Part shown: one piece after another, positions 1-64,000 of the stretch
Position numbering within the stretch: position 1 is the first letter of the stretch
Layout: the number at the start of each line of letters is the position of its first letter
DNA from: Gemmatimonadales bacterium
GTDB taxonomy: Bacteria > Gemmatimonadota > Gemmatimonadetes > Gemmatimonadales > GWC2-71-9
Assembly: GCA_035287045.1 (NCBI GenBank)
Contig: DATECF010000116.1
Location: 16,098-80,097, forward strand
Length of the DNA stretch: 64,000 nucleotides
Direction: 5' to 3'
Notes under the pieces: model-generated
What the model was told of the DNA's origin: nothing
The model's database searches: none
The model's input: only the letters and a program-made list of their open reading frames with translations
Made by a program: the position numbers and the translations under genes

Positions 1-843
1 CGCGACCTCCGGGAACAGCGGCAGCGCGAAGCGCAGGAAGCCGTACGTGCCCATCTTGAGCAGAATGCCAGCCAGGATCACCGAGCCGGCGGTGGGCGCC
101 TCGACGTGCGCGTCCGGCAGCCAGGTGTGGAACGGGAACATGGGCACCTTGATGGCGAACGCCAGCGCGAAGGCCGCGAACAGCCAGAACGCCCAGGGCC
201 GCACGTATCCGATGTTCCGCCAGAGGTGTTCGTACGCGAACGAGGACTCGCCGGTGGCGCGCGCCACCGCGAAGTAGATGGTCAGGATCGCCACCAGCAT
301 CAGGAGCGATCCCAGGAAGGTGTACACGAAGAACTTGATGGCGGCGTACAGGCGGCTGGGACCGCCCCAGACCCCGATGATGAAGTACATCGGGATCAGC
401 ATGATCTCCCAGAACACGTAGAACACGAACAGGTCCAGCGCCACAAAGACGCCCATCATGCCCGTGGCCAGAACCAATAGCAGCGCGTAGTAGGGACGCT
501 CGTACTTGGTGATGTAGGTCCAGCTTCCCAGCACGGCGAGCGGCATGGTGAGCGTGGTGAGCAGTACCATGAACAGGGAGATGCCGTCCACCCCCAGCCG
601 GTAGGCGATCCCCCACTCGGGAATCCACTGGCGGACCACCTGGAACTGCATCGCGGCGGTGGGCTCGAAGGCCCACCACAGCCCCAGCGACACCGCGAAC
701 TCGGCGAGCGTGACGTACAGGGCCAGGCGTTTGGCCGCCGCGGGCGGGCTCAGCATCACCAGCACCGCGCCCAGCAGCGGCAGCAGCAGGATCGCGTCCA
801 GCGCCCAGCGCTGGTATCCCAGTCCGGTCAGGGCCGCGCTCAC
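1..843 (-). CDS. nuoM: NADH-quinone oxidoreductase subunit M (partial, runs off left edge)
   Basis: Hand translation from GTG at 843 gives a hydrophobic protein with WIPEWGIAYRLGVDGISLFMVLLTT; directly follows nuoL. Confidence 0.93.
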   Translation of the reverse strand, partial: MSAALTGLGYQRWALDAILLLPLLGAVLVMLSPPAAAKRLALYVTLAEFAVSLGLWWAFEPTAAMQFQVVRQWIPEWGIAYRLGVDGISLFMVLLTTLTMPLAVLGSWTYITKYERPYYALLLVLATGMMGVFVALDLFVFYVFWEIMLIPMYFIIGVWGGPSRLYAAIKFFVYTFLGSLLMLVAILTIYFAVARATGESSFAYEHLWRNIGYVRPWAFWLFAAFALAFAIKVPMFPFHTWLPDAHVEAPTAGSVILAGILLKMGTYGFLRFALPLFPEVA

Positions 844-847
844 GGGC

Positions 848-2836
848 TCAGGACCTCAGCAGGGCCCGGAGCAGCACGATGGTGCCCAGCACGAAGAAGA
901 CCACGTACATCCCCACCTGCCCGGTTTGCAGGCGGCTTCCCACCCAGCCGACGAGCCGTGCCACCCGGGCCACACCGTTCACCGCCACGCCGTCAATGAT
1001 GAATGCGTCAACCACCTTCCACAGCACTCGATCGGACACCCACGCGAGCGGCCGGACGAAGAGCGTGTCGTACAGCTCGTCCACGTAGTATTTCCGCAGC
1101 AGCACCCGTTGGATCCCGGTTTCGGCCGGCGCCTCACGCGCCGGTTTGAGCGCGGCGGGTTTGAGGAGCTGCCAGGCGCCGATCATGCCGACGGCGGCGA
1201 TGACCGTCGCCAGGGCCAGCAGGGTCCACTCGGTGCCGGCGCCCAGATGCGCCTCCACCAGGTACTCACCCCCCAGGGACGTGACCGGCTCGAGCCAGTG
1301 CACCAGCCACTCGTGTCCCGGGAGCACGGCGGGGAGGTTCACCACGCCGGCGACGACCGCGCCCACGGCCAGCACCACCAGCGGCCCGGTCATCACCCAC
1401 GGGGCGTCGTGAAGATGCCCCTGTTCCCGCTCGCCGGTCCGGTTGGGTCCGTGGAAGGTGTACACCAGGAGGCGCGTCATGTAGAACGCCGTAAGCAGGG
1501 CTCCGACGGCGCCGAGCGCCCAGAACACGTAGTAAATCCCCGCCTCATGGCCCCGGGCGAAGGTCCGCGCCAGGATGTCGTCCTTGGAGAAGAACCCCGC
1601 CAGCGGCGGCACGCCGATGTTCGCCAGCCCGCCGATCCACATCAGCGCCGCTGTCCATGGGAGATACCGTCGCAGGCCCCCCATGTTGCGGAGGTCCTGG
1701 GCGTCCTGGTGACTGCCGGTGTGGTGATACGCGTGATGCATGGCGTAGATCACACTTCCGGCGGCCAGGAACATCAGGGCCTTGAAGAAGGCGTGGGTGG
1801 CCAGGTGGAAGATGCCCGAGGCATACGCGCCCGCGCCCACGCCCAGGAACATGTACCCCAGCTGCGATACCGTGGAATACGCGATGATCTTCTTGATGTC
1901 CCACTGCTTGAGCGCGATGGTGGCGGCGAAGAGCGCGGTGAGGGCGCCTACGCCGGCCACGACGGCGCTGGAGATCGGCGCCATGGCGAACAGCACGTTG
2001 GACCGTGCCACGAGATACACGCCGGCGGTCACCATGGTCGCCGCGTGAATCAACGCCGACACCGGCGTGGGACCTGCCATGGCGTCCGGCAACCAGGTGT
2101 AGAGGGGGATCTGGGCGGACTTGCCGGTGCAGCCCAGGAACAACATCAGGGTGATGAGCGTGATGACCGGGCCACCCACCTCGAAGGTCGCGGGCGCGGC
2201 GGCGAAGACCTCGCGGAAGTCGAGGCTCCCCGTGGCCTGGAAGATCAGGAACATCGCCACCAGAAACCCGAAATCGCCGATGCGGTTCACGATAAACGCC
2301 TTCTTGCCGGCATCGGCGTTCACCTTGTCCTCGTACCAGAACCCGATCAGCAGATAGCTGCACAGGCCCACGCCCTCCCAGCCCACGAACATCACCGGGA
2401 AGTTGGCGCCGAGGACCAGCACCAGCATGAAGAACACGAAGAGGTTCAGGTAGGCGAAGTAGCGGGCGTAGCCGGGATCCTCGCCCATGTAGCCCACGGA
2501 ATAGATGTGGATCAACGCGCTCACGCCGGTCACGACCATCAGCATGACCGCCGAGAGCTGATCCACCTGGAAGGCAAAGTCCACCTGGAGGCTGCCCGCG
2601 GGCATCCACGACCAGTAGGTCAGAATCCAGGGCTCCTCCGGGGCGGCTGCTCCGACCGCGCGCACCACGACCAACGCGACGGCGAAGGCCGCGACCAGCA
2701 CCCCCACGCCCACGGCGCTGATGGCGCGCTTGGCATCGGGGCGGAAGAAGCTCAACGCGCCGTTCACCACGAACCCGGCGAGCGGCAGCGCCACCACCAG
2801 CCAGGTCCAGGCCACGGCCGACGGGATCTCGTTCAT
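848..2836 (-). CDS. nuoL: NADH-quinone oxidoreductase subunit L
   Basis: 662 aa, [35 protein letters not shown] and [11 protein letters not shown] motifs; ATGA overlap with nuoK. Confidence 0.97.
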
Positions 2837-3129
2837 CCCCGGAGCAGGTTGATGTCTTTGATATCCAGGGTCTGCTTGTGCCGGTAGATGGCCAGCACGA
2901 TCGCCAGACCCACGGCCGCTTCAGCCGCGGCCACCGCCATGACGAAGAACACGATCACCTGGCCGTCCGGCCCCAGCTGCTGGGCCAGGGCCACGAACGC
3001 CAGGTTGGCCGCGTTGAGCATCAACTCCACGCACATGAAGATGATGATCGCGTTCCGCCTGAGAAGAACGCCCGCCACGCCCAGACTGAACAGGATCGCG
3101 GAGACGGCGAGCGCCGGACCGAGCAGCAC
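2833..3129 (-). CDS. nuoK: NADH-quinone oxidoreductase subunit K
   Basis: 98 aa, [20 protein letters not shown] and [11 protein letters not shown] motifs. Confidence 0.97.
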
Positions 3130-3645
3130 TCAGAGCCTCCGCTTCGCGAGGACGACGGCGCCCACGATGGCCGCCACCAGCAGCATGGAGGTCACCTCGA
3201 ACGGCACCAGGTAGGTCCGGAACAGCGAGTCGCTGATGACGCCCACGACGCCCTGCTCCTGCGACGCCCGGCTCATGCTTCCGGCCGGGAGCTGGATCTG
3301 GCCCGCCAGCGGTGAACCCACCAGCACCCACAGCTCGACCACCAGCAGCAGGCCCAGCGCCAGCGCCACCAGCCGCCCGGCCCACCCGCGCATGTCGGTG
3401 GCGCGCTCCCGGCCGAGGTTGAGGAGCATGATCACGAAGAGGAACAACACCATGATGGCGCCGGCGTACACCATGACCTGCAACGCCGCGATGAACTGGG
3501 CGTCCAGGAGGACGAAGATGGCAGCCAGGCTGAACAGCGTCTCCACCAGCCACAGCGCGCTGGCCACGGGGCTGCGGCGGGTGATGCACATCAGCCCTCC
3601 CAACACCGCCAGCACCGCAAACAGCCAGAACGCCACCTGGGTCAT
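3130..3645 (-). CDS. nuoJ: NADH-quinone oxidoreductase subunit J
   Basis: QVMVYAGAIMVLFLFVIMLL and YLVPFEVTSMLL motifs; start moved to ATG 3645 because the ORF-track N-terminus is read from the upstream repeat. Confidence 0.95.
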   Translation of the reverse strand: MTQVAFWLFAVLAVLGGLMCITRRSPVASALWLVETLFSLAAIFVLLDAQFIAALQVMVYAGAIMVLFLFVIMLLNLGRERATDMRGWAGRLVALALGLLLVVELWVLVGSPLAGQIQLPAGSMSRASQEQGVVGVISDSLFRTYLVPFEVTSMLLVAAIVGAVVLAKRRL

Positions 3646-3651
3646 TTCACG

Positions 3652-3690
3652 CCCTTCCCCACCCCGGCATGACGGCATGACGGCATCATG
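3652..3690. repeat. 8-bp ATGACGGC tandem units plus CCCTTCCCCACC tail in nuoI-nuoJ spacer
   Basis: Units at 3669-3676 and 3677-3684; 3652-3671 matches 8431-8450 at 19/20 bases. Confidence 0.8.
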
Positions 3691-3693
3691 GCG

Positions 3694-4200
3694 CTACTCA
3701 CCCTTCGGATCCGACGGATCCCACAGCGTCGAGACTTCGTGGGTCTGCGCGCACAGCCGCTCCAAATCGTACACGAACCGGGACCGCTGGTACTCGGCGT
3801 TTTCGTAGTGCACGCCCACGTGGATCGCCTCTTCCGGACAGACTTCCTGACAATAGCCGCAGAAGATGCAGCGGAACTCGTCGATCTCGTAAATCAGCGG
3901 GTACCGGTGCCCTTCCTCGTCCTCTCCCGGCACCAGCTTGATGCAGTTGGCCGGGCAGATTTGCGGACAGAGGCCGCAGGCGACGCACTTGGCGCGCCCC
4001 TGCTCGTCGGTGAGCATGCGGTGGGTCCCGCGCCACCGGGGCGAGAGGGTCCACTCATCGGTGGATTTCTGTTCCGGGTATTCCATGGTGACCTTGGGCC
4101 GGAACACGTGGCCCAGCGTCACCGCCATGCCTTTGAGCGTGGCCCGCAGGTAGCTGACGCCGCTTGCCGGCCGGCGCACGACCTTGACGGCTATGGGCAT
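3694..4200 (-). CDS. nuoI: NADH-quinone oxidoreductase subunit I
   Basis: Two 4Fe-4S motifs CVACGLCPQICP and CIFCGYCQEVCP; start moved to ATG 4200. Confidence 0.96.
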   Translation of the reverse strand: MPIAVKVVRRPASGVSYLRATLKGMAVTLGHVFRPKVTMEYPEQKSTDEWTLSPRWRGTHRMLTDEQGRAKCVACGLCPQICPANCIKLVPGEDEEGHRYPLIYEIDEFRCIFCGYCQEVCPEEAIHVGVHYENAEYQRSRFVYDLERLCAQTHEVSTLWDPSDPKGE

Positions 4201-4214
4201 GGCCTCCCCCGTGT

Positions 4215-4312
4215 GCCGTCGTCCATCCCCCTCCATCGCCCTCCATCCTCCTCCATCCTCCCCGCGAGGGGGATGGAAGGGGATGGAGGGCGATGGAGGG
4301 GGATGAACGGCG
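4215..4312. repeat. 10-bp-period inverted repeat forming a long hairpin in nuoH-nuoI spacer
   Basis: CTCCATC-type units 4221-4260, CCCC-GCGA-GGGG apex at 4260-4271, GGATGGAGGG-type units 4271-4310. Confidence 0.85.
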
Positions 4313-4318
4313 CCCTGC

Positions 4319-5518
4319 TCATGCAACCACTCCTGCCCGCCGCCCCGCCCCCGCCAGCAGCCGCCCCCGGTCCAGCCCCCAGAGCAACCCCGCCGTCGCC
4401 ACCACGTTCACGCCGATGAGCACCGGCACCTCCGGCGCGCCCGTCCGGTCCGCACCCCAGACGACGAACGCGATCACGACGATGTACCCGAGGGCCACGG
4501 GCAGCATGACCTTCCAGCCCAGCTCCATGAGCTGGTCGAACCGGAATCGCGGCAGCGTCCACCGGATCCAGATGTAGCACAACAGGAAGAAGGTGGCCTT
4601 GGCCCCGAACGCCAGGAGCGTGGCGGCGAAGCGCGCGATCGACGGCGGCCCTTCGTCCCATTCGGTGAACGGAATGTCCCAGCCGCCGAAGAACAGCGTG
4701 GCGATCAGGCACGACATGGTGATCATCGCGGCGTACTCCGCGATGAAGAACATCGAGAACTTCATCGCCGAGTATTCCGTGTGGTACCCGGTGACCAGCT
4801 CGGCCTCGGCCTCGGGCAGGTCGAACGGCAGGCGGTTGGTCTCCGCGAAGGCGGCGATCAGAAACAACACGAACGCCACCGTCAGCGCGAGGACGAACCA
4901 CACCGTCCGCTGCTGGGCGGCGACCACCTCCGTGAGCGTCACGTTCCCGCTCAGGAGGAACACGGTGATGACGCTCAGGCCCAGCGCGACCTCGTAGCTG
5001 ATCATCTGCGAGCTGGACCGGATGCCGCCGAGCATGGCGTACTTGCTGGCCGACGACCACCCGGCGAGCACGATACCGTACACCCCCAGGGAGGAGATCG
5101 CCAGGACGAACAAGAAGCCGATGGGCAGGTCGGCAACGACCATGGGGATGGGCCCGTGGTAGGTGAACCGGCCCACCACCGGAAGCGTGAAATCGAACCC
5201 GGGCAGCGGCGCCGCGAGGGGAATGACCGCGAAGGTGATGAGGGACGGGATGAATGACATGAGCGGTGCGAGGAGGAAGAGCGGCCGATCCACCCACTTG
5301 GGCCAGGTCTCTTCCTTCAGGAAGTTCTTGAGCCCGTCCGCCACGGGCTGCAGCAGGCCTGCCGGGCCCACGCGATTGGGTCCCAGCCGATCCTGCATGA
5401 AGGCGCTGCCCCGGCGCTCCAGCCAGGTCGCCAACATCACGCCCACCATCCAGACCGAGAACACCGCCACCACCTTCACCGTGGCGGCCACCAGGAAGCC
5501 CTTGAGCTCGGGCGTCAC
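4319..5518 (-). CDS. nuoH: NADH-quinone oxidoreductase subunit H
   Basis: QDRLGPNRVGPAGLLQPVADGLK and AETNRLPFDLPEAEAELV motifs; GTG start overlapping nuoG stop; 399 aa. Confidence 0.96.
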   Translation of the reverse strand: MTPELKGFLVAATVKVVAVFSVWMVGVMLATWLERRGSAFMQDRLGPNRVGPAGLLQPVADGLKNFLKEETWPKWVDRPLFLLAPLMSFIPSLITFAVIPLAAPLPGFDFTLPVVGRFTYHGPIPMVVADLPIGFLFVLAISSLGVYGIVLAGWSSASKYAMLGGIRSSSQMISYEVALGLSVITVFLLSGNVTLTEVVAAQQRTVWFVLALTVAFVLFLIAAFAETNRLPFDLPEAEAELVTGYHTEYSAMKFSMFFIAEYAAMITMSCLIATLFFGGWDIPFTEWDEGPPSIARFAATLLAFGAKATFFLLCYIWIRWTLPRFRFDQLMELGWKVMLPVALGYIVVIAFVVWGADRTGAPEVPVLIGVNVVATAGLLWGLDRGRLLAGAGRRAGVVA

Positions 5519-7101
5519 GCGCCCACTCCCGCAGACCGGCCTGCCGGCAAGACGACGCCGCGCGTGCCCAGCAGGTCGTAGGACAGGCCGCCAAACCGCG
5601 GCTCTTCCGCCGCCAGCCAGGCGAACGCCTCGGCCGCGGACCCGAAGGGACCGCCCAGCTCCATCTCGGCGAGGAGCGCCCCCAGGACCCACCAGGCCGG
5701 CCGCGCCATGCCGGGCGCCGCTTTGGCCTGGAAGTACCGCTGCACCCGATGGTCGCGGTTGACGAAGGTGCCTTCCTCTTCCGCCACGCTGGCCATGGGC
5801 AGCGCGACCTGCGCCGCGCGAGCCGCGTCCGGCAGAACCGTCCCGAGGTAGATGACCTGGCCGGCCGCCCGCAGGCGATCCGCGGTAACGCCGTCCAGCG
5901 GGAGGTCCACCACCAGCACTACCGCCGCCCCGTCCACCGCCCGCAGCGCGTCCTCATAGCCCTCGGTGTATCCCAGGAGGGTGGCGCCGGCGACGTTGGG
6001 AGCCCGCTCGCCGCGCAACGCGAGGTTGGGCACCCCCGCCAGCGGAATCTCCTCCGGAACGCGCTCCACCTTCACCGCCGCGGTGAGCTCAAAACGCGCC
6101 AGCAAGCGCTTGGCCAGAAACAGCGCTTCGGTGGACGCCCGGGCGGACGCCAGCATCACAGCCCGGCCCCCAGCGCCCCGAAGGATTTCGCCGGCGCGCG
6201 CCAACGCGTGATCCCACGACACCCCCGCCAGCTCGCGCGCCTGCGCCACCAGCGGCGCCTCCATGCGGTCCCCACGATTCAGCCACCGGTATTGCGCCCG
6301 GCCGTGGTCGCACATGAAGTACTGGTTGACCTCGAGGTTGGTGCGGGGCCGCATCCGCACGACCACGTCGTTGCGGGTGTCCAGGTTGACGTTGCATCCC
6401 TGCGAGCAGCCGGTACAGACGCTGGCGGTCTTGTCCAGTTCCCAGGCCCGCGCCTTGTGCAGGAAGTCCTTGGAGAGCAGCGAGCCCACCGGGCACAGAT
6501 CCACCACGTTGCCAGCCCACGGGTGATCCAGCTGCCGGTCCGGGTGGATGCCGATGTACGCCCGGTCACCGCGCTCGCTGACGTTGAGGATCGGCTCCTC
6601 GGCCACGTGCTCCATGAACCGCACGCACCGGGTGCAGAGGATGCAGCGGTTGGGCACGTACAGCACGTCGCCGCCGAAGTCCTCCACCGGATTGAAGCGC
6701 TTGGCGTACGTGGGTGTATAGCGGGTCCTCGCCCGGCCTTCCTGGAAGACGTAATCCTGCAGCTCGCATTCGCCGGCCTGATCGCAGATGGGACAATCCA
6801 GCGGGTGGTTAATGAGCAACAACTCGAGGACCCCCTTGCGGGCCTCCTTCGCCTGCGCGCTGAGCACGTTGACCACCATGCCCTCGGCGACCGGGGTGGC
6901 GCAGGCGATCTGGAGCTTGGGCGTTTTCTCGATCTCCACCAGGCACATGCGGCACACGCCGGCCACCGGCAGCCCGGAGTGGTAGCAGTAGTGCGGGATC
7001 ATCACGCCCGCCTGCTTGGCCGCCTCGATCACCATCGTGCCCCTCGGCACGCTGACCGGGACCCCCTCAATCGTCAGGTTGACCAACGGCTGGTCGGCCA
7101 T
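5515..7101 (-). CDS. nuoG: NADH-quinone oxidoreductase subunit G (short form, 528 aa)
   Basis: CYH...CRMC, HPLDCPICDQAGEC, CILCTRCVRF and CTGCSQGC Fe-S motifs. Confidence 0.94.
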   Translation of the reverse strand: MADQPLVNLTIEGVPVSVPRGTMVIEAAKQAGVMIPHYCYHSGLPVAGVCRMCLVEIEKTPKLQIACATPVAEGMVVNVLSAQAKEARKGVLELLLINHPLDCPICDQAGECELQDYVFQEGRARTRYTPTYAKRFNPVEDFGGDVLYVPNRCILCTRCVRFMEHVAEEPILNVSERGDRAYIGIHPDRQLDHPWAGNVVDLCPVGSLLSKDFLHKARAWELDKTASVCTGCSQGCNVNLDTRNDVVVRMRPRTNLEVNQYFMCDHGRAQYRWLNRGDRMEAPLVAQARELAGVSWDHALARAGEILRGAGGRAVMLASARASTEALFLAKRLLARFELTAAVKVERVPEEIPLAGVPNLALRGERAPNVAGATLLGYTEGYEDALRAVDGAAVVLVVDLPLDGVTADRLRAAGQVIYLGTVLPDAARAAQVALPMASVAEEEGTFVNRDHRVQRYFQAKAAPGMARPAWWVLGALLAEMELGGPFGSAAEAFAWLAAEEPRFGGLSYDLLGTRGVVLPAGRSAGVGA

Positions 7102-7104
7102 CGC

Positions 7105-8418
7105 TCACGCATGCACCAGGACCGGCCGCGGCCGCCTGGTGCCGTTGATGTAGGCTTCGAATTCACCGCGGAACTTCTTGATGCCGCTCACCACCGGGGC
7201 GGCGCAGGAGTCGCTCAACACGCAGATCGTCTTCCCCGTCATCTGCTCCGAAAGGTCCAGCAGCAGGTCCAGGTCCTTCAGCTCCCCCTGCCCAGCCAGG
7301 ATCCGCTGCAGGATGCGCACGGTCCACGCGGTGCCTTCCCGGCACTGGGTGCACTGGGCGCAGGATTCGTGCGCGTAGAACCGGGCCAGGCGCATGATCT
7401 GGTAGACCATGTCGGCGGTGTCGTCGAACACGATGAGGCCGCCCGAGCCCAGCATGGTGCCTTGTTCCACGCACCCTTCGTAGTCCAGCTTGCAGCTCTC
7501 GGACTCTTCTCGCGTCAGGATGGGCACCGAGGAGCCGCCCGGGATGCAGGCCTTGAGGGTTCGGCCGTCCGGCACGCCGCCGGCGAGCTCATGAATCAGC
7601 TCACCCAGCGGGAAGCCCATGGTGATCTCGTAGTTGCCCGGGCGCTTCACGTTGCCGCACACACTGAACAGCTTGGTGCCCGTGCTCCTGGGGTTGGAGA
7701 GGCTGAGGGCCTTGTACCAGGCGGCGCCGCGGTTGATGATGTGCGGGACCGACGTCAGGGTCTCCACGTTGTTGATCGTGGTCGGCATCCCAAAGACGCC
7801 CTGCGCCGCGGGGAACGGCGGCCGAATGCGGGGATTCCCGCGGCGGCCCTCGATCGAGTTCATGAGAGCGGTTTCCTCGCCGCAGATGTAAGCCCCGGCG
7901 CCGCGGTGGACGTACATGTCCAGGCGCTTGCCGCTCCCCATGGCGTTGGGCCCGAGGACCTTTTTCTTGTAGGCCTCGGCCAGGGCCTCTTCCATGACGC
8001 GGATCGGCTCGGTGAACTCCCCTCGGATGTAGATGTAGGTGACCTCGGCCTGGATGGCGTACTGCGCGATGGCGCAGCCCTCGATCAACCCGTGTGGGGT
8101 CCAGCGCATGATCTCCCGGTCCTTGAACGTGCCGGGCTCCGACTCGTCGGCGTTGCAGCACAGGTAATGCGGTTTTCTCTTCTCCTTGGGCATGAAGGAC
8201 CACTTCACGCCCGCTGGGAACCCCGCCCCGCCGCGTCCGCGCAGGCCGGACTCTTTGACGATCTCGATCACCTGCGCCGGCTCCATGGCCAGCGCCTGCT
8301 TCAGCGCCTGATACCCGCCCCGCTTCACCCAGCCGTCGTACCTCCGCGCTTCGGCGTCCCCGAAGTACTGGCTGAGGACCACCGTCTCGTTGGGATGCGG
8401 CTTATGGGGGTAGCCCAT
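7105..8418 (-). CDS. nuoF: NADH-quinone oxidoreductase subunit F
   Basis: GLRGRGGAGF, NADESEPGTFKDR, GAGAYICGEETAL, ESCAQCTQCREG; start moved to ATG 8418. Confidence 0.97.
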   Translation of the reverse strand: MGYPHKPHPNETVVLSQYFGDAEARRYDGWVKRGGYQALKQALAMEPAQVIEIVKESGLRGRGGAGFPAGVKWSFMPKEKRKPHYLCCNADESEPGTFKDREIMRWTPHGLIEGCAIAQYAIQAEVTYIYIRGEFTEPIRVMEEALAEAYKKKVLGPNAMGSGKRLDMYVHRGAGAYICGEETALMNSIEGRRGNPRIRPPFPAAQGVFGMPTTINNVETLTSVPHIINRGAAWYKALSLSNPRSTGTKLFSVCGNVKRPGNYEITMGFPLGELIHELAGGVPDGRTLKACIPGGSSVPILTREESESCKLDYEGCVEQGTMLGSGGLIVFDDTADMVYQIMRLARFYAHESCAQCTQCREGTAWTVRILQRILAGQGELKDLDLLLDLSEQMTGKTICVLSDSCAAPVVSGIKKFRGEFEAYINGTRRPRPVLVHA

Positions 8419-8430
8419 TATGCCACCCTT

Positions 8431-8580
8431 CCCTTCCCCACCGCGGCATGGCATGACGGCGTGACGGCAAAACGGCATGACGGCATAACGGCATTCGTGC
8501 CCCTGCCGCTATGCCGTGGGGCGGCGGGGCGGCTGGGCTGGGATGCCGTGGGGTGGTCGGGTCGGGTGCGGGGGTGCCGT
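8431..8580. repeat. 8-bp repeat cluster with inverted copies in nuoE-nuoF spacer
   Basis: Five degenerate ATGACGGC units at 8453-8492; inverted ATGCCGT at 8511-8517 and 8543-8549. Confidence 0.8.
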
Positions 8581-8584
8581 TGCA

Positions 8585-9082
8585 TCATTGGTACTCCCTC
8601 AACAGCCCAGGCACCTTCTCCGGCGTGACATGCTCGACAAAGTCATCGCCGATCATCACCGGCGTCGCGAAGCCACAGGCACCGAGGCATTCGACCTCGA
8701 TCACGGTGTATTTCCCGTCCGGCGAGGTGGCCCCAAGCTCCTTGCAGCCGGTATGCTCCAGGAAGGCTTTGACCACGCCCTCGGCACCGCACAGGTTGCA
8801 CGGGGTGGTGGTGCACACCTGCACGAAGTGCTTTCCCACCGGATGCTGGTGATACATGGTGTAGAACGTCACCACGCCCTTCACGTACGCGGGCGTGAGG
8901 CCCAACACTTCCGCGACCTCGGCCATGGCGTGATCCGAGATCCAGCCCCGCGCCTGCTGCACCATCCACAACGCGGGGAGGAGCCCGGCCCGTTTGGTCG
9001 CGTAGCGCGTGAGCAGCTTCTCGAGCTCCTTCAATCGCTCGCCCGTGAAGACCGGTTCGTAGGCCGTGGCCTGGTGCGTCAT
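8585..9082 (-). CDS. nuoE: NADH-quinone oxidoreductase subunit E
   Basis: VCTTTPCNLCG and ECLGACG 2Fe-2S motifs, VVTFYTMY. Confidence 0.96.
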   Translation of the reverse strand: MTHQATAYEPVFTGERLKELEKLLTRYATKRAGLLPALWMVQQARGWISDHAMAEVAEVLGLTPAYVKGVVTFYTMYHQHPVGKHFVQVCTTTPCNLCGAEGVVKAFLEHTGCKELGATSPDGKYTVIEVECLGACGFATPVMIGDDFVEHVTPEKVPGLLREYQ

Positions 9083-10368
9083 CGGTCGATCTCCCCCATC
9101 ACGATATCCACGCTCGCGTTGATGGCGATCAAGTCCGCGAGCAAACCACCCTCCGCCATCTTGGGCAGCGCGGCGAGGTTGATGAACGACGGGGGGCGGA
9201 TCCGCCAGCGCACCGGCTTGGCGGTCCCATCAGAGACGAAGTAGTAGCCCAGCTCGCCCTTCCCGTTCTCGATGGGGAAATAGGCCTCGCCCACCGGCGT
9301 CTTCACGCCCTCCATCACTTGCTTGAAGTGGAAGATCATCGCCTCCATGTCGGTCATCGCCGCGCTCTTGGGCGGCAGGATGACGCGCGGATCGTCCACG
9401 TTCAGGGGGCCGTCGGGCAGGCGGTCCAGCGCCTGGCCCAAAATCCGGGTGGACTGCACCATCTCCTCGAACCGCACCAGGTAGCGGTCGTACACGTCGC
9501 CGTGCTCTCCCACCGGGACCTCGAACTCGTAGCTCTCGTAGTCCAGGTAGGGCCGGTCCTTCCGCACGTCGTACGGGACGCCGCTGGCGCGGAGCATCGG
9601 CCCGGAGAGCGAGTAGTTGATCGCTTCTTCGGCCGTCAACGCGCCGACGCCCTGGGTCCGGCCGCACCAGATGGCGTTCCCGGTGAGCACCCGGTCCACT
9701 TCGGCGAGCGTCTTGGGGAAGTTCTTGCAGAACTCGCGCAGCCCGTCCACGAAGCCGTCCGGGACGTCGGCCATCAGCCCCCCCACCCGCGCCATGCTGG
9801 TGGTGAGCCGGGCTCCGGTCCAGGCTTCCTGGAGGTTGTAGATCCGCTCCCGCTCGTAGAACATCCACAGGAACGGGGTGAAGGCGCCGATGTCGATCCC
9901 GGTGGTTCCCAACCACACCAGGTGGGAAATGATCCGGCTCATCTCGCAGGCGATGACCCGCAGCACCTTGCACCGCTCGGTGACCTCGATCCCCATCAGC
10001 TTCTCGACCGCAAGCGCCAGCCCGATGTTGTTGGACATGGGGGACAGGTAGTCCGTCCGGTCGGTCAGCGGGATGATCTGATTGTAGTGCCGGTACTCCC
10101 CGAGCTTCTCGAAGCCCGAGTGCAGGTAGCCTACGTGGGGGATACAGCGCACCACCACCTCGCCGTCCAGCTCCACCACCAGCCGCAACACCCCGTGCGT
10201 GGCCGGGTGCTGCGGCCCGAGGTTGAGCAGGAGGTGGTCCGCGCCCCGCTCGGGGTCCGCCTCGGCCACCGCGGTCCCGGCCACCGCGGTCAGCGGGACG
10301 CGCAGGGGACGACCCGAGGGATCCAGGCCCGGGGTCGCCAGCTCGAACTCCACCGTGCGCTTACTCAC
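9079..10368 (-). CDS. nuoD: NADH-quinone oxidoreductase subunit D
   Basis: LNLGPQHPATHGVLRL, GYLHSGFEK, C-terminal DIVMGEIDR. Confidence 0.97.
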   Translation of the reverse strand: MSKRTVEFELATPGLDPSGRPLRVPLTAVAGTAVAEADPERGADHLLLNLGPQHPATHGVLRLVVELDGEVVVRCIPHVGYLHSGFEKLGEYRHYNQIIPLTDRTDYLSPMSNNIGLALAVEKLMGIEVTERCKVLRVIACEMSRIISHLVWLGTTGIDIGAFTPFLWMFYERERIYNLQEAWTGARLTTSMARVGGLMADVPDGFVDGLREFCKNFPKTLAEVDRVLTGNAIWCGRTQGVGALTAEEAINYSLSGPMLRASGVPYDVRKDRPYLDYESYEFEVPVGEHGDVYDRYLVRFEEMVQSTRILGQALDRLPDGPLNVDDPRVILPPKSAAMTDMEAMIFHFKQVMEGVKTPVGEAYFPIENGKGELGYYFVSDGTAKPVRWRIRPPSFINLAALPKMAEGGLLADLIAINASVDIVMGEIDR

Positions 10369-10981
10369 GCCGGCGCTCCGGGACCGCCCCCCGTTCGCCC
10401 TTGGCCAGCCGCTCCCGCATGTCCTCCGGCAGCTCGTGGTAGGCGTCCGCGATGGACAGCTCCTCCAGGGAGTAGTGCGCCTCCGGGCTGGCTCCCAGGG
10501 CCTGGCGCACCTGCTCCGCGCGCGAAAAGCGGCCGCGCAGGGGAAAGTCCTTCCGGAGCGGGTGCCCCTCGGCGTAGGTCTCCCACATCAGAATGCGCCG
10601 CAGATCCGGATGGCCCCGGAAGGTGATGCCGAACATGTCGTAGACTTCCCGCTCGAGCCAGTTGGCGCCGGCCCAGATCGGTACGACGGACTCGACTTCC
10701 AGGCGGTCCTTGGCCAGCTCCGCCTTGACCCGCAGGGGTGCGCGCCGGTCAAGCGAGAACATCTCGTAGACGACCTCGATGGGCCGCTCGGGATCGCGGT
10801 ACTCGACCGCGGTGACATCCACCAGATAGTTGTACCGCTGCCCCGGCGTCTCCTTGAGCCATCGCAGCACCTCGGCGACGCGCCCGGCGTCCACGTACAC
10901 GATGGTGTCACCGCAGGAGACCAGGGCCCGGCCAATCGTCGACCCGAACTGCCGGCGGAGGGCGTCAACCGAAGGGTTCAC
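10361..10981 (-). CDS. nuoC: NADH-quinone oxidoreductase subunit C
   Basis: ANWLEREVYDMFGITFRGHPDLRRIL, GHPLRKDFPL. Confidence 0.96.
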   Translation of the reverse strand: MNPSVDALRRQFGSTIGRALVSCGDTIVYVDAGRVAEVLRWLKETPGQRYNYLVDVTAVEYRDPERPIEVVYEMFSLDRRAPLRVKAELAKDRLEVESVVPIWAGANWLEREVYDMFGITFRGHPDLRRILMWETYAEGHPLRKDFPLRGRFSRAEQVRQALGASPEAHYSLEELSIADAYHELPEDMRERLAKGERGAVPERRRE

Positions 10982-10987
10982 GTCCGC

Positions 10988-11608
10988 TTAGGCTGACCGC
11001 GTTTGGTGAATGGAGTTGCCGAACGGCTCGGACATCTCGTCCACCACGTCCGGCGGCAGCCGCAGGCCGGTGTCGTCCAGCGGCCGTTCCTGGCGCAGGG
11101 ACCCATCCACCACGGTCTCCCCACGGATCTTCTTGTGGAGCAGGAGAATGCCGTACAACAGCCCCTCGGGGCGGGGTGGGCAGCCGGGCACGTACACGTC
11201 CACCGGCACCACCGTATCGATGCCCTGCACCATGGCGTAGTTGTCGAAGATCCCGCCGGTCGACGCGCAGGCGCCCATGGAGATGACCCATTTGGGCTGG
11301 GTCATCTGATCGTAGATCCGCCGGATGACGGGCGCCAACTTGAACGGCAGGCGACCCGCGCAGATCAGCACGTCGGACTGGCGCGGGGAGAAGGCCATGC
11401 GTTCCATGCCGAAGCGGGCCAGGTCGTACCGGCCCGCGGCGGTCGCCATGAACTCGATGGCGCAGCACGCCGTGCCGAACGGCATGGGCCAGAGGCTGCT
11501 GGTGCGCGCCCAGTTGACCAGGAAATCGAGCTTGGTCGTCAGCCAGTTGGGCGACAGGCTCGAAAGCACCTGGGTCTCCGGCCCCGAGGCATGCTGGCTC
11601 AATCCCAT
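10988..11608 (-). CDS. nuoB: NADH-quinone oxidoreductase subunit B
   Basis: [34 protein letters not shown]; start moved to ATG 11608. Confidence 0.97.
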
Positions 11609-11955
11609 TCCAGGGCTCCTCGCTTCCAGGCGTACGCGTACCCGACGAGCAGGATGACGATGAACACCAGCATCTCCACCAGCCCGAAGAGACCCAGCCG
11701 GCGAAACGAGACGCCCCACGGAATCATGAACACGGTTTCAATGTCGAACACGATAAACAACATGGCGACGAGGTAGAACTTCACGCTGAAGCGCTCGCGA
11801 ACGGTGCCGATGGGCGGCATCCCGGACTCGTAGGGCGTTTGCTTGACCGGCGTCGAGCGGGGACGGAGGATCAGGTGGGAGACCGCGATCATCCCGACCC
11901 CCGTGACCATCACCAAGCCGGCCAACAGAATCAGCGACAGGTATTCCTGCGTCAT
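11599..11955 (-). CDS. nuoA: NADH-quinone oxidoreductase subunit A
   Basis: [32 protein letters not shown]. Confidence 0.97.
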
Positions 11956-11970
11956 GCCCTGGCCGTACTC

Positions 11971-11984
11971 GTGAAAAATTTCAC
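11971..11984. promoter_or_regulatory. Candidate Rex operator
   Basis: GTGAA-AAAT-TTCAC matches the core of the Rex consensus TTGTGAA-N4-TTCACAA; lies 15 bp before the nuoA ATG. Confidence 0.65.
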
Positions 11985-12000
11985 TTGCCTCGGACGCGGC

Positions 12001-12030
12001 AAATTACCCTAGGGCGCGAAGCAGTGTCAA
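12001..12030 (-). promoter_or_regulatory. sigma70-type promoter for nuo operon
   Basis: Minus strand TTGACA (12030-12025), 18 bp spacer, TAATTT (12006-12001). Confidence 0.6.
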
Positions 12031-12118
12031 GCAAAGTGTAAGTGGCGTAATGCGTAACGCAGACTACCTTTAGTGCTCGCCGTTCACTCAGGGAATGCCA
12101 GCCCGAGCCCGGAGCGCC

Positions 12119-12679
12119 ATGTCCATCAAGTCCGACCGCTGGATCCGCCGCATGGCGGCGCAGCACCGCATGATCGACCCCTTCGAGACCTCCCAGGTCC
12201 GCTCCGGTGTGATCAGCTTCGGCGTGTCATCGTATGGCTATGACATGCGCGTGGCCGGCGAGTTCCGGATCTTCACCAACGTGCACTCCACCCTGGTGGA
12301 TCCCAAGAAGTTCGACGAGCGGTCCTTCGTCGAGTACACGGGCGACAGCTGCCTCATCCCCCCCAACTCCTTCGCGCTGGCGCGCTCGGTGGAATACTTC
12401 CGCATCCCCCGGAACGTGCTGACGATTTGTGTGGGCAAGAGCACCTACGCCCGCTGCGGCATCATTACCAACGTGACGCCGTTCGAGCCGGAGTGGGAGG
12501 GATTCGTGACGCTGGAAATCTCGAATACGACTCCCCTGCCCGCGCGTATCTACGCCAACGAAGGCATCGCCCAGGTGCTGTTCTTCGAGGCGGATGCGGA
12601 GGACGAGTGTGAGGTCTCCTACAAGGACAAGAAGGGGAAATACCAGGCGCAGCAGGGCGTGACGCTGCCGAAGATCTGA
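12119..12679 (+). CDS. dcd: dCTP deaminase
   Basis: [33 protein letters not shown] motifs. Confidence 0.96.
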
Positions 12680-12686
12680 CCCGTTC

Positions 12687-13631
12687 ATGGCGCTGATCCG
12701 CTGCCCCAAGCACGGTGTCCCGTTCAACGACGACAATCCCCGGGGCTGCCCCGCCTGTGCCCTGGAGAAGGAAGGCGGCGAGCAGGCGCAGGTGATGCGG
12801 GAACTGGCCCGCGCGTCGCAGGTGACTCGCCGGCCGGGCGCGCCACCGAGCACGCCGCCGGAGCAGGCGCCGCGCCGAACCGAACGCGTCGCTCCGCCGG
12901 TGACGGCGCCGCCGCGGCCGCCGGTGCTCGAGCCCGGGCCCGTGGACAAGTTCCGGGACGTGATCCGTCGGCGCCCCGTGCCCATCATCGGCGCGCCGCT
13001 CATCGTGGTTCTGCTCGTCGCCCTGATGTCCCGGTCCGGGCCGTCCTTCGTCCAGCAGCCGAGCCCCGTCCCGCTGACCGGCGAGGTCCTGCCGCTGCCC
13101 ATCGAGCCGGGTGCCTCCCTCAGCACCGTCTTTGGCGTTCTGGGCGTCCAGCCGCCCCGGCCGAGCCCCGAAGGGCGCCCGCTCGAGCGCTACTCGTACG
13201 GGACCGATCTCAACATCGACGCGTTGAACGGCGTGCCGTACATCATTTCCATCCTGGTCCCGAATCGGAGCTGGCGCGGCCTGCGGGTCGGGATCCCTCA
13301 ACAGGAGGCCGAGGGTGCGCTGGCGCTGCTGGGCCCCCCGCTGGCCGCCGCCCCCCCCTTCATGCCGCGTGCGGACACGCTCAAGGGACTGGTGGTCTAT
13401 CCGTCGCTCGAGGGCCGGCCCAACCGGCCCCTCAAGGCCGAGGTGCGGCCCCCCAACGGCTGTTATGACGTGGTCGTGGACATCCAGCCACGGGCGACCG
13501 GCGTGCTGGTGGATCGCGATCGGCGGTACGCCGTGATCGGTCCACCGGAAGCGCAGCCGGAGTGGGTGGCCACGCGGATCCGGGTGATCAACCGGGCCGT
13601 GGCGGGCCCGGCGGGGAGGGCGGCGTGTTGA
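12687..13631 (+). CDS. Hypothetical protein with N-terminal zinc-binding motif and one TM helix
   Basis: CPKH-x11-CPAC, Pro-rich linker, hydrophobic IIGAPLIVVLLVALM; starts 7 bp after dcd. Confidence 0.7.
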   Translation: MALIRCPKHGVPFNDDNPRGCPACALEKEGGEQAQVMRELARASQVTRRPGAPPSTPPEQAPRRTERVAPPVTAPPRPPVLEPGPVDKFRDVIRRRPVPIIGAPLIVVLLVALMSRSGPSFVQQPSPVPLTGEVLPLPIEPGASLSTVFGVLGVQPPRPSPEGRPLERYSYGTDLNIDALNGVPYIISILVPNRSWRGLRVGIPQQEAEGALALLGPPLAAAPPFMPRADTLKGLVVYPSLEGRPNRPLKAEVRPPNGCYDVVVDIQPRATGVLVDRDRRYAVIGPPEAQPEWVATRIRVINRAVAGPAGRAAC

Positions 13632-13700
13632 CGCGTTGTCCGTGAGGTGGCGCGCAGTTCCAACCGCAAGGATGGGAACGATTACGAGCTGAGGAGGACC

Positions 13701-16079
13701 TCAGTAGCGTTCCGGGCCGCCCGCGCCGCGCGCGCTCTCAGGCCGCTTGATCTCGTATTCCCGAGGGGGTTCCTTGCCCGCCAGGTGTCGCACGAAGTAA
13801 TCCCACCGGCGGCGGATGAAGTACGGTTCGTTCAACCCGTGCGCGCGATCCGGCGCCAGGATCAAGTCGAAATCCTTGTTCGCCTTGATCAGCTCGTTGA
13901 TCAGCTGGACAGTGTTGGCCGGGTGGACGTTATCGTCCATGTCGCCGTGCATCAGCAACAGATGGCCGGTGAGGTTCTTGGCGTACGTCTTGTTGGCCGA
14001 GGCCTCGAAGTTGTCCGTCTTGCGCACGCTGTCCCGCCGCATGAGCCCCTGATACTTCTCCGCCCAGTAAATGTTGTAGCTGCGGTTGTCGTGGTTCCCT
14101 GCCCCGGACACCGCCACCTTGAAGAACTCGGGGAACGTCAGCATGGCGTCCGTTGAGGCAAAGCCGCCGCCCGAGTGTCCGTAGATGCCCACGCGATCGA
14201 GGTCCATCCACGGATGCCGCGCCCCCAGCTGTTTGATGGCCGCCACGTGATCCGGCAGGCCGTTGTCGTGGAAGTTGCCGTAGTAGTTGTCGTGGAACGC
14301 CTTGGACCGAAGGGGCGTCCCCAGATGGTCGATCTCCACCACAATGAACCCCAGCTCGGCGATGGCCCGTTCCTCGCCCCCGGTGGAAAACCGCCACTGG
14401 CCCACGCTCCCCACCTGGGGGCCGGGGTAGATGTGATCGATGACCGGGTACTCCCTGGTGGAATCGAAATCCGACGGCTTGAACATCACGCCGTAGATAT
14501 CGCTGATGCCGTCCCGCGCCTTGACCTGGAAGACCTGTGGCGGCGTCCATCCCACCGCCTCCAGCCGCGAGACGTCGGCTTCTTCGAGCTTCCGGATCAC
14601 GCGACCGTCCGGCGCGGCTCGGAGCACCGTGACCGGCGGCGACTCGATCCGCGACTGGACGTCAACGAAGTACCGGCCGCTGGGAGAAAACTCGATGCGG
14701 TGGTCGGCGTCTTCGGGGGTGAGCAGCGTGAGCCCCGTGCCATCGAAGTTGACGCGGTACAGATGGGCGTAGTAGAGGAACCGGCCCGCCTCGCGCGCCC
14801 GCGCGGTGAAGTAGATCCGCTTCGCGGTCTCGTCCACGTGCCGCACGGCGCCCACCGGCCACGCACCCTGCGTGATCTGATGGCGCACCGTCCCGCCCCG
14901 CGCCATCCGGTAGAGATGGGCCCACCCGTCACGCTCGGACCACCAGATGACCTCGCCATCTTCGGTCACGTACCAGCTCGGTGGATCCTGCGGGCTGGTC
15001 TCCACCCAGGTCTTGGCGGAGTCCGCGGCCAGGACGCTGCCTGCTCCCGTCGCGGCATCGGCTTCCATGAGGTAGAGCGCCTTGGAGGCCCGCGTGAGGA
15101 ACGTGAAGTGGACGCGGCTCGAGGTCCGGCTCCAGGTGGAATCCGCCTGGCCGCCGAAACCGCCCCCACCGAGCGAGATCTGGTTGGGCCGGACGGGAAG
15201 CTTGACCTCGGCATTGGTCACCTGGCCCGCGATGTTGCGGCGCCCGCCGTTCCCGCCGTCGGCCGTGAGCCTCGCGGGCAGGCTCAGGATGCGGATGGAG
15301 GGATGTGGAACGATCGTATCACCGGGCAGCGCGTAGGGCTGTGAGAAATGGCGCGGCCGCTGCGGGGTGTACGAGATGTACGGCATGCGGCCAACGCCGC
15401 GCGTGTCCTGCCGCGTCACCGCGAGTTTCTTGGCGTCCGGAGACCACCTGATGCTGGGCCGCTGGATGGTGTCGTTGCGCATCACCTGATAGGGACGCGG
15501 CGGCCCGCTCCCATACCACCATTCCTCGGTGCCGTCGGTCGTGAGCTGCATCGAATCGCTGCCACCCCGCGGGCGGATCCACACATTGTACTGATGCACG
15601 AACGCCTCCCAGGCCGAATCGGGAGACACCACGAACGCCCGATCATCCGGCAACGTGTCCCGCACGGTGCAACCGTACGATCCCAGCTGGCAGTGAAACA
15701 GCTGCTTGCTGGCCTGGAACTCGATGGCGCGCTCGCCGTCCACGAACTTGAACGTGGAGAACGGCAGCTTGACCGGGTCGTAGCTGGTATCCCTGGCGAG
15801 GGACATGGCGGCGGCGAGCCGCGCGTTGTCAAATACCAGGCGCCGGACGTTGGCCACGGGGTCTACCAGCACGTATTCGGCCCCTTCCGCGAGCTTGTTC
15901 CGGTACCAGAAGCGGTTGCCGTCCGGCAGCCACTGTGGGTCCACGGAATCGCCGCTGATCATGCGGGAGGCGTTCCAGTCCAGCATTTGCTCGGCGCGGC
16001 GGTAGTCTACCACCTGGGCGGCGAGCGATGGCACCAGGGACGCGCCGAGGAGCACGCCCACGAAGGAAACTGACTTCAC
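13701..16079 (-). CDS. S9 family peptidase with DPP IV N-terminal domain, secreted
   Basis: Signal peptide, YPGPQ, GHSGGG nucleophile motif, HGDMDDNV, AHG; GTG 16079 follows AGGAGG (alternative ATG 16109). Confidence 0.9.
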   Translation of the reverse strand: MKSVSFVGVLLGASLVPSLAAQVVDYRRAEQMLDWNASRMISGDSVDPQWLPDGNRFWYRNKLAEGAEYVLVDPVANVRRLVFDNARLAAAMSLARDTSYDPVKLPFSTFKFVDGERAIEFQASKQLFHCQLGSYGCTVRDTLPDDRAFVVSPDSAWEAFVHQYNVWIRPRGGSDSMQLTTDGTEEWWYGSGPPRPYQVMRNDTIQRPSIRWSPDAKKLAVTRQDTRGVGRMPYISYTPQRPRHFSQPYALPGDTIVPHPSIRILSLPARLTADGGNGGRRNIAGQVTNAEVKLPVRPNQISLGGGGFGGQADSTWSRTSSRVHFTFLTRASKALYLMEADAATGAGSVLAADSAKTWVETSPQDPPSWYVTEDGEVIWWSERDGWAHLYRMARGGTVRHQITQGAWPVGAVRHVDETAKRIYFTARAREAGRFLYYAHLYRVNFDGTGLTLLTPEDADHRIEFSPSGRYFVDVQSRIESPPVTVLRAAPDGRVIRKLEEADVSRLEAVGWTPPQVFQVKARDGISDIYGVMFKPSDFDSTREYPVIDHIYPGPQVGSVGQWRFSTGGEERAIAELGFIVVEIDHLGTPLRSKAFHDNYYGNFHDNGLPDHVAAIKQLGARHPWMDLDRVGIYGHSGGGFASTDAMLTFPEFFKVAVSGAGNHDNRSYNIYWAEKYQGLMRRDSVRKTDNFEASANKTYAKNLTGHLLLMHGDMDDNVHPANTVQLINELIKANKDFDLILAPDRAHGLNEPYFIRRRWDYFVRHLAGKEPPREYEIKRPESARGAGGPERY

Positions 16080-16145
16080 CGGGTCCCTCCTGCTCGAGAA
16101 AACGCTCATGGCCTGATTCGCTGACGCTCGGCGCCGGGTGTCACG

Positions 16146-17861
16146 TTAGAAACGATGGTAGCCCGGCCCCCGCACCACCCGCCCCGGCTTGGCGCCGGTA
16201 TGCCGCCCACCCCGCACCACGCTCACCCCGTTCACGAACACGTCCCGCACGCCGGCCGACAACTGGTGCGGGCGCTCGAACGTGGCCCGGTCGGCGACGG
16301 CGGCCGGATCGAACACCACCACGTCCGCGAAGAACCCCTCCCGCAGCAGGCCGCGATCCTGAATCGATAGCCGCGTGGCCACCGCCGAGGTCGCTTTGCG
16401 CACCGCGTCCTCGAGGGATAAGACGCCCTCGTCACGCACGTACTTGCCGAGGATGCGGGGATAGGTACCGTAGGCCCGAGGATGCGTGAGTCCACGCGCG
16501 CTGTCGGGATCCGCTCCGCCGGCATCGGTGCCGAACTTGATCCACGGCTGCCGTAGCTGAAGGCTGACGTTGTCTTCGCTCATCATGAAGTAGATGGTGC
16601 CGATCCGCTGCTCCTCCGACAGCAGCAGATCCATCACCGTCTCGAGCCAGTCCTTCCCCAGCGCCGCGGCGATGTCGGACAAGCGCTTGCCGACATGCGC
16701 CCGGTGCTCCGGCTTCAGGAGGCCCAGCACCAGCACACCGTCCGGCGTGGCGAGCTGGCACAGGTTCTCCCAATCGGTGGCCTGCTGCAGCACCTCGGCC
16801 CGAATCCTCGAGCGCATGGCGGGGTCGCGCAGGTTGTCCAGCAGCTTGTCGTCCGCGGCGGCCCAGGGCGGCAAGCACGAGCTCAAGCCGGTCCCGCCGG
16901 CCACATAGGGATACATGTTCGCCTGAACGTCCACCCCGGCGGCGCGCGCGGAGTCGATCTTCGAGATGGCCTGCGCCGCCTTGGGCCAGTTGCGCAGCCC
17001 GCCGGCCTTTAGATGATAGATCTCGACGGGTACGCTCCCTTCCCGGCCAATGCGGATGGCTTCGTCAATGGCTTCGAGCAGTTGATCAGCCTCGGATCGC
17101 ATGTGGGTGATGTAGACACCGCCGTAGGGGGCCATGGCGCGTGCGATATCGATCAGCTCGGCCGTGCCGGCGAAGTTGCCGGGCGGGTAAATCAGGGCCG
17201 AGGCCACGCCGAAGGCGCCGTCCCCCATGGCCCGACGCACCACGGCGCGCATCGTGTCCAGCTCGGCGGGCGTGGGCTCGCCCAACGCCATGCCTTTCAC
17301 GTACTCTCGCACCGTGGACGCGCCCAGGAACGAGCCGACGTTGGGCGAAATGCCGTGACGCTCCATCGCCTCCAGCCACCGGGCGAATCCGTTGGGCGTC
17401 ATGAACTCCCGCACCACTTGCTGGCGGGACCCGGGCAGCCGGGCGAGGTCCCCCACCGTACGCTCGTTGGCGGGCGCGGGCGTACCCCCCTCGCCGAGGA
17501 TCTCCGTGGTGATGCCCTGCGTCACCTTGCTCACGTCCCGACCGTCGCCAAACAGGAACGACCCGCCCGACTGTCCCTGGATGTCAATGAACCCGGGCGC
17601 CACGACCATTCCGCGAGCGTCCAGCCGCTCCCGGGCCGGCGCCTCGCGAAGCAACCCGGCGGGAGTGACGCGCGCGATGCGGTCGCCGCGGATCGCGAGG
17701 TCGCCGTAGAACCACGCCGCGCCGGTGCCGTCCACGATGCGGCCGCCGGCGATCACCACATCGTAGGGCGGCGGGAGCGGGGCTGGCCCTCCACGCGGCT
17801 GGGTCGCGGGCGCACAGCTAACCAGAAGCAAGGCCAACGAGACTGCCGGAGAGCGCTGCAT
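16146..17861 (-). CDS. N-acyl-D-amino-acid deacylase family amidohydrolase, probable lipoprotein
   Basis: GGRIVDGTG, APGFID, THMRSE, HPRAYGTYPRILGKYVR; LVSC lipobox after MQRSPAVSLALL. Confidence 0.88.
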   Translation of the reverse strand: MQRSPAVSLALLLVSCAPATQPRGGPAPLPPPYDVVIAGGRIVDGTGAAWFYGDLAIRGDRIARVTPAGLLREAPARERLDARGMVVAPGFIDIQGQSGGSFLFGDGRDVSKVTQGITTEILGEGGTPAPANERTVGDLARLPGSRQQVVREFMTPNGFARWLEAMERHGISPNVGSFLGASTVREYVKGMALGEPTPAELDTMRAVVRRAMGDGAFGVASALIYPPGNFAGTAELIDIARAMAPYGGVYITHMRSEADQLLEAIDEAIRIGREGSVPVEIYHLKAGGLRNWPKAAQAISKIDSARAAGVDVQANMYPYVAGGTGLSSCLPPWAAADDKLLDNLRDPAMRSRIRAEVLQQATDWENLCQLATPDGVLVLGLLKPEHRAHVGKRLSDIAAALGKDWLETVMDLLLSEEQRIGTIYFMMSEDNVSLQLRQPWIKFGTDAGGADPDSARGLTHPRAYGTYPRILGKYVRDEGVLSLEDAVRKATSAVATRLSIQDRGLLREGFFADVVVFDPAAVADRATFERPHQLSAGVRDVFVNGVSVVRGGRHTGAKPGRVVRGPGYHRF

Positions 17862-17967
17862 CACTTCTCCAGGTATCTTGATGGCCAAGAGCTTGCGCGT
17901 GTAGCGATGCTTCGTCAACTGACCAGTATCCCTTGAACGGATCACGGCGGAGGAGTCGGTTCAGCCC

Positions 17968-18711
17968 GTGAACGGTGCCCGGACCTCGGTGGTCCGCATT
18001 CGCCCCCTCACGACGCCCGCCGATTACGCGGCCTGCGTCGAGCTGCAGGAGCTGATCTGGGGAGCGGGCGATGACACCATACCGCCGATCATGCTGCAGG
18101 TGAGCCAGCACGTGGGAGCCATCGCCGCAGGGGCGTTCGACGCCGCCGGCCGGATGATCGGCTGCGTTTTTGGCCTCACGGGCGTACGGAACGGCCGGCT
18201 CGCCCACTGGTCGCACATGCTGGCGGTGCGCCCGGAGGCGCGCGATCGGGGCATCGGCCGGCGGCTCAAGCGCCACCAGCGCTCGCGACTGCTCGCGATG
18301 GGGATCCCGACCATGTACTGGACGTTCGATCCCCTGGTGGCGCGGAACGCGCACTTCAATCTCAACCGCCTGGGCGCCACGGTGGAGGAGTACGTGCCCG
18401 ACATGTATGGGCCCGCCGACGCGAGCCCCGTGGACCGCGGCATCGGCACCGACCGGCTCGTCGTGCGATGGGACCTGGGAAGGCGGACGCGCAGGCGCGC
18501 CGAACGGCCGCGCCATGAGGCGGCATCAGCGCAGATCGAGATCCCGCGGGACATCCACGCGATCCGCGACCTGAACGTGCACGAGGCATTTGCGTGGCGG
18601 GTCAGGACTCGACAAGAGTTCCTGGGTCTTCTGAGGCGGGGCTACCGCGTCCGACGCTTTCACCGCGGGTCACCCGGCGAGCAGAGCTTCTATCGACTGG
18701 TGATGCCATGA
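17968..18711 (+). CDS. GNAT family N-acyltransferase (NSAR-associated type)
   Basis: HWSHMLAVRPE, WTFDPLVARNAHFNLNRLGA, YVPDMYG, TDRL. Confidence 0.85.
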   Translation: MNGARTSVVRIRPLTTPADYAACVELQELIWGAGDDTIPPIMLQVSQHVGAIAAGAFDAAGRMIGCVFGLTGVRNGRLAHWSHMLAVRPEARDRGIGRRLKRHQRSRLLAMGIPTMYWTFDPLVARNAHFNLNRLGATVEEYVPDMYGPADASPVDRGIGTDRLVVRWDLGRRTRRRAERPRHEAASAQIEIPRDIHAIRDLNVHEAFAWRVRTRQEFLGLLRRGYRVRRFHRGSPGEQSFYRLVMP

Positions 18712-19634
18712 AGGAGACCGCTCGTGTCGCTGCCGGCATCGAGCTGGTAGACGTCCAGCACCTCGGGAATCCGCACGTGATCGCCGCGGCGGTGCTCGAC
18801 ACGGGCGGCGGTCTCGCCATCGTGGACCCCGGCCCGGAATCGACCCTGGCGATCCTGCTCGACGCGCTGGAGGCCAACGGCCGCTCGCTGAACGAGGTTC
18901 GCTACCTCCTCCTGACCCACATTCACCTGGACCACGCCGGGGCCACCGGGGCCATGGTGCGCCGGCACTCCCAGCTCGACGTGTACGTGCATGAGCGCGG
19001 CGCCACGCACCTGGCCGACCCAACCAAGCTCCTGGCCAGCGCGGAGCGTCTTTACGGGGCCGACATGCGGCGCCTCTGGGGAGAGTTTGTACCGGTACCG
19101 TCAGCCAACCTCCGGCCGCTCCGGGGCGGCGAGCGGCTGGTGCTCGGGCAGGTAGCGCTCGACGTCGCGTACACGCCGGGCCACGCGTCGCATCACGTGA
19201 GTTACTTGCATGTGCCCACCGGGACAGCGTTCGTGGGCGACTCGGCGGGCATCCGCATCAGCGGGCGCGACTACCTCTTTCCGCCGACGCCGCCTCCGGA
19301 CATTGACCTGGAGCTCTGGGGAGCGTCCCTCGACCGCCTCGCCCAATGGCGGCCCGAGCGGCTGTTCCTCACGCATTTCGGACCCGCGGCGACGGTGGAG
19401 CCGCACCTGGCCGAGATGCGGGAGCGGCTGGTCGAGTGGAGTGAGCGGGTCCGCGCGTCGCTGTCGGAACCCGGTGACGATGCGTCGCGCGCTGCGGCAT
19501 TTGTCCGCCGCGTGGGAGAAGACGTACGGCGCCACCTGCCGGCCGACGAAGCGCAGCGCTTCGAACAGGGAGCGGGCCTCACCTTCTGCTGGTACGGGCT
19601 GGCGCGTTACTGGAGGAAGCGTCTTCCGGCCTGA
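18708..19634 (+). CDS. MBL fold metallo-hydrolase
   Basis: THIHLDHAG, TPGHASHH, VGDSAG; ATGA overlap with upstream GNAT. Confidence 0.92.
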   Translation: MKETARVAAGIELVDVQHLGNPHVIAAAVLDTGGGLAIVDPGPESTLAILLDALEANGRSLNEVRYLLLTHIHLDHAGATGAMVRRHSQLDVYVHERGATHLADPTKLLASAERLYGADMRRLWGEFVPVPSANLRPLRGGERLVLGQVALDVAYTPGHASHHVSYLHVPTGTAFVGDSAGIRISGRDYLFPPTPPPDIDLELWGASLDRLAQWRPERLFLTHFGPAATVEPHLAEMRERLVEWSERVRASLSEPGDDASRAAAFVRRVGEDVRRHLPADEAQRFEQGAGLTFCWYGLARYWRKRLPA

Positions 19635-19635
19635 C

Positions 19636-20352
19636 CTACCAGCTGCCCTGCTCCCCCACCGCGTCAATGACGTGGCTCAGGCGCGCAGCGGCATTGCGCC
19701 AGTTGGTGAGCACCGCATGCTGCGCCCCATCCGGATCGCCGGCTTCGATCGCCTGAATGAGTTGGGCGTGCTCCTCCACCGAGTGGGCGATGTCGTCGGT
19801 GAGGGCGGCGGCGTAGACCCGCCCGTAGCGCTCCACCTGGGGCTTGATGGCCTCGTGCAGCGAGAGCAGACGGGACCCGGCCGCGGCCTCGACCATCCGC
19901 CGGTGGAGCGTTTGATCCAGGTCAAATACCTGATTCGCGTCCGTGCGTTTGCCCTGGGCCACGCGCCGCAGTTCCTCATTGAGCCGCCGGAGCTCGGTCC
20001 CGAGCTGGGTGCGCAGGGTGGGCTTGAGCGACGCGGCATAACGCGCCGCGAGGCCCTCAACCTCGGCGAGGATGTGGAGCAGCTCGGTGGCATCCTCGCG
20101 TGTCAGCGGGGCCACCATGGGGCGGCGACGCCGCCCGGTGTTGGTGACGACGATGTATCCCTCTTGCCCCAGCCGTTGGAGCGCGGCGCGGACCGGCGTC
20201 CGGCTCACCCCCAGCCGTTCGGCCGCGTCCGTCTCCGTGATGCGCGCCCCGGGCGCCAGCCGCCCCCGCACGATGAGGTCCCGCAGCTTGACGTAGACTT
20301 CGCTGGAACGATCTACGTCGTGTGCGCCCAGGGGCCGTCGGCGTGGAGTCAT
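19636..20352 (-). CDS. GntR family (FCD) transcriptional regulator
   Basis: LAPGARITETDAAERLGVSRTPVRAALQRL winged HTH followed by FCD-like domain. Confidence 0.93.
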   Translation of the reverse strand: MTPRRRPLGAHDVDRSSEVYVKLRDLIVRGRLAPGARITETDAAERLGVSRTPVRAALQRLGQEGYIVVTNTGRRRRPMVAPLTREDATELLHILAEVEGLAARYAASLKPTLRTQLGTELRRLNEELRRVAQGKRTDANQVFDLDQTLHRRMVEAAAGSRLLSLHEAIKPQVERYGRVYAAALTDDIAHSVEEHAQLIQAIEAGDPDGAQHAVLTNWRNAAARLSHVIDAVGEQGSW

Positions 20353-20476
20353 GTTCTACTCATACGTCATGCAAGGGCGATCCGTTGGATTCGGCACGAC
20401 CTTGAACCTCCTCCACCATTCGGGTTAATGTAGGGACCCCGAGCGCCACCGCCACCCGTGACCGCCTGAAGGTGCC

Positions 20477-21307
20477 ATGACCCCGCCCGGCCGCCGGACG
20501 GACGCCATCCTGATCCGGCCCCTGTCATCTGCGGAGGAGCTCGCCCAGGGCGTCGCGATCCAGCGCCTGACGTGGGGCGACGAGTTCACCGAGGTCGTTC
20601 CAGCCACCATTCTCCAGATTTGTCAGAAGGTCGGCGGTGTCGCCGCCGGCACGTTCGATCAGGACGGCCACCTGTTGGGGTTGGTCTTCGGCCTCACCGG
20701 CGTCCATCACGGCCGCCTGGTACATTGGTCCCACATGCTGGCGGTGCGGCCGGAAGCGCGCGGTCTGGGCCTGGGCAAGCGACTGAAGCTCTACCAGCGG
20801 GACGTGCTGCTCCCCATCGAGGTCGTGGACGTGCGGTGGACGTTCGACCCCCTGGTGGCGCACAACGCCAACCTCAACCTCAACGCCCTCGGGGCCGAGA
20901 TCGAGCGATACGTGCCGGACATGTACGGCGGCAATACCGGGAGCGACCTGCATAGCGGCCTCGGCACGGATCGCCTGGTCGCCGTGTGGCACATCGCGGA
21001 TGATCGGGTGGCCCGCCTGCTCGCCGGGCACGCCCCGCCTCCCGCACCCGCGTGGGTGGAGGCCCCCGTCGCCAACCCGGGCGCGGCCGCCCGAGCCCCC
21101 CTGCCGGATGACTCGCCCGTCCGGATCGAAGTCCCCGCGGATATCCAGGCCGTGAAGGCGCAATCGCTCGAGACGGCGCGCGCGTGGCGGGCCACCACGC
21201 GCCGGGCCTTCGTGTGGTATCTGGACGCCGGTTACCGCGTCGCCGGGTTCATCCACGGCGGCGCACGGGGTCCGTGCACCTACGTCCTGGCGCGATCCAC
21301 CGCATGA
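20477..21307 (+). CDS. GNAT family N-acyltransferase, probable D-amino-acid N-succinyltransferase
   Basis: HWSHMLAVRPE, WTFDPLVAHNANLNLNALGA, TDRL; ATGA-coupled to the racemase gene. Confidence 0.85.
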   Translation: MTPPGRRTDAILIRPLSSAEELAQGVAIQRLTWGDEFTEVVPATILQICQKVGGVAAGTFDQDGHLLGLVFGLTGVHHGRLVHWSHMLAVRPEARGLGLGKRLKLYQRDVLLPIEVVDVRWTFDPLVAHNANLNLNALGAEIERYVPDMYGGNTGSDLHSGLGTDRLVAVWHIADDRVARLLAGHAPPPAPAWVEAPVANPGAAARAPLPDDSPVRIEVPADIQAVKAQSLETARAWRATTRRAFVWYLDAGYRVAGFIHGGARGPCTYVLARSTA

Positions 21308-22431
21308 GCCTAACCCTCCGGCAGATCGCGCTGCGGGAAATCACGCTCCACCTCAAGGAACCGTTCCGGATTTCGTCCGGCGTGGCGTCGCACCGCCGCA
21401 TCCTCCTGGTGGAGTTGACGGACGCCGACGGCACACACGTCTGGGCGGAATGCGTGGCCGGCGAAGCGCCCAACTACTCGCCGGAGACGGTGGATACGGC
21501 ATGGCTCGCCATCCGGGAGTGGGTGGCGCCGCGCGTCCTGGGGCGCACCTTCGAGAACGCCCAGAACGTCTTCCCCGCCCTGGAGCAGGATTTCCGCGGC
21601 CACCGCATGGCGAAGGCGGCGGTGGAAATGGGCATGTGGGCGCTGGCAGCCACTCGCGCGGAGCAGAGTCTCTCACGGTTTCTGGGCGGTACGCGCCAGG
21701 AAATCGCCACCGGCATCTCCCTCGGCATTCAGGAATCGCCCGCGAAGCTGGTGGAGAAGGCGCGCGCGGCGCAGGCGCAGGGGTACCGCAAGATCAAGCT
21801 CAAGATCCAGCCCGGCTCGGACGTCGCGTTCGTGGCGGCGGTGCGGGAGGCCCTGGGGCCGGACGCCCCCCTGATGGCCGACGCCAACAACGCCTATACC
21901 TTGGCCGAGGGTGATGCGCTCGAGGAGCTCGACCGGTTCGGGTTGGTCATGATCGAGCAGCCGCTCGCCTGGGATGACGTGGTGCAACACGCGCAGCTCC
22001 AGCAGCGCCTCAAGACGCCGATCTGCCTGGACGAGTCCATCACCGGACCTGACAAGGCGGAAGACATGGTGGCGCTGGGAAGCGGGCGGATCATCAACAT
22101 CAAGCCGGGACGGGTGGGCGGCTTTGCGGCCTCCAGGGCCATCCACGATTTCTGCGCACGGCATGACGTCCCCGTGTGGTGCGGCGGGATGTTGGAGTCG
22201 GGCGTGGGGCGGGCGTACAACGTGGCACTCGCCTCCCTGCCCAACTTCCTCCTCCCAGGAGATCTGAGTCCCAGCGCGCGCTACTGGGAGCGGGACATCG
22301 TCACGCCCGAGTGGACCATGAACGGCCATGGCATGGTGCGGGTCCCGCGCGACGCGCCGGGGCTCGGCATCACCGTGGATCGGGACCGGGTGGAGAACCT
22401 CACGGTGAGGCGGGAGGTAATCACGGCATGA
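21304..22431 (+). CDS. menC: N-succinylamino acid racemase / o-succinylbenzoate synthase (enolase superfamily)
   Basis: KIKLKI, ADANNAY, IEQP, LDES, NIKPGRVGG, WCGGMLES, GDLSPS; no other men genes in the window. Confidence 0.9.
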   Translation: MSLTLRQIALREITLHLKEPFRISSGVASHRRILLVELTDADGTHVWAECVAGEAPNYSPETVDTAWLAIREWVAPRVLGRTFENAQNVFPALEQDFRGHRMAKAAVEMGMWALAATRAEQSLSRFLGGTRQEIATGISLGIQESPAKLVEKARAAQAQGYRKIKLKIQPGSDVAFVAAVREALGPDAPLMADANNAYTLAEGDALEELDRFGLVMIEQPLAWDDVVQHAQLQQRLKTPICLDESITGPDKAEDMVALGSGRIINIKPGRVGGFAASRAIHDFCARHDVPVWCGGMLESGVGRAYNVALASLPNFLLPGDLSPSARYWERDIVTPEWTMNGHGMVRVPRDAPGLGITVDRDRVENLTVRREVITA

Positions 22432-22451
22432 CGACGCCACGGCGTAGGGGC

Positions 22452-22483
22452 TCGACGGCACGACGGCATGACGGCATGACGGC
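22452..22483. repeat. Four 8-bp (A/T)(C/T)GACGGC units at racemase-amidohydrolase junction
   Basis: TCGACGGC ACGACGGC ATGACGGC ATGACGGC; last unit supplies the ATG at 22476. Confidence 0.75.
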
Positions 22484-23684
22484 AGCGCTCCATCGCCGGC
22501 TGGTCGAGCTGCGGCACGATCTTCACCGGCATCCCGAGGTGGCGTTCGAAGAGCGCGAAACCGCCAAGCGCCTGGAAGCCGAGCTGGCTCGGCTCAAGCC
22601 GGTGGAGCTCAAGCGCGTGGCCGGTACCGGGGTGATCGCGCGCATCAAGGGCAAGCGGCGCGGGGCGCCTGCGGTCGCCATCCGCGGGGACATTGATGCG
22701 CTGCCTATCCAGGAAGCCACCGGGCTGCCGTTCACGTCCGAGGTGCCCGGCGTCATGCACGCCTGCGGGCATGATGTGCACGCCACGTGGGCCGTGGGCG
22801 CCGCGGCGCTGTTGGCGCGGCAGCCCGCCACCGGCGACGTCGTGATCCTGCTGCAGCCCGCCGAGGAGACCGGCAAAGGAGCGCTCGCCCTTCTGGAAGC
22901 GGGTGCCATCGAAGGGATCGCGGCCATCTTCGGCGCCCACGTGGACCGGCGGTTCCCGGTTGGCCAGGTGGTGGCGGACGAAGGTTCGTTGGCGGCGGCC
23001 GCGGATACGTTCAGGATCGAGCTGATAGGAAGCGGAGCGCACGCCGCCCGGCCACACGAAGCACGGGACCCCATTGTGGGCGCCGCCGCCGTGATCCAGG
23101 CACTTCAAATGATCGTGGCGCGGCGCCTCAATCCAGCCACGCCGGCGGTGGTCAGCGTCACCACCGTCCACGCCGGGTCGGCGGACAACGTCATTCCCGG
23201 GCAGGCGACGCTGACCGGGACCATTCGCACCCTCGATGCGGGAACGCGGGAACTGGTCCATGCCGAGGTGAAGCGGATCGTGGACCAGACGGCCCGGGCC
23301 CAGGCGCTGGACGTCAGGCTGACCCTCGACCTTGGGCCCCCGCCCATCGTCAACCCGGCGCAGCCGGTCGCGTGGGCCCGCCAGGCCGTGACCCGGGTGC
23401 TCGGCGAAGCCGCGCTGGTCCCGCTCGGCTTCACCAACATGGCCGGGGAAGATTTCGCCTGGTATCTGGAACACGTCCCCGGGTGTTTCCTGCGGATCGG
23501 TGCCCGGGAAGACGGCGGAGACCCGATTCCCGCCCATTCGCCTCGCTTCTACGCGGCGGACGAGGCGATCTCTGCCGGGGCGGCGGTGCTGGCGGAGGTG
23601 GCCCGGGTGGCCTCGGCCGCGCTGGCGGGACCTCGAGCCTCGGGACGGCACCGCCGGGCGGTTGGCCGGAAACCGGCACGGTAG
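22476..23684 (+). CDS. M20 family amidohydrolase, probable N-succinyl-L-amino acid desuccinylase
   Basis: [32 protein letters not shown]; alternative ATGA-coupled start at 22428. Confidence 0.9.
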
Positions 23685-23695
23685 GGGGAGGGTCA

Positions 23696-25138
23696 ATGCT
23701 CCAGCGAGTGGACGTGGGCCGGATCAGCCTCGACACCTACGAGTCGGCCGCCGGTGGCGAGGTGGTCGAGCAGCTCAAGGAGTTGGCCAAGCCGCTGCGC
23801 GGGGTGCGCCTTCTCCATGTGAACGCCACGCCCTACGGCGGGGGGGTGGCGGAGATCCTGCGGGCCGAGGTCCCGCTGCTCCGGGATCTGGGGATCGAGG
23901 CGGATTGGCGGATCATCACCGGCGGCGAAGCGTTCTTCCGGACCACCAAGGCCATCCACAACGGGCTTCAGGGAGCGCCGCAAGACCTGACCGACCGCGA
24001 TCGCGACGTATTCGTCGAGAATGCCAGGCGCAACGCCGAGCTCCTGGAGGCCGAGAGCGATATTCTCTTTATCCACGACCCGCAGCCCGCCGGCATCCTC
24101 CAGTACCACGGCAAGGGAACGGCGAAGTGGATCTGGCGGTGCCACATCGATACGTCGCAGCCAAACCCGAACGTCTGGAGTTTCCTGCGGCCGTTCCTGA
24201 CCGCCTACGATGCCGCCGTCTTCACGCTGGGCGGATTCGTTCCGCCCGATCTGCCGATCGAGCGGGTCGAAATCATCCCGCCCGCCATTGACCCGCAGAG
24301 CCCCAAGAATCTGGAGCTCACCAACGGCCTGGCGAACGCCGTGCTCCAGTGGATCGGCGTACGCACCGAACGGCCGCTGATCGCTCAGGTGAGCCGCTTC
24401 GATCCATGGAAGGACCCCATGGGGGTCATCCACGCGTACCGGATAGCGAAGGCCGAGATCCCCGAGCTCCAGCTCGCGCTGGTGGGCTCCATGGCGCTGG
24501 ACGACCCCGAGGGATGGGACATCTACAACCAGATTCGCGATGAAGGCGCCCGCGACCACGACCTCTTCATCTTCACCAACCTGACGGGCGTGGGAAACAT
24601 CGAAGTGAACGCCTTCCAACGGATGTCCGACGTGGTCATCCAGCTTTCGACCCGGGAAGGCTTCGGCCTGGTGGTGTCCGAGACCCTGTGGAAGAACACC
24701 CCCGTGATCGCGCGCGCCGTGGGCGGCATCCCGTTGCAAATGGAGGGAGGAGTCGGCGGCGCGCTGGTGAAGACGGTGGAGGAGTGCGCCGAGTACATCG
24801 TCCGGTTTGTCCGGGACAAGAAGACGGCGCAAGAGCTGGCGGCCAGGGGCCGCGAGCTGGTGCGCGATCGCTTCCTGCTCACGCGCATGATCGCCGACGA
24901 GCTCCGCCTGTACCAATCGGTGCTGGGGATGCGGCGGCCGCGTCCAACACCGGCCGCGATGGCGGGATTGGTGGACGAGGCCCGCTGTCCGGTGTGCGGC
25001 CGGGCGGTGGACGCGGACACGGCGCCCACGCTGACTCGGGACGGGCGGCGCTATCTGTTTGACGGCCCGGAGTGTCAGGAGCGGTTTCGCGAAGACCCGG
25101 AGCGCTTCGCGCGCGGTCACCCCGGCGCGCCTGCGTGA
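23696..25138 (+). CDS. treT: Trehalose synthase TreT-like GT4 glycosyltransferase with C-terminal YHS/TRASH domain
   Basis: [35 protein letters not shown]; C-terminal CPVCG-x-YLF-x-EC-x-F. Confidence 0.85.
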
Positions 25139-25144
25139 CCGGCG

Positions 25145-26146
25145 GTGCCTGAGCTTCGCCGGGACCCAACCACCGGGACGTGGACCATCCTCGCGGTGGA
25201 GCGCGCCGCCCGCCCCGGCGGCCGCCCGCAGAGCCCTCCGCCCCCGCCGGACGAGGACCACCTCGCCAGCTGCCCCTTCTGCCCGGGCAACGAAGATCAG
25301 ACGCCGCCCGAGATCTTTCGGCTACCGCCTGGTGCGGCCCGCTGGTCGGTGCGGGTCGTACCCAACAAGTATCCAGCGCTGACCCCCGACGCCGACCAGC
25401 GCGTGACCCACCGGCAGGACTTGCTATGCAGCCTGCCCGGCCGAGGCCACCACGAGGTGATCATCGAAGGACCCCGGCACCGCCCCACCGCGGCCCCGCG
25501 GGAGGCCGAGACGCTCCGCGATGTCTTCCTGGCGGCCCGCGAACGCGGTCGGGCGTTCTCGACCGACCCGGCGCTCCGACACGTTGCGCTGTTCAAGAAC
25601 CATGGCCCGGCGGGTGGCGCATCGCTGGCGCACCCCCACTGGCAGCTGGTGGCGTTGCCCGTGATTCCTCCGGCCGTCGCCCGGGAGTTCCAGATCGCGG
25701 CCGAGTATCGCGAAGCCCATGGACGGGCGATGCTGGAGGATCTGGTGAGCCTGGAGCTCGAGAGTGAAACCCGCGTCGTCGAGATCACCGACGAGTTCGC
25801 CGTCCTGGCAGCGTACGCCCCACAGTGGACCGGCGAGACCTGGATTGTGCCGCGTGCCCCGGTGGCCGGCCTGCAACACCTGGACGACGCCGGCCTCGAT
25901 GCCCTTGCCGGGACGCTCTGGCGCACCCTGCGCCGCGTGGCGGGAGCACTGGACGAGCCGGCCCTGAACGTGGTCGTCCATTCCGCCCCGTTGGGTGTCG
26001 GGGCGGCGAGTGAGGCTTTCCGGTGGCATGTGCGCCTTCAGCCGCGACTCGGCACGCCAGCGGGATTCGAGCTGGGCTCGGGTGTCGCAGTCGTGACGCT
26101 GGCCCCCGAGGCCGCCGCCGAAGCCTTCAGGCGCCAGCCGCTGTGA
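25145..26146 (+). CDS. galT: Galactose-1-phosphate uridylyltransferase family protein
   Basis: ELRRDP, CPFCPGNE, VVPNKYP, HEVIIE, GASLAHPHWQ. Confidence 0.9.
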   Translation: MPELRRDPTTGTWTILAVERAARPGGRPQSPPPPPDEDHLASCPFCPGNEDQTPPEIFRLPPGAARWSVRVVPNKYPALTPDADQRVTHRQDLLCSLPGRGHHEVIIEGPRHRPTAAPREAETLRDVFLAARERGRAFSTDPALRHVALFKNHGPAGGASLAHPHWQLVALPVIPPAVAREFQIAAEYREAHGRAMLEDLVSLELESETRVVEITDEFAVLAAYAPQWTGETWIVPRAPVAGLQHLDDAGLDALAGTLWRTLRRVAGALDEPALNVVVHSAPLGVGAASEAFRWHVRLQPRLGTPAGFELGSGVAVVTLAPEAAAEAFRRQPL

Positions 26147-26178
26147 CGTACCCGCTGGCCGGTTGCTCGCTGCTCGCC

Positions 26179-26670
26179 TTACCGGGTCGCGACCAGACGT
26201 TGCCGGGTATACGGGATGAGTCCGCCGGCGTTGATGATTTCCTGACGCGACGGCGGGAGCGACACCACCGGATCCCGCTTCCCCGTCCTCAGATTCACGA
26301 CCTCCGCCGCATCCACCTCGAGGTTGTCGCCCACCGATGCGTCCAGGGTGGGGCACGTGACGACGCGCAGCCCCAGGTTGATCGCATTCTGGAGAAAGAT
26401 CCGCGCGAAGCCCCGGGCCATGATCGTCAGGTCATACCCCTTGAGGCAGGAGACCGCCTGTTCGCGGGACGACCCACACCCAAAATTCCTTCCGGCGACG
26501 ACGATGCTGCCCGGCGGAATCTCCTGAGCCTTGAGCTGTCCATTGAAGGCGGCGTCATCGGCGAACGCGAATAGCGGGGTCTCGGTCGGAAGGACCGTCG
26601 CCATGTACCGTCCCGGGTAGATCACGTCGGTCGAGATGTCGTCACCCAGCGTATAGACCACCGTCGCCAT
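26179..26670 (-). CDS. 3-isopropylmalate dehydratase/homoaconitase family small subunit
   Basis: LGDDISTDVIYPGRY, AGRNFGCGSSREQA, FARIFLQNAINLGL, AGGLIPY. Confidence 0.92.
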   Translation of the reverse strand: MATVVYTLGDDISTDVIYPGRYMATVLPTETPLFAFADDAAFNGQLKAQEIPPGSIVVAGRNFGCGSSREQAVSCLKGYDLTIMARGFARIFLQNAINLGLRVVTCPTLDASVGDNLEVDAAEVVNLRTGKRDPVVSLPPSRQEIINAGGLIPYTRQRLVATR

Positions 26671-26671
26671 G

Positions 26672-27970
26672 TCAGTGCCCTCCCCGGCCAATTCGGGGAT
26701 CGGTGATCACCCCCGTCACCGCCGAGGCGGCCGCGACCGCCGGCGAGCAGAGATAGACCTCGGACCTGGGGTTGCCCATCCGCCCCTTGAAGTTCCGGTT
26801 GGTGGTGGAGAGGGCGACTTCACCGTCTCCCAGCGCGCCCTCATGCACCCCCAGGCACGGCCCGCAACCGGAGTTCATGACCACCGCCCCCGCTTGCATC
26901 AAGGTCCCGACGTAGCCGTGCTCGATCGCCTGCCGGTAGATCCTGGTGGACGCCGGGAAAACCAGCATCCGGGTGCCGGCCGCCACCTTCCGGCCCTCGA
27001 GAAACCGCGCGGCGACGGCCAGGTCGTCCAGCCGGCCATTGGTGCAGGAGCCGATCACGACCTGGTGCACCCGCCGCCCCGCCACCTCCGCGACCGGACG
27101 CACGTTGTCCACGGTGTGCGGGCAGGCGATCTGCGGCCCGAGGCCGGACACATCCACCTCGATCGTTCGCTCGTACGCCGCGTCCTCATCCGGCAGCACC
27201 GGCTGCACGGCCTCGGTAACGCCGGCCTCGCCCCGCAGATACCGCCCCGTCTCATCATCCGCCGGGACGATCCCGGACGTCGCTCCCGCCTCCACCGACA
27301 TATTGCACAACGTGAGCCGGCCCGACGTGGACATCCGGCGGACGGCGTCGCCGTGGAACTCCAGCACCCGGAAGTTGGCGCCTTCCGCTGTCAGCTCACC
27401 GATGAGTCTCAGGATCAGGTCCTTGGAGCCCACACCGTCTTGGAAGGTCCCCCGTACCACCACCTTGATGGTGTGCGGGACCTCTACGTTCAGCACGGTG
27501 CCCAACGCCCATACGCTGGCCATCTCCGTGGCGCCGATGCCGAACGCGAAGGCACCGAGAGCCCCGTGGCTGGTGGTGTGGGAATCGGTGCCGACGACGA
27601 CGGCGCCGGGCCGCACGTAGCCGTTCTCCGGGAGGACCTGATGACAGATCCCCCCCACGTCGCCGCGGATGTCGTGGAAGCGCGCGATCTGGTGCGCCGT
27701 CACGAACTCGCGGACCATCTTCTGGTTGCTCGCGGTCTTGGACGATTCCGCGGGGACCCGATGGTCGAAGACGATCACCACCCGGCCCGGATCCCAAATC
27801 CTCGGTGTGAGCCCGGTCCCGGCATATACGTCCAGGAACTGGTTGACGACCAGCGCCGCGTTTTCGTGCGACATCGCCAGGTCCACCCGCGGTTCCACCA
27901 CGTCACCCACCGCCACCGCCGGCAGACCCGACGCGCGGGCGAGGATCTTCTGCACCACCGTCATGCCCAT
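26672..27970 (-). CDS. 3-isopropylmalate dehydratase/homoaconitase family large subunit
   Basis: GTDSHT, GSCTNGR, GCGPCLG, STTNRNFKGRMG aconitase motifs. Confidence 0.93.
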   Translation of the reverse strand: MGMTVVQKILARASGLPAVAVGDVVEPRVDLAMSHENAALVVNQFLDVYAGTGLTPRIWDPGRVVIVFDHRVPAESSKTASNQKMVREFVTAHQIARFHDIRGDVGGICHQVLPENGYVRPGAVVVGTDSHTTSHGALGAFAFGIGATEMASVWALGTVLNVEVPHTIKVVVRGTFQDGVGSKDLILRLIGELTAEGANFRVLEFHGDAVRRMSTSGRLTLCNMSVEAGATSGIVPADDETGRYLRGEAGVTEAVQPVLPDEDAAYERTIEVDVSGLGPQIACPHTVDNVRPVAEVAGRRVHQVVIGSCTNGRLDDLAVAARFLEGRKVAAGTRMLVFPASTRIYRQAIEHGYVGTLMQAGAVVMNSGCGPCLGVHEGALGDGEVALSTTNRNFKGRMGNPRSEVYLCSPAVAAASAVTGVITDPRIGRGGH

Positions 27971-27972
27971 GA

Positions 27973-29172
27973 TTACACCACCCCCTTCGCCCGCAGTGCG
28001 GCCACCTCATCCCGCGAGATGCCCAGCGTGCCCAGGACCGCCGCCGTGTCGGCTCCAAGACGCGGCGGCGGCCCGCCGATGGCCCCGGGCGTCCTGGCGA
28101 ACTTCGCGGTCAGCCCGAACAACCTCACCGGTCCCACGCCCTCCACTGGAACCTCCGTGAGCACGGCGCGGTGCTCCGCCTGGGGCTGACCCAGCGCCGC
28201 CTCGAGACTCAGGATCGCGCCACTGGGAACGTCCCTCGTGTTGAGCAACTCCACCCACTCGGCCGTGGGACGCTCCACCAACTTCGCCTCAATGAGGGGC
28301 GTCAGCGCCTTGCGGTTCCTTTTACGGGTGTCACGCTTCTGGAAACGCGGATCGGTCTTCAGCTCCGGCACGCCCAACACCTCGCACAGGGCCTCCCACT
28401 GCTCCTGCTTGTTCGCGGCGATGTTGATGTAGCCGTCCTTGGTGCGAAACGTCCCCGACGGCGCGGCGGTGAAATTGTCGTTCCCCAACGGCACCGGCTG
28501 CTGCCCGCCGATCAGGAGATTCGCCGCCACCCACCCCATGAGCGGCATGATCGAGTCCAGCATCGCCACGTCAATGAACTGACCCTCGCCGGTCCGCTCG
28601 CGGTGGTACAGCGCCGCCATGATGGCGAACGCCGCGTTGAGCCCGCCCACGGTGTCGCACACCGGGAACCCGCAGCGCAGGGGGTTGAGGCGCTCGTCCC
28701 CGTTGATGGCCATCACCCCGCTCAGCCCCTGGATGATCTGGTCGTACGCCGGCTTCAGGGCGTCCGGGCCGGTCTGCCCGAACCCCGAGATGGCGCAGTA
28801 GATGAGCCGCGCGTTGATGGCCGCCAACGTGTCGTAGCCCAGCCCCAGGCGGGGCATCACGTCGGGGCGGAAATTTTCCACCAGGACGTCGGCCGTCCGG
28901 ACCAGGCGTTGGAAGATCTCTTTGCCCTCCGGGTTCTTGGTGTTCAGCGTCAGCGACTTCTTGTTGGCGTTCTGCGCCAGGAAGCTGGTCCCCATCAGCT
29001 GATCGTTCAGCTCGGGACAGACCCCGAGCTTGCGAGCCAGGTCGCCGTCCTTGGGGTTCTCGATCTTGATGACCTCGGCGCCCAGGAGCGCCAGGTGCAA
29101 GGTGGCGAACGGGCCAGCCAGGACGTTGGTGAGGTCGAGCACGCGGATACCTTCCAGCAGCGCGCGGCTCAT
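27973..29172 (-). CDS. Class III CoA-transferase (CaiB/BaiF family)
   Basis: LEGIRVLDLTNVLAGP, ADVLVENFRP, CAISGFGQTGP, AYDQIIQ; start moved to ATG 29172 (ATGA overlap). Confidence 0.93.
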   Translation of the reverse strand: MSRALLEGIRVLDLTNVLAGPFATLHLALLGAEVIKIENPKDGDLARKLGVCPELNDQLMGTSFLAQNANKKSLTLNTKNPEGKEIFQRLVRTADVLVENFRPDVMPRLGLGYDTLAAINARLIYCAISGFGQTGPDALKPAYDQIIQGLSGVMAINGDERLNPLRCGFPVCDTVGGLNAAFAIMAALYHRERTGEGQFIDVAMLDSIMPLMGWVAANLLIGGQQPVPLGNDNFTAAPSGTFRTKDGYINIAANKQEQWEALCEVLGVPELKTDPRFQKRDTRKRNRKALTPLIEAKLVERPTAEWVELLNTRDVPSGAILSLEAALGQPQAEHRAVLTEVPVEGVGPVRLFGLTAKFARTPGAIGGPPPRLGADTAAVLGTLGISRDEVAALRAKGVV

Positions 29173-30080
29173 GCGGCTCCCTGGGCCGGAACCGGTCCGG
29201 TCTTGTACACGTAACCGGGCAGGTCGCGGCCGAAGTGCTCGGCCACGCATCGGGCCACGGTAATGAGACGAGCCAGATCCATGTCGTGCCGCAAACCCTG
29301 ACGCTGCAGCGCATGGACCAGGTCTTCGGTCGCCACGTTGCCTGCTGCCACCTTGGTGAACGGGCAACCCCCGAGGCCGGCGAACGAAGTCTCGAATGAC
29401 GTCACGCCAACCCTCAGGGCCGCGAACACGTTGGCCATGCCCAGGCCGTAGGTGTTGTGGAAGTGGCAGGTGCATTCGACGCCGGGCTCGAGCCGCAGCA
29501 CCTCGCTGAAGAGTCGCTCCACCTGCGCGGGATTGGCGTGCCCCGCGGTGTCGGCCAGGCTGACGCTCCGTAACCCGGCCTCGAGATACGCGCGCACCAT
29601 TCCCAGAACGCGTTCCTGTGGTACCGGACCCTCGAACCCGCAGCCGAACGCCGACTGCACCGACACCTGCACCCGCTTGCCGGCCGCTGCGGCCTGTTTC
29701 GCCGCGGCCACGATCCGCGAGGTCGCCTCCCCGGTACCCATTCCGGCGTTCCTCCGGCTGTGGGTCTCGCTGGCGGAGGCGCCCAGACAGAACATCTCCA
29801 CGCCGCAGGCGAGCCCCCGCTCCAGGCCTTTCTCGTTGAGCACCAGGCCGGACAGCACGACGGCCGACCGCTTGTCCCGGGTCAGCCGGCGAAACAGCTC
29901 GTCCGTATCCGCCATCTGCGGGACCTTCTCCGGACGGACGAACGAGCCGACCTGGACGATGTCCACGCCCGCCGCCATGGAAAGGCGAATCCATTCCTCT
30001 TTTTGGTCGGTGGGTGGGGGTACCTTCTCCATTTGAAGCCCGTCACGGGGACCCACCTCGTGAATCACGATGCGCTGCAT
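29169..30080 (-). CDS. Hydroxymethylglutaryl-CoA lyase family enzyme (DRE-TIM metallolyase)
   Basis: EVGPRDGLQ, LADTAG, HFHNTYG, GLGGCPF, GNVATED. Confidence 0.92.
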   Translation of the reverse strand: MQRIVIHEVGPRDGLQMEKVPPPTDQKEEWIRLSMAAGVDIVQVGSFVRPEKVPQMADTDELFRRLTRDKRSAVVLSGLVLNEKGLERGLACGVEMFCLGASASETHSRRNAGMGTGEATSRIVAAAKQAAAAGKRVQVSVQSAFGCGFEGPVPQERVLGMVRAYLEAGLRSVSLADTAGHANPAQVERLFSEVLRLEPGVECTCHFHNTYGLGMANVFAALRVGVTSFETSFAGLGGCPFTKVAAGNVATEDLVHALQRQGLRHDMDLARLITVARCVAEHFGRDLPGYVYKTGPVPAQGAA

Positions 30081-30089
30081 GGCTCCCCT

Positions 30090-31208
30090 CTAGAGCTTCG
30101 CCGCCACCGCGCAGCCTATGTCCACGGTGGAGCTGGTGCCGCCCATATCGTAGGTGCGCACCAGACCTTCGCGAATCACCCGGGCCACCGCGCCCTCCAC
30201 GGCCTGTGCCTTCTCCCGCTCACCCAGCCAGTCGAGCATCATCTTGGCCGCGAGGATGGTGGCGATGGGATTCACCTTGTGCTGCCCGGCATACTTGGGC
30301 GCGGAGCCGTGACTGGGCTCGAACACCGCGAGCCGGTCGCCGATGTTGCCGGAGCAACCGAACCCCAGGCCGCCCACCATCTGGGCGCACAGGTCCGAGA
30401 TGATGTCCCCGTAGAGGTTGGGCGCCACCAGCACGTCGTAGTTGAAGGGGTTCTTGAGCAGCCACATCGCCATGGCGTCAATGTTGGCGTCGTCCACCTG
30501 GATCTCGGGGAACTCCGCGGCCACGGCGCGCGCCGTCTCCAGGAACAAGCCGTCGGTGGCGCGCACCACGTTCGCCTTGTGCACGATGGTGACCTTCTTC
30601 CGGCGGTGCTCCCGCGCGAACTGGAACGCCGCGCGCGCGATCCGCTCCGACCCGGCACGGGTGTTGATCTTGCAGGAGATCGCGTATTGGTCGCCCGGCA
30701 GTTTGGCGAAGGGCACGAACGGCTTGGCCAGACGCGCGAGCGTGTCCCCGAGCTCCCTGGGAACGGGACCGAATTCGACGCCGGCATACAGATCCTCGGT
30801 GTTCTCCCGAAACACGACGAGATCGATGCCTTCCTTGAAGTTCAGCGGGTTGCCGGGGTAGGCCTTGCATGGGCGGAGGCAGGTGTAGAGATCGAACATC
30901 TGGCGCATCCGGACGATCGGCGAGCGGTAGGTGAGGCCGCTGTCTCGCAGCTCCGGCGCCAGCTCGGCGGCGGCGGCCTTGACCGGCTTGGACGTGATGG
31001 CGCCGAACAGGGCGGCGTCCACGTTCTTGAGCAGATCCACCGTGCGGGCCGGGAAGGCGTCGCCCTCGCGGCACCAGAAGTCCCACCCGATGTCGCCGTG
31101 CAGGTACTCGGCGTCCAGGTCGAGGCCATCCAGCACGATCCTGGTGGCGTCGAGCACCTCCACGCCGACCCCGTCTCCGGGCAGCCAGGCGATCCGATAC
31201 GTGGCCAT
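30090..31208 (-). CDS. Isocitrate/homoisocitrate/isopropylmalate dehydrogenase family enzyme
   Basis: LPGDGVG, RENTEDLY, HKANV, NLYGDIISD, EPSHGSAP. Confidence 0.93.
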   Translation of the reverse strand: MATYRIAWLPGDGVGVEVLDATRIVLDGLDLDAEYLHGDIGWDFWCREGDAFPARTVDLLKNVDAALFGAITSKPVKAAAAELAPELRDSGLTYRSPIVRMRQMFDLYTCLRPCKAYPGNPLNFKEGIDLVVFRENTEDLYAGVEFGPVPRELGDTLARLAKPFVPFAKLPGDQYAISCKINTRAGSERIARAAFQFAREHRRKKVTIVHKANVVRATDGLFLETARAVAAEFPEIQVDDANIDAMAMWLLKNPFNYDVLVAPNLYGDIISDLCAQMVGGLGFGCSGNIGDRLAVFEPSHGSAPKYAGQHKVNPIATILAAKMMLDWLGEREKAQAVEGAVARVIREGLVRTYDMGGTSSTVDIGCAVAAKL

Positions 31209-31210
31209 GC

Positions 31211-31246
31211 AGGCTCCTCGCGGGCGGTCGTCCCCACGAGGAGCCT
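31211..31246 (-). promoter_or_regulatory. Leader hairpin occluding the Shine-Dalgarno of the dehydrogenase gene
   Basis: AGGCTCCTCG/CGAGGAGCCT perfect 10-bp stem extended by a U-G pair and 3 G-C pairs; GAGGAG lies 5 nt before the ATG inside the 3' arm. Confidence 0.65.
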
Positions 31247-31309
31247 AGGCGACCAATTATGAATTTTTCGAGGAGGAAGTCTGAACGACCGTGTAGAGTC
31301 GGCGGGGAC

Positions 31310-31639
31310 TCAGTCCACCACGAACAGCTTTGCGCCGTTGGGGGTGAACGACCGGTGCGGTTCCGCGCCATCCGCCACCTGGTAGCTCATGCCGGGTGTG
31401 AGGACTACCTCGCGGCCGTCCCGCAGCTGGGTGCGCAGTTCGCCTTGCAGACAGAGGAGGATGTGCCCCTTCTCGCACCAATGGTCGGCCAGATAGCCCG
31501 GGGAGTACTCCACCATGCGCACCCGAACGTCGCCGAACACGCGGGTGCGCCAGTAGGCTACCCCCGTCTCTCCCGGGTGCTCGACGGGCGTGACCGTGGC
31601 CCAATCAACCGTCTGGAAGGGTATGTCGCGCAGATGCAT
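31310..31639 (-). CDS. DHCW motif cupin fold protein
   Basis: RMVEYSPGYLADHWCEKGH, GMSYQVAD, EPHRS. Confidence 0.9.
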   Translation of the reverse strand: MHLRDIPFQTVDWATVTPVEHPGETGVAYWRTRVFGDVRVRMVEYSPGYLADHWCEKGHILLCLQGELRTQLRDGREVVLTPGMSYQVADGAEPHRSFTPNGAKLFVVD

Positions 31640-31723
31640 AGGGACGCGGCTCCCAGGTGAGGTAGCCTCCGGCGCTCGGCCTTTACGGCGCCCGCCAGTT
31701 CTCACCGCGGGTCAGGCAGCACC

Positions 31724-31885
31724 CTACGGAAGGTAGCTTCGGGCGATCTGCGCCCCGAAGTAGACGCCCGCCGCGGTACCCACAATGCTTAACAGAAAAG
31801 CAGTCATGGTGCCAACGCGGGCACCCAACCACCAGCCGACGGCGCCACCCACCGTGGCGCCCACGAAGGCCAGAAGTCTCTTCAT
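31724..31885 (-). CDS. Small hydrophobic Gly-rich membrane protein, 53 aa, absent from ORF track
   Basis: Hand translation MKRLLAFVGATVGGAVGWWLGARVGTMTAFLLSIVGTAAGVYFGAQIARSYLP; fills the intergenic gap in operon orientation. Confidence 0.7.
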   Translation of the reverse strand: MKRLLAFVGATVGGAVGWWLGARVGTMTAFLLSIVGTAAGVYFGAQIARSYLP

Positions 31886-31912
31886 GACAGACACGCCACT
31901 GGTCGTATCCTC

Positions 31913-33271
31913 CTAACGCAGGTTGAGAGCGCGTCCCCGCGGCTTCCGCCTCCACAGGTAGTACGCCGGCGTCCCCAGCAGCACCACCCCCAACCCCAAT
32001 AACGCCTGCACCGGCTGCGCGAACAGCGTATTGACCACGATCGCCGCCGCCGAGAGGACGAACAGGATGGGCGTCCACGGATACCCCGGCACTCGGAACG
32101 GCCGCGCCGCGTCGGGGCGCAAGCGGCGGTAGAGGAAGAGACTGATGCCTCCAAGGGCGTAGAAGATCCACCCCGCGAACACCACGTACGTCAGCAGCTG
32201 CTCGAACGTCCCCGACAGCGCCAGCACGGCCGCCCACACCGAGCTGGCGATCACCGCGATGGCCGGCGTGCCGAAGCGCGGATGCACCTCCGCCAGCCGC
32301 TGGAAGAACACGCCGTCCCGCGCCATCGCGAAGTACACCCGCGGCGCCGTGAGGGTAATCCCGTTGGCGGCGCCGAACATCGAAATCACGATGGCCCCGG
32401 CAATCAAGGTCCCCGCTCCGGGGCCCAACACCGCCCGCACCGCGTCCGCGGCCACCGCCTCGGATTGCCCGGCGGCCTCCGGCCCCAGCGCCGCCAGGTA
32501 GGCCACGTTCGCCAGCAGGTAGACGCCGATCAGCGCGGTGGTGCCCAGGACGATGCCACGCGGGAACGTCCGCTGCGGATCCTGCGCCTCACCGGCCGAG
32601 AAGGTGACGTACTGCCATCCCTCGTACGCCCACAGCACCCCGATCATCGCCAACCCCATGCCGGACAGCAGCGCCACGTCCACCGACTCGGGCACCAACG
32701 CCCGGTCGGCCTCGCGCATCCCGGTCCCCAGGCTCATCAACGCCACGGCCATGAGGAGAATCGCGGCCACCTTGATCGCGGTGGCCCAGTTCTGCACCAT
32801 GGCCCCGTGCCTCGTGCCGCGCGCGTTGACGTAGCCCACGGCAGCCACCATCGCGACCGAGACCACCTTGCCCATCACCGGTGTCAACGGCACGATCTGG
32901 TTCAGGTACCCCGCGGCCGCCACCGCCAGCGTCGCCACCGAGCCGCTGCTGATGGCGAAGAACATGGACCAGCCGTAGAGAAACGCGGGCAGGCGCCCGA
33001 ACGTGTCGCGCAGGTAGACGTACAGGCCACCCGCTTCCGGCACCATCGCACCCATCTCCGCGTAGGTGAGCGCGCCGAGCAGCGAGAGCACGCCACCCGC
33101 CAGCCACACCAGCAGCGCGGGACCAACCTGATAGCCCGTTTGACTCAAGACCGTGCCGGGAACGATGAAGATGCCCGAGCCGATCACCGACCCGATCACG
33201 ATCAGCGTCAGCTCCCGCAACCCCAACGTGCGCGCGAGGGTCGAGGACGAGCCCGAGGCGGAACCGCTCAC
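31913..33271 (-). CDS. Amino acid permease (APC family)
   Basis: GSVIGSGIF, ALTYAEMG, GGLYVYL, WAYEGW, PRVYFAMARDG. Confidence 0.93.
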   Translation of the reverse strand: MSGSASGSSSTLARTLGLRELTLIVIGSVIGSGIFIVPGTVLSQTGYQVGPALLVWLAGGVLSLLGALTYAEMGAMVPEAGGLYVYLRDTFGRLPAFLYGWSMFFAISSGSVATLAVAAAGYLNQIVPLTPVMGKVVSVAMVAAVGYVNARGTRHGAMVQNWATAIKVAAILLMAVALMSLGTGMREADRALVPESVDVALLSGMGLAMIGVLWAYEGWQYVTFSAGEAQDPQRTFPRGIVLGTTALIGVYLLANVAYLAALGPEAAGQSEAVAADAVRAVLGPGAGTLIAGAIVISMFGAANGITLTAPRVYFAMARDGVFFQRLAEVHPRFGTPAIAVIASSVWAAVLALSGTFEQLLTYVVFAGWIFYALGGISLFLYRRLRPDAARPFRVPGYPWTPILFVLSAAAIVVNTLFAQPVQALLGLGVVLLGTPAYYLWRRKPRGRALNLR

Positions 33272-33383
33272 GGCGAAGTGGGTGGGAGCCGCGCAGCGAG
33301 GCTCCCAGCGGTAGGGCGTGGCTGACTGTCAAGGAGCCGGAGCGAGCGGCTCTCACCCGCTTCGCCCCACGCGACGTTGCGCA

Positions 33384-35660
33384 TCAGAGCACTGTACTGA
33401 ACTGGCGCGTGAACTTGACGATCACGGCGCGGCCCAGCGGGCCGGACACGTCATGCCACCGGTCCGCAGCGTGCGTCTCGTTGAACACGATGAACAACCC
33501 GGTCCCGGCCGTATTGAGCCAGCCATACCGCACGTTCCCGGACCAGCTCCCCGCCTGCTCGTTGTACTGGACCAACGACTGCAGGTACATGCGGGGCGTG
33601 AAGTTGTAGGCCAGCCGGAGGGCGATGAGCGTGGTGCTGAAGCTGCCCTCGGCCAGGTCCAGCGCATTGTAGCTGAGGCGCAGCGAGGAAGCGAACGCCG
33701 TGCCCGCGCGCGCCGTGAGCGTGCTGTTGATCCCGCGTCGCGTGCCGGAGAGGAAGCCGCCCCAGTCCAGGCCGCCGTTGATCGAGACCGGAGCGCCCTC
33801 GTTGGAGTTCCAGCGCCAGGCCGCCTCGATGTTGTCGTACGTGCCCGCAGGCACTAGAACGCCGGAGTCGATCTCGAACGGCGCCTGGAGCCCCTCACGC
33901 GTCACATTGAAGGCGGGGCTGAAAAACGCGCCGTTCGCCAACTCGATGTGCGAATCGAAGTGGATGTTCCGCGTCTGGTTGAAGCCGTCGAACCCCCAGT
34001 AACCCCGGTACGAGACGTGCGGCCGAAGCTCGCGGAGCCAGGCGACGTTCGCGAACCGGACGTGGCGCAGCGCGTGCACCGAGATGAACCGGTACCCGGA
34101 GCGCTCCAGAAACCCCACCTCGGGGTTGAAGTTGTCCCCCACCTCGGTGTAGTTGCTGTTGAAGGCCCAGGTGCGCGTGGTGTAGGAGCCGCTGAGGTTG
34201 AGCGCGTGCTCCCGGCCTGATACCAGCGGCGTCTCCGTCAGCGCGCCGAACGCGTCGAGCGTGACGGATTGCCCGATCCCCAGACGTCCATCCACCACAT
34301 AGGTACGGTTGTAGTCCCCGTCCGTCGCCGTGGCGACCCGATTGATGGCCATGGCCCCGATCCGCGATCGGTTGGGCAGCTCCCGGACCACCCGGGCGGC
34401 GGCGTAGTTGTTGGCCGGAACCGCGCCGGGAATGTCGTCGGTCTGAATGTCCAGCAGGCCCACCGTGAGCCCGGCGACCTTTCCGGTGAGCCGGCCGCCG
34501 CCCACAATCGGCACCGGCTGGCCATCCGGCCCGATGCCCACGCGCCGGCTGAAGAACATCTCCACCGCCTGCCCGCCCCCGGCCGACGAACTGCCCACCG
34601 AGAAGCTCCCGGCGTTCTCCAGGAAAAACGGCCGCTTCTCCGGAAAGAACAGATTGAATCGCGTGAGGTTGACCTGCTGCTCGTCCACCTCCACCTGCGC
34701 GAAGTCCGTGTTATACGTGAGATCCAGCGTGACGCTGGGTGTAATACCGATCTTGGCGTCGGCCCCGAACGCGACTCCGGCGATGGACGAATCTCCCAGG
34801 TTGAAGCGGCAGGAAAGCCGATCGCAGCTCCTGGGAATCGGCCCGGAGCCGGGGAAGTCGCGGCTGGCAGAGCTCAACGTGAACGGCGTCACCTGCATGG
34901 TACGCCGCACCGGCGGCTCGAGGCCTCGCAACATGCCCGCGCCCGACACGCGCCACAGGTTGAATTGCCGCCCCACCGGCGACCAGAAGGCCTGCTCGTT
35001 CCGGCGCCGGATGTGCCGGGCCAGATTGAGTCCCCAACCCTGTTCCCCACCCTGCCCGTAGCGCAGCGAGGCAAACGGAATCCGGAACTCGGCGTACCAG
35101 CCCTGACCATCCGCGGACGTGGCGACCTCCCAGCTCCCATCCCAGTTCAGATTGAACCCGGCCGTGGCGCCGCCTTGCTGGCGCGACGACTGGATGCCGC
35201 TGCCCGTCCCTTCCCGGGCCACCTGCCCGTCGTACTCGATCCCGGCGGGCGTGGTCCCGAACACGAACGCGTTCTGCCGATCCCGGTAGGTGTCGAAGAC
35301 GATCAGGAAGGCGTCGGTATCGTCCACCCGGGCGTCGCGCCGGGTCTCGCCCCGGACGATGCCGGACGGGTCCGCATCGTAGAGCCAGGCGCCGATGTAG
35401 ATGGCATCCTGATCGAACAGGATCCGCACCTCGGTCCGCTCGGACACCGGCCGGCCCTCGAACGGTTCGTGCTGCATGAACCCGGTGATGACGGCGGCGG
35501 GAGCCCACGCGGCATCGTCCAGCACGCCGTCCACCCGGGGCGCCGCTTTCGTCCGCGTGGCGAGCGCCGCGCGCGGTGCCCCGTCCGAGGCAGTGCTTTG
35601 CGCCCACGCCGCGGGAGCAGCCAGCGCGGCGAGCGCCAGCAGTGCGACCACAGGAATCAT
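33384..35660 (-). CDS. Secreted CBM9-like plus DUF5916-like outer membrane beta-barrel protein
   Basis: Signal peptide, PRVDGVLDDAAW, WYAEFRIPF, YNTDFAQVEVD, NLTRFNLFFPEKRPFFLE. Confidence 0.8.
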   Translation of the reverse strand: MIPVVALLALAALAAPAAWAQSTASDGAPRAALATRTKAAPRVDGVLDDAAWAPAAVITGFMQHEPFEGRPVSERTEVRILFDQDAIYIGAWLYDADPSGIVRGETRRDARVDDTDAFLIVFDTYRDRQNAFVFGTTPAGIEYDGQVAREGTGSGIQSSRQQGGATAGFNLNWDGSWEVATSADGQGWYAEFRIPFASLRYGQGGEQGWGLNLARHIRRRNEQAFWSPVGRQFNLWRVSGAGMLRGLEPPVRRTMQVTPFTLSSASRDFPGSGPIPRSCDRLSCRFNLGDSSIAGVAFGADAKIGITPSVTLDLTYNTDFAQVEVDEQQVNLTRFNLFFPEKRPFFLENAGSFSVGSSSAGGGQAVEMFFSRRVGIGPDGQPVPIVGGGRLTGKVAGLTVGLLDIQTDDIPGAVPANNYAAARVVRELPNRSRIGAMAINRVATATDGDYNRTYVVDGRLGIGQSVTLDAFGALTETPLVSGREHALNLSGSYTTRTWAFNSNYTEVGDNFNPEVGFLERSGYRFISVHALRHVRFANVAWLRELRPHVSYRGYWGFDGFNQTRNIHFDSHIELANGAFFSPAFNVTREGLQAPFEIDSGVLVPAGTYDNIEAAWRWNSNEGAPVSINGGLDWGGFLSGTRRGINSTLTARAGTAFASSLRLSYNALDLAEGSFSTTLIALRLAYNFTPRMYLQSLVQYNEQAGSWSGNVRYGWLNTAGTGLFIVFNETHAADRWHDVSGPLGRAVIVKFTRQFSTVL

Positions 35661-35713
35661 GTGCCGTTCGGGGTGAAGGAGAAACCGGTTCAATAATAAC
35701 GTCAACACCGTGC

Positions 35714-36496
35714 CTACCGCTCCCTCCGCGCTACCACACCAACCGTGAGCGTCAGATACGGGCCCACCGCGCTCCGCTCGAGTTTCCGCAGCAACGTGTG
35801 CCATCGGCGGTACCAGCCGTCCAGCAGGCCGAACCGCGGATACAGCGGGAGGCGGACGCCCACGCGTTTCCCCGCCTCGCGCACCACCCGGTACAGGAGA
35901 CCGGGATGCATGCCGTATCCGTACACCCGCTCACACCGGAACCCCACCCGCTCGACCAGCGCGCGGATCTCGCGCGGAGAGAACTGCGTCTCCCACCCGG
36001 CAAACCACCGGTTGACCGCGATCAGCCCCTGTTTCACCAGCGTATAGATATGATATTTCTGGGGCACATCGACCAGCACCAGGCCCCCCGGCCTCACGAC
36101 GCGATGATTCTCCCGCAGCAGGCGCAGCGGGTCCCTGAAATGCTCCAGCAGCCCCTGATGGTACACCAGGTCGAATGACCCGTCGCGGAACGGCGTCGCC
36201 AGGGCGTCGCCCCGGACCAGCCGCACGCCGCCCGAGATCTGCCGGGAGAGACGCAACGCTTCGGGCGAGAAATCCAGGGCACACACGATGGCCCCGCGCC
36301 GCGCCAGTTCATGCCCTTCCCTGCCGGTGCCGGCGCCAACCTCGAGCAGGCGTTGCCCCTGAAGGGGCGGGAGCGCCTGCGTGATCTCGGCTAGGAGGTC
36401 CGAAACGGCAGGATAGACGTCACCGGCGTGGGGTTTGTCCCCCCAGTACCGGTCCCACACGCCCCGGGGTGGATGGTCTGGTCTCGGCCCGCTCAC
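35714..36496 (-). CDS. Class I SAM-dependent methyltransferase
   Basis: LLEVGAGTG motif I, GDALATPF, FDLVYHQGLLEH; GTGA-coupled start. Confidence 0.85.
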   Translation of the reverse strand: MSGPRPDHPPRGVWDRYWGDKPHAGDVYPAVSDLLAEITQALPPLQGQRLLEVGAGTGREGHELARRGAIVCALDFSPEALRLSRQISGGVRLVRGDALATPFRDGSFDLVYHQGLLEHFRDPLRLLRENHRVVRPGGLVLVDVPQKYHIYTLVKQGLIAVNRWFAGWETQFSPREIRALVERVGFRCERVYGYGMHPGLLYRVVREAGKRVGVRLPLYPRFGLLDGWYRRWHTLLRKLERSAVGPYLTLTVGVVARRER

Positions 36497-36762
36497 TGCC
36501 CGTCCACCCCGGTCGCACCGCCATCCACCGCGCGCGGCGCGCCCGCCCACCGCCTCAGGACGACCAGCCAGCCTGCCACACCCACCACGCCACCGATGAC
36601 CGCTCCGGTTCCCAGCCAGATGAGCCCTCCCCGGGGACTGGCGCCCCCGCCGGCGATCACGGCGCCCAACCACCCCCCTAAAAACGAAGCGGCCCACGCC
36701 ACCAGGGGCGTGAGCAGCCACGCGACGATGCGTACCAACCGGCGGAGTCGCTCGCCAGTCAC
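36493..36762 (-). CDS. Small membrane protein, 89 aa
   Basis: Hydrophobic Gly-rich helices; GTGA overlaps at both ends. Confidence 0.65.
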   Translation of the reverse strand: MTGERLRRLVRIVAWLLTPLVAWAASFLGGWLGAVIAGGGASPRGGLIWLGTGAVIGGVVGVAGWLVVLRRWAGAPRAVDGGATGVDGQ

Positions 36763-37370
36763 CTGGCCCGCAAGACGGCCGCCAGCGGGACGTGCACGAT
36801 GAGGGCGAGCGTGTAGGCCAGGGCCGCCACGGCACCGTGGAACGGCGCGAGTCCGCTGACGGTGAGCATCACGAAGAGTAGTACGCCAAGCCCGGCGGTC
36901 TGTGCGGCCGCGCGCACCACGCTGCCGCCGCGGGCCGACGCGATGCTGTACGCCCAGGCGCCCAGCCACGCCAGGGTGCAGGACCCCATCCACCACACGG
37001 GGAGGTACCAGAACCCGCTCCCGCCCCCGATGTCGTCCCAGGTCCAGTGGTACAGGTCCACCGGCCGCAGGATCACCGTGTCCACGACGGTGAACGCGAC
37101 CGCGCCCAGCAACCCCAGCAGCGCCGCCTGGGCGATGGCGTCCACGCCGCGCGGACGGACCCAGAACGACGGGGCGTAGGCGAATACCGTGCCGCCCGCC
37201 AGAATCAGCAGCGACTGCGCGATGACTTCGGTCCGGCCCGTCAGCGCGCGCGACAGCAACGCGAAGGCGACCACGCCGACGGCGGTGGCGATCCCGAGCT
37301 TCATCCCGCCACCGACGATGGTGCGAGCGTCGGTCTGCGGGGCGAGGGCGGCTTGGGCCGGGGAGGTCAT
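36759..37370 (-). CDS. Hypothetical polytopic membrane protein
   Basis: About six hydrophobic segments and a Trp-rich loop WTWDDIGGGSGFWYLPVWW. Confidence 0.7.
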   Translation of the reverse strand: MTSPAQAALAPQTDARTIVGGGMKLGIATAVGVVAFALLSRALTGRTEVIAQSLLILAGGTVFAYAPSFWVRPRGVDAIAQAALLGLLGAVAFTVVDTVILRPVDLYHWTWDDIGGGSGFWYLPVWWMGSCTLAWLGAWAYSIASARGGSVVRAAAQTAGLGVLLFVMLTVSGLAPFHGAVAALAYTLALIVHVPLAAVLRAR

Positions 37371-37462
37371 GAGGGCTCCAGCATCAATGTGCCGACAACT
37401 TAGCGGCGGGCGGAGTGCAGTTCAACGGGCGATGGCCGTGGGTGGGCCCCGAAACCCGACAG

Positions 37463-38242
37463 TCACCATGCTACGCCGAGATGCTTGGCGGCAATCCGCA
37501 GCCCCAGCAACGTCAGGTGCGGCTCCACCTGCTCGATCTCGGTGGAGAGCGGCGCCACCAGGGCCACCAGGCCGCCGGTGCCCACCACCAGCGGGGTGCC
37601 GCCACCGGGCCACTCCGCCTTGATCCGGCGCACCATGCCGTCGGTGCTGTCGGCGGCGCCGAACAACACGCCCGACCTGATGCAGTCCTCCGTGCGGCGC
37701 CCGATAACCCGCTGCGGCGGCAGCAGCTCAGTGCCCGGCAGCTTCGCCGCCCGCCGCGTCAGGTTCTCCGCCGCCGTGAGCACGCCCGGCGCGATCACCC
37801 CGCCGATGAACCGCCGGTCCTGGGTGACACAATCGAAGGTGGTCGCCGTCCCGTAGTCCACGACGATGGTGTCCCGCCGGTACAGCTCGCACGCCGCCAG
37901 CGTGTTCACTACCCGGTCGGCGCCCACCGTCATCGGCTCGTCCACGTCCAGCTCGATGGACAGCGGGCTGGCCGCGTCCACCACCACGGGGCGCGCGCCG
38001 GTGGCCTGCTGGATACCCGAGGCCAGGGCTTCGGTCACCGCCGGTGCGACCGACGCCTGGACCGCGGCCCGCACCTCGTGCGTGGAATGGCCTGCGTTCA
38101 CCAGGTGCGCGGTCAGCGTGGCCGCCCATTCATCCGGCGTCCGGGACGCCACGGTGGTAAGCCGCCACACGACGGCCAGCCGATCCCCCTGGAACAAGCC
38201 GACCGTGATCTCGGTGTTGCCGACGTCGATGGCGAGAAGCAT
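37463..38242 (-). CDS. coaX: Type III pantothenate kinase
   Basis: LAIDVGNT, VGADR, VDYGTATTFD, GGVIAPG. Confidence 0.95.
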   Translation of the reverse strand: MLLAIDVGNTEITVGLFQGDRLAVVWRLTTVASRTPDEWAATLTAHLVNAGHSTHEVRAAVQASVAPAVTEALASGIQQATGARPVVVDAASPLSIELDVDEPMTVGADRVVNTLAACELYRRDTIVVDYGTATTFDCVTQDRRFIGGVIAPGVLTAAENLTRRAAKLPGTELLPPQRVIGRRTEDCIRSGVLFGAADSTDGMVRRIKAEWPGGGTPLVVGTGGLVALVAPLSTEIEQVEPHLTLLGLRIAAKHLGVAW

Positions 38243-38267
38243 ACCCCTACCTCTTACCTCCCCGGTT

Positions 38268-39008
38268 TCATGCGACGACCACGGTCCCCGCCATCACCCG
38301 CCGCACTCCGCTCCCAGTCTCCACCACCAGCGCCCCATCCGGGGCAACCCCGGACACGCGGCCCGGCAACGGCTCCACCACGTCGCGACCGGCCAGCCAG
38401 TCGTACCGCCGGTACGCAGCCTGCTCCGCAGGCGTCATTGCCGGCCCGCCCGCCAACTGATGCAGCCGCGGAATCAGCTCTTCCAGCACCGCCAGCCGGG
38501 TGACCCGGTGGCCTCCGTCGTCAAGCGCCGCGGCGTGCGCCGAGATCTCCGGAGCTACCGGCCCATGCACGTTCAGCCCAACCCCCACGCCTACCCACGT
38601 CGCCCCGTTCGGCGCGGTCCGCGCCTCGCACAGGATCCCGCCGACTTTCTTGTCCGCCACCAGCACGTCGTTGGGCCACTTGAGCCGCGGGGCGAGACCC
38701 AGCGCCGAGAGCGCCTCGCCGACGGCCAGCCCCACGCGCAACGCCAGGACGCCGGTGATCGGTTCATCCGCCGGCCGGTGGAGGTACCCCATCAGAATCC
38801 CCGCGCCGGGCGGGCAGTGCCACCGCCCCCCGTCCCGACCCCGTCCTTTCACCTGCTCGTCCGCCAGGACGACGGTCCCCGGCGGCGCCCCCTCCAGTGC
38901 CAACTCGTGCACCAGGTCCAGCGTGCTGGTGACGCGCGGCATCACCAAGCAACTCGGCGCACGGATCCGCGCGGCGAGGTCGTCCGGGGCGAGTCCGTCG
39001 TAGGTCAC
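38268..39008 (-). CDS. birA: Biotin-[acetyl-CoA-carboxylase] ligase (no HTH domain)
   Basis: QVKGRGR, LKWPND, KKVGGIL, GVGLNV. Confidence 0.93.
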   Translation of the reverse strand: MTYDGLAPDDLAARIRAPSCLVMPRVTSTLDLVHELALEGAPPGTVVLADEQVKGRGRDGGRWHCPPGAGILMGYLHRPADEPITGVLALRVGLAVGEALSALGLAPRLKWPNDVLVADKKVGGILCEARTAPNGATWVGVGVGLNVHGPVAPEISAHAAALDDGGHRVTRLAVLEELIPRLHQLAGGPAMTPAEQAAYRRYDWLAGRDVVEPLPGRVSGVAPDGALVVETGSGVRRVMAGTVVVA

Positions 39009-39790
39009 GCGCCCAGGGCCCAGAGCAGCGTCGCCGCCCCTGCCACCCAGCAATAGGGGGCGAACCGGTGAAAGGCACCGCGCTCCAGGAGCACGACCAA
39101 GAGCTTGATGGCCGCGATCCCGGCGAGGAGGGCCGCCCAAAAGGCCACCACGAGGGGCAGGGCTGCAACCCCGGTGGCCTCGGTCCCGAGCTTCGGCAAC
39201 TCGAGCACCGCCGCCCCCGCGATGACCGGAATGGACATGAGGAAGGAGAACTCGGCGGCCTGGGCCGGCCGGACGCCCGCCCACAGGGCCGCGGCCACCG
39301 TCGATCCCGAACGAGATATGCCCGGCAGAATCGCGAAGGCCTGCGCGAACCCGATCCCGCCCGCGGCCCGCCACGACGGCTCGCGTACCGTCGCCCGGGC
39401 GCCCAGCCGGCGGGTACTCCACAGGATCGCCCCCGTGAGGAGAAAGTCCACCCCCACGATGGCCAGCGAGCTGAACGCCTGCTCGAACCACTCACCCAGC
39501 AATACTCCCGCCAGCCCGGCGGGAATGGTGGCGAGCCCGAGGAGCGCCACGTAGCGCCAGGAGCCGCCGTCCCCACGACTGAGACCTGCCAGCACCTCCC
39601 AGATCCTCCCCCGGTAGACGACCAGCACCGCGGCCAGCGTCGCGACGTGGAGCGCCACTTCGACCACGACCCCCTGCCGCGCCACGCCCAGCGCGCGCTC
39701 GGCTACCACGAGATGGCCGGAGCTGGAGACCGGCAGGAACTCCGTCAGTCCCTGCACCACGCCCAGCACCACGCCCTGCCACCAGGTCAT
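39005..39790 (-). CDS. uppP: Undecaprenyl-diphosphate phosphatase
   Basis: QGLTEFLPVSSSGH, PGISRSG, FSFLMSIP. Confidence 0.96.
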   Translation of the reverse strand: MTWWQGVVLGVVQGLTEFLPVSSSGHLVVAERALGVARQGVVVEVALHVATLAAVLVVYRGRIWEVLAGLSRGDGGSWRYVALLGLATIPAGLAGVLLGEWFEQAFSSLAIVGVDFLLTGAILWSTRRLGARATVREPSWRAAGGIGFAQAFAILPGISRSGSTVAAALWAGVRPAQAAEFSFLMSIPVIAGAAVLELPKLGTEATGVAALPLVVAFWAALLAGIAAIKLLVVLLERGAFHRFAPYCWVAGAATLLWALGA

Positions 39791-40914
39791 CCGTCGATCA
39801 GCCTCCGGTAGAGATCCTCGTACAGCGGCACCACCAGGTCGGCGGAGAAACTCCGCGCGCGCTCCACGGCCCCCGCGCGCAGCCGACGCCAGCGATCGCC
39901 GTCACGCAACATGGCCACCGCCTGCGTCGCCATCTCGTCCACCGCCTCGGGCGCCACCAGGGCCCCGGTTTCGCCATCCACCACGACCTCCGGCAATCCA
40001 CCTACCCGGCTGGCCAGCACGGGTACGCCACAGGCCATCGCCTCCAACGCCGCGAGGCCGAACGACTCCGACGAGCTCGGCAGCAGAAACAGGTCCGCCG
40101 CGCGGAGCAGGTCCGCTACCGAGTCGAGCTTGCCCAAAAAGAACACCTGCCGCGCCACACCCAACCGCTCGGCCTCGGCCTCGGCTTCCTCCCGGTCCGG
40201 CCCGTCGCCCACCAGCACCAGCACCGAGGGGACTTCGCGCCGCACTTTGGCGAAGATGCGCACCACCTCGGGCACCCGCTTCACGGACCGGAAGTTGGAA
40301 ATGTGCATGAGCATCTTGGTATCGCGCGGGACGAATGCCGGGCAATGACGCTCGTCGGACGGGAAGTACTCCTCCAGATTGACGAAGTTGGGGATCACCT
40401 CGATGGCGCAGCCGGTGCACCCGAAGGCCCGGTAGGTCTCGTCCCGCAAATACTCCGATACGGCGGTCACGGCGTCGGACCGCTCGATCGAGAACTTCGT
40501 GATCGTTGCGAACGAGTGGGCTTGCCCTACCAGGGTGATGTCCGTGCCGTGCAGCGTGGTCACCACCCGCAGCGGGCGCTGATCTTCCAGCATCTCGCGC
40601 GCCAGATACGCGGCCGTGGCGTGGGGGATGGCGTAGTGGACGTGCAGGACGTCGAGATCCTCGCGCAGCGCGACTTCGTGCTGCTTGACCGCGAGCGCCA
40701 GCGAATAGGGGAAGTACTCCAGCAACGGATAGGCGCCGGTCAGGTCCACCTCGTGGAAGTACACCCGCTCGGCAAAGCCCCGGAGTCGGAACGGGGAGGC
40801 ATACGAGATGAAGTGGACGTGGTGTCCACGCCGTGCCAGGGCCAGTCCCAGTTCCGTAGCCACGGCCCCGGAGCCCCCGTAGGTCGGATAACAGGTAATC
40901 CCAATCCGCATCAT
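39787..40914 (-). CDS. bshA: N-acetyl-alpha-D-glucosaminyl L-malate synthase
   Basis: MRIGITCYPTYGGSG, HVHYAIPHA, TTLHGTDITLVG, ISNFRSVKR, ESFGLAALEAM. Confidence 0.9.
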   Translation of the reverse strand: MMRIGITCYPTYGGSGAVATELGLALARRGHHVHFISYASPFRLRGFAERVYFHEVDLTGAYPLLEYFPYSLALAVKQHEVALREDLDVLHVHYAIPHATAAYLAREMLEDQRPLRVVTTLHGTDITLVGQAHSFATITKFSIERSDAVTAVSEYLRDETYRAFGCTGCAIEVIPNFVNLEEYFPSDERHCPAFVPRDTKMLMHISNFRSVKRVPEVVRIFAKVRREVPSVLVLVGDGPDREEAEAEAERLGVARQVFFLGKLDSVADLLRAADLFLLPSSSESFGLAALEAMACGVPVLASRVGGLPEVVVDGETGALVAPEAVDEMATQAVAMLRDGDRWRRLRAGAVERARSFSADLVVPLYEDLYRRLIDG

Positions 40915-41837
40915 CTCCCCCGCTCCCGCTCCCATCGCTCGGCAATCCGGGCCGCCAGCGCTTCCGGCGATTCGGTGGCGTCCAACGTCACGACCGGCGC
41001 GCGGCCGAGCTGGTGCCGGAACCAGGTCTCCTGGCGCTTGGCATAGCGCCGGGTGCTGGTGACGATCGCCTGCTCCAGCCTATCGGCCGGCAGCTCCCCG
41101 CGGACGTGGCGGACGATCTCCCGGTACCCAAGGGCGTCGAGTCCGGGGGCGTCCGGGTCGAGTCCGGCGGCGAGCACTCGCCGCACCTCCTCCACCCATC
41201 CCGCGCTCAGCATGCCCGCGACGCGCTCCCCGATCCGTTGATGCAGCACCGCCCGTGGCAGGGCGAGCCGCACGTACCACGGGCGCATCACGCCCTCCGC
41301 CCGCGCCCGCCGCTGCCACCACGAGAGCGGCTGCCCCGTGAGCAACGCCACCTCCACGGTGCGCGCCGCGCGTTGTCGCCCCCCTCCGGCGTAGTCCGGG
41401 TCCAGGCGGGTGGCCCACCGTGCCAGACCGTCGGCCCGCGACGTCCACCCGGCCAACCGCTGGCGCCGCTCCGGATCCAGCGGCGGCTCGCGGAACAGTC
41501 CATCCGCCAGAGCCCGGATGTAGAGCCCGGTGCCCCCCACCACGACCGGCATCCGTTCCGGCGGCAGGCCGCCCAGCCACTGTGCCGCCTCCCGGGCGAA
41601 CCGGCCCGCACTGTAGCGCTGGCCCGGATCGAGCAGATCCACGCCAAGGTGTGAGACGGCGGCCCGCTCCGCCGGCGTGGGCTTGCCCGTGCCGACATCC
41701 AGCCCCCGATAGACCTGGCGCGAGTCCGCCGATATGACCACCAGCGGCCAATGCCGGGCCATCGCCACGGCGACGGCCGTCTTGCCCACCGCCGTGGGCC
41801 CCACGATGACGGGGACCTGCTGCCTACGCCCGGCCAA
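40911..41837 (-). CDS. miaA: tRNA dimethylallyltransferase
   Basis: GPTAVGKT, ISADSRQVY, GGTGLY, YAKRQETWF; TTG start. Confidence 0.95.
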   Translation of the reverse strand: MAGRRQQVPVIVGPTAVGKTAVAVAMARHWPLVVISADSRQVYRGLDVGTGKPTPAERAAVSHLGVDLLDPGQRYSAGRFAREAAQWLGGLPPERMPVVVGGTGLYIRALADGLFREPPLDPERRQRLAGWTSRADGLARWATRLDPDYAGGGRQRAARTVEVALLTGQPLSWWQRRARAEGVMRPWYVRLALPRAVLHQRIGERVAGMLSAGWVEEVRRVLAAGLDPDAPGLDALGYREIVRHVRGELPADRLEQAIVTSTRRYAKRQETWFRHQLGRAPVVTLDATESPEALAARIAERWERERGR

Positions 41838-43542
41838 AGCGCCGCTCCAGCTCCTCCCGGGGCAGCTGCACGATCGTGGGCCGGCCGTGGACGTCGTGGG
41901 GCGGCAACTCGCAGGCCATGAGGCGCGCCATCAACTCCCGCATCTCATCCGGCGCCAGCGACTGCCCCGCCTTGACCGCCGCGCGGCAGGCATATGTCGC
42001 GGCGAACCGCTCCAGCCGGTTGGCCCAGCCGCCGAAGCGCCCTCGCGCCAAGTCCGCCACCAGCTCTTCGAAACACCGCTTGGCGTCGAACCGCGGGTGG
42101 GGATTGGGAACGGCATGGATGATAACCGATCGCCCCCCGAAGGGCTCCGCCTCGAACCCCACCGCCCGGAGCAGGTCGGCGTGGGTCTCGACCGACTCCA
42201 GCTCCGCCGGCTCGAGATCCAGCGTGATCGGCAGCAACAGGTGTTGCGCTGCGGCGCCCCCTCCGGTGAGCTGCTGCATGGCTCGCTCGTAGAGGACCCG
42301 CTCGTGGGCGGAATGCTGGTCCACGATGGTGAGTCCGTCGGGACTCTCGAACACGATGTAGGTCCCGGCCACCTGCACCATGGGCCCCACGCCCGGGCCG
42401 GGTGCCGGGGCGCTGGAGTCGCTGGCAAACAGCGGCATCGCGCCATCGTCCCCAGGACGACCGGCTGGCGCGGCCGGAGTGGCGCCGGAGCCCACGTACG
42501 GACCGCTCCAGGGCCCGGCGGCGTCTCCGGGCCGCAGCACGGCCGCGGCCCCCAGCGGCTGCAACGCCGCCCGCACCGCTTCCTCCACCGCACGCTCGAT
42601 CGCGTACCGATCGCGAAACCGGACCTCCAGCTTCTGTGGATGGACGTTGACATCCACCTGGTCGCCGGGCATCGCCAGCACCAGGAAGACCGTAGGCCGG
42701 GATCCCGGATGGATGGTGGCGCGGTAGCCCGCTTCCGCCGCCCGGACCAGAAACGGGTCTCGAAAGGGCCGGCCGTTCACGAAGAGGTAGGCCTTCCGTC
42801 CCGTAGGCCGGGCGTCCGCCGGACGCTGCACGAAGCCCCGCACCGTGAGCGCGCCGGCGGCCCGGTCCACCGGCACCAGCTCCGTGGCCAGCCGGCGCCC
42901 GAACAACGACGCGATGCGCTCCGCGACCGACGCCACCCGAGCCGCATCCAGCAACGCCCGTCCCTCGCTCACCACCTGGAACGCCACGTCCAGCCGCGCC
43001 AGCGCGAGCACCGTCACGGCTTCGACGATGGCGCGCGTCTCGCTGCGCGGGGATCGGAGAAACTTCCTGCGCGCCGGTGTGTTGAAGAACAGGCGGCGCA
43101 CGGTCACGCTGGTACCGGCGGCCCGGGCCGTGGGACCCGCCGCGCGCAGCTCGCCGCCGCTCACCTCCACCCGCGTGCCGCCGCCGGACGTGCCCGCCAC
43201 GGCGGTCTCCAGCTCGAGCTGCGAAACGGCGGCGATGGCCGCCAGGGCCTCACCCCGGAACCCGTACGTCTGCACCCCGATGAGGTCCGCGGCGTAGCGG
43301 ATCTTGCTGGTCGCGTGACGCCCGACGGCGAGCCGGGCGTCGTCCGGGTCCATGCCGGAGCCGTCGTCCGACACGCGGATCAGCGTGGCCCCCCCGCCCT
43401 CCAACTCCACGGTGACCTCGCGCGCACCGGCGTCGAGCGCGTTCTCCACCAGCTCTTTCACCACCGAGGCGGGCCGCTCCACGACTTCCCCCGCGGCGAT
43501 CTGATCCGCGACGGATGACGGGAGAACGGCGATCTTGGCCAC
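41824..43542 (-). CDS. mutL: DNA mismatch repair protein MutL
   Basis: IAAGEVVERPASVVKELVENALDA, HATSK, GFRGEAL, DQHSAHER. Confidence 0.96.
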   Translation of the reverse strand: MAKIAVLPSSVADQIAAGEVVERPASVVKELVENALDAGAREVTVELEGGGATLIRVSDDGSGMDPDDARLAVGRHATSKIRYAADLIGVQTYGFRGEALAAIAAVSQLELETAVAGTSGGGTRVEVSGGELRAAGPTARAAGTSVTVRRLFFNTPARRKFLRSPRSETRAIVEAVTVLALARLDVAFQVVSEGRALLDAARVASVAERIASLFGRRLATELVPVDRAAGALTVRGFVQRPADARPTGRKAYLFVNGRPFRDPFLVRAAEAGYRATIHPGSRPTVFLVLAMPGDQVDVNVHPQKLEVRFRDRYAIERAVEEAVRAALQPLGAAAVLRPGDAAGPWSGPYVGSGATPAAPAGRPGDDGAMPLFASDSSAPAPGPGVGPMVQVAGTYIVFESPDGLTIVDQHSAHERVLYERAMQQLTGGGAAAQHLLLPITLDLEPAELESVETHADLLRAVGFEAEPFGGRSVIIHAVPNPHPRFDAKRCFEELVADLARGRFGGWANRLERFAATYACRAAVKAGQSLAPDEMRELMARLMACELPPHDVHGRPTIVQLPREELERRFGRA

Positions 43543-43564
43543 GCCTAGCCCCGGGTTGACGGCA

Positions 43565-45892
43565 TCAGAACAGCAGGACTTCGCCCCGCATCACCCACCC
43601 GCGCGTCTCCCCGTGCGCCACCAGATACCAGCCCGGCCGGACGTGCTCGATGCGCACCGCCGTACCTTCGCGCAGCTGGCGCGAGCCGGACGCGCTGCCG
43701 TAGGGTGCTTCACGGAGCGGCGTTTCGCCCGCCAGGGTGATCGCCACCGGTTCCCGGTACCGGCGGATCGCCCGCGCACCGTAGGCACCGGCGACCAGGG
43801 CGGCACCCATCACTCCGAGCGCCATCGGCCGCCACCGCCGCAACAGCACCAGCACGGACCCCAGGAGCCAAAGCCCAGCCGCCGCCGTGAACGCCTCGTC
43901 CGGCGTGATGGGAGCCACCCACAGGAGACGCTCGCTCCAGGCGTCCGGGAGCGGCACCAGCTCGGATGCCCGCTCCACCAGCGGGCTGCGCGGCGCCAGG
44001 CGCGCGGCCCGGAACCACGCCGCCTCCGCGCGGGCGTCCACGCCCAGGCGATACCAGGCGTTGCCGAGGTTGTACCAGTGCGCGGCGACATCAGGCTCTC
44101 GGGCCGCGCGCGCGGCGAAGCTGTCCGCCGCGGCGCGCAGCGCCCCCGCTTCGTAGAGCCGCTCGGGACTCGCGTCCTGCGCGCGGCCGACCGCCGGCAG
44201 GAGCAGCATGACCAGGCTCACATGGGTGAATGCGCCGGACCGGCGGGCTCCCGACCGCTCACCCAACAGCGCCCGGAGCACTTCCTGCACCTCGGCCCGC
44301 AGTTCCTGCGCGTCGGAGGCGCCGCCCCGGCCGTACAGCGCCTGCCGGAGCCGATCGCGCACCCGCGCGACGTGGTTGGCCAGCGGCGCTTCCACCCCAG
44401 CGGCCCGCAACGCGTCCGCCAGAGCGTCCCCGCCCCGCCCCAACGCGCCCGGCACCAGGCGCTCCAACTCCCGGCGAAACTTCCGGTCCAGGGAATCCAA
44501 CTCGCCACGATCCGGCCGCTCCTGCGGCCGCGTCCGGCGCGACCGCCGCCGCCCCCGCCCCAGGGCGAGCAGGAGGACCGGCAACGCGCCCAGGGCGGCC
44601 CACGCGGTGGGCGGCATCCGGCCCATCGCCGGGACCCGCGGTTGAACCCCGCGCATGAGGGGCGGCGGCTGGATCCGGAGCACCGCCGACCCCGGTCCCG
44701 GTCGGGCCACGATTTCCAGCGGAGCCGCCGCCAGCTGCACATACCGGCGGGCATCCAGGTCGTAGTAGCCGTACGCCCCCGACCGCACGCGATACGTCCC
44801 GGCGGAGTCCGCCACCAGCAGATACGTGAAGGTCTTGGTGCCGCGAATCAGGCCATCTTCGCGAGCCACGCTGACGTGCACCTCGCCCGGATAGGCGCGC
44901 AGGCCGACGGGCCACCGCACGCCCGGCTCGGGCCACAAGGCGACGTTGCCCCGCCCCGCCAGCGACACCGTCACGCTCCGCGCATCGCCCACGGCCATAT
45001 CGTGGCTCGTGGGCTCCACGCGGAGCGTCAGGCCGCCCGCGGCGGTCCCGATGAACGCCGACGGCCGCCCGGCGGCGGGATACGGACCGACCTCGATCAT
45101 CACCGAGTCGCTCTGCACCACGTGGCGTAGCTCGCGACTCAGGAAGGAATACGTCAGCGGCAGGCTATAGGCGACGCTGGCCCGGCCCACGCGCACCGTG
45201 CCGGTCTGGAGGGGGAACACCGTCTCGTATTGCACGTACGCATCGTACCATCGGTCGCCCACCCGGCGACTCAGGGCCACACCCGCCGGACCCGCGTGCT
45301 GATACGCCCAGGCACCCTGCACGTCCGGGCCCTCGAAGACCGGGACGGCGCGGATGCGAGAGCGGATCTCGCGGGGGAACCAGGCTACCGTCACCAGGTC
45401 TACCTGGTCACCCAGGACCACCTCGTCCCGCGACGGCACCAGCCGCACCACCACCTGATCGGAAGTGGACGGCGGCTCGAGGCGCTCGAGCAGCCGGCGC
45501 AGGCCCGGGTCCAGCGACGCCGGCTCCACGGCGACCGCCGCCACGGTCACGGTCAAGGCCGGCGCCTCCACCACCCGCGACCCCTGCACCACGCGAAGCC
45601 CGCTCAGCACGGCGCGGCCCGTCGTCCCGGCCACCAGTCGCACCACGCGCTCGGTAACGCGCTGGGCAACGCCATCCACCATTTGCACGCGCGAGCTCTC
45701 ACGCGTCTCCACCAGCTCAAGTCCGGTCACGTCCGGATTCGCGATCCGTACCGGCTCGTTGCCGCGCGCGGCGACCCGAATGGTCAGCACCACCGTGTCG
45801 CCGCGGGACATGGTCTCGCGGTCCACCGTGGCGCGGATCTCCGGCTGCTGGAACAGCAGCGCCAGCCCAAGGACGAGGCCCACGGGCGTCAC
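43565..45892 (-). CDS. BatD-like protein fused to BatE-like TPR/SH3 C-terminus
   Basis: Ig-like BatD repeats, TM helix, then HWYNLGNAWYRLG TPR and LREGTAVRIEH SH3-like end. Confidence 0.75.
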   Translation of the reverse strand: MTPVGLVLGLALLFQQPEIRATVDRETMSRGDTVVLTIRVAARGNEPVRIANPDVTGLELVETRESSRVQMVDGVAQRVTERVVRLVAGTTGRAVLSGLRVVQGSRVVEAPALTVTVAAVAVEPASLDPGLRRLLERLEPPSTSDQVVVRLVPSRDEVVLGDQVDLVTVAWFPREIRSRIRAVPVFEGPDVQGAWAYQHAGPAGVALSRRVGDRWYDAYVQYETVFPLQTGTVRVGRASVAYSLPLTYSFLSRELRHVVQSDSVMIEVGPYPAAGRPSAFIGTAAGGLTLRVEPTSHDMAVGDARSVTVSLAGRGNVALWPEPGVRWPVGLRAYPGEVHVSVAREDGLIRGTKTFTYLLVADSAGTYRVRSGAYGYYDLDARRYVQLAAAPLEIVARPGPGSAVLRIQPPPLMRGVQPRVPAMGRMPPTAWAALGALPVLLLALGRGRRRSRRTRPQERPDRGELDSLDRKFRRELERLVPGALGRGGDALADALRAAGVEAPLANHVARVRDRLRQALYGRGGASDAQELRAEVQEVLRALLGERSGARRSGAFTHVSLVMLLLPAVGRAQDASPERLYEAGALRAAADSFAARAAREPDVAAHWYNLGNAWYRLGVDARAEAAWFRAARLAPRSPLVERASELVPLPDAWSERLLWVAPITPDEAFTAAAGLWLLGSVLVLLRRWRPMALGVMGAALVAGAYGARAIRRYREPVAITLAGETPLREAPYGSASGSRQLREGTAVRIEHVRPGWYLVAHGETRGWVMRGEVLLF

Positions 45893-47526
45893 CAGTTTCT
45901 CCGCCCCCGCGTCTCGCGCGAACCCGGCCGGCGGCGCGCCAGCGTCTGGCGCACCTGCCGTTCTTCCTCCGCGATGGAATTCAAGACCTGCTCCGCCTGT
46001 GCGCGGGTCAGGCCGGACCGGGCCGCGGGCGGCGGTTCCGGCTCGGCACCACCACCACCGCCCGACGGCCGCGGATCCTCCCCGCCTCCACCCCCACCGC
46101 CTGACGAGCGACGAATCGCGAGCTCGAGATTCCACTTCGCGGCCGCATCGCCCGGCTTGAGCAGCAGCGCTTCCCGGTAACGCTCACGCGCCACGGCCAG
46201 GTGCTGCTCGCTGCCGGCGCTGTCCCGGGCGGCCAGCCGCAGCGCGAGCAACCCGGCGTTGTAGAGCGCCCGGAACCGGATGTCGGGATCGAGCGACCGG
46301 ACGGCGCGCTCCAGCGCCTGGACGGTGAGTGCGGTATCCCCGGCGGCCATGGCGGCGGTGCCCAGGTTGAACCACGCCGTGTCGCCAGCTTCCCCGCGCC
46401 GCACCTGGTCCAGGTACCGCTCAGCCGCCGCGCGAAACGCGCCCTGGCGCCACGCCGCGTCTCCGGGGTTCCGACCCCACTGTGCCTGCCCTGGCCGAGC
46501 CGCGCCGGCGGCGAGGCACAGGGCGAGCACCGCGAGGGCGGACGACCGCCGCGTAACGGTCTGCGCCAGCAGCAGCACCACGCCAACCAGCGCCGGCACC
46601 CATGCCTGGAGCGGCCGGTCGGTCACGGTGGTGGTCGCCTGGGGTGAGCGCTTGAACGCCCGCACCAGCTCCCGGACGGCGCCCGCCTGATCGCCGAGGG
46701 TTGCCGGGACCAAAGCGCCGTGGGCGGCGTCCGCCACCTGCGTCAGGATGTCGTCACGCCTGGACGTCGCCACTGGCCTGCCGTCCTCGGTCCGCTGGTA
46801 CTCCACGAACTGACCCTCCGGAGTGCGCAAGGGGATGGTGGTGGGCATCACGCCTCCCTCACCCACCAGGATCAACCGCACGCCGTCGCGTCGCAGCCGC
46901 TCGGCCGCCGTGATCACGTCAGACAGGGTGTCGTGGGTCTCGCCGTCGGTGAACACCACCAGCACCCGATCCGCCACCTCCGATCCGCCCTGGAGCAGGT
47001 CCCGTCCCTGCCGCAGCGCGGCGCCCAGCTCCGTGCCGCCGGCCGTGGCCATCTCCGGGTCCAGCCCGTCGATCAACAGCTGCAGGGCGCCGCCGTCCAC
47101 GGTGAGCGGCGACAGGATGAAACTCTGCCCCGCGAACGCCATCAGGCCCAGTCGGTCTCCCTCCAGATCGTGCACCAGCCGCCGCGCCTCGCGCTGCGCC
47201 CGGCCCAGGCGGGACGGCGTGACGTCCTCTGCCAGCATCGAGCGGGACACATCGATCGCCAGCACCAGGTCGAGCGCCTTGGACTCGGTGCGCACGGTGC
47301 GGCGTCCCCAGCGCGGCCCCGCGAGGGCGATGCCGGCGGCGAACGCGGCCAGCCCCAGCGCCACCGGCGTCAGCCGGCCCACGCGACGCGCCGCCCGCTC
47401 CAGATCGGTGGACCACCGGCGCGCCCGCCGTACCCGCTGGACCCGGGCCCACAGCGCCAGCACGGTGAACAGCATCGCCACGACCGGCGCCACCGCGATC
47501 AGGACGGGGCTGTCGAACTGGATCAC
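45889..47526 (-). CDS. BatB-like VWA protein fused to BatC-like TPR domain
   Basis: DVSRSMLAED MIDAS, FAG, TDGE; then WFNLG, LYNAG, AKWNLEL. Confidence 0.8.
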   Translation of the reverse strand: MIQFDSPVLIAVAPVVAMLFTVLALWARVQRVRRARRWSTDLERAARRVGRLTPVALGLAAFAAGIALAGPRWGRRTVRTESKALDLVLAIDVSRSMLAEDVTPSRLGRAQREARRLVHDLEGDRLGLMAFAGQSFILSPLTVDGGALQLLIDGLDPEMATAGGTELGAALRQGRDLLQGGSEVADRVLVVFTDGETHDTLSDVITAAERLRRDGVRLILVGEGGVMPTTIPLRTPEGQFVEYQRTEDGRPVATSRRDDILTQVADAAHGALVPATLGDQAGAVRELVRAFKRSPQATTTVTDRPLQAWVPALVGVVLLLAQTVTRRSSALAVLALCLAAGAARPGQAQWGRNPGDAAWRQGAFRAAAERYLDQVRRGEAGDTAWFNLGTAAMAAGDTALTVQALERAVRSLDPDIRFRALYNAGLLALRLAARDSAGSEQHLAVARERYREALLLKPGDAAAKWNLELAIRRSSGGGGGGGEDPRPSGGGGGAEPEPPPAARSGLTRAQAEQVLNSIAEEERQVRQTLARRRPGSRETRGRRNW

Positions 47527-48500
47527 GTGACTCGCACCACCAGCGTGGCGCCGAGCGCCAGCTCGGCGGCCAACGCCACCAGCCCCAGCAGCATCCATGG
47601 GCGCACCCGCTCCTCGAACCGCTCGTACCGGGTGATCTCTACCGGCGTCTTCTCGAGCTGGTCGATCTGCTGGAAGATACGCGTCAGCGCTTCCGCGTCC
47701 GTGGCCCGGAAGTAGCGGCCGCCGGTGCTCTGGGCGACGTCCCGCAGCAGCTCCTCGTCAATCCGGACCGGCATGGTCTCGTAGCGGATCCGCCCGTCGG
47801 CGCTACGCCCGATGGGCAGGCGCGCCTCCCCTTCGGTCCCCACGCCGATGGTGTAGATCCGGATGCCGAACTGCGCCGCCGCGTCGGCCGCCGTGCGCGG
47901 ATCCACCCGGCCCCGGTTGTTCTCGCCGTCGGTCATCAGCACCATCACCTTGCTGGCCCCCTGCGCTCCGCGCAGCCGATTCGACGCCGTCGCGATCGCG
48001 GTGCCAATGGCGGTTCCGTCCTCCAGCTGGCCCACGTTGAGATTGAGCACCGCCTGCTCCAGCACCGCGTAGTCCCCGGTCAGCGGCACCTGCGTGAGCG
48101 CCTGCGCGGCGAACGACACCAGCCCGATGCGGTCGAATCGCCGGCCCCGCAGGAACGCGATGGACTTCTCCCGGGCCACGTCCAGCCGATTGGAAGGCGC
48201 GAAATCCTCCGCCAGCATGCTGCTCGAGACATCCACCACCATCATGATGGAGATGCCTTCGCTCCGAAGCTCGGTGGAGGAGACGTCGAGTCTCGGGCCC
48301 GCCGCCGCGACGATCCAGCTGCTCAACGCCACGGTTCGGAGGACCGGCGGCACCTCCGCCACCCAGCGCCGACCGTGGGCCAGTGGGGCGAGCGGCCCCA
48401 CGTCGCTGAACGCCGCGCCCCGGCGGCGCCCGCGCAGTCGCAGCCACCACCACAGCGGCAGCAGCGCGAGCAGCAGGAGCAGAAGCGGCCGGGCGAACAT
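47523..48500 (-). CDS. BatA-like VWA domain protein
   Basis: DVSSSMLAEDF, DRIGLVSFA, GTAIG, MTDGENN, IYTIGVG, GGRYFRA. Confidence 0.88.
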   Translation of the reverse strand: MFARPLLLLLLALLPLWWWLRLRGRRRGAAFSDVGPLAPLAHGRRWVAEVPPVLRTVALSSWIVAAAGPRLDVSSTELRSEGISIMMVVDVSSSMLAEDFAPSNRLDVAREKSIAFLRGRRFDRIGLVSFAAQALTQVPLTGDYAVLEQAVLNLNVGQLEDGTAIGTAIATASNRLRGAQGASKVMVLMTDGENNRGRVDPRTAADAAAQFGIRIYTIGVGTEGEARLPIGRSADGRIRYETMPVRIDEELLRDVAQSTGGRYFRATDAEALTRIFQQIDQLEKTPVEITRYERFEERVRPWMLLGLVALAAELALGATLVVRVT

Positions 48501-48501
48501 C

Positions 48502-49455
48502 TCAGGCGCCGTCCCTGGGGGCCACTTCGAACGGGCCCGCCCGCAGCACGGTCCGCTCGGCGCGGCCCAGCCGTTCGGTCAGCATGCCCACCTGCTCTTC
48601 CAGCAACAGCACGTCGTGCGGGACGGCGGGCGCGAAGCGCGCCCGCTCCAGGGCGCGCAGCACATCCTCGATCTCCTCCAATGGCCACCCGGGACAGCGC
48701 CGGCGCAACACCGCCAGCAGGGCCTCGGTCGAGCGTCCCGCGTCCGCGGCAGGCTCCAGCCCCGCAATCGTCCGGCGCAGCAGGCCCGCCAACGCCGCCG
48801 CCCCGGCCCGCAGTTCTCCCGCCTCCACCCAGGTCCGAAGCGGCGCCGCTGGGGCGGGAGCGTCCGGCGCCGGCGGCCGCGGCCGCGGGGACACTCGCTT
48901 GCGCGAGATCGCCCAGGCGCCGACGCCGGCCGCGACCAGACTCACCAGCACAACCACCGGCGCCCGGTGCCGCCGGTGCCGCGGTAGGGGAGCGAGTGAG
49001 GTCCGCGGGGGCGGCAGCGAGTCGCCGGGCGGGAGCACCGAGCGAACCCGCACTATTGCGGTATCGCCCAGAACCGTCTCCGTGTTGCCGTCGGCGTAGA
49101 AGAGCTCGATACTCGGCATGGCAATCCGCTGAGGGCCGGGCTCGAAGACCGCCACCGCATACCGGACCTCCAGCACGTCACCCCGCTGCTCAACCACCGG
49201 TTCCGCGAGCGGCTCGACCACGGGGGTGGACGGCAGCGGCTGCGGGCGGGCGCGGACTCGGAGAGCGGCCGGCAGCGTGCGGGAGAGGTAGACCGTGTCG
49301 CCCACGGTGACCGCAGGCGGCGAGGCAGTCCACGTTCCCGGACCCTGCCCCGCGACAGGGCGTCCGGTATCCACGACCGGCGTCTCAGCCACGGCCGCCC
49401 CCAATGCACCGCAGAGCACGCCGAGCAGGCAGAGACTAACGCGGACGTGGTGCAT
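48502..49455 (-). CDS. Bat-cluster hypothetical protein (signal peptide, Ig-like domain, TM helix)
   Basis: Usual position between DUF58 and batA; N-terminal hydrophobic leader and internal TM. Confidence 0.7.
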   Translation of the reverse strand: MHHVRVSLCLLGVLCGALGAAVAETPVVDTGRPVAGQGPGTWTASPPAVTVGDTVYLSRTLPAALRVRARPQPLPSTPVVEPLAEPVVEQRGDVLEVRYAVAVFEPGPQRIAMPSIELFYADGNTETVLGDTAIVRVRSVLPPGDSLPPPRTSLAPLPRHRRHRAPVVVLVSLVAAGVGAWAISRKRVSPRPRPPAPDAPAPAAPLRTWVEAGELRAGAAALAGLLRRTIAGLEPAADAGRSTEALLAVLRRRCPGWPLEEIEDVLRALERARFAPAVPHDVLLLEEQVGMLTERLGRAERTVLRAGPFEVAPRDGA

Positions 49456-49466
49456 TCCTATTCCAT

Positions 49467-49494
49467 CTCGGCGTGCTCGGTGTGCTCGGCGGTG
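49467..49494. repeat. Three 9-bp CTCGG(C/T)GTG units in intergenic spacer
   Basis: CTCGGCGTG CTCGGTGTG CTCGGCGGTG. Confidence 0.55.
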
Positions 49495-49518
49495 ATACCC
49501 CACGGGCCTATCGCGGTA

Positions 49519-50415
49519 TCAACGCCGCAAGCGGCGGGCCCGCAGCGCGAAGGTCCGATGCAGCGCCTGTGCGTAGGGTCGGTCGGTCCGAAGCGCCACG
49601 TGATCCACCTGGACCTGGGTGAAGATCCGGGCGCGCTGGAGCCGTGCCTGCTCCGCCGCGATCCGCAGCTTCACCCGGGTGGGCGCGTGGGACGTGTCCA
49701 CCAGCACCCCCACGCCGGTTTCGGCGTCGCGCAGCTCCACCCAGCCGGCATCCGGCAGCTCCATTTCGCGCGGGTCATCCACGGTCACCGCCACGACCTC
49801 GTGCCGTCGGGCCAGGCGCCGTAGGGGTTGCTCCCAATCGGCCGCGCGAAAATCGGAGATGATCACCACCACCGCGCGGTGACGCAGCAGGCGGGCACCG
49901 TAGGCCAGCGCCATCGCGAGGTTGGTCCCTCGCTCGGTGGGCCGGAAGGCGACCAGATCCCGGAGTACGCGCAGCGCGTGCCCCCGGCCCTTGGCCGGCG
50001 GGACCACGTGATCCACGCCCTGCGAGAAGATCACCGCGCCCACCCGGTCGTTCTGACGGGCCGCGGCCAACGCCAGCACGGCGGCCACTTCCACCGCACG
50101 CTCCGATTTGGGCCGCGGCTGGCCGAATTCCACCGATCCGGAGCGATCCACAATCAGCAGCAGCGTGAGCTCGCGCTCCTCGACGAAGGTCTTGACGTAG
50201 GGCGATCCCATGCGGGCCGACACGTTCCAATCAATGGACCGATAGTCATCCCCCTGCTCGTAGGCGCGCACCTCCGCGAACTCGATGCCCTGCCCCCGGA
50301 AGACCGAGCGGTATTCGCCGGAGAACAACGTACCCACCAACCGCCGGGTCCGAAGCTCGATCGCCTTGACCTGCCGCAGGATCTCGGGCCCGACCACCCG
50401 GACCGCGCCGCTCAT
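49519..50415 (-). CDS. DUF58 domain protein
   Basis: FRGQGIEFAEVRAY, IDWNVSAR, DRSGS, ISDF. Confidence 0.92.
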   Translation of the reverse strand: MSGAVRVVGPEILRQVKAIELRTRRLVGTLFSGEYRSVFRGQGIEFAEVRAYEQGDDYRSIDWNVSARMGSPYVKTFVEERELTLLLIVDRSGSVEFGQPRPKSERAVEVAAVLALAAARQNDRVGAVIFSQGVDHVVPPAKGRGHALRVLRDLVAFRPTERGTNLAMALAYGARLLRHRAVVVIISDFRAADWEQPLRRLARRHEVVAVTVDDPREMELPDAGWVELRDAETGVGVLVDTSHAPTRVKLRIAAEQARLQRARIFTQVQVDHVALRTDRPYAQALHRTFALRARRLRR

Positions 50416-51386
50416 GGGGCGTCCAACGCGTCCAGCACCCGGGCGATGATGCCGTCGGGGGTCACGTCTTCCGCCTCCGCTTCGAACGTCAGCAGCACCC
50501 GGTGCCGCAGCACGTCCGGCGCCATGGCTTTCACGTCTTCCGGTACCACGTAGGCGCGGCCCCGCAGATACGCATGCGCCCGCGCCGCCTGGGCCAGGTA
50601 GATGGACGCCCGCGGGCTCGCCCCCCAAGCGATCAGCGGCTTGATCTCCGCCAACCCCAGCGCCTGCGGCTCACGGGTGGCGCGGACCAAGTCCACGATG
50701 TAATCCACGATCTTCTGGTCCATGTAGAGATCGGCGACCGCGTCCCGCAACGCGAGGATCTCCTCCGGGTCCGCCACGGCCGCCACCTCGGGCACCCGGC
50801 CGCCCGCCATGCGCCACAGGATTTCCTTCTCCTCGTCGCGCGACGGGTAGCCCACGTGCACCTTCAGCATGAAGCGGTCGAGCTGGGCCTCCGGAAGGGG
50901 GTAGGTGCCCTCGTGTTCGATGGGGTTCTGGGTCGCCAGCACCAGGAACGGCTCCTCCAGCCGGTGGGTCTCGCCGCCGATGGTCACCTGCTTCTCCTGC
51001 ATGGCTTCGAGCAGGGCCGCCTGGACCTTGGCCGGGGCGCGGTTGATCTCGTCGGCCAGCACGATGTTGGTGAACAGGGGACCGCGCTTGGCGCGGAACT
51101 CGCCGGTCCGCTGGTCAAACACCATGGTGCCGATGATGTCGGCCGGTAGCAGGTCCGGCGTGAATTGAATGCGCTGGAAGCTGGTGCGAATGGTCTCGGC
51201 CAGGGATCGAACCGCCAGCGTCTTGGCGAGCCCGGGCACGCCCTCGAGCAGGATGTGGCCGCCGCACAGCAGGCCCACCAGCAGCCGCTCGAGCATGGCG
51301 TCCTGGCCCACCACGCGCTTGCCTACCTCTTGAACGATGCTGGCCGTCACCGGACTCTGGCCGGCTCCCGTCGTGCGTCCCGCCAT
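50412..51386 (-). CDS. MoxR family AAA+ ATPase
   Basis: GVPGLAKT, RIQFTPDLLPAD, LADEINRA, ATQNPIE, QLDRF, SPR. Confidence 0.96.
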   Translation of the reverse strand: MAGRTTGAGQSPVTASIVQEVGKRVVGQDAMLERLLVGLLCGGHILLEGVPGLAKTLAVRSLAETIRTSFQRIQFTPDLLPADIIGTMVFDQRTGEFRAKRGPLFTNIVLADEINRAPAKVQAALLEAMQEKQVTIGGETHRLEEPFLVLATQNPIEHEGTYPLPEAQLDRFMLKVHVGYPSRDEEKEILWRMAGGRVPEVAAVADPEEILALRDAVADLYMDQKIVDYIVDLVRATREPQALGLAEIKPLIAWGASPRASIYLAQAARAHAYLRGRAYVVPEDVKAMAPDVLRHRVLLTFEAEAEDVTPDGIIARVLDALDAP

Positions 51387-51402
51387 CAGCATGCTCCTGG
51401 GT

Positions 51403-53043
51403 TCACCGCTTGATGCGTTCGCCCGCGTCCTCGTGCTGGAAGACCCAAGCCGCCATCCGTGACGGCGAGATGGGGTCCTCGGGCACAATCGCCTCCCAGT
51501 CCTCGTCGCTCCCGGTGCCCGCCACGGTGGCGCGACTCTCGGCCTGCTCCACGATCCGCCGCGCCCGGGCGACCCAGACCTCACAGTTGGCGGCGCGCAG
51601 GTCCACCCAGCCGCGCCCGATCGCGCCGGCGGGGTCGCCCGCCGGCGGCGTCAGCACCATCTCGCCACGGTAGACCTGCTCGCCCTGGACCATGATGGGC
51701 AATCCGATGGACAGGATGGTGGACCGAAGATCGGAGTCCCGGGCCATCAGGTCCGCCGCGCGCCGTGCCAGGTCCGCCGGATTCGCCTGCGCCAGCGCCG
51801 CGACCGAGGGGATCAGCTCCGAGAGAATCTGCGTCTCGTAGAGCATTTTGGTGAGCCGTGGCGGTCCCAGGAACTCGAACGCGACCGAGCGCACCCCGTG
51901 CTGGCGCTCGAGCTGCGCCAGTTTGGCGAGCGCCGCAGCCCGCACGATACCGGCCCGGTAGGTGGGGCCGGACGTAGCGGCATCCAGCGCCGCCACGATG
52001 TCATGGCCCGAGGGCCGCCCCTGGAGCTCCGTCACCACGTAATCCGCGATCTCCTCGGGGGTGATCAACTCCATCGACCCCAGCGAGGTCACGGTTTCGA
52101 ACTCCTGGCGCGCGAAGAACCCGTTCTCCCCGGTATCGGCGTACACCGAGACGATCGGCTCCCCGGTATCGCGCCAGCCCCGCGCTCCCTTGGCAAAGGC
52201 GCCCGCCAGCGGCAGGGGCTGGGGGCAATCCACCCGGTGGATAGCGCGTCCCGCGCGCTTGATGGGCCCGTAACAGATCTCGCGCCAGCCGACGACGGCG
52301 GTGGGCTTGATTTCCTTGGTGGCGGGCGCGCCCGGCGTCCGCGCCAGCAGAAACAGGAGCAGCGAATGCGCCCCCGCCAGCGCGCTCTTGGTGAGCAGCA
52401 TCCGCGAGGGCCGTTCCTCGGAGTGGGTATAGGGGACATTGAACCCCATGCCGCCGGTCCCGCTGGTGCCGATCTTCACGTACATCCCCACGCCCGTCCG
52501 CTGGAACGCCTCGGTGGCAATCTGCAGGTGCCGGATCAGCTGCGGCAGGGGCAACGTGAGGACGTGCCGCTCCGCCTGTTCCGCCGTGACGCCGCCCTGC
52601 CGGGCCGCCGCCAGCAGCTCCTGGATGCTCTGGTACACGTTCTGATAGGCGAAGGCCGTCGCCGTGTTCAGACAGTCCACCACCGCATCCGGCCGGTGGC
52701 GATCCAGGAGTTGGTAGAACAAGCTGCGACGGAGCACCTCCTCCGTGAAATCGCCGAACAAGTCCGTCACCAGGGCCGCCCGCTTCGCCGGATCCGCGGC
52801 GATCACGCCGCGGTCCAGTTGGGCCAGTTCCGCCGGCAGGAACACGTCGCCCCACTCCACGTCCACGCCCGCGTCCCCCACGCCCTGGCGGCGCAGGTCC
52901 TCCGCGGCCCGCCGCACTTCCGGCTCCCGCAGCGCCACCAGCACCAACCGCGCGGGGCGAAACCCCACCAGCCGGCGGGCCACCGCGTGCCCCACCAACC
53001 CGCTCCCGCCCAGTATCAGGACCGTGCTTCCCTCAAGCCGCAT
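51403..53043 (-). CDS. Uncharacterised NAD(P)-binding Rossmann-fold protein (atypical SDR-like, 546 aa)
   Basis: N-terminal VLILGGSGLVG; fills the gap between rluB-like gene and moxR in operon orientation. Confidence 0.75.
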   Translation of the reverse strand: MRLEGSTVLILGGSGLVGHAVARRLVGFRPARLVLVALREPEVRRAAEDLRRQGVGDAGVDVEWGDVFLPAELAQLDRGVIAADPAKRAALVTDLFGDFTEEVLRRSLFYQLLDRHRPDAVVDCLNTATAFAYQNVYQSIQELLAAARQGGVTAEQAERHVLTLPLPQLIRHLQIATEAFQRTGVGMYVKIGTSGTGGMGFNVPYTHSEERPSRMLLTKSALAGAHSLLLFLLARTPGAPATKEIKPTAVVGWREICYGPIKRAGRAIHRVDCPQPLPLAGAFAKGARGWRDTGEPIVSVYADTGENGFFARQEFETVTSLGSMELITPEEIADYVVTELQGRPSGHDIVAALDAATSGPTYRAGIVRAAALAKLAQLERQHGVRSVAFEFLGPPRLTKMLYETQILSELIPSVAALAQANPADLARRAADLMARDSDLRSTILSIGLPIMVQGEQVYRGEMVLTPPAGDPAGAIGRGWVDLRAANCEVWVARARRIVEQAESRATVAGTGSDEDWEAIVPEDPISPSRMAAWVFQHEDAGERIKR

Positions 53044-53767
53044 GGCCGCTCGCCTTCCCCGTGGTGGTCCCCAGGGCGCGGACTTCGGTGCCCGACAGCT
53101 TGCGCCACTCCCCCGGCTTCAACGTCCCCAACCGAATGGGCCCGTAGCTCAGCCGAATCAGCCGCTCCACCTTGAGCCCCAGGCGCTCGCACAGGCGCCG
53201 GACCACGCGATACCGGCCCTCCGCCAGGACCAGCGTAAGCTGGCTGGCATGCCCTCCGGCCGCCTCCACCCGGACGCGGAGCAGCCGCACGGGGCGGCCC
53301 TCGAGCACCACCGGTCGCGCCAGCGCCCGGCGGATGTCGGCACCGCGCATTCCGTGGACCACGGCCCGATAGGTCCGCTCCACGGCGAACCGTGGGTGCA
53401 TCAAGCGGTGCGCCGCCTCGCCATCGGTGGTGAGCAGCAGCAGGCCGGAGGTCATGACGTCCAGCCGTCCAACGTAGGTGAGCCCGGGCACCGGTGGGAC
53501 CAGATCGAATACCGTGGGGCGTCCCCGCGGATCGCGGCGGCTGACCACGTACCCCAGCGGCTTGTGCAGTACCACCCACTCGGTCCGCGCCGGCACCACG
53601 CGGCGCGATCCGATCAGAATCACGTCCCGCGCCGGATCCACCGACATCCCCAGCGTCGCCACCACACCGTTCACGCGCACCCGACCCGCGCGAATCAGCT
53701 CCTCCGCCCCGCGCCGGGACCCGAATCCAGCCCGCGCCATGGCCCGCTGCAACCGCATCAGCGTCAT
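53033..53767 (-). CDS. rluB: rRNA pseudouridine synthase (RsuA/RluB family)
   Basis: S4 domain, HKPLG, VGRLDVMTSGLLLLTTDG, EGRYRVVRR. Confidence 0.88.
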   Translation of the reverse strand: MTLMRLQRAMARAGFGSRRGAEELIRAGRVRVNGVVATLGMSVDPARDVILIGSRRVVPARTEWVVLHKPLGYVVSRRDPRGRPTVFDLVPPVPGLTYVGRLDVMTSGLLLLTTDGEAAHRLMHPRFAVERTYRAVVHGMRGADIRRALARPVVLEGRPVRLLRVRVEAAGGHASQLTLVLAEGRYRVVRRLCERLGLKVERLIRLSYGPIRLGTLKPGEWRKLSGTEVRALGTTTGKASGHAA

Positions 53768-54315
53768 TCGCCCGCCACGTCCTCCGCCAACGGCTTCAGG
53801 GCCACCGACAGGTCTTCCAGACGGGGCAGCTCGCTGATGGACTTGAGACCCAGCAGCTCCAGGAACGCCGGCGTGGTTCCGTAGAGCAACGGGCGCCCCA
53901 GCCCCTCCCCGCGGCCCACGACGTCGATTACCCCCCGCTCCTGCAACAACCGCAGCACCCCGTCCACCGCCACGCCCCGAATCTCTTCGATCTCGGCGCG
54001 GCCCACCGGTTGCCGGTACCCGATAATGGCCAGCGTCTCCATGGCCGCCACCGACAGGCGACGCGGCCGTGATACCAGCTGCGCTTGGGCGATGGCTTCC
54101 GCGCATTCCCGGCGGGTGAGGACCTGGAAGCCCTCGGCCAGCTCCACCAGCTCCACGCCGTGCCCGCCGACGTCATACACCCCTTGCAGCTCGCTCAACG
54201 CCGAGCGCACCTCTTCTTCCGTGGCTTCCGGCTCCAGGCCCAGGAGCTCATCCAGGGTCACCGGCCGGGCGGCGGCGAACAGCGCCGCCTCAAGCAGCTT
54301 CGTGAGCGGGTGCAC
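53764..54315 (-). CDS. scpB: SMC-Scp complex subunit ScpB
   Basis: LEAALFAA, LSVAAMETLAIIGYRQP, IEEIRGV, GRPLLYGTT. Confidence 0.96.
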   Translation of the reverse strand: MHPLTKLLEAALFAAARPVTLDELLGLEPEATEEEVRSALSELQGVYDVGGHGVELVELAEGFQVLTRRECAEAIAQAQLVSRPRRLSVAAMETLAIIGYRQPVGRAEIEEIRGVAVDGVLRLLQERGVIDVVGRGEGLGRPLLYGTTPAFLELLGLKSISELPRLEDLSVALKPLAEDVAGE

Positions 54316-55024
54316 GGGTCACGAGGATGGGGCCAAAGCCGCCGGCCTGCGACAGGCCGATGGTGCCGAGGCGCGCCTGCTCCAGGAGCGCGATCAGCAT
54401 GGAAATGATGTCCGTGACGGTCGGCCGCTCCCCCAGCAACTCGGCCAGCTCCACCTGCTCGCGGTCGCGCAGGATCTCCTGGAGGCGCCGCGTCGCCCCC
54501 TCGGTATCCAGGGGACGGGGCACCACGCGGTGCGTCACCCGGGCGGGCAGCAAGTCCACCAGGCGCTCGGCCGCCTGGAGCAACTGGTCCACCGTCACTT
54601 CCACCGGGGGTGGAGGCAGCTCCGGCGCCTCCGGCACCAGGCCGCGCGGGAACCGATCCGCCCGCTCGCCCGCCTGCCGCAGCATCCAGTCCACCACTTC
54701 CCGAATCTGCTCATACTCGAGCAGGCGCCGCACCAGCTCGGCCCGCGGGTCCTCCCACTCCTCGGCGTCCAGCGGCCGCGGGAGCAGCATCAGGATCTTG
54801 ATGCGGAGCAGGTAGGCCGCCATCTCCAGGTAGTCGGCCGCGTCGTTGAGCTTGAGCTCGTGGATCGCCACCAGGAACTGGTCCGCAATCCGCCCAATGG
54901 GGATGTCGGTGATCTCGATTTCCTGCTCGCGAATCAGGTGGAGCAGCAGGTCCAGCGGCCCGGAGAATTCCTCGAGCTGGATGACGAAGGGGCGATCGGT
55001 GGTTGGTGCGGTGGGAAGGGTCAC
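54290..55024 (-). CDS. scpA: Segregation and condensation protein A
   Basis: FSGPLDLLLHLI, YLEMAAYLLRIK, DPRAELVRRLLEY; start moved to GTG 55024. Confidence 0.95.
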   Translation of the reverse strand: MTLPTAPTTDRPFVIQLEEFSGPLDLLLHLIREQEIEITDIPIGRIADQFLVAIHELKLNDAADYLEMAAYLLRIKILMLLPRPLDAEEWEDPRAELVRRLLEYEQIREVVDWMLRQAGERADRFPRGLVPEAPELPPPPVEVTVDQLLQAAERLVDLLPARVTHRVVPRPLDTEGATRRLQEILRDREQVELAELLGERPTVTDIISMLIALLEQARLGTIGLSQAGGFGPILVTRAPAHEAA

Positions 55025-55057
55025 GTCGAGGCGAATCTTACGGTCGATTGAGCGAGA

Positions 55058-55086
55058 AACGTAACGGCATCCTGACCCCAAGTCAA
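55058..55086 (-). promoter_or_regulatory. sigma70-type promoter for scpA operon
   Basis: TTGACT, 17 bp, TACGTT on minus strand. Confidence 0.55.
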
Positions 55087-55098
55087 AGCGCTAGTGCC

Positions 55099-55127
55099 TT
55101 GACTGGTCGAGACTTGCGCGCTAGGAT
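55099..55127 (+). promoter_or_regulatory. sigma70-type promoter for rpsT
   Basis: TTGACT, 17 bp, TAGGAT. Confidence 0.65.
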
Positions 55128-55179
55128 TCGCGGCCCGCCAGGTAGGCGTGATTCACCCGCAGTCCGGTAAGGAGTTGCA

Positions 55180-55434
55180 GTGGCTAACATTCGGTCCGCC
55201 AAGAAGCGCATGCGGCAGTCGCGGCGTCACGCGGCGGAGAATCGGGTACAGCGGTCGGCGCTCAGAACCGCCGTCCGGAAGGTCCGCAGCGCCACCACGG
55301 CCGCTGAGGCTGGTGCGGCCCTGCGTGCGGCGGAGCGCTTGCTGGACCGCGCCGCCCGGAAGCGGCTGGTCCATCCCAACACCGTCGCCCGGCAGAAGTC
55401 CCGGTTGCACAAGCTGGCACGCCAGAAACCGTGA
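55180..55434 (+). CDS. rpsT: 30S ribosomal protein S20
   Basis: MANIRSAKKR, HPNTVARQKSRL; GTG start after AAGGAG. Confidence 0.97.
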   Translation: MANIRSAKKRMRQSRRHAAENRVQRSALRTAVRKVRSATTAAEAGAALRAAERLLDRAARKRLVHPNTVARQKSRLHKLARQKP

Positions 55435-55438
55435 CGAG

Positions 55439-56251
55439 CTAGAGCGCCGCCAGCTCCGCGCCGCAGCGCTCGCAGTACCACTCCGTCGGCAGGTTCATCG
55501 TCCCGCACTCTTTGCACTTGAGCGACTTGGTCGCCTTGCTCGAGCGCGGCGTGGCCCCCTTCTTCGCGTCCGGATCGGCGAACCCCTTGCTGGGCGGCTC
55601 GGCCGCCACCGGTTCATGAATCGCCCGCATGGCGCCGCTGGCGCGTCCCGGCGCCGGCCCCTGCGATTCGTCCTCGGTGACCGAGCGAAGGAACGCCAGT
55701 TCGTCCTCCGCGGCTGGGCGGGCGGGTTCCTTCCGCAGTTCTTTCCTCGGGGGCTCCACCGTCTTTGACGCCTTGACTGGCTCCACGACACGGGCCCGGG
55801 GAGGCGGCGCTGACGGCACCTCGATCAGGGACATCACCTCATCGAGACGCCCGATCTCATCGTCGGACTGCTTCAGCTCCTCGCGCACCTTCACCAGCGC
55901 GCCCAACAAATCGGTATGCACCTGCCGCCATTGGGCCTCGTCGTACTCCCCCACCGCGTGGCGCAGCTCCGCTTCGGCCAGCCGCTCGGCGGCTTCGGCC
56001 TCCTGGCGCCCGAGACCGGCGCGGGTGCCCTCCAGCCGATCCATCGTGGAGTGCAGGTCGCTTTCGTGCCCCTGCAGCTCCTTCATCACCTCCGCGAGAC
56101 GCTTCTCGTAGTCCGCCCGAACCCGAGCCCGCACCTGCTCGGGCGTGGTGTCGGACGCCATCGAGAGCCGCTGCAGCCAGGTCTGAATCTGCTGCCGCTC
56201 GTCCAGCAGCCGCTGGATGGCCGCCGTCGCCTTGGAGAACCCTCGTGCCAT
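55439..56251 (-). CDS. Hypothetical coiled-coil protein with C-terminal zinc ribbon
   Basis: E/R/L-rich helical N-terminus; CKECG-x9-CERCG at the C-terminus. Confidence 0.75.
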   Translation of the reverse strand: MARGFSKATAAIQRLLDERQQIQTWLQRLSMASDTTPEQVRARVRADYEKRLAEVMKELQGHESDLHSTMDRLEGTRAGLGRQEAEAAERLAEAELRHAVGEYDEAQWRQVHTDLLGALVKVREELKQSDDEIGRLDEVMSLIEVPSAPPPRARVVEPVKASKTVEPPRKELRKEPARPAAEDELAFLRSVTEDESQGPAPGRASGAMRAIHEPVAAEPPSKGFADPDAKKGATPRSSKATKSLKCKECGTMNLPTEWYCERCGAELAAL

Positions 56252-56370
56252 TCCGCGCCCTCTCGTCGGGTTCAGTGACCTCGGTCCCTGCTTACAAGAT
56301 AGCAACAAGACTGCACATCGGGACATACCAATCGTTGTGGTACATCGCTAACATGTTGTCTCTTAATATG

Positions 56371-57660
56371 TTATGCAGCATCACCTCGAAACACTGTTAA
56401 GCCTCCGACGAAGGTTCGCAGCACCCGGCCGTTCAGGTCGCGGCCGCCAAAGGGCGTGTTGCGACTCTTGGAGTAGAACGCGGCTGGGTCCACACGCCAG
56501 CTCGCGTCCGGGTCAACCACCACCACATCACCGGGAGCCCCCCGTTGGAGGCTGCCGCCCGGCAGGTGAAAGACCCGGGCCGGGGCCGTGCTCATCCGGT
56601 CGATCAACTCCGGTAGCGTCAGCGCCCCGCCCCGCACCAGCTCGGTGAGCCCCAACCCCAGCGCCGTTTCCAGACCGACGATGCCGAACGGCGCATCGTC
56701 GAACTCGCGCTCCTTGGCGTCGTAGTGATGCGGGGCGTGGTCGGTGGCGATGACATCAATGGTGCCGTCCTTGAGGCCCGCGCGCAGCGCGGCGACGTCG
56801 GCGGCCTGGCGGAGCGGCGGGTTCATTTTGGCGTTGGTGTCATAGCCCTCGCAGGCTTCATCGGTCAGGGTCAAATGGTGGGGCGTGACCTCGGCCGTCA
56901 CCCGGACACCCTTTTCCTTGGCACGCCGGATCAGCTCCACCGAGCCGCGGGTGGACATGTGGCACAGGTGAATGTGTCCCCCGGTCAACTCGGCCAGCAG
57001 GAGGTTCCGCGCCACCATGATTTCTTCCGCCGCCGCGGGGATGCCGCGCAGGCCCAGGCGGGTGGAGACCAGCCCCTCGTGCATGACCCCGTTGGCCTTG
57101 AGCGTGGGATCCTCACAATGGTCCGCCACCGGGATGTCGAAGGTCCGGGCGTACGACAATGCCATACGCAGGAGGTGGCTCGACGTCACCGGATGTCCAT
57201 CATCGCTCACTGCCACGGCCCCCGCCCCAACCAGCTCGCCGAACTCGGAGAGTTGCTGACCCTTCTGCCCCAGGGAGATCGCCCCAATGGGATAGACCCG
57301 TGCCGCACCCGCAGCCTGGGCCTGCTTCACGATGAACCCCACGGCGGCCTGGTTGTCGGTGACCGGATCCGTGTTCGGCATGGGACACACCGCGGTGAAG
57401 CCACCAGCCGCCGCGGCGCGGGCTCCCGTCGCCACGGTTTCCACGTCTTCCCGCCCCGGCTCGCGCAGGTGCACATGGAGGTCAATCAGACCCGGGGCGA
57501 CGACCTTCCCCCGTGCGTCCACCACCTCGGCGCCGTCGGGCGCGCTCAAGGCCGGCCCCAGGCCCGCGACCCGGCCATCCGCCAGCAATACGTCGGCCAC
57601 GCCGTCATGTCCCTGGGAGGGGTCGATCACCCGGCCCCCGCGGATCAACACCGGCTTCAT
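56371..57660 (-). CDS. pyrC: Dihydroorotase
   Basis: [35 protein letters not shown]. Confidence 0.96.
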
Positions 57661-58631
57661 TCGCCAACCTCCGCCGAGCGTCCCTTGGCCGCCTCGGCCA
57701 TATCCGGCCGGCCCCCGGCGAGGAGGTACAGGACGGCCATGCGGACCGCCACTCCGTTGGTCACCTGGCCCAGAATCACACTGTGGGGGCCGTCGGCGAC
57801 CCGGGAATCGATTTCCACGCCGCGGTTCATCGGCCCGGGATGCAGGATCACCAGGTCCCTGGGGGCTCTCTCCAGCCGCTCCACCGTCACCCCAAAGACC
57901 CGGTTGTACTCGCGGAGCGATGGCAGGTAGCCCGCGTGCATCCGCTCGAGCTGAATCCGCAGCACGTTGAGCGCGTCGGCCCACTGAATGGCATCCTCGA
58001 TCCGGCGGAAGACGCTGACACCCAGCTCTTCGATCCCCAGCGGGAGGAGCGACGCCGGCCCGCACACGGCCACCTGAGCACCGAGCTTGAGGAGGCCCCA
58101 GATGTTGGACCGGGCCACCCGGCTGTGCAGGATGTCGCCGCAGATGCACACCTTGAGGCCCTCGATCCGGCCGAACTTGTCCCGCAACGTCAGCAGGTCC
58201 AGGAGTCCCTGGGTGGGGTGCTCGTGGGTGCCGTCACCGGCGTTGACCACGTTGGACCGGATGCGGTCGGCCAGAAATTGGGCGGCTCCGGATGACGGGT
58301 GGCGCATCACCACCATGTCGATCCGCATGGCCTCGAGGTTCCGGGCGGTGTCCACCAGGGTCTCGCCCTTTTCCACCGACGAGCCGGCGGCGGCCACGTT
58401 CACGGTGTCCGCGGACAGGCGCTTCTCGGCGAACTCGAAGGAGATACGGGTCCTGGTGGAGGCTTCGAAAAACAGGTTGACGATGGTCTTGCCGCGGAGC
58501 GTGGGGACTTTCTTGATGGTGCGCTCGCTGACTTCTTTGAAAGGTTCTGCGGTATCGAGAATGAAGCGGATTTGATCGGCGGTGAGTGGCTCCAGGGCCA
58601 GCAGGTCCTTCCCGAGGAAACGTTCCGTCAC
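57657..58631 (-). CDS. pyrB: Aspartate carbamoyltransferase catalytic subunit
   Basis: [35 protein letters not shown]. Confidence 0.97.
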
Positions 58632-59191
58632 CGACCCCCACCTCCTTCCCCACGAACCAGCTCCACCGCGTCCCGGCCATCCACCTCCTGCAGGAACACG
58701 TCCACCCGGTCTCCCGGTTGCGCGCGCACGGTCTTGCCCACGATGTCCGCCTGGATCGGCAGCTCGCGGCCGCCGCGGTCAATCAACGCCGCCAGCCCGA
58801 TCCGCGCCGGCCGGCCGAAGTCGGCGACTTCATCCAGCGCGGCCCGCACGGTCCGGCCGGTGTAGAGCACGTCGTCCACGATCACCACGCACCGGCCGTC
58901 CACGTTTTCCGGCAGGTGGGTTTCCCCCACCACCGGCCGGGGCCCGATCGTGCCCACGTCATCCCGATACAGGGTGATGTCCAGCGTGCCGCGCGGGACC
59001 GAGACCCCTTCCCTCGCCTCGATCAACCGCGCCAGGCGCTCGGTGAGCTCCGGACCACGGCGGTGGATACCCACCAGCACCAGGCGGCCGGTCCCCTCGG
59101 CGAACTCGACGATCTCTTTTGCCATGCGCTGGAGCGCCCGCTGCACGCCGCGGGCATCGAGGAGAGCGTTGCGCGTTCCGGCAACGACCAT
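58628..59191 (-). CDS. pyrR: Pyrimidine regulatory protein / uracil PRTase PyrR
   Basis: [37 protein letters not shown]. Confidence 0.96.
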
Positions 59192-59222
59192 AGCTGGAGG
59201 ACAAGCTAATCCCTCCCTCCAC

Positions 59223-59254
59223 CAATCCGCAATGCGAAATTCACAATCCACAAT
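59223..59254. repeat. 7-bp-period CAATCC(G/A) repeat, about 4.5 units
   Basis: CAATCCG CAATGCG AAATTCA CAATCCA CAAT. Confidence 0.6.
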
Positions 59255-59292
59255 GGAAGGAGTCCGGCCTCTCGTGTATAATGGCTGCCACT

Positions 59293-60219
59293 ATGGGACT
59301 CATGCGAACGGCCCTGCTCCGCGCCTCACAGAGTCGCTGGCTCCGCGATCAGGTACGCGATCGCCGCTTCGTGCGGCGCGCCGTCTCCCGGTTCATGCCC
59401 GGCGAGGACGTCGAGTCGGCACTGCAAGCCGCTCAGCGATTCGTCCAGCAGAACCTGACCGCCGTGCTCACCCAGCTGGGCGAGAACGTGGCCGACGCCA
59501 ACGAAGCACGCGCCGTGGGCGGGCATTACACCGAGGTGCTGAACCGGATCCAGGCACTCAAGCTCCCGGCGCATGTGTCCGTCAAGCCTACCCAGCTGGG
59601 CCTCGACCTGAGCCCGGACCTATGCCTGGAGCAGCTGACCGCGCTGGTGGCGCACGCGGCCAAGGTGGGGACCTTCGTCTCCATCGACATGGAGGGTTCC
59701 GCGTACGTGGACCGCACGCTGGACCTCTACCGCAAGCTGCGCCCCGAGCATCCCAACGTCGGGATCTGCCTCCAGGCGTACCTGCACCGTACGCCGGACG
59801 ACCTCGACCGCCTTGGATCCCTGCAGCCCACCATCCGGCTGGTGAAGGGTGCGTACAACGAGCCGGCGAGCATCGCCCTACCGAAAAAGCGCGACGTGGA
59901 CCTTCGCTACTTCGAGCTGGCGCAACGCCTCCTGGCCGCCACGCCCCGTCCCCCGCAGCCCCACGGGTTCGGCACCCACGATGTGGGCCTCATCGAGCAC
60001 ATCTGCCACCACGCCCGTTCGTCCGGCGTGCCCAACTCGGCCTTCGAGCTGCAGATGCTCTTCGGCATCCGGGCGGCGGACCAGGTGCGCCTGGCCCGGG
60101 CCGGCTACGCGATGCGGGTCTTGATCAGCTACGGCAGCTACTGGTTCCCCTGGTACATGCGCCGCCTGGCGGAGCGGCCGGCGAATATCTGGTTCGTGGT
60201 GAAGTCGATGTTCGCGTAA
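59293..60219 (+). CDS. Monofunctional proline dehydrogenase
   Basis: SVKPTQLG, IDME, LQAYL, RLVKGAY, GTHD, ELQMLFGI, YMRRLAERPAN; TATAAT at 59277-59282 argues against the ATG at 59281. Confidence 0.93.
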   Translation: MGLMRTALLRASQSRWLRDQVRDRRFVRRAVSRFMPGEDVESALQAAQRFVQQNLTAVLTQLGENVADANEARAVGGHYTEVLNRIQALKLPAHVSVKPTQLGLDLSPDLCLEQLTALVAHAAKVGTFVSIDMEGSAYVDRTLDLYRKLRPEHPNVGICLQAYLHRTPDDLDRLGSLQPTIRLVKGAYNEPASIALPKKRDVDLRYFELAQRLLAATPRPPQPHGFGTHDVGLIEHICHHARSSGVPNSAFELQMLFGIRAADQVRLARAGYAMRVLISYGSYWFPWYMRRLAERPANIWFVVKSMFA

Positions 60220-60226
60220 GGACGGA

Positions 60227-60268
60227 GGATGGAAGGGGATGGAGGGCGATGGAGGGGGATGAACGGCG
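60227..60268. repeat. Exact 42-bp copy of the right arm of the nuoH-nuoI hairpin
   Basis: GGATGGAAGGGGATGGAGGGCGATGGAGGGGGATGAACGGCG identical to 4271-4312. Confidence 0.9.
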
Positions 60269-60440
60269 TGGGACGCGCCGCAGGCCGCGCTTGTGGCCTC
60301 ACATGACCGTGGTCCTACCGCTGCACGTGAGGCGTGGCCCCAACGGGTGACGTGAATAGCCCGGCAGGCTGCCCCACTTCCTGCTGGCCTCAGCGATCCG
60401 CAACTGCCGCCACCGCCGCCGGTCGTTATAATGCTCCCGA

Positions 60441-60527
60441 GGAGAGGTGTCCGAGTGGCTGAAGGAGCCGGTCTCGAAAACCGGTAGGCCCGTAAGGGTC
60501 TCGTGGGTTCGAATCCCACCCTCTCCG
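60441..60527 (+). tRNA. tRNA-Ser(CGA)
   Basis: GGAGAGG/CCTCTCC acceptor stem, anticodon arm CCGGT-CTCGAAA-ACCGG, long variable arm, GGTTCGAATCC T-loop; CCA not encoded; TATAAT at 60427-60432. Confidence 0.96.
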
Positions 60528-60550
60528 TCCCCCGCCCCCACCCGTTCCCC

Positions 60551-60677
60551 ACGGCATATGCCGTTATGCCGTCATGCCGTTATGCCGTTATGCCGTTATG
60601 CCGTCATGCCATTATGCCGTTATGCCGTCATGCCGTTATGCCGTTATGCCGTCATGCCGCTATGCCGCCATGCCGCG
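60551..60677. repeat. Tandem array of 15 ATGCCG(T/C)(T/C) 8-mers with one adjoining inverted unit
   Basis: Units counted from 60558 to 60677; ACGGCAT at 60551-60557 pairs with the first unit. Confidence 0.92.
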
Positions 60678-60691
60678 TATCTTGTCCCACC

Positions 60692-61123
60692 ATGTCCCAC
60701 GACCTGCTATCCCACTTCCCCGTGATCATCGAGCTCCCGGTCCAGTGGGGCGAAATGGACGCCTACGGGCACGTGAACAACGCCGTGCTGTTCCGATATT
60801 TCGAGTCGGCCCGAATGGCGTACTTCGAACGCTGCGGGTTCACCGGCTCCTACGAGCGGGACAAGATCGGGGCCATCCTGCATTCCACCAGCTGCCGGTT
60901 CCGCCGGCCGTTGTTCTGCCCGGACACCGCGCTGGTTGGCACCCGGGTTAGCGACGTTGGGGAAGACCGGGTGACCATGGAGTACCGCGTGGTCTCCCGA
61001 GCCCAGAACGACACCGCCGCCGAGGGCACCGCCATCATCGTGTCCTACGACTACAACCACGCTCGCAAGGCTCCCCTCCCGGCGGCGGTGCGGGAGGCGA
61101 TCATGAAGATGGAAGGCCGCTAA
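60692..61123 (+). CDS. Acyl-CoA thioesterase (4-HBT/YbgC hotdog fold)
   Basis: WGEMDAYGHVNNAVLFRYFESAR, CRFRRPL. Confidence 0.92.
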   Translation: MSHDLLSHFPVIIELPVQWGEMDAYGHVNNAVLFRYFESARMAYFERCGFTGSYERDKIGAILHSTSCRFRRPLFCPDTALVGTRVSDVGEDRVTMEYRVVSRAQNDTAAEGTAIIVSYDYNHARKAPLPAAVREAIMKMEGR

Positions 61124-61210
61124 CCGCACCTGCCCTCCCTGCCACATCTGCCTCGCCTCGGCGTATATATTGAATGAACGGGCGCCCAACCCCCGCCCCG
61201 CTTCGACGCC

Positions 61211-63067
61211 ATGACCACCACCTCTCCCGTCTCGCCGTTGCGCGAAACCCGCGATCACGTGGTCATCCGGTTCGCCGGGGACTCCGGCGACGGGATGCAG
61301 CTCACGGGGTCGCAGTTCACGGTCGAAACGGCGCTGGCCGGAAATGACCTCGCCACCTTCCCGGACTATCCGGCCGAGATCCGCGCGCCCGCCGGGACCA
61401 CCTTTGGCGTGTCGGCGTTCCAGATCCACTTCGGCGCCACCGACATTCGGACCGCGGGCGACGAGGTGGACGTGCTGGTCACCATGAACCCGGCCGCCCT
61501 CACCGTGAATCTGCGGGACCTGCGCGTGGGCGGCACCATCGTGGCGGACGTCGGATCGTTCACCGAGCGGAACCTGTCCAAGGCCGGGTACTCGGCGAAT
61601 CCGCTGGAAGACGGCAGCCTCACGCCCTATCAGGTCATCAAGCTCGACGTCTCCAAGCTCACGCTGGACGCCGTGGAACCCTTTGGGCTGGGCCAGAAGG
61701 ACGCCCTGCGCTGCCGCAACATGTGGGCGCTGGGGCTCATGCTCTGGATGTACGACCGCGACCGCCGGGCCACGGTGGATTGGCTCAATAAGAAGTTCTC
61801 CAAGCGACCCGAGCTGGCTCGCGCCAACATCGCCGCGTTGAACGCCGGCCACGCCTTCGGTGAGACGGCGGAGATGGCGGCGATCGTGGGTTACCGCGTT
61901 GCGCCGGCCGTGGCGGCGCCCGGCGAGTATCGCACGGTGAGCGGCACCGAGGCGCTCGCGTGGGGATTGCTGGCCGGCGTCCGGGCCGCGGGCCTGCGCA
62001 AGCTGTTCTTCGGCTCCTACCCCATCACGCCCGCGTCGTCGTTGCTCCACGCGCTCGCGGGGCTCAAGGCCCAGGGCGTCGTGACGTTTCAGGCGGAAGA
62101 CGAGATCGCCGCCATTGGCGCCGCCATCGGGGCGTCCTATGCGGGCGCGCTGGGCGTAACCTCCAGCTCGGGCCCCGGTGTGGCGCTCAAGGCCGAAGCC
62201 TTGGGTCTCGCCATCGCGACCGAGCTGCCGCTGGTGCTGGTGAACAGCCAGCGGGCCGGCCCGTCCACCGGCATGCCCACCAAGACCGAGCAGTCGGACC
62301 TCTACCAGGCGGTGCTGGGCCGCAACGCGGACGCCCCGCTGGTGGTGCTGGCCGCGGCCACACCCGGGGACTGCTTCCCCGTGGCCATGGAAGCCGTGCG
62401 GCTGGCCACGAAGTACATGACGCCGGTCATCCTGCTGTCGGATGGATACCTGGCGAACGCGGCGGAGCCGTGGCTCATCCCCAACGTGGACGAGTTGCCG
62501 ACGTTCCCGGTGGGCTTCCGGACCGATCCGCAGGGCTTCCATCCCTTCGTACGGGACCCCAAGACGCTGGCGCGGGCCTGGGCCATTCCGGGGACCCCCG
62601 GCTTGGAGCACCGGATCGGCGGGATCGAGCGCGATCACGACTCCGGTCACATCTCGTACGATCCGGACAACCACGAGCGCATGACCAAGGTCCGGGCGGC
62701 CAAGATCGCGGGCATCGCCCACGACATCCCGCTGCAGGAAGCGACGGAAGGTCCGTCGCGCGGCAACCTGGCCGTGGTGGGCTGGGGCTCCACCTACGGC
62801 CCGATTCTGCAGGCCGTCCGGCAGGCGCACGAAGACGGGATCGACGTTTCGCACATTCATCTCCGCTATCTGTCGCCGTTCCCGCGTAACCTGGGCCAGT
62901 TGCTCAAGGGCTTCGAGCGCGTGCTGGTGCCCGAAATGAACAATGGCCAGCTGGTCAACCTGCTCCGCGCCGCGTACCTGGTGCCGGCGCAGGGGCTCAA
63001 CAAGATCCAGGGCAAGCCGTTCAAGGTGCGCGAGGTGCTGGCCGCCATCCGTGGAGCGCTCGAATGA
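61211..63067 (+). CDS. korA: 2-oxoacid:ferredoxin oxidoreductase subunit alpha
   Basis: FAGDSGDGMQ, YPITP, QAEDEIAA, SSGPG, QRAGPSTGMPTK. Confidence 0.93.
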   Translation: MTTTSPVSPLRETRDHVVIRFAGDSGDGMQLTGSQFTVETALAGNDLATFPDYPAEIRAPAGTTFGVSAFQIHFGATDIRTAGDEVDVLVTMNPAALTVNLRDLRVGGTIVADVGSFTERNLSKAGYSANPLEDGSLTPYQVIKLDVSKLTLDAVEPFGLGQKDALRCRNMWALGLMLWMYDRDRRATVDWLNKKFSKRPELARANIAALNAGHAFGETAEMAAIVGYRVAPAVAAPGEYRTVSGTEALAWGLLAGVRAAGLRKLFFGSYPITPASSLLHALAGLKAQGVVTFQAEDEIAAIGAAIGASYAGALGVTSSSGPGVALKAEALGLAIATELPLVLVNSQRAGPSTGMPTKTEQSDLYQAVLGRNADAPLVVLAAATPGDCFPVAMEAVRLATKYMTPVILLSDGYLANAAEPWLIPNVDELPTFPVGFRTDPQGFHPFVRDPKTLARAWAIPGTPGLEHRIGGIERDHDSGHISYDPDNHERMTKVRAAKIAGIAHDIPLQEATEGPSRGNLAVVGWGSTYGPILQAVRQAHEDGIDVSHIHLRYLSPFPRNLGQLLKGFERVLVPEMNNGQLVNLLRAAYLVPAQGLNKIQGKPFKVREVLAAIRGALE

Positions 63068-63095
63068 CTTGCACGAGCTCGTCCGGAGAATCGAC

Positions 63096-64000
63096 ATGAC
63101 CGTCGCCACGCCAACGAAGGAACCGCTCGCGCCCAAGGATTACGCCTCCGACCAGGAAGTCCGGTGGTGCCCGGGGTGCGGGGACTACGCCATCCTCAAA
63201 GCCATGCTCAAGACCTTGGCGGACCTGCAGGTGCCGCGCGAGCGCACCGTGTTCGTCTCCGGCATCGGCTGCTCCTCTCGCTTCCCGTACTACCTCTCCA
63301 CCTACGGCTTTCACACGATCCACGGCCGGGCGCCCACCATGGCCACGGGCGTCAAGCTGGCCAACCCAGACCTGGACGTCTGGGTCATTACCGGAGACGG
63401 CGACGGGCTGAGCATCGGCGGCAACCACATGTTGCACGTGCTGCGCCGCAACGTGAACCTGCAGATCATCCTGTTCAACAACGAGATCTACGGCCTGACC
63501 AAGGGCCAGTACTCGCCCACGTCGCGGCAGGGGACCAGATCGCCCTCGACGCCCGCCGGCTCGGTGGACTACCCGGTGTCTCCGGGGGCCTTCGCCTTAG
63601 GCGCCGGGGCGCGGTTCATCGCCCGCACCATTGACACGCTGCAGCCGCACCTGGTGGGCGTGCTCAAGCGCGCGCACGCGCACCAGGGGGCATCCTTCGT
63701 GGAGGTGTTCCAGAACTGCGTGGTGTTCAACGACGACGTGTTCGCCGACTTCACGGAGAAGACCGCGGCCCCCGCGTCCCAGCTGCATGTGGAGCACGGG
63801 AAGCCGCTCCTGTTCGGCAAGGCCAAGACCAAGGGTCTGCGACTGAACACCACCACGCTTCAGCTGGAGGTGGTGGAGCTGGGCCAGAACGGCGTCACCG
63901 ACAAGGACGTCGTGATCCACGACGAGCGTAACCGGGGACTCGCCGGGATGCTGCTGGCGCTCCAGCCTCCGGCGTTCCCCATGGCGTTGGGGGTCATCTA
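63096..64000 (+). CDS. korB: 2-oxoacid:ferredoxin oxidoreductase subunit beta (partial)
   Basis: Hand translation: WCPGCGDY, SGIGCSSR, HGRA, GDGD, NNEIYGLTKGQYSPT; runs off right edge. Confidence 0.92.
   Translation, partial: MTVATPTKEPLAPKDYASDQEVRWCPGCGDYAILKAMLKTLADLQVPRERTVFVSGIGCSSRFPYYLSTYGFHTIHGRAPTMATGVKLANPDLDVWVITGDGDGLSIGGNHMLHVLRRNVNLQIILFNNEIYGLTKGQYSPTSRQGTRSPSTPAGSVDYPVSPGAFALGAGARFIARTIDTLQPHLVGVLKRAHAHQGASFVEVFQNCVVFNDDVFADFTEKTAAPASQLHVEHGKPLLFGKAKTKGLRLNTTTLQLEVVELGQNGVTDKDVVIHDERNRGLAGMLLALQPPAFPMALGVI

Follow-up and report, generated by a model that had tools for sequence, protein, structure and literature searches.

The 8-mer and 10-mer tandem arrays at the gene junctions of this Gemmatimonadales genome are probably the arms of dispersed, lineage-specific palindromic elements, the full form of which encloses a small PF05635 or PF13366 gene. 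In a full element, two short tandem arrays in inverted orientation (units of 7–10 nt) would form a stem around a gene. Its product would be a four-helix bundle (PF05635, TIGR02436; the Avd and 23S rRNA intervening-sequence family) or, more rarely, a GxxExxY/PD-(D/E)XK protein (PF13366). This architecture would be that of the gene-bearing 23S rRNA intervening sequences, lodged here between protein genes, and most copies would be gene-less hairpins or single arms. The arrays were located with Tandem Repeats Finder (TRF) both in the window, which is the whole stretch of 64,000 nucleotides that was analysed, and in the source genome, a 97%-complete metagenome-assembled genome of a soil bacterium, of 4.2 Mb with 69% G+C in 347 contigs. 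All gene positions, including every statement that a repeat lies in a spacer, come from our own rough gene caller.

Repeat families in the window

The original prediction described four unrelated repeat families, with units of 7, 8, 9 and 10 bp, at eight sites in the window. TRF reports an array at every one of these sites (Table 1), and under our gene calls all eight lie in spacers, where the prediction had placed them in spacers or at a start codon. Five of them, at three nuo junctions, an MR_MLE racemase/M20 peptidase junction and a DUF58 junction, fall between co-directional genes, in keeping with the five that had been placed inside apparent operons. Only the 8-mer and the 10-mer, however, are families. 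When TRF arrays with a unit at most one mismatch from the query unit are counted over the whole 4.2 Mb, the 8-mer ACGGCATR has 73 arrays (66 intergenic) and the 10-mer GGATGGAGGG has 25, whereas the 9-mer and 7-mer of the window have only two and one, and on these counts we reject the latter as families. Their window sites are background-level singletons, with TRF scores that resemble those of dozens of in-gene arrays. The window therefore holds two real families at six sites, the 8-mer at four and the 10-mer at two, rather than four families at eight.

Table 1. Repeat sites in the window and their immediate context
Feature	Position	Strand	Description
nuoI/nuoJ spacer	3646..3693	-	48 nt; single-arm 8-mer array
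8-mer array in nuoI/nuoJ spacer	3665-3686 (TRF)		2.8 copies; ATGCCGTC x3 on mRNA strand
nuoH/nuoI spacer	4201..4318	-	118 nt; 10-mer hairpin element
Inverted arms of nuoH/nuoI hairpin	4222-4258 and 4266-4312 (TRF)		TCCATCCCCC x3.7 and GAGGGGGATG x4
nuoE/nuoF spacer	8419..8584	-	166 nt; composite 8-mer element
8-mer array in nuoE/nuoF spacer	8450-8494 (TRF)		5.6 copies
8-mer array, MR_MLE racemase/M20 peptidase junction	22428..22484	+	GACGGCAT units; TRF 22449-22484, 4.5 copies
9-mer singleton	49467..49491		CTCGGCGTG x2.8; TRF score 43; weak
7-mer singleton, degenerate, TCCACAA-like	59218..59254		73% matches; TRF score 30; weak
Single 10-mer arm	60220..60268	+	directly after proline dehydrogenase stop; array 60227-60268
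tRNA-Ser(CGA)	60441..60527	+	8-mer array begins 24 nt past 3' end
Longest 8-mer array in window	60551..60677	+	TRF 60557-60675, 14.9 copies

The individual copies differ in composition. In the nuoI/nuoJ spacer the array is followed by GGGGTGGGGAAGGG and then the nuoJ ATG, and the nuoE/nuoF element runs from a C-rich half with spaced CGGCAT units through five ATGCCGTY units and a G-rich tail to the nuoF ATG. At the MR_MLE racemase/M20 junction the upstream stop itself lies within a repeat unit (ACGGCATGA), and since the array keeps the reading frame of the M20 gene, it may be spacer or may extend the N-terminus of the M20 protein. The longest 8-mer array opens with the palindrome ACGGCAT/ATGCCGT and continues as 15 ATGCCGTY units, with a 4HBT thioesterase gene 14 nt downstream. 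No PF05635 gene occurs in the window, which thus holds gene-less copies only.

Both families are all but absent from related genomes. In a comparison set of 120 genomes from the same GTDB family, two of them from the same genus, the 8-mer pattern has one stray match (G074), against 127 in the source genome, and the 10-mer pattern has none, against 22. Arrays of CGGCATRR also occur in unrelated metagenome contigs of 36–76% G+C.

Placement, pairing and folding of the arrays

The bias toward spacers that was first noticed in the window extends to the whole genome, where arrays of period 7, 8 or 10 are mostly intergenic (189/316, against 9.2% intergenic DNA; p ~1e-110) and those with periods divisible by three (6, 12, 15, 18 and 21) lie at the intergenic background (47/479). 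The arrays sit a median of 10.5 nt from the upstream stop and 31.5 nt from the downstream start, with spacings of 5–7 nt at convergent stops and 54–81 nt at divergent starts. The design that the sites had been said to share is likewise evident: an inverted partner, i.e. a reverse-complement array within 150 nt, accompanies 107 of the 234 intergenic arrays, against 13 of 234 for the reversed-unit control.

Hairpin potential, which had been attributed to the sites at large, is more restricted. The 10-mer element at the nuoH/nuoI junction folds strongly as RNA (-94 kcal/mol, z = -8.5), but the nuoE/nuoF spacer behaves like its shuffles (-72 kcal/mol, z only -0.9), and single-arm arrays such as the nuoI/nuoJ spacer and the array behind tRNA-Ser fold no better than theirs. 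In the gene-bearing element C73, the arrays pair around the enclosed gene (-283 kcal/mol, z = -5.7). By analogy with the rRNA intervening sequences, RNase III probably cleaves such stems in the transcript.

Small genes enclosed by arrays

The original prediction had stated that four-helix-bundle and GxxExxY genes are often flanked by such repeats, and this proved accurate. All five PF05635/TIGR02436 genes of the source genome, and likewise its sole PF13366 gene, lie between or beside arrays, which at these six genes belong to nonamer, octamer, decamer, GGCGGWC and CGCAGAG families. In C73, C8 and C64, inverted arrays of one family stand on both sides of the gene; the PF05635 copies C249 and C186 are accompanied by an array on a single side. 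Against Pfam PF05635 the C8 protein reaches 90 bits, and against TIGR02436 83 bits. The layout recurs in relatives, in which inverted repeats with a score of 18 or more enclose 21 of 25 such small genes but none of 50 control windows. The arrangement is also found in Nostoc punctiforme, Calothrix and Gemmatirosa plasmids, with heptamer arrays bracketing the four-helix-bundle genes in Nostoc and Calothrix.

The unit GGGTGTA, which brackets the PF05635 gene of G026, a genome of another genus, is also dispersed as gene-less hairpins in that genus, with 62, 30 and 17 matches in three species, often as close plus/minus pairs, and none in two other genera. In the source genome, the termini TTCACCGCGGAG...CTCCGCGGTGAA are common to the GxxExxY-bearing element and a gene-less hairpin; a second conserved pair of element termini is GTTCATCCCCC...GGGGGATGAAC. 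The proposal that the sites represent a small insertion cassette in a form without cargo thus holds up for the most part. No remnants of enclosed genes were found inside gene-less hairpins, however, and descent of these hairpins by deletion from gene-bearing copies is conjectural. Every copy in the sample, which covered sites outside the rRNA genes, is situated between two protein genes or behind a tRNA gene rather than in a 23S rRNA helix.

Filled and empty junctions

Orthologous junctions with and without an element, the pairing on which the idea of insertion depended, do exist. In the two same-genus genomes, nuoH/nuoI is an overlapping TGATG and nuoI/nuoJ is TGAcgcGTG (3 nt), against inserts of 118 and 48 bases in the source genome, and nuoH/nuoI is tight in 78 of 80 relatives. 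Of 57 relatives, 34 have a tight nuoE/nuoF junction and 23 a filled one, with differing units in the latter. The reverse case was also encountered, with two sites that are empty in the source genome and filled in a 77–86% identical relative. Copies are thus present at places where the corresponding genes of relatives abut or overlap. Signs of active transposition were not seen: no movement of elements was evident in the genome comparisons and, in comparison with a MITE, the elements have conserved termini, but no transposase of a parent insertion sequence was found in the genome, and target-site duplication is inconsistent (CCGGTGA in L073, none in the others compared). In L146, a unit-like flank (CTGCCGTT) stands ahead of the array.

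At all three nuo junctions of the window, the insert carries a short open reading frame that overlaps the stop of one neighbour and the start of the next. The start codon of such a relay frame overlaps the upstream stop (RTGA), and its stop codon overlaps the downstream start (TRATG or ATGA). The nuoI/nuoJ frame has 15 codons (MMPSCRHAGVGKGVK and a stop) and closes in an ATGA overlap with the nuoJ start; the nuoH/nuoI frame opens on the nuoH stop, which it overlaps as ATGA, and closes 7 nt inside nuoI; and the nuoE/nuoF frame has 57 codons, overlapping the nuoE stop as ATGA and the nuoF start as TAATG. In filled relatives, nuoE/nuoF keeps a short relay frame in 22 of 23 cases, every spacer with such a frame has a fitting length, and the relay frame is open in 24/24, against 26/48 for other frames. 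Genome-wide, strict relay frames are not significantly enriched (5/118 repeat spacers against 16/871, p = 0.09). Where a unit is not a multiple of three in length and contains stop codons, an insertion may end the upstream gene at once. Copies in tightly coupled operons persist only in translation-preserving forms.

Could the elements instead be RNA devices that the host selects, i.e. stabilisers, partial terminators, RNase III sites or coupling devices, with the small genes as passengers in hairpin loops? The arrays do stand right behind stop codons, the GCGGATAG family is enriched in the spacers of convergent genes (7/14), differing units occupy nuoE/nuoF in many lineages, conservation of the relay frame is evident, and roles in stability and coupling have been proposed for the cyanobacterial hupS-hupL STRR hairpins (PMC2670836). 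We nevertheless judge this unlikely. Close relatives lack elements at these junctions, no unit sequence is shared from one genus to the next, folding is not seen for single arms, and the relay frame is more naturally seen as damage limitation than as purpose. Nor are there U-tract terminators at the elements: none of the seven terminator-like sites in 3000-9500 coincides with one, and no T-runs were found after the arms. At gathering score, the only Rfam match in the whole window is the tRNA-Ser, the elements matching no RNA family.

Slippage and proposed copying between loci

Arm length changes by whole units between strains, as expected of replication slippage. Over 272 kb of alignment with contigs of 93% identity or more (97–100% for most), about 25 of the 29 indels of at least 5 nt fall within arrays; 16 of these are multiples of 8, and lengths of 8, 16, 24, 32 and 40 nt occur among the indels in arrays. 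With head-to-tail units of 5–11 nt, lengths beyond chance and a mostly non-coding location, the arrays also qualify as long simple-sequence repeats, or STRR. One could propose that they are nothing else, each grown in place from a chance unit, with families that reflect mutational or compositional preference, no copying between loci and no link to small genes. The evident slippage between strains fits this account, as do the unit-like sequence that precedes the L146 array, the CGGCATRR arrays of unrelated contigs and the 5–11 nt, mostly intergenic repeats of scattered bacteria, among which 7-mers are the commonest (Mrazek 2007, as summarized in PMC4679880). Slippage in place, however, cannot yield inverted partners at the observed frequency, put 118 nt between overlapping genes or give different loci the same non-repeat termini, and it leaves the enclosure of small genes in relatives unexplained. 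It also cannot reproduce one order of variant units at five loci, which is what is seen for the 10-mer order GATGGAAGGGGATGGAGGGCGATGGA; in the window, the 42 bases of the arm at 60227-60268 match 4271-4312 without a difference, down to the succession of unit variants. We thus regard slippage alone as a poor explanation, with a still smaller chance of being right than host selection. In the palindromic-element model, new copies would arise by the copying of whole arms or hairpins.

Comparison with known systems

The class is not wholly undescribed, as had been suggested it might be: heptamer arrays including convergent pairs, hupS-hupL STRR hairpins and the gene-in-stem layout have all been published (PMC4692102, PMC2670836, PMC4990558). 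A close likeness is to the 23S rRNA intervening sequences of Coxiella burnetii and Leptospira, in which a gene of the same family (S23p = PF05635) lies inside a stem of terminal inverted repeats; in Coxiella, the sequence is excised by RNase III (PMC4990558). Those elements, too, are sporadic, lineage-specific and regarded as selfish, and they have gene-less short forms. The present ones differ in that they lie between protein-coding genes, including those of the nuo operon, rather than in rRNA helices, and in that their stems are built of 7–10 nt tandem units, vary by whole units and occur as tens of gene-less copies per family.

The cyanobacterial STRR heptamers, such as those of the hupS-hupL hairpin, are similarly tandem units that form intercistronic hairpins, for which effects on transcript stability or translational coupling have been suggested (PMC2670836). 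Here the units are of 8, 9 and 10 as well as 7 nt, and the phylum is a different one. A link to four-helix-bundle genes is not made in the cyanobacterial STRR literature, as far as we have searched. The GGGNATC heptamers of Xanthomonas and Nostoc (Rehm et al. 2015) are also intergenic between aligned ORFs, within 50 bp of stops, with unit numbers that differ between species and 70–75 convergent inverted pairs per genome; cargo genes and filled or empty operon junctions are unreported for them, and they are read as G-quadruplex formers (PMC4692102), structures that the present 8-mer cannot form. The TAACTGA heptamers of Beggiatoaceae, cyanobacteria and Bacteroidetes (MacGregor 2015) are abundant and intergenic, reach into gene ends for no more than about two units, and since their unit carries stop codons, one orientation closes all three frames (PMC4679880). 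They are, however, almost all direct, just upstream of starts and strongly biased in orientation (PMC4679880), whereas half of the present arrays form inverted pairs, and they abut stops and have no orientation bias.

These two heptamers invite the idea that the arrays are binding sites for a sequence-specific DNA or RNA regulator, or non-B DNA (G-quadruplex or i-motif). The 10-mer and the G-rich tails could form G-quadruplexes, as has been argued for the GGGNATC repeats (PMC4692102), and TAACTGA has been proposed as a site for post-transcriptional regulators (PMC4679880). We find this very improbable, given that the 8-mer has no G-tracts, orientation relative to transcription is unbiased (21 sense and 30 antisense arrays), each genome has many unrelated repeat units and the genes that flank the arrays share no common function.

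MIRU elements (mycobacterial interspersed repetitive units; Supply 1997, as summarized in PMC12548453 and PMC3184786) are likewise inserts at cistron boundaries within operons, with filled and empty sites, variable copy number and an internal short ORF that overlaps the neighbouring stop and start and so preserves translational coupling. Their units, by contrast, are of 40–100 bp, and neither an inverted-array hairpin nor an associated small gene is known for them. In REPIN-RAYT systems (Bertels and Rainey 2011), the hairpin doublet is the replicating unit, each lineage has families of its own, and a protein gene stands between members of the family that belongs to it (PMC3116915). Mobilisation of the present intergenic, species-specific doublets (tens to ~100 copies) in trans by a RAYT (Y1 HuH transposase, PF01797) is scarcely credible, the least so of the alternatives, as PF01797 finds nothing at E <= 0.01 in the 97%-complete source genome, although it matches 6 of 14 control genomes, the arms are tandem short units rather than imperfect palindromes of 20–40 nt, and the flanked gene is a four-helix bundle with no known nuclease or transposase fold, the rarer GxxExxY protein having the PD-(D/E)XK fold.

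A self-propagating system?

We put forward, as a tentative extension of the palindromic-element model and with clearly less confidence than the model itself, that the repeats and the four-helix-bundle (Avd/S23p-like) or GxxExxY proteins constitute one self-propagating system that colonises transcribed junctions across several phyla. The protein would act in trans to create, copy or maintain repeat-armed stems; the targets would be operon cistron boundaries, gene ends, tRNA ends and rRNA helices; and copies in operons would survive by way of relay frames. The array-wrapped four-helix-bundle genes connect bacterial short tandem repeats, which have long lacked an explanation, with a selfish gene cassette, and if the extension is correct, such a system would explain the excess of 7–10 nt tandem repeats in cyanobacteria, Xanthomonas, Gemmatimonadota and other groups, and PF05635 would have its first function outside of diversity-generating retroelements. 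The two octamer-associated four-helix-bundle proteins, one of which is C249, are the least similar pair (31% identity), which speaks against the protein recognising its own arm sequence. The two reverse-transcriptase genes of the genome share no contig with a four-helix-bundle gene.

Repeat families in the window and the genome

The original prediction described eight repeat sites in four families; Tandem Repeats Finder (TRF) returned an array at all eight, but only six of them belong to families that are real, and these families number two. The octamer family, ACGGCATR (ATGCCGTY on the other strand), accounts for four sites, and the GGATGGAGGG decamer family for two, namely a 98-nt, perfect-looking hairpin and a single arm (one tandem array of a hairpin) that matches part of the 98-nt hairpin exactly over 42 bases. 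The 9-mer at 49467 (score 43) and the 7-mer at 59218 (score 30) score like many in-gene rows and find two genome arrays and one genome array, respectively, within one mismatch; with these two sites having no relatives in the genome, the observation is therefore confirmed in part.

Genome-wide, the arrays of period 7, 8 and 10 are enriched between genes. The window occupies positions 16098-80097 of contig C116 in a genome of 4.2 Mb (347 contigs, 68.7% G+C). The genes of this genome were called by a crude codon-statistics script, which gave 3753 genes and 90.8% coding, and every "intergenic" statement made here depends on these calls. Intergenic DNA makes up 9.2% of the total and holds 189 of the 316 arrays of period 7, 8 or 10 (p ~1e-110); among 9-mer arrays the intergenic count is 53 of 166, and for arrays whose period is a multiple of three the intergenic share is at background. 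Further families are listed in the table. The octamer pattern, taken as four units, has 127 matches in this genome and one stray match among 120 other genomes of its GTDB family, and the decamer pattern has 22 matches here and none among the same 120 genomes. Arrays of CGGCATRR also occur in 62 metagenome contigs that lack DNA similarity to this genome (loci L102-L216, e.g. L149, L119 and L185; G+C 36-76%; scanned for this word alone), and the 8-base word therefore recurs in very different organisms. The top-scoring tandem repeats of the genome, in which palindromic units such as GGGACAACAGGCAGTTGTCCC form 21/42-nt arrays, are of another kind than the short-unit arrays.

Positions of the operon, enclosed or adjacent genes and further repeats (C-numbers are contigs of the genome; PF05635 denotes the four-helix-bundle gene)
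Feature	Location	Strand	Remarks
nuo operon	window 848-11955	minus	NuoH, NuoF and NuoE by Pfam; NuoI by direct translation
PF05635 gene	C73		between inverted GCGGATAG arrays
PF05635 gene	C8		between octamer arrays
PF05635 gene, truncated	C64		between decamer arms
PF05635 gene	C249		beside octamer hairpin
PF05635 gene, truncated	C186		beside GGCGGWC units
GTGAGAY 7-mers			further family; 25 arrays
GCGGATAG(A) 8/9-mers			further family; 12/12 intergenic
GGCGGWCA 8-mers			further family; 41
CGCAGAG 9-mers			further family
21/42-nt array	C271:1774-2025
21/42-nt array	C193:3409-3651
21/42-nt array	C35:3618-3918
21/42-nt array	C31:46360-46694
21/42-nt array	C177:10576-10840
21/42-nt array	C299:464-812
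Reverse-transcriptase gene (PF00078)	C93:1004-1621
Reverse-transcriptase gene (PF00078)	C213:2145-2810
Array directly after tRNA 3' end	window 60528 onward
Array directly after tRNA 3' end	C200:17531

Anatomy and placement

The elements adjoin stop codons and stay clear of starts. Between co-directional genes they lie at a median of 10.5 nt from the upstream stop and 31.5 nt from the downstream start, and the median distance to the gene is 5-7 nt between convergent genes and 54-81 nt between divergent ones. The first unit often contains the upstream gene's own stop, and every unit of the 5' arms carries a stop codon (CATGA, CATAA or CATAG; GTGAGAC; GGATAG); with a period not divisible by three, the array closes every frame within about three units. 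The GCGGATAG 8/9-mers lie mainly between convergent genes (7/14; C144:2313, C149:8805, C160:16068, C198:4731 and others), and in the outermost units of this family TAG is the stop codon for both flanking genes.

At least two reverse-complement units occur within 150 nt for 107 of the 234 intergenic arrays, as compared with 13 for a reversed-unit control. The hairpin potential originally proposed for these sites is evident only in the inverted-pair element at 4201-4318, whose fold reaches -94 kcal/mol (z = -8.5), but single arms and the G/C-segregated nuoE/nuoF spacer fold unexceptionally. The octamer has no orientation bias with respect to transcription (21 sense, 30 antisense), which fits symmetric hairpins; single-arm arrays, judged by eye only, seem biased to the stop-rich orientation. 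None of the elements coincides with a U-tract terminator, no canonical terminators or promoters were found at the nuo elements, and an Rfam search of the window returned a tRNA as its sole match, with no family at the elements. Two arrays of the genome begin directly after tRNA 3' ends.

Genes enclosed by arrays

A search for genes with arrays of one family on either side yielded a gene on C8 encoding 118 aa, which matches PF05635 ("23S rRNA intervening sequence protein") and TIGR02436 ("four helix bundle protein") and, weakly, the diversity-generating retroelement (DGR) protein Avd; homology of PF05635-type proteins with Avd has been described (PMC10053308). According to the original prediction, four-helix-bundle and GxxExxY genes are often flanked by such repeats, and in this genome all five PF05635 genes and the sole PF13366 gene do lie beside or between arrays. 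The PF13366 gene (GxxExxY, PD-(D/E)XK) is preceded or followed by TTCACCGCGGAG joined to CGCAGAG units, with the inverse arrangement at its opposite flank, and the termini of this gene-bearing element also bound a gene-less hairpin on C23. In the predicted fold of the 591-nt element on C73 the two arrays pair around the gene (-283 kcal/mol, z = -5.7). The original prediction suggested cargo-less remnants of small insertion elements as one source of the repeats; the gene-less hairpins contain no remnants of enclosed genes. Protein similarity does not track arm family, and the lowest identity (31%) is that between the two proteins associated with octamers.

The association extends to relatives, where PF05635 is multi-copy (35 of 41 genomes carry it, with 1-13 copies each). 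A strong inverted repeat across the two 260-nt flanks was found at 21 of 25 full-length PF05635 loci and in none of 50 shifted control windows, and the arms at most of the relatives' loci consist of 7-9 nt tandem units that differ from locus to locus. The GGGTGTA unit that brackets a PF05635 gene in the related genome G026 has 62, 30 and 17 matches in three species of that genus, where plus and minus copies are often closely paired, and none in two other genera. Beyond the order, a tblastn search of plasmids matched almost only filamentous cyanobacteria and Gemmatirosa. Inverted heptamer arrays bracket the copies of Nostoc punctiforme and Calothrix and an 8-mer array that of Gemmatirosa, and the Nostoc PCC 7120 copy has only a weak 12-nt inverted repeat.

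Filled and empty junctions

Three of the eight sites are the nuoI/nuoJ, nuoH/nuoI and nuoE/nuoF spacers, and orthologous junctions exist in both filled and empty states at all three. In two same-genus genomes nuoH and nuoI overlap as TGATG and nuoI and nuoJ meet as TGAnnnGTG, as opposed to 118 nt and 48 nt, respectively, here. Relatives retrieved via NuoI are all Gemmatimonadales/Gemmatimonadota metagenome bins. The nuoE/nuoF junction is tight in 34 of the 57 relatives that could be used, the genes either overlapping (TAATG or TGATG) or otherwise lying no more than 40 nt apart. In the other 23 it is filled by 43-148 nt, mostly by inverted heptamer arrays with different units in different lineages (e.g. 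GATTGCG, AATGCGG, GAATGTC, CGAATAT and ATCAATG). The loops between the nuoE/nuoF heptamer arms in loci L048, L058, L073 and L088 share a GGTTCGATCC-like motif resembling a tRNA T-arm (at about locus position 1900-2000). A metagenome scan recovered many same-species contigs and a few at 75-97% identity, and a relative of 77-86% identity has inserts at two sites that are empty in this genome.

How do such elements arise and change? Membership in the REPIN class was considered, but no RAYT/Y1 transposase was found in the genome and it is therefore rejected. Nor does a reverse transcriptase lie beside any of the four-helix-bundle genes, both such genes being on other contigs. Array length appears to change by slippage, as indicated by differences among near-identical contigs: over 272 kb of alignment with contigs of at least 93% identity (97-100% for most), arrays contain about 25 of the 29 indels that are 5 nt or longer, and sixteen of these are multiples of 8, from 8 to 40 nt. 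Among contigs at least 93% identical, themselves chosen for carrying arrays, no presence or absence of a whole element was seen. Growth in place is a poor account of the arms themselves, since the 42-nt identity of two window arms, the recurrence of one order of unit variants, GATGGAAGGGGATGGAGGGCGATGGA, at five loci and the conserved non-repeat termini GTTCATCCCCC...GGGGGATGAAC point to copying of whole arms; a conserved GAACGACGGGG after stop codons is further evidence of such copying. With no transposase, inconsistent target-site duplications at the junctions, no gene remnants and a mismatch between arms and proteins, spread of the elements by copying is therefore something that we infer rather than see.

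A relay frame in the nuo operon

Through the insert in each of the three nuo spacers of the window runs a short ORF, which opens at the upstream stop or immediately behind it and closes at the next start or a few bases further on. Of the 23 filled nuoE/nuoF junctions in relatives, whose inserts are independent or diverged, 22 place a stop codon over or right beside the nuoF start, in a frame that can be followed back uninterrupted to an RTGA overlapping the nuoE stop. This relay frame is stop-free in 24 of 24 cases, the count for the remaining two frames being 26 of 48, and every relay-bearing spacer is of fitting length, even where related inserts are of unequal length. Retaining this frame would be how an essential operon accommodates such inserts. 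Over the whole genome the strict geometry shows no significant enrichment (5/118 vs 16/871, p = 0.09; 15% vs 9% under a loose criterion), and the relay is therefore treated here as a constraint in tightly coupled operons rather than a general property. The MIRU element has the same relay arrangement as the nuo spacers (PMC12548453, PMC3184786), and a coupling role has been guessed for STRR hairpins (PMC2670836).

Relation to known elements

Simple repeats, STRR hairpins, the Xanthomonas/Nostoc heptamers, TAACTGA repeats and rRNA intervening sequences are already in print. Cyanobacterial STRR have been known since 1990. Simple repeats of 5-11 nt have been reported (Mrazek 2007, as relayed in PMC4679880), the Xanthomonas/Nostoc heptamers form convergent pairs near stop codons (PMC4692102), and TAACTGA repeats supply stops in three frames (PMC4679880). 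The Coxiella 23S rRNA intervening sequence has the same layout as the gene-bearing elements here, with terminal inverted repeats and an S23p gene inside, and is excised by RNase III (PMC4990558); by analogy, the elements here may be processed by RNase III. In our literature search no paper connected PF05635 or GxxExxY genes with the dispersed arrays.

Intergenic tandem repeats of 7-10 bases, rRNA intervening sequences and multi-copy four-helix-bundle proteins have been described separately and left unexplained, and this genome shows them to be parts of one architecture; the original interpretation was largely right in spirit. What the genome adds is units of 8, 9 and 10 nt, a gene-bearing copy for each major family (one of them GxxExxY), clean empty sites in same-genus genomes together with strain-level unit variation, and a conserved relay frame as a testable tolerance rule.

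In Gemmatimonadota bins the elements also bear on annotation, where they account for many contig breaks, unusual spacers and spurious N-terminal extensions. The assembly is larger than those of the same-genus representatives G001 and G002 (2.8-2.9 Mb). Many of its contigs have an array at or near an end, and the repeats are therefore probably fragmenting the assembly. A second possible start of the M20 peptidase gene, ATGA at 22428, overlaps the upstream stop (window 22428-22478), and from this start the octamer array would read as a 16-residue N-terminal extension.

Follow-up and report, generated by a model that had tools for sequence, protein, structure and literature searches.

In this work we describe a self-contained operon of five genes, common to hundreds of bacteria from soil and sediment. 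Most likely it removes one carbon from a 2-oxoacid, running elongation of the leucine/lysine type backwards. It lies in a 64,000-nucleotide stretch of Gemmatimonadales DNA (hereafter the window) and encodes no synthase of the LeuA/CimA/HCS type. The substrate is probably 2-oxoadipate, the lysine product, and our leading candidate, to which we give somewhat less than an even chance, is a reverse upper aminoadipate pathway in which 2-oxoadipate, CO2 and NADPH would yield homocitrate, then homocitryl-CoA, and finally 2-oxoglutarate and acetyl-CoA. In this pathway the NADP(H)-dependent dehydrogenase would reductively carboxylate 2-oxoadipate to homoisocitrate, LeuCD, as a two-subunit homoaconitase-type enzyme, would convert homoisocitrate through cis-homoaconitate to homocitrate, the class III CoA-transferase would charge the carboxymethyl arm with CoA, the donor probably being succinyl-CoA or acetyl-CoA, and the HMG-CoA-lyase-family enzyme would split homocitryl-CoA into acetyl-CoA and 2-oxoglutarate. 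The general reaction proposed for the lyase is cleavage of a 2-substituted malyl-CoA to acetyl-CoA and a 2-oxoacid. No synthase would be needed because the lyase and the transferase together reverse the synthase's reaction, the thioester not being spent. The direction, like the substrate and the donor of CoA, is inferred. An earlier note on this DNA did not recognise its pathway as one already described, and we likewise found no matching paper, nor a description in the literature of a synthase-less reverse keto-acid route.

The operon and its enzymes

The five co-oriented genes are arranged in the order dehydrogenase, lyase, CoA-transferase, LeuC-like and LeuD-like (Table 1). Their ORF coordinates bear out the tight packing reported in the earlier note, with successive junctions of 9 nt, a 4-nt overlap between the lyase stop and the transferase start, 2 nt and 1 nt. 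The LeuD-like protein is counted from its ATG, the longest start given by the ORF finder being a TTG at 26691. Some 50 nt ahead of the dehydrogenase start, in AT-rich sequence, lies a promoter-like element; the consensus scan gave three sites where 0.5 were expected. In sequence comparison the catalytic residues of the operon enzymes are intact, and none of the five proteins reaches an NCBIfam equivalog cut-off.

Table 1. Features of the operon, in window coordinates
Feature	Positions	Strand	Remarks
Dehydrogenase (beta-decarboxylating, NADP-type)	30090-31208	minus	372 aa; PF00180
HMGL-like lyase	29169-30080	minus	303 aa; PF00682
Class III (CaiB/BaiF) CoA-transferase	27973-29172	minus	399 aa; PF02515
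LeuC-like, aconitase-family large subunit (archaeal LeuC/HacA type)	26672-27970	minus	432 aa; PF00330
LeuD-like, aconitase-family small subunit (LeuD/HacB type)	26179-26670	minus	163 aa from ATG; PF00694
Promoter-like element TTCAGA-18-CATAAT	31256-31285	minus	consensus pattern match only

Judged by its sequence, the dehydrogenase is a distinct subfamily of NADP-type beta-decarboxylating enzymes. The catalytic Arg, Tyr, Lys and Asp and the cofactor motif APKYAGQ.KVNP are conserved, and a 13-amino-acid insertion (ITSKP...) lies ahead of the specificity helix YRSPIVRMRQ, which is invariant in 59 orthologs. The best NCBIfam match is the AksF2 homoisocitrate dehydrogenase (334 bits, under its cut-off) and the best solved relative is the Thermus homoisocitrate dehydrogenase (HICDH); homocitrate is favoured because of these two relationships, and because of the NADP-type KY motif and the invariant Arg95 and Arg100 of the specificity helix. 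Arg100 aligns with Tyr86 of Thermus HICDH, a position at which the sequence of 3AH3, which we take to be a variant evolved towards 3-isopropylmalate, is not wild type. The equivalent of Thermus HICDH Arg85 is Val, and Leu90 and Leu91 of IPMDH correspond to Ile and Val. These last residues are consistent with the same reverse cleavage chemistry acting on alkyl-substituted substrates, a second candidate that we consider doubtful. Either 2-oxobutyrate (from threonine or methionine) would pass through 3-methylmalate, citraconate and (R)-citramalate to pyruvate and acetyl-CoA, or 2-oxoisocaproate (from leucine) would pass through 3- and 2-isopropylmalate to 2-oxoisovalerate and acetyl-CoA; the two invariant arginines argue against both.

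Prokaryotic NADP-isocitrate dehydrogenase has the NADP motif of the operon dehydrogenase too, along with its Arg-Ser pair and a clasp-like insertion. This would suit a route in which the dehydrogenase carboxylates 2-oxoglutarate reductively, the product is isomerised to citrate, and the transferase makes citryl-CoA for cleavage to acetyl-CoA and oxaloacetate, the counterpart, with a CoA-transferase, of the citryl-CoA synthetase/lyase branch in the reductive TCA cycle. Of the analogues of HMG-CoA, citryl-CoA is the closest. We nevertheless find citrate and isocitrate quite unlikely substrates: E. coli Asn115, which binds the gamma-carboxylate of isocitrate, is replaced by an invariant Ile, and the standard enzymes are already present in the carriers checked (AcnA and two isocitrate-type dehydrogenases in the window's genome, and citrate synthase as counted below).

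The LeuC-like protein scores 547 bits with PRK00402, 480 with HacA_Meth and 442 with LEU2, and is equidistant from the M. jannaschii large subunits of IPMI (393 bits) and HACN (386 bits); its cysteine motifs, GSCTNGR and GCGPC, are invariant. The LeuD-like protein matches TIGR02087 and has the GSSRE motif. Its substrate-recognition loop, PGRYMATVLP, in which the MATVLP stretch is invariant, is unlike those of IPMI (ARYLVY) and methanogen HACN (GPYLRT). As GRYMATV it is nearest to the GKYTYTV of the nearest paralog, and it also resembles the GKDYTYR of a homoaconitase above the equivalog cut-off, a likeness that again favours homocitrate. Methanogen HACN Arg26 corresponds to Ala, and by the rules drawn from Arg85 of HICDH and Arg26 of HACN the operon enzymes would have an alkyl-type pocket, which speaks for alkyl substrates and against homocitrate. 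The best solved matches of both subunits, by small margins, are to the M. jannaschii 'isopropylmalate/citramalate isomerase', which likewise counts for alkyl substrates and against homocitrate.

The lyase passes the HMG-CoA-lyase subfamily model alone (272.6 bits, cut-off 246), also matches PRK05692, keeps all its catalytic residues (RDGLQ, HxH, the Cys of GLGGCPF, and Asn) and has no LeuA_dimer domain. The CoA-transferase scores 417 bits with PF02515, and the Asp of its VCDTVGG motif, invariant in orthologs, falls in alignment at the Asp that solved family members conserve. Among characterised enzymes the succinate-glutarate and succinate-hydroxymethylglutarate CoA-transferases come nearest to it, the latter being the closest solved one, and homocitrate is favoured also because these enzymes use C5-C6 dicarboxylates. 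Both proteins would also suit a plain hydroxymethylglutarate/HMG-CoA module merely co-located with unrelated LeuCD and LeuB paralogs, which we regard as highly improbable: lyase orthologs form a tight group, at least 62% identical, against about 40% for solved HMG-CoA lyases, the co-conservation and translational coupling of the five genes are strict across phyla, and dehydrogenase and lyase orthologs co-occur perfectly at the genome level in a 301-genome sample of the phylum. Moreover, HMG is not an alpha-hydroxy acid and hence not a substrate for the aconitase family.

The earlier note had invoked a citramalate-type cleavage module, the textbook case of which is Sct/Ccl of Chloroflexus aurantiacus, a succinyl-CoA:(R)-citramalate CoA-transferase and an (R)-citramalyl-CoA lyase. 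Together these enzymes turn a 2-substituted malate into its CoA thioester and split that into acetyl-CoA and a 2-oxoacid; here too a class III CoA-transferase adjoins an HMGL-family lyase, with similar subunit sizes, and the pair has reportedly been proven on (R)-citramalate, which counts for alkyl substrates. However, identity to the operon proteins is only 33% (transferase) and 38% (lyase), the Chloroflexus order is transferase then lyase, and neither LeuCD nor a dehydrogenase lies within 9 kb; on sequence grounds Sct and Ccl are distant paralogs of the operon pair, not orthologs.

Conservation and metabolic context

About 60 loci, drawn from at least 10 phyla, show the five genes in this order, with identities of 60-86%. 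The order is identical in every orthologous locus of the phylum and recurs in nearly all of the 80 other-phylum loci long enough to show five genes, an arrangement far beyond chance, and the synthase-less synteny seen in the earlier note thus holds up, the genes being strongly co-conserved both within the phylum and outside it. Across the operon loci there is no conserved neighbour gene. In Thermoanaerobaculia the operon is split cleanly into lyase-transferase and dehydrogenase-LeuC-LeuD parts. Within the phylum sample 7 of 301 genomes have the operon, a patchy, HGT-like distribution.

Most carriers are auxotrophic for branched-chain amino acids: ilvC is above cut-off in 7 of 24 carrier genomes and missing from the other 17, and a LeuA_dimer domain occurs in only four. 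Three prototrophic carriers, Geothrix fermentans and the genomes G234 and G312, possess a separate leuA-leuCD-leuB operon, so that the LeuCD and LeuB copies studied here are not the sole leucine copies, a possibility that the earlier note had left to be checked. The citrate synthase gene gltA is present in 23 of the 24. The operon is shown by these counts to be independent of leucine/isoleucine biosynthesis and of citrate synthase; a role in the former pathway, or as a substitute for the latter enzyme, is excluded. It resembles leuABCD and CimA-LeuCD-LeuB in uniting LeuB-, LeuC- and LeuD-family proteins, but LeuA is absent, identity to the separate leu-operon proteins of the same three organisms is only 31-37%, and it is found mainly in ilvC-less genomes. 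Canonical LeuBCD normally handles isopropylmalate and citramalate, and the retention beside it of a dedicated dehydrogenase and LeuCD in prototrophic carriers argues against alkyl substrates.

The same counts bear on a forward, thioester-conserving elongation, proposed in the earlier note, in which the lyase would condense acetyl-CoA with a 2-oxoacid, the transferase would hand the CoA on to a second acid in place of hydrolysis, and LeuCD and the dehydrogenase would finish the elongation in a biosynthetic role. Every step is chemically reversible, the gene set amounts to LeuB-LeuC-LeuD with a LeuA surrogate, and the high sequence conservation is reminiscent of core metabolism. We consider this direction unlikely, however, since most carriers, lacking ilvC, would not make isoleucine or leucine de novo from 2-oxobutyrate or 2-oxoisocaproate, and citrate synthase is missing from just one of them. 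LysX, which marks lysine synthesis by the aminoadipate route, exceeds its cut-off in a single carrier of the 24, the occurrence of the operon is patchy and HGT-like, and the citrate-lyase-type and ATP-dependent CoA-ligase enzymes of sister clusters (see below) fit cleavage better. The catabolic direction, also put forward in the note, stands, but entry is more likely from a 2-oxoacid by reductive carboxylation than from free citraconate or citramalate; cleavage of homocitrate to 2-oxoglutarate and acetyl-CoA, there an alternative, is now the favoured reading.

The reverse aminoadipate route shares the families of its isomerisation and dehydrogenase steps with the upper alpha-aminoadipate pathway and methanogen AksA/AksDE/AksF: AksF and HICDH are the top matches of the dehydrogenase among HMMs and structures, and the dehydratase is likewise a two-subunit HacA/HacB-type enzyme. 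The operon differs in having a lyase and a CoA-transferase instead of a LeuA/HCS-type synthase, in its NADP-type cofactor motif, in lacking Arg85 of Thermus HICDH and Arg26 of methanogen HACN, and in its proposed reversed, catabolic direction, with carriers mostly devoid of LysX. The window's genome contains homocitrate-synthase-like genes, for which the earlier note had proposed to look, together with LysX-Z-J-K, and probably makes lysine through the same intermediates. Such synthesis counts against homocitrate, since a futile cycle could then be prevented only by tight regulation.

Paralogous clusters and neighbouring genes

Of the genomes in the phylum sample, 27 encode a single close homolog of the dehydrogenase each, and seven of these carry the operon. 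In 17 others the dehydrogenase is 50-57% identical to that of the operon, and all seven loci inspected in these genomes read HD, PrpD-like dehydratase, fused LeuCD, dehydrogenase, CitD/CitE fusion and CitF. With 745.8 bits on TIGR00139 'homoaconitase', the fused LeuCD exceeds the equivalog cut-off of 529.9, and CitF, CitE and CitD are divergent, all falling under the citrate-lyase cut-offs. In three genomes (dehydrogenase 58-62% identical) a succinyl-CoA-synthetase-like (citryl-CoA-synthetase-like) ligase, which carries the ATP-citrate-lyase citrate-binding domain, is found beside the dehydrogenase and LeuCD. The closest paralogs of the dehydrogenase in the phylum are thus within two other synthase-less clusters, and the three variants are mutually exclusive, no genome of the sample having two.

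Because these clusters carry an equivalog-level homoaconitase, CitDEF-like or CCS-like proteins, they support the proposed direction and substrate class, provided that proteins 50-60% identical keep the same substrate class, and they point to tricarboxylates rather than alkyl substrates. Their citrate-lyase-like and citrate-binding-domain proteins would also agree with citrate itself, but the dehydratase matches homoaconitase, not aconitase, and the Cit proteins score under the citrate-lyase cut-offs. The logic proposed for the operon is that of citrate lyase and of the citryl-CoA synthetase/lyase branch, in which the thioester of a 2-substituted, malate-type acid is made and an acetyl thioester cleaved off. 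Upstream, in the operon route as in the reductive TCA cycle, stand an isomerase of the aconitase type and an IDH-type enzyme that carboxylates reductively. The operon differs from these systems in that the thioester would be formed by a soluble class III CoA-transferase, in that the lyase is of the HMGL (DRE-TIM) and not the CitE family, and in the absence from its dehydrogenase of the isocitrate-binding Asn.

Genes of the saccharopine dehydrogenase family lie directly next to the operon in five loci, which between them show four arrangements, a further reason for favouring homocitrate; the restriction of these orthologs to Chloroflexota and Elusimicrobia, with none in the window's own genome, counts the other way. 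In about seven loci 2-oxoacid:ferredoxin oxidoreductases adjoin the operon, one type with a GltD-like NAD(P)H module. They score as pyruvate/2-oxoisovalerate (POR/VOR) types, which supports alkyl substrates, and not as 2-oxoglutarate types, which counts against homocitrate. An L-type amino-acid permease in the window, a Liv-type ABC transporter (locus L124) and M17 aminopeptidases (L043, L051 and L052) lie nearby and would also suit alkyl substrates, and PEP-mutase/isocitrate-lyase-family genes, which in two loci adjoin the operon or lie within it, would suit citrate.

Layout and spread of the operon

Each protein of this operon belongs to an ordinary family; what is new is the combination, with a lyase and a CoA-transferase taking the place that a synthase holds in LeuB/LeuCD-type operons. 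No synthase is found in the operon, in contrast with the LeuA-type synthase of the canonical leucine operon. Between the five genes lie, in order, 9 nt, an overlap of 4 nt, and gaps of 2 and 1 nt, in full agreement with the earlier note, and all five ORFs have a high third-position GC. Family assignment of the five proteins was upheld by Pfam and NCBIfam; none of them reaches an equivalog cut-off of NCBIfam, and the lyase is the only one that passes a subfamily model (HMG-CoA lyase PRK05692, 272.6 bits for a cut-off of 246). The catalytic residues of the lyase, transferase, dehydratase and dehydrogenase (DH) are all intact and are invariant across about 59–80 orthologs. No Rfam element was detected within or upstream of the operon. 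Beyond family membership, the functions given here to these proteins are inferred. The coordinates of the features are collected in the table.

Features of the operon, its flanks and related clusters (window positions unless a contig, C, or locus, L, is named; G, genome)
Feature	Location	Strand	Basis
Iso_dh-family dehydrogenase (DH), 372 aa	30090-31208	-	ORF + PF00180, 294 bits
HMGL-like protein (lyase), 303 aa	29169-30080	-	ORF + PF00682, 134 bits
Class III CoA-transferase, 399 aa	27973-29172	-	ORF + PF02515, 417 bits
Aconitase-family large subunit (LeuC-like), 432 aa	26672-27970	-	ORF + PF00330
Aconitase-family small subunit (LeuD-like), 163 aa	26179-26670	-	ORF + PF00694
Promoter-like TTCAGA-18-CATAAT (predicted)	~50 nt upstream of the first gene (DH)		pattern match
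Cupin-like protein, ~109 aa (MHLRDIPFQ...DHWCEKGH...)	31309-31638	-	
Gly/Ala-rich putative membrane peptide, ~53 aa	~31723-31884	-	
LysX (340 bits, above cut-off), then LysZ-, LysJ- and LysK-like genes	C164:26900-32100, source genome, outside the window		
Two short (~416-aa) LeuA/homocitrate-synthase-like genes	C75:30115-31362 and C84, source genome		
CitDEF-like sister cluster, Gemmatimonadota	L161 (G023:C1), L160, L162-L164, L166		
Ligase variant	L157 (G006), L158 (G009), L159 (G022)		

The source of the window is a 4.2-Mb Gemmatimonadales MAG. In a sample of 301 genomes of the phylum, an ortholog of the lyase (at least 65% identity) occurs in only 7, a DH ortholog of at least 70% identity occurs in those same 7 genomes only, and the order DH-lyase-transferase-LeuC-LeuD is present in all 7. 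When one genome of each GTDB species was scanned, at least 576 relatives were confirmed, of which the best 80 loci were examined. These best 80 lie in Gemmatimonadota, Acidobacteriota (including the cultured Geothrix fermentans DSM 14018), Chloroflexota, Ignavibacteria, Elusimicrobia and Zixibacteria, and in MAGs labelled Latescibacterota, Fibrobacter, Gammaproteobacteria, Haliangium and Chlorobiaceae; the five-gene order is kept, at 60–86% identity, in nearly all loci of sufficient length among them. The co-conservation on which the earlier note made its five-gene module depend is thus borne out, inside the phylum and elsewhere. Such identities are very high between phyla, and these genomes differ in the score class of their citrate synthases. 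Because of this high inter-phylum identity and the patchy distribution inside the phylum, the comparison suggests that the operon has spread horizontally as a self-contained unit.

No neighbour is universally conserved, the commonest neighbour family being present at no more than 12 of 81 loci, and the flanks differ among the Gemmatimonadota carriers (genomes with the operon). The interval of about 700 bp between the operon and the upstream permease contains two small ORFs. Downstream of LeuD, the convergent neighbours (window 23696-26146; L128:11167-14477 in a relative) encode a GalT-like protein, a TreT-like glycosyltransferase, whose YHS match is weak, and an M20 peptidase; they are kept in close relatives and not in more distant carriers. 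In Thermoanaerobaculia the lyase-transferase part and the DH-LeuC-LeuD part stand at separate sites, which makes the two sub-modules visible; in one of these genomes, downstream of the stand-alone lyase-transferase pair and co-oriented with it, come genes for a DcuC-family dicarboxylate carrier and an M14/AstE-like peptidase (L068:10150-11547). Genes adjoining the relocated DH in Ignavibacteria and Zixibacteria are uninformative. In several long-read-derived MAGs (L066, L077, L105, L109) the transferase, DH or LeuC appears as two adjacent tblastn pieces, which suggests frameshifts, from assembly errors or decay. A PEP-mutase/isocitrate-lyase-family gene lies directly upstream of DH in a Gemmatimonadota relative (L122:5966-6796) and another between transferase and LeuC in an Ignavibacteria MAG (L102:11599-12543); the two are 32% identical to each other and possibly encode a 3-substituted-malate lyase or an oxaloacetate decarboxylase.

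Rejected roles and candidate substrates

Leucine or isoleucine biosynthesis is ruled out by the way LeuA_dimer and ilvC are distributed among genomes and by separate leu operons. The LeuA_dimer domain was found in 4 of 24 carriers versus 14 of 14 control genomes, ilvC scored above cut-off in 7 of the 24, and the window's own genome has no ilvC and no LeuA_dimer protein. The prototrophic carriers (Geothrix, G234 and G312) have a separate leuA-leuC-leuD-leuB operon, the proteins of which are only 31–37% identical to those studied here, so that the LeuBCD of the operon are not the sole copies, as the earlier note had allowed they might be. Replacement of citrate synthase is ruled out by the presence of gltA in 23 of the 24 carriers. 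Orthology with Chloroflexus Sct/Ccl is also ruled out, as the lyase and transferase there are only distant paralogs. A class-level scan around one 'Chloroflexia' MAG returned no 3-hydroxypropionate-bicycle genome; a phylum-wide scan returned 21 genomes with a mesaconyl-CoA C1-C4 transferase above cut-off, one of which we take to be C. aurantiacus J-10-fl, and their HMGL homologs are only 36–45% identical to the window's lyase. The pair in that one genome differs from the operon in its reversed gene order and in having no LeuCD or DH nearby, its lyase being 38% and its adjoining class III transferase 33% identical.

Evidence on the substrate is mixed, and we regard homocitrate/2-oxoadipate as the leading pair, at just short of even odds. 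The lyase has the Arg-Asp pair, the His-x-His metal ligands and the GLGGCP catalytic Cys loop of HMGL-like DRE-TIM proteins, with R12, D13, H206, H208, C239 and N248 conserved in all orthologs; among the best 80 of at least 576 loci these form one group of at least 62% identity, about 40% identical to solved HMG-CoA lyases. A further search for homologs, starting from a Chloroflexota ortholog, matched only unnamed or 'HMG-CoA lyase' entries. The transferase conforms to CoA_transf_3, the Asp of its VCDTVGG motif aligns with a conserved Asp in five solved homologs, and its closest characterised relatives use glutarate and hydroxymethylglutarate, which speaks for homocitrate.

DH has the catalytic Arg/Tyr/Lys/Asp set of the Iso_dh fold, invariant in the alignment (R102, R112, R134, Y141, K211, D244, D268 and D272). 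Its nearest relatives are Thermus homoisocitrate dehydrogenase and AksF2, and Arg95 and Arg100 of its specificity helix are invariant, Arg100 standing at the Tyr86 position of the Thermus enzyme; both observations argue for homocitrate. It scores 334 bits on the AksF2 model, below the cut-off of 540, and Arg85 of the Thermus enzyme is absent, the helix reading SPIVRMR compared with GAIRYLR, with Arg at 86 and, counting against homocitrate, Val at 85. The 3AH3 sequence, reportedly that of a variant evolved towards 3-isopropylmalate, differs from the wild type at positions 72, 85 and 86. Citrate and isocitrate themselves as substrates seem very unlikely: of the E. coli isocitrate dehydrogenase residues that contact the gamma-carboxylate, DH keeps Ser113 and has an invariant Ile in place of Asn115, although it shares the K-Y motif (APKYAGQ.KVNP) with NADP-dependent isocitrate dehydrogenases, and the window's own genome encodes AcnA, a canonical NADP-IDH and an NAD-IDH-like enzyme.

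LeuC and LeuD have the invariant aconitase-family motifs GSCTNGR, GCGPC (with three Cys cluster ligands in all) and GCGSSREQA, and remain below the NCBIfam equivalog cut-offs (LEU2, 442 versus 611; HacA_Meth, 480 versus 550; leud, 107 versus 246; HacB2, 99 versus 230). The small-subunit loop is a specificity determinant (PMC7308503), and in LeuD it reads YMAT, neither the YLVY of isopropylmalate isomerases (IPMI) nor the YLRT of methanogen homoaconitases (HACN). Ala at the position of methanogen HACN Arg26 counts against homocitrate; the whole loop, GRYMATV, resembles GKYTYTV of the nearest paralog and GKDYTYR of an equivalog-passing homoaconitase, which counts in favour. The missing Arg is not decisive, since the small subunit of Pyrococcus horikoshii is reported to stand in for that of Thermus homoaconitase (PMC7308503) and its loop, YNLT, is also without Arg.

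Other observations point away from homocitrate. LeuC and LeuD are marginally nearer the M. jannaschii isopropylmalate/citramalate isomerase, and the 2-oxoacid:ferredoxin oxidoreductases adjacent to the operon in about 7 loci are of the pyruvate/2-oxoisovalerate type. These two observations and the Val of DH bear on alkyl substrates (citramalate/2-oxobutyrate or isopropylmalate), which seem unlikely to us; what is left of our expectation goes to other or promiscuous substrates. In Chloroflexota and Elusimicrobia, five loci have a saccharopine-dehydrogenase-family gene directly beside the operon, in four different arrangements, in agreement with homocitrate; against this, orthologs of the gene are restricted to certain lineages and missing from the window's own genome, and its genome-level profile shows no correlation outside Chloroflexota.

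Sister clusters and direction of flux

The nearest paralogs of DH in the phylum have its unusual 13-aa insertion and its SPIV helix. In 17 genomes of the 301-genome sample the paralog is 50–57% identical, and all 7 loci inspected among them carry, in this order, genes for an HD-domain protein, a PrpD-like dehydratase, a fused LeuCD, DH, a CitD-CitE fusion and a CitF-like protein. The fused LeuCD scores 745.8 bits on the TIGR00139 'homoaconitase' model, for an equivalog cut-off of 529.9, which supports homocitrate; CitF, CitE and CitD are all below the citrate-lyase cut-offs, the CitF-like protein (477 bits) just under. The PrpD-like partner also fits homocitrate, because homoaconitases of the fungal and Thermus types reportedly catalyse only the cis-homoaconitate/homoisocitrate half-reaction. 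This cluster is a candidate for an ACP-dependent 'homocitrate lyase' pathway, apparently undescribed. In three other genomes (DH 58–62% identical) a succinyl-CoA-synthetase-like two-subunit ligase adjoins DH and one or two LeuCD pairs, in the order alpha/beta pair, HD protein, LeuCD, DH, then a second LeuCD or a PrpD-like gene; the beta subunit has the citrate-binding domain of ATP-citrate lyase, and no lyase was identified within the stretch examined at these three loci. Each of 27 genomes of the phylum sample has exactly one of the three variants and never two together, as would be expected if the variants were interchangeable answers to a single task.

Three lines of evidence favour cleavage over synthesis, the sister clusters being the most telling, since a citrate-lyase complex is a cleavage enzyme and an ATP-dependent CoA ligase a sensible activation before cleavage. 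Furthermore, in most carriers the products of the forward direction would be of no use for de novo synthesis of branched-chain amino acids, and LysX is above cut-off in only one carrier. Finally, we infer that the K-Y motif of DH suits reductive carboxylation. The catabolic direction, one of two proposed in the earlier note, is thus supported, whereas the other, a CoA-conserving forward elongation, is disfavoured by the ilvC and LysX profiles, the K-Y motif and the sister clusters, and appears distinctly unlikely.

Proposed route and related genes of the source genome

The operon is probably 2-oxoacid elongation chemistry used as a catabolic route. DH would convert 2-oxoadipate, CO2 and NADPH into homoisocitrate, LeuCD would turn this via cis-homoaconitate into homocitrate, the transferase would form homocitryl-CoA at the expense of an acyl-CoA donor, and the lyase would release acetyl-CoA and 2-oxoglutarate. 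At four loci (L064:2412-6750, L065, L075, L081) the operon is adjoined by a 2-oxoacid oxidoreductase with a GltD-like Fer4_20/Pyr_redox_2 module and a ferredoxin domain joined to its gamma subunit, an NAD(P)H-linked architecture like that of phenylglyoxylate dehydrogenase. This enzyme could regenerate the NADPH and CO2 (and the CoA thioester) of the module, making the conversion redox- and CO2-neutral.

We tentatively propose, at somewhat less than even confidence, a horizontally mobile catabolic route present in many phyla, the upper aminoadipate pathway run backwards from 2-oxoadipate to 2-oxoglutarate and an acetyl thioester, in which the final 'anti-synthase' step was invented at least three times: as an HMGL-type lyase with a class III CoA-transferase, as a CitDEF-like 'homocitrate lyase' with a PrpD-like protein, and as a citryl-CoA-synthetase-like ligase. 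Known disposal of lysine-derived 2-oxoacids proceeds by oxidative decarboxylation to glutaryl-CoA or by the HglS route. If our proposal is true, this would be a new bacterial disposal route for lysine-derived (or other) 2-oxoacids, with a CO2-fixing step and a lyase, yielding two central metabolites with no net thioester loss. We found no literature describing the operon or comparable ones, or relevant to homocitryl-CoA, isopropylmalyl-CoA or homocitrate lyase. Species-level genomes that carry the operon number at least several hundred (Gemmatimonadota, Acidobacteriota, Chloroflexota, Ignavibacteriota, Elusimicrobiota and others), and databases label its genes one by one as 'HMG-CoA lyase', 'CoA transferase', '3-isopropylmalate dehydratase' and 'isocitrate/isopropylmalate dehydrogenase'; such labels mislead metabolic reconstructions, for example by implying leucine synthesis in auxotrophs. 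The lyase/transferase pair would also offer engineers of keto-acid elongation a natural and reversible substitute for LeuA/CimA/HCS-type synthases.

The window's own genome probably makes lysine by the aminoadipate/LysW route, because it has LysX/Z/J/K-like and homocitrate-synthase-like genes; as to the homocitrate synthase raised in the earlier note, two short genes there are LeuA/homocitrate-synthase-like. The same genome encodes a 679-aa protein (C45:24370-26460), below all NCBIfam cut-offs and with no leu gene adjoining, in which a LeuD-like domain is fused N-terminal to a LeuC-like one, in swapped order. On its 2978-bp contig C84, another LeuC/LeuD pair (49% and 38% identical to that of the operon) precedes a 147-aa fragment like the N-terminus of phenylacetate-CoA ligase and, after it, the beginning of a homocitrate-synthase-like gene that runs off the contig, an arrangement that may be an assembly artefact or a pseudogene.
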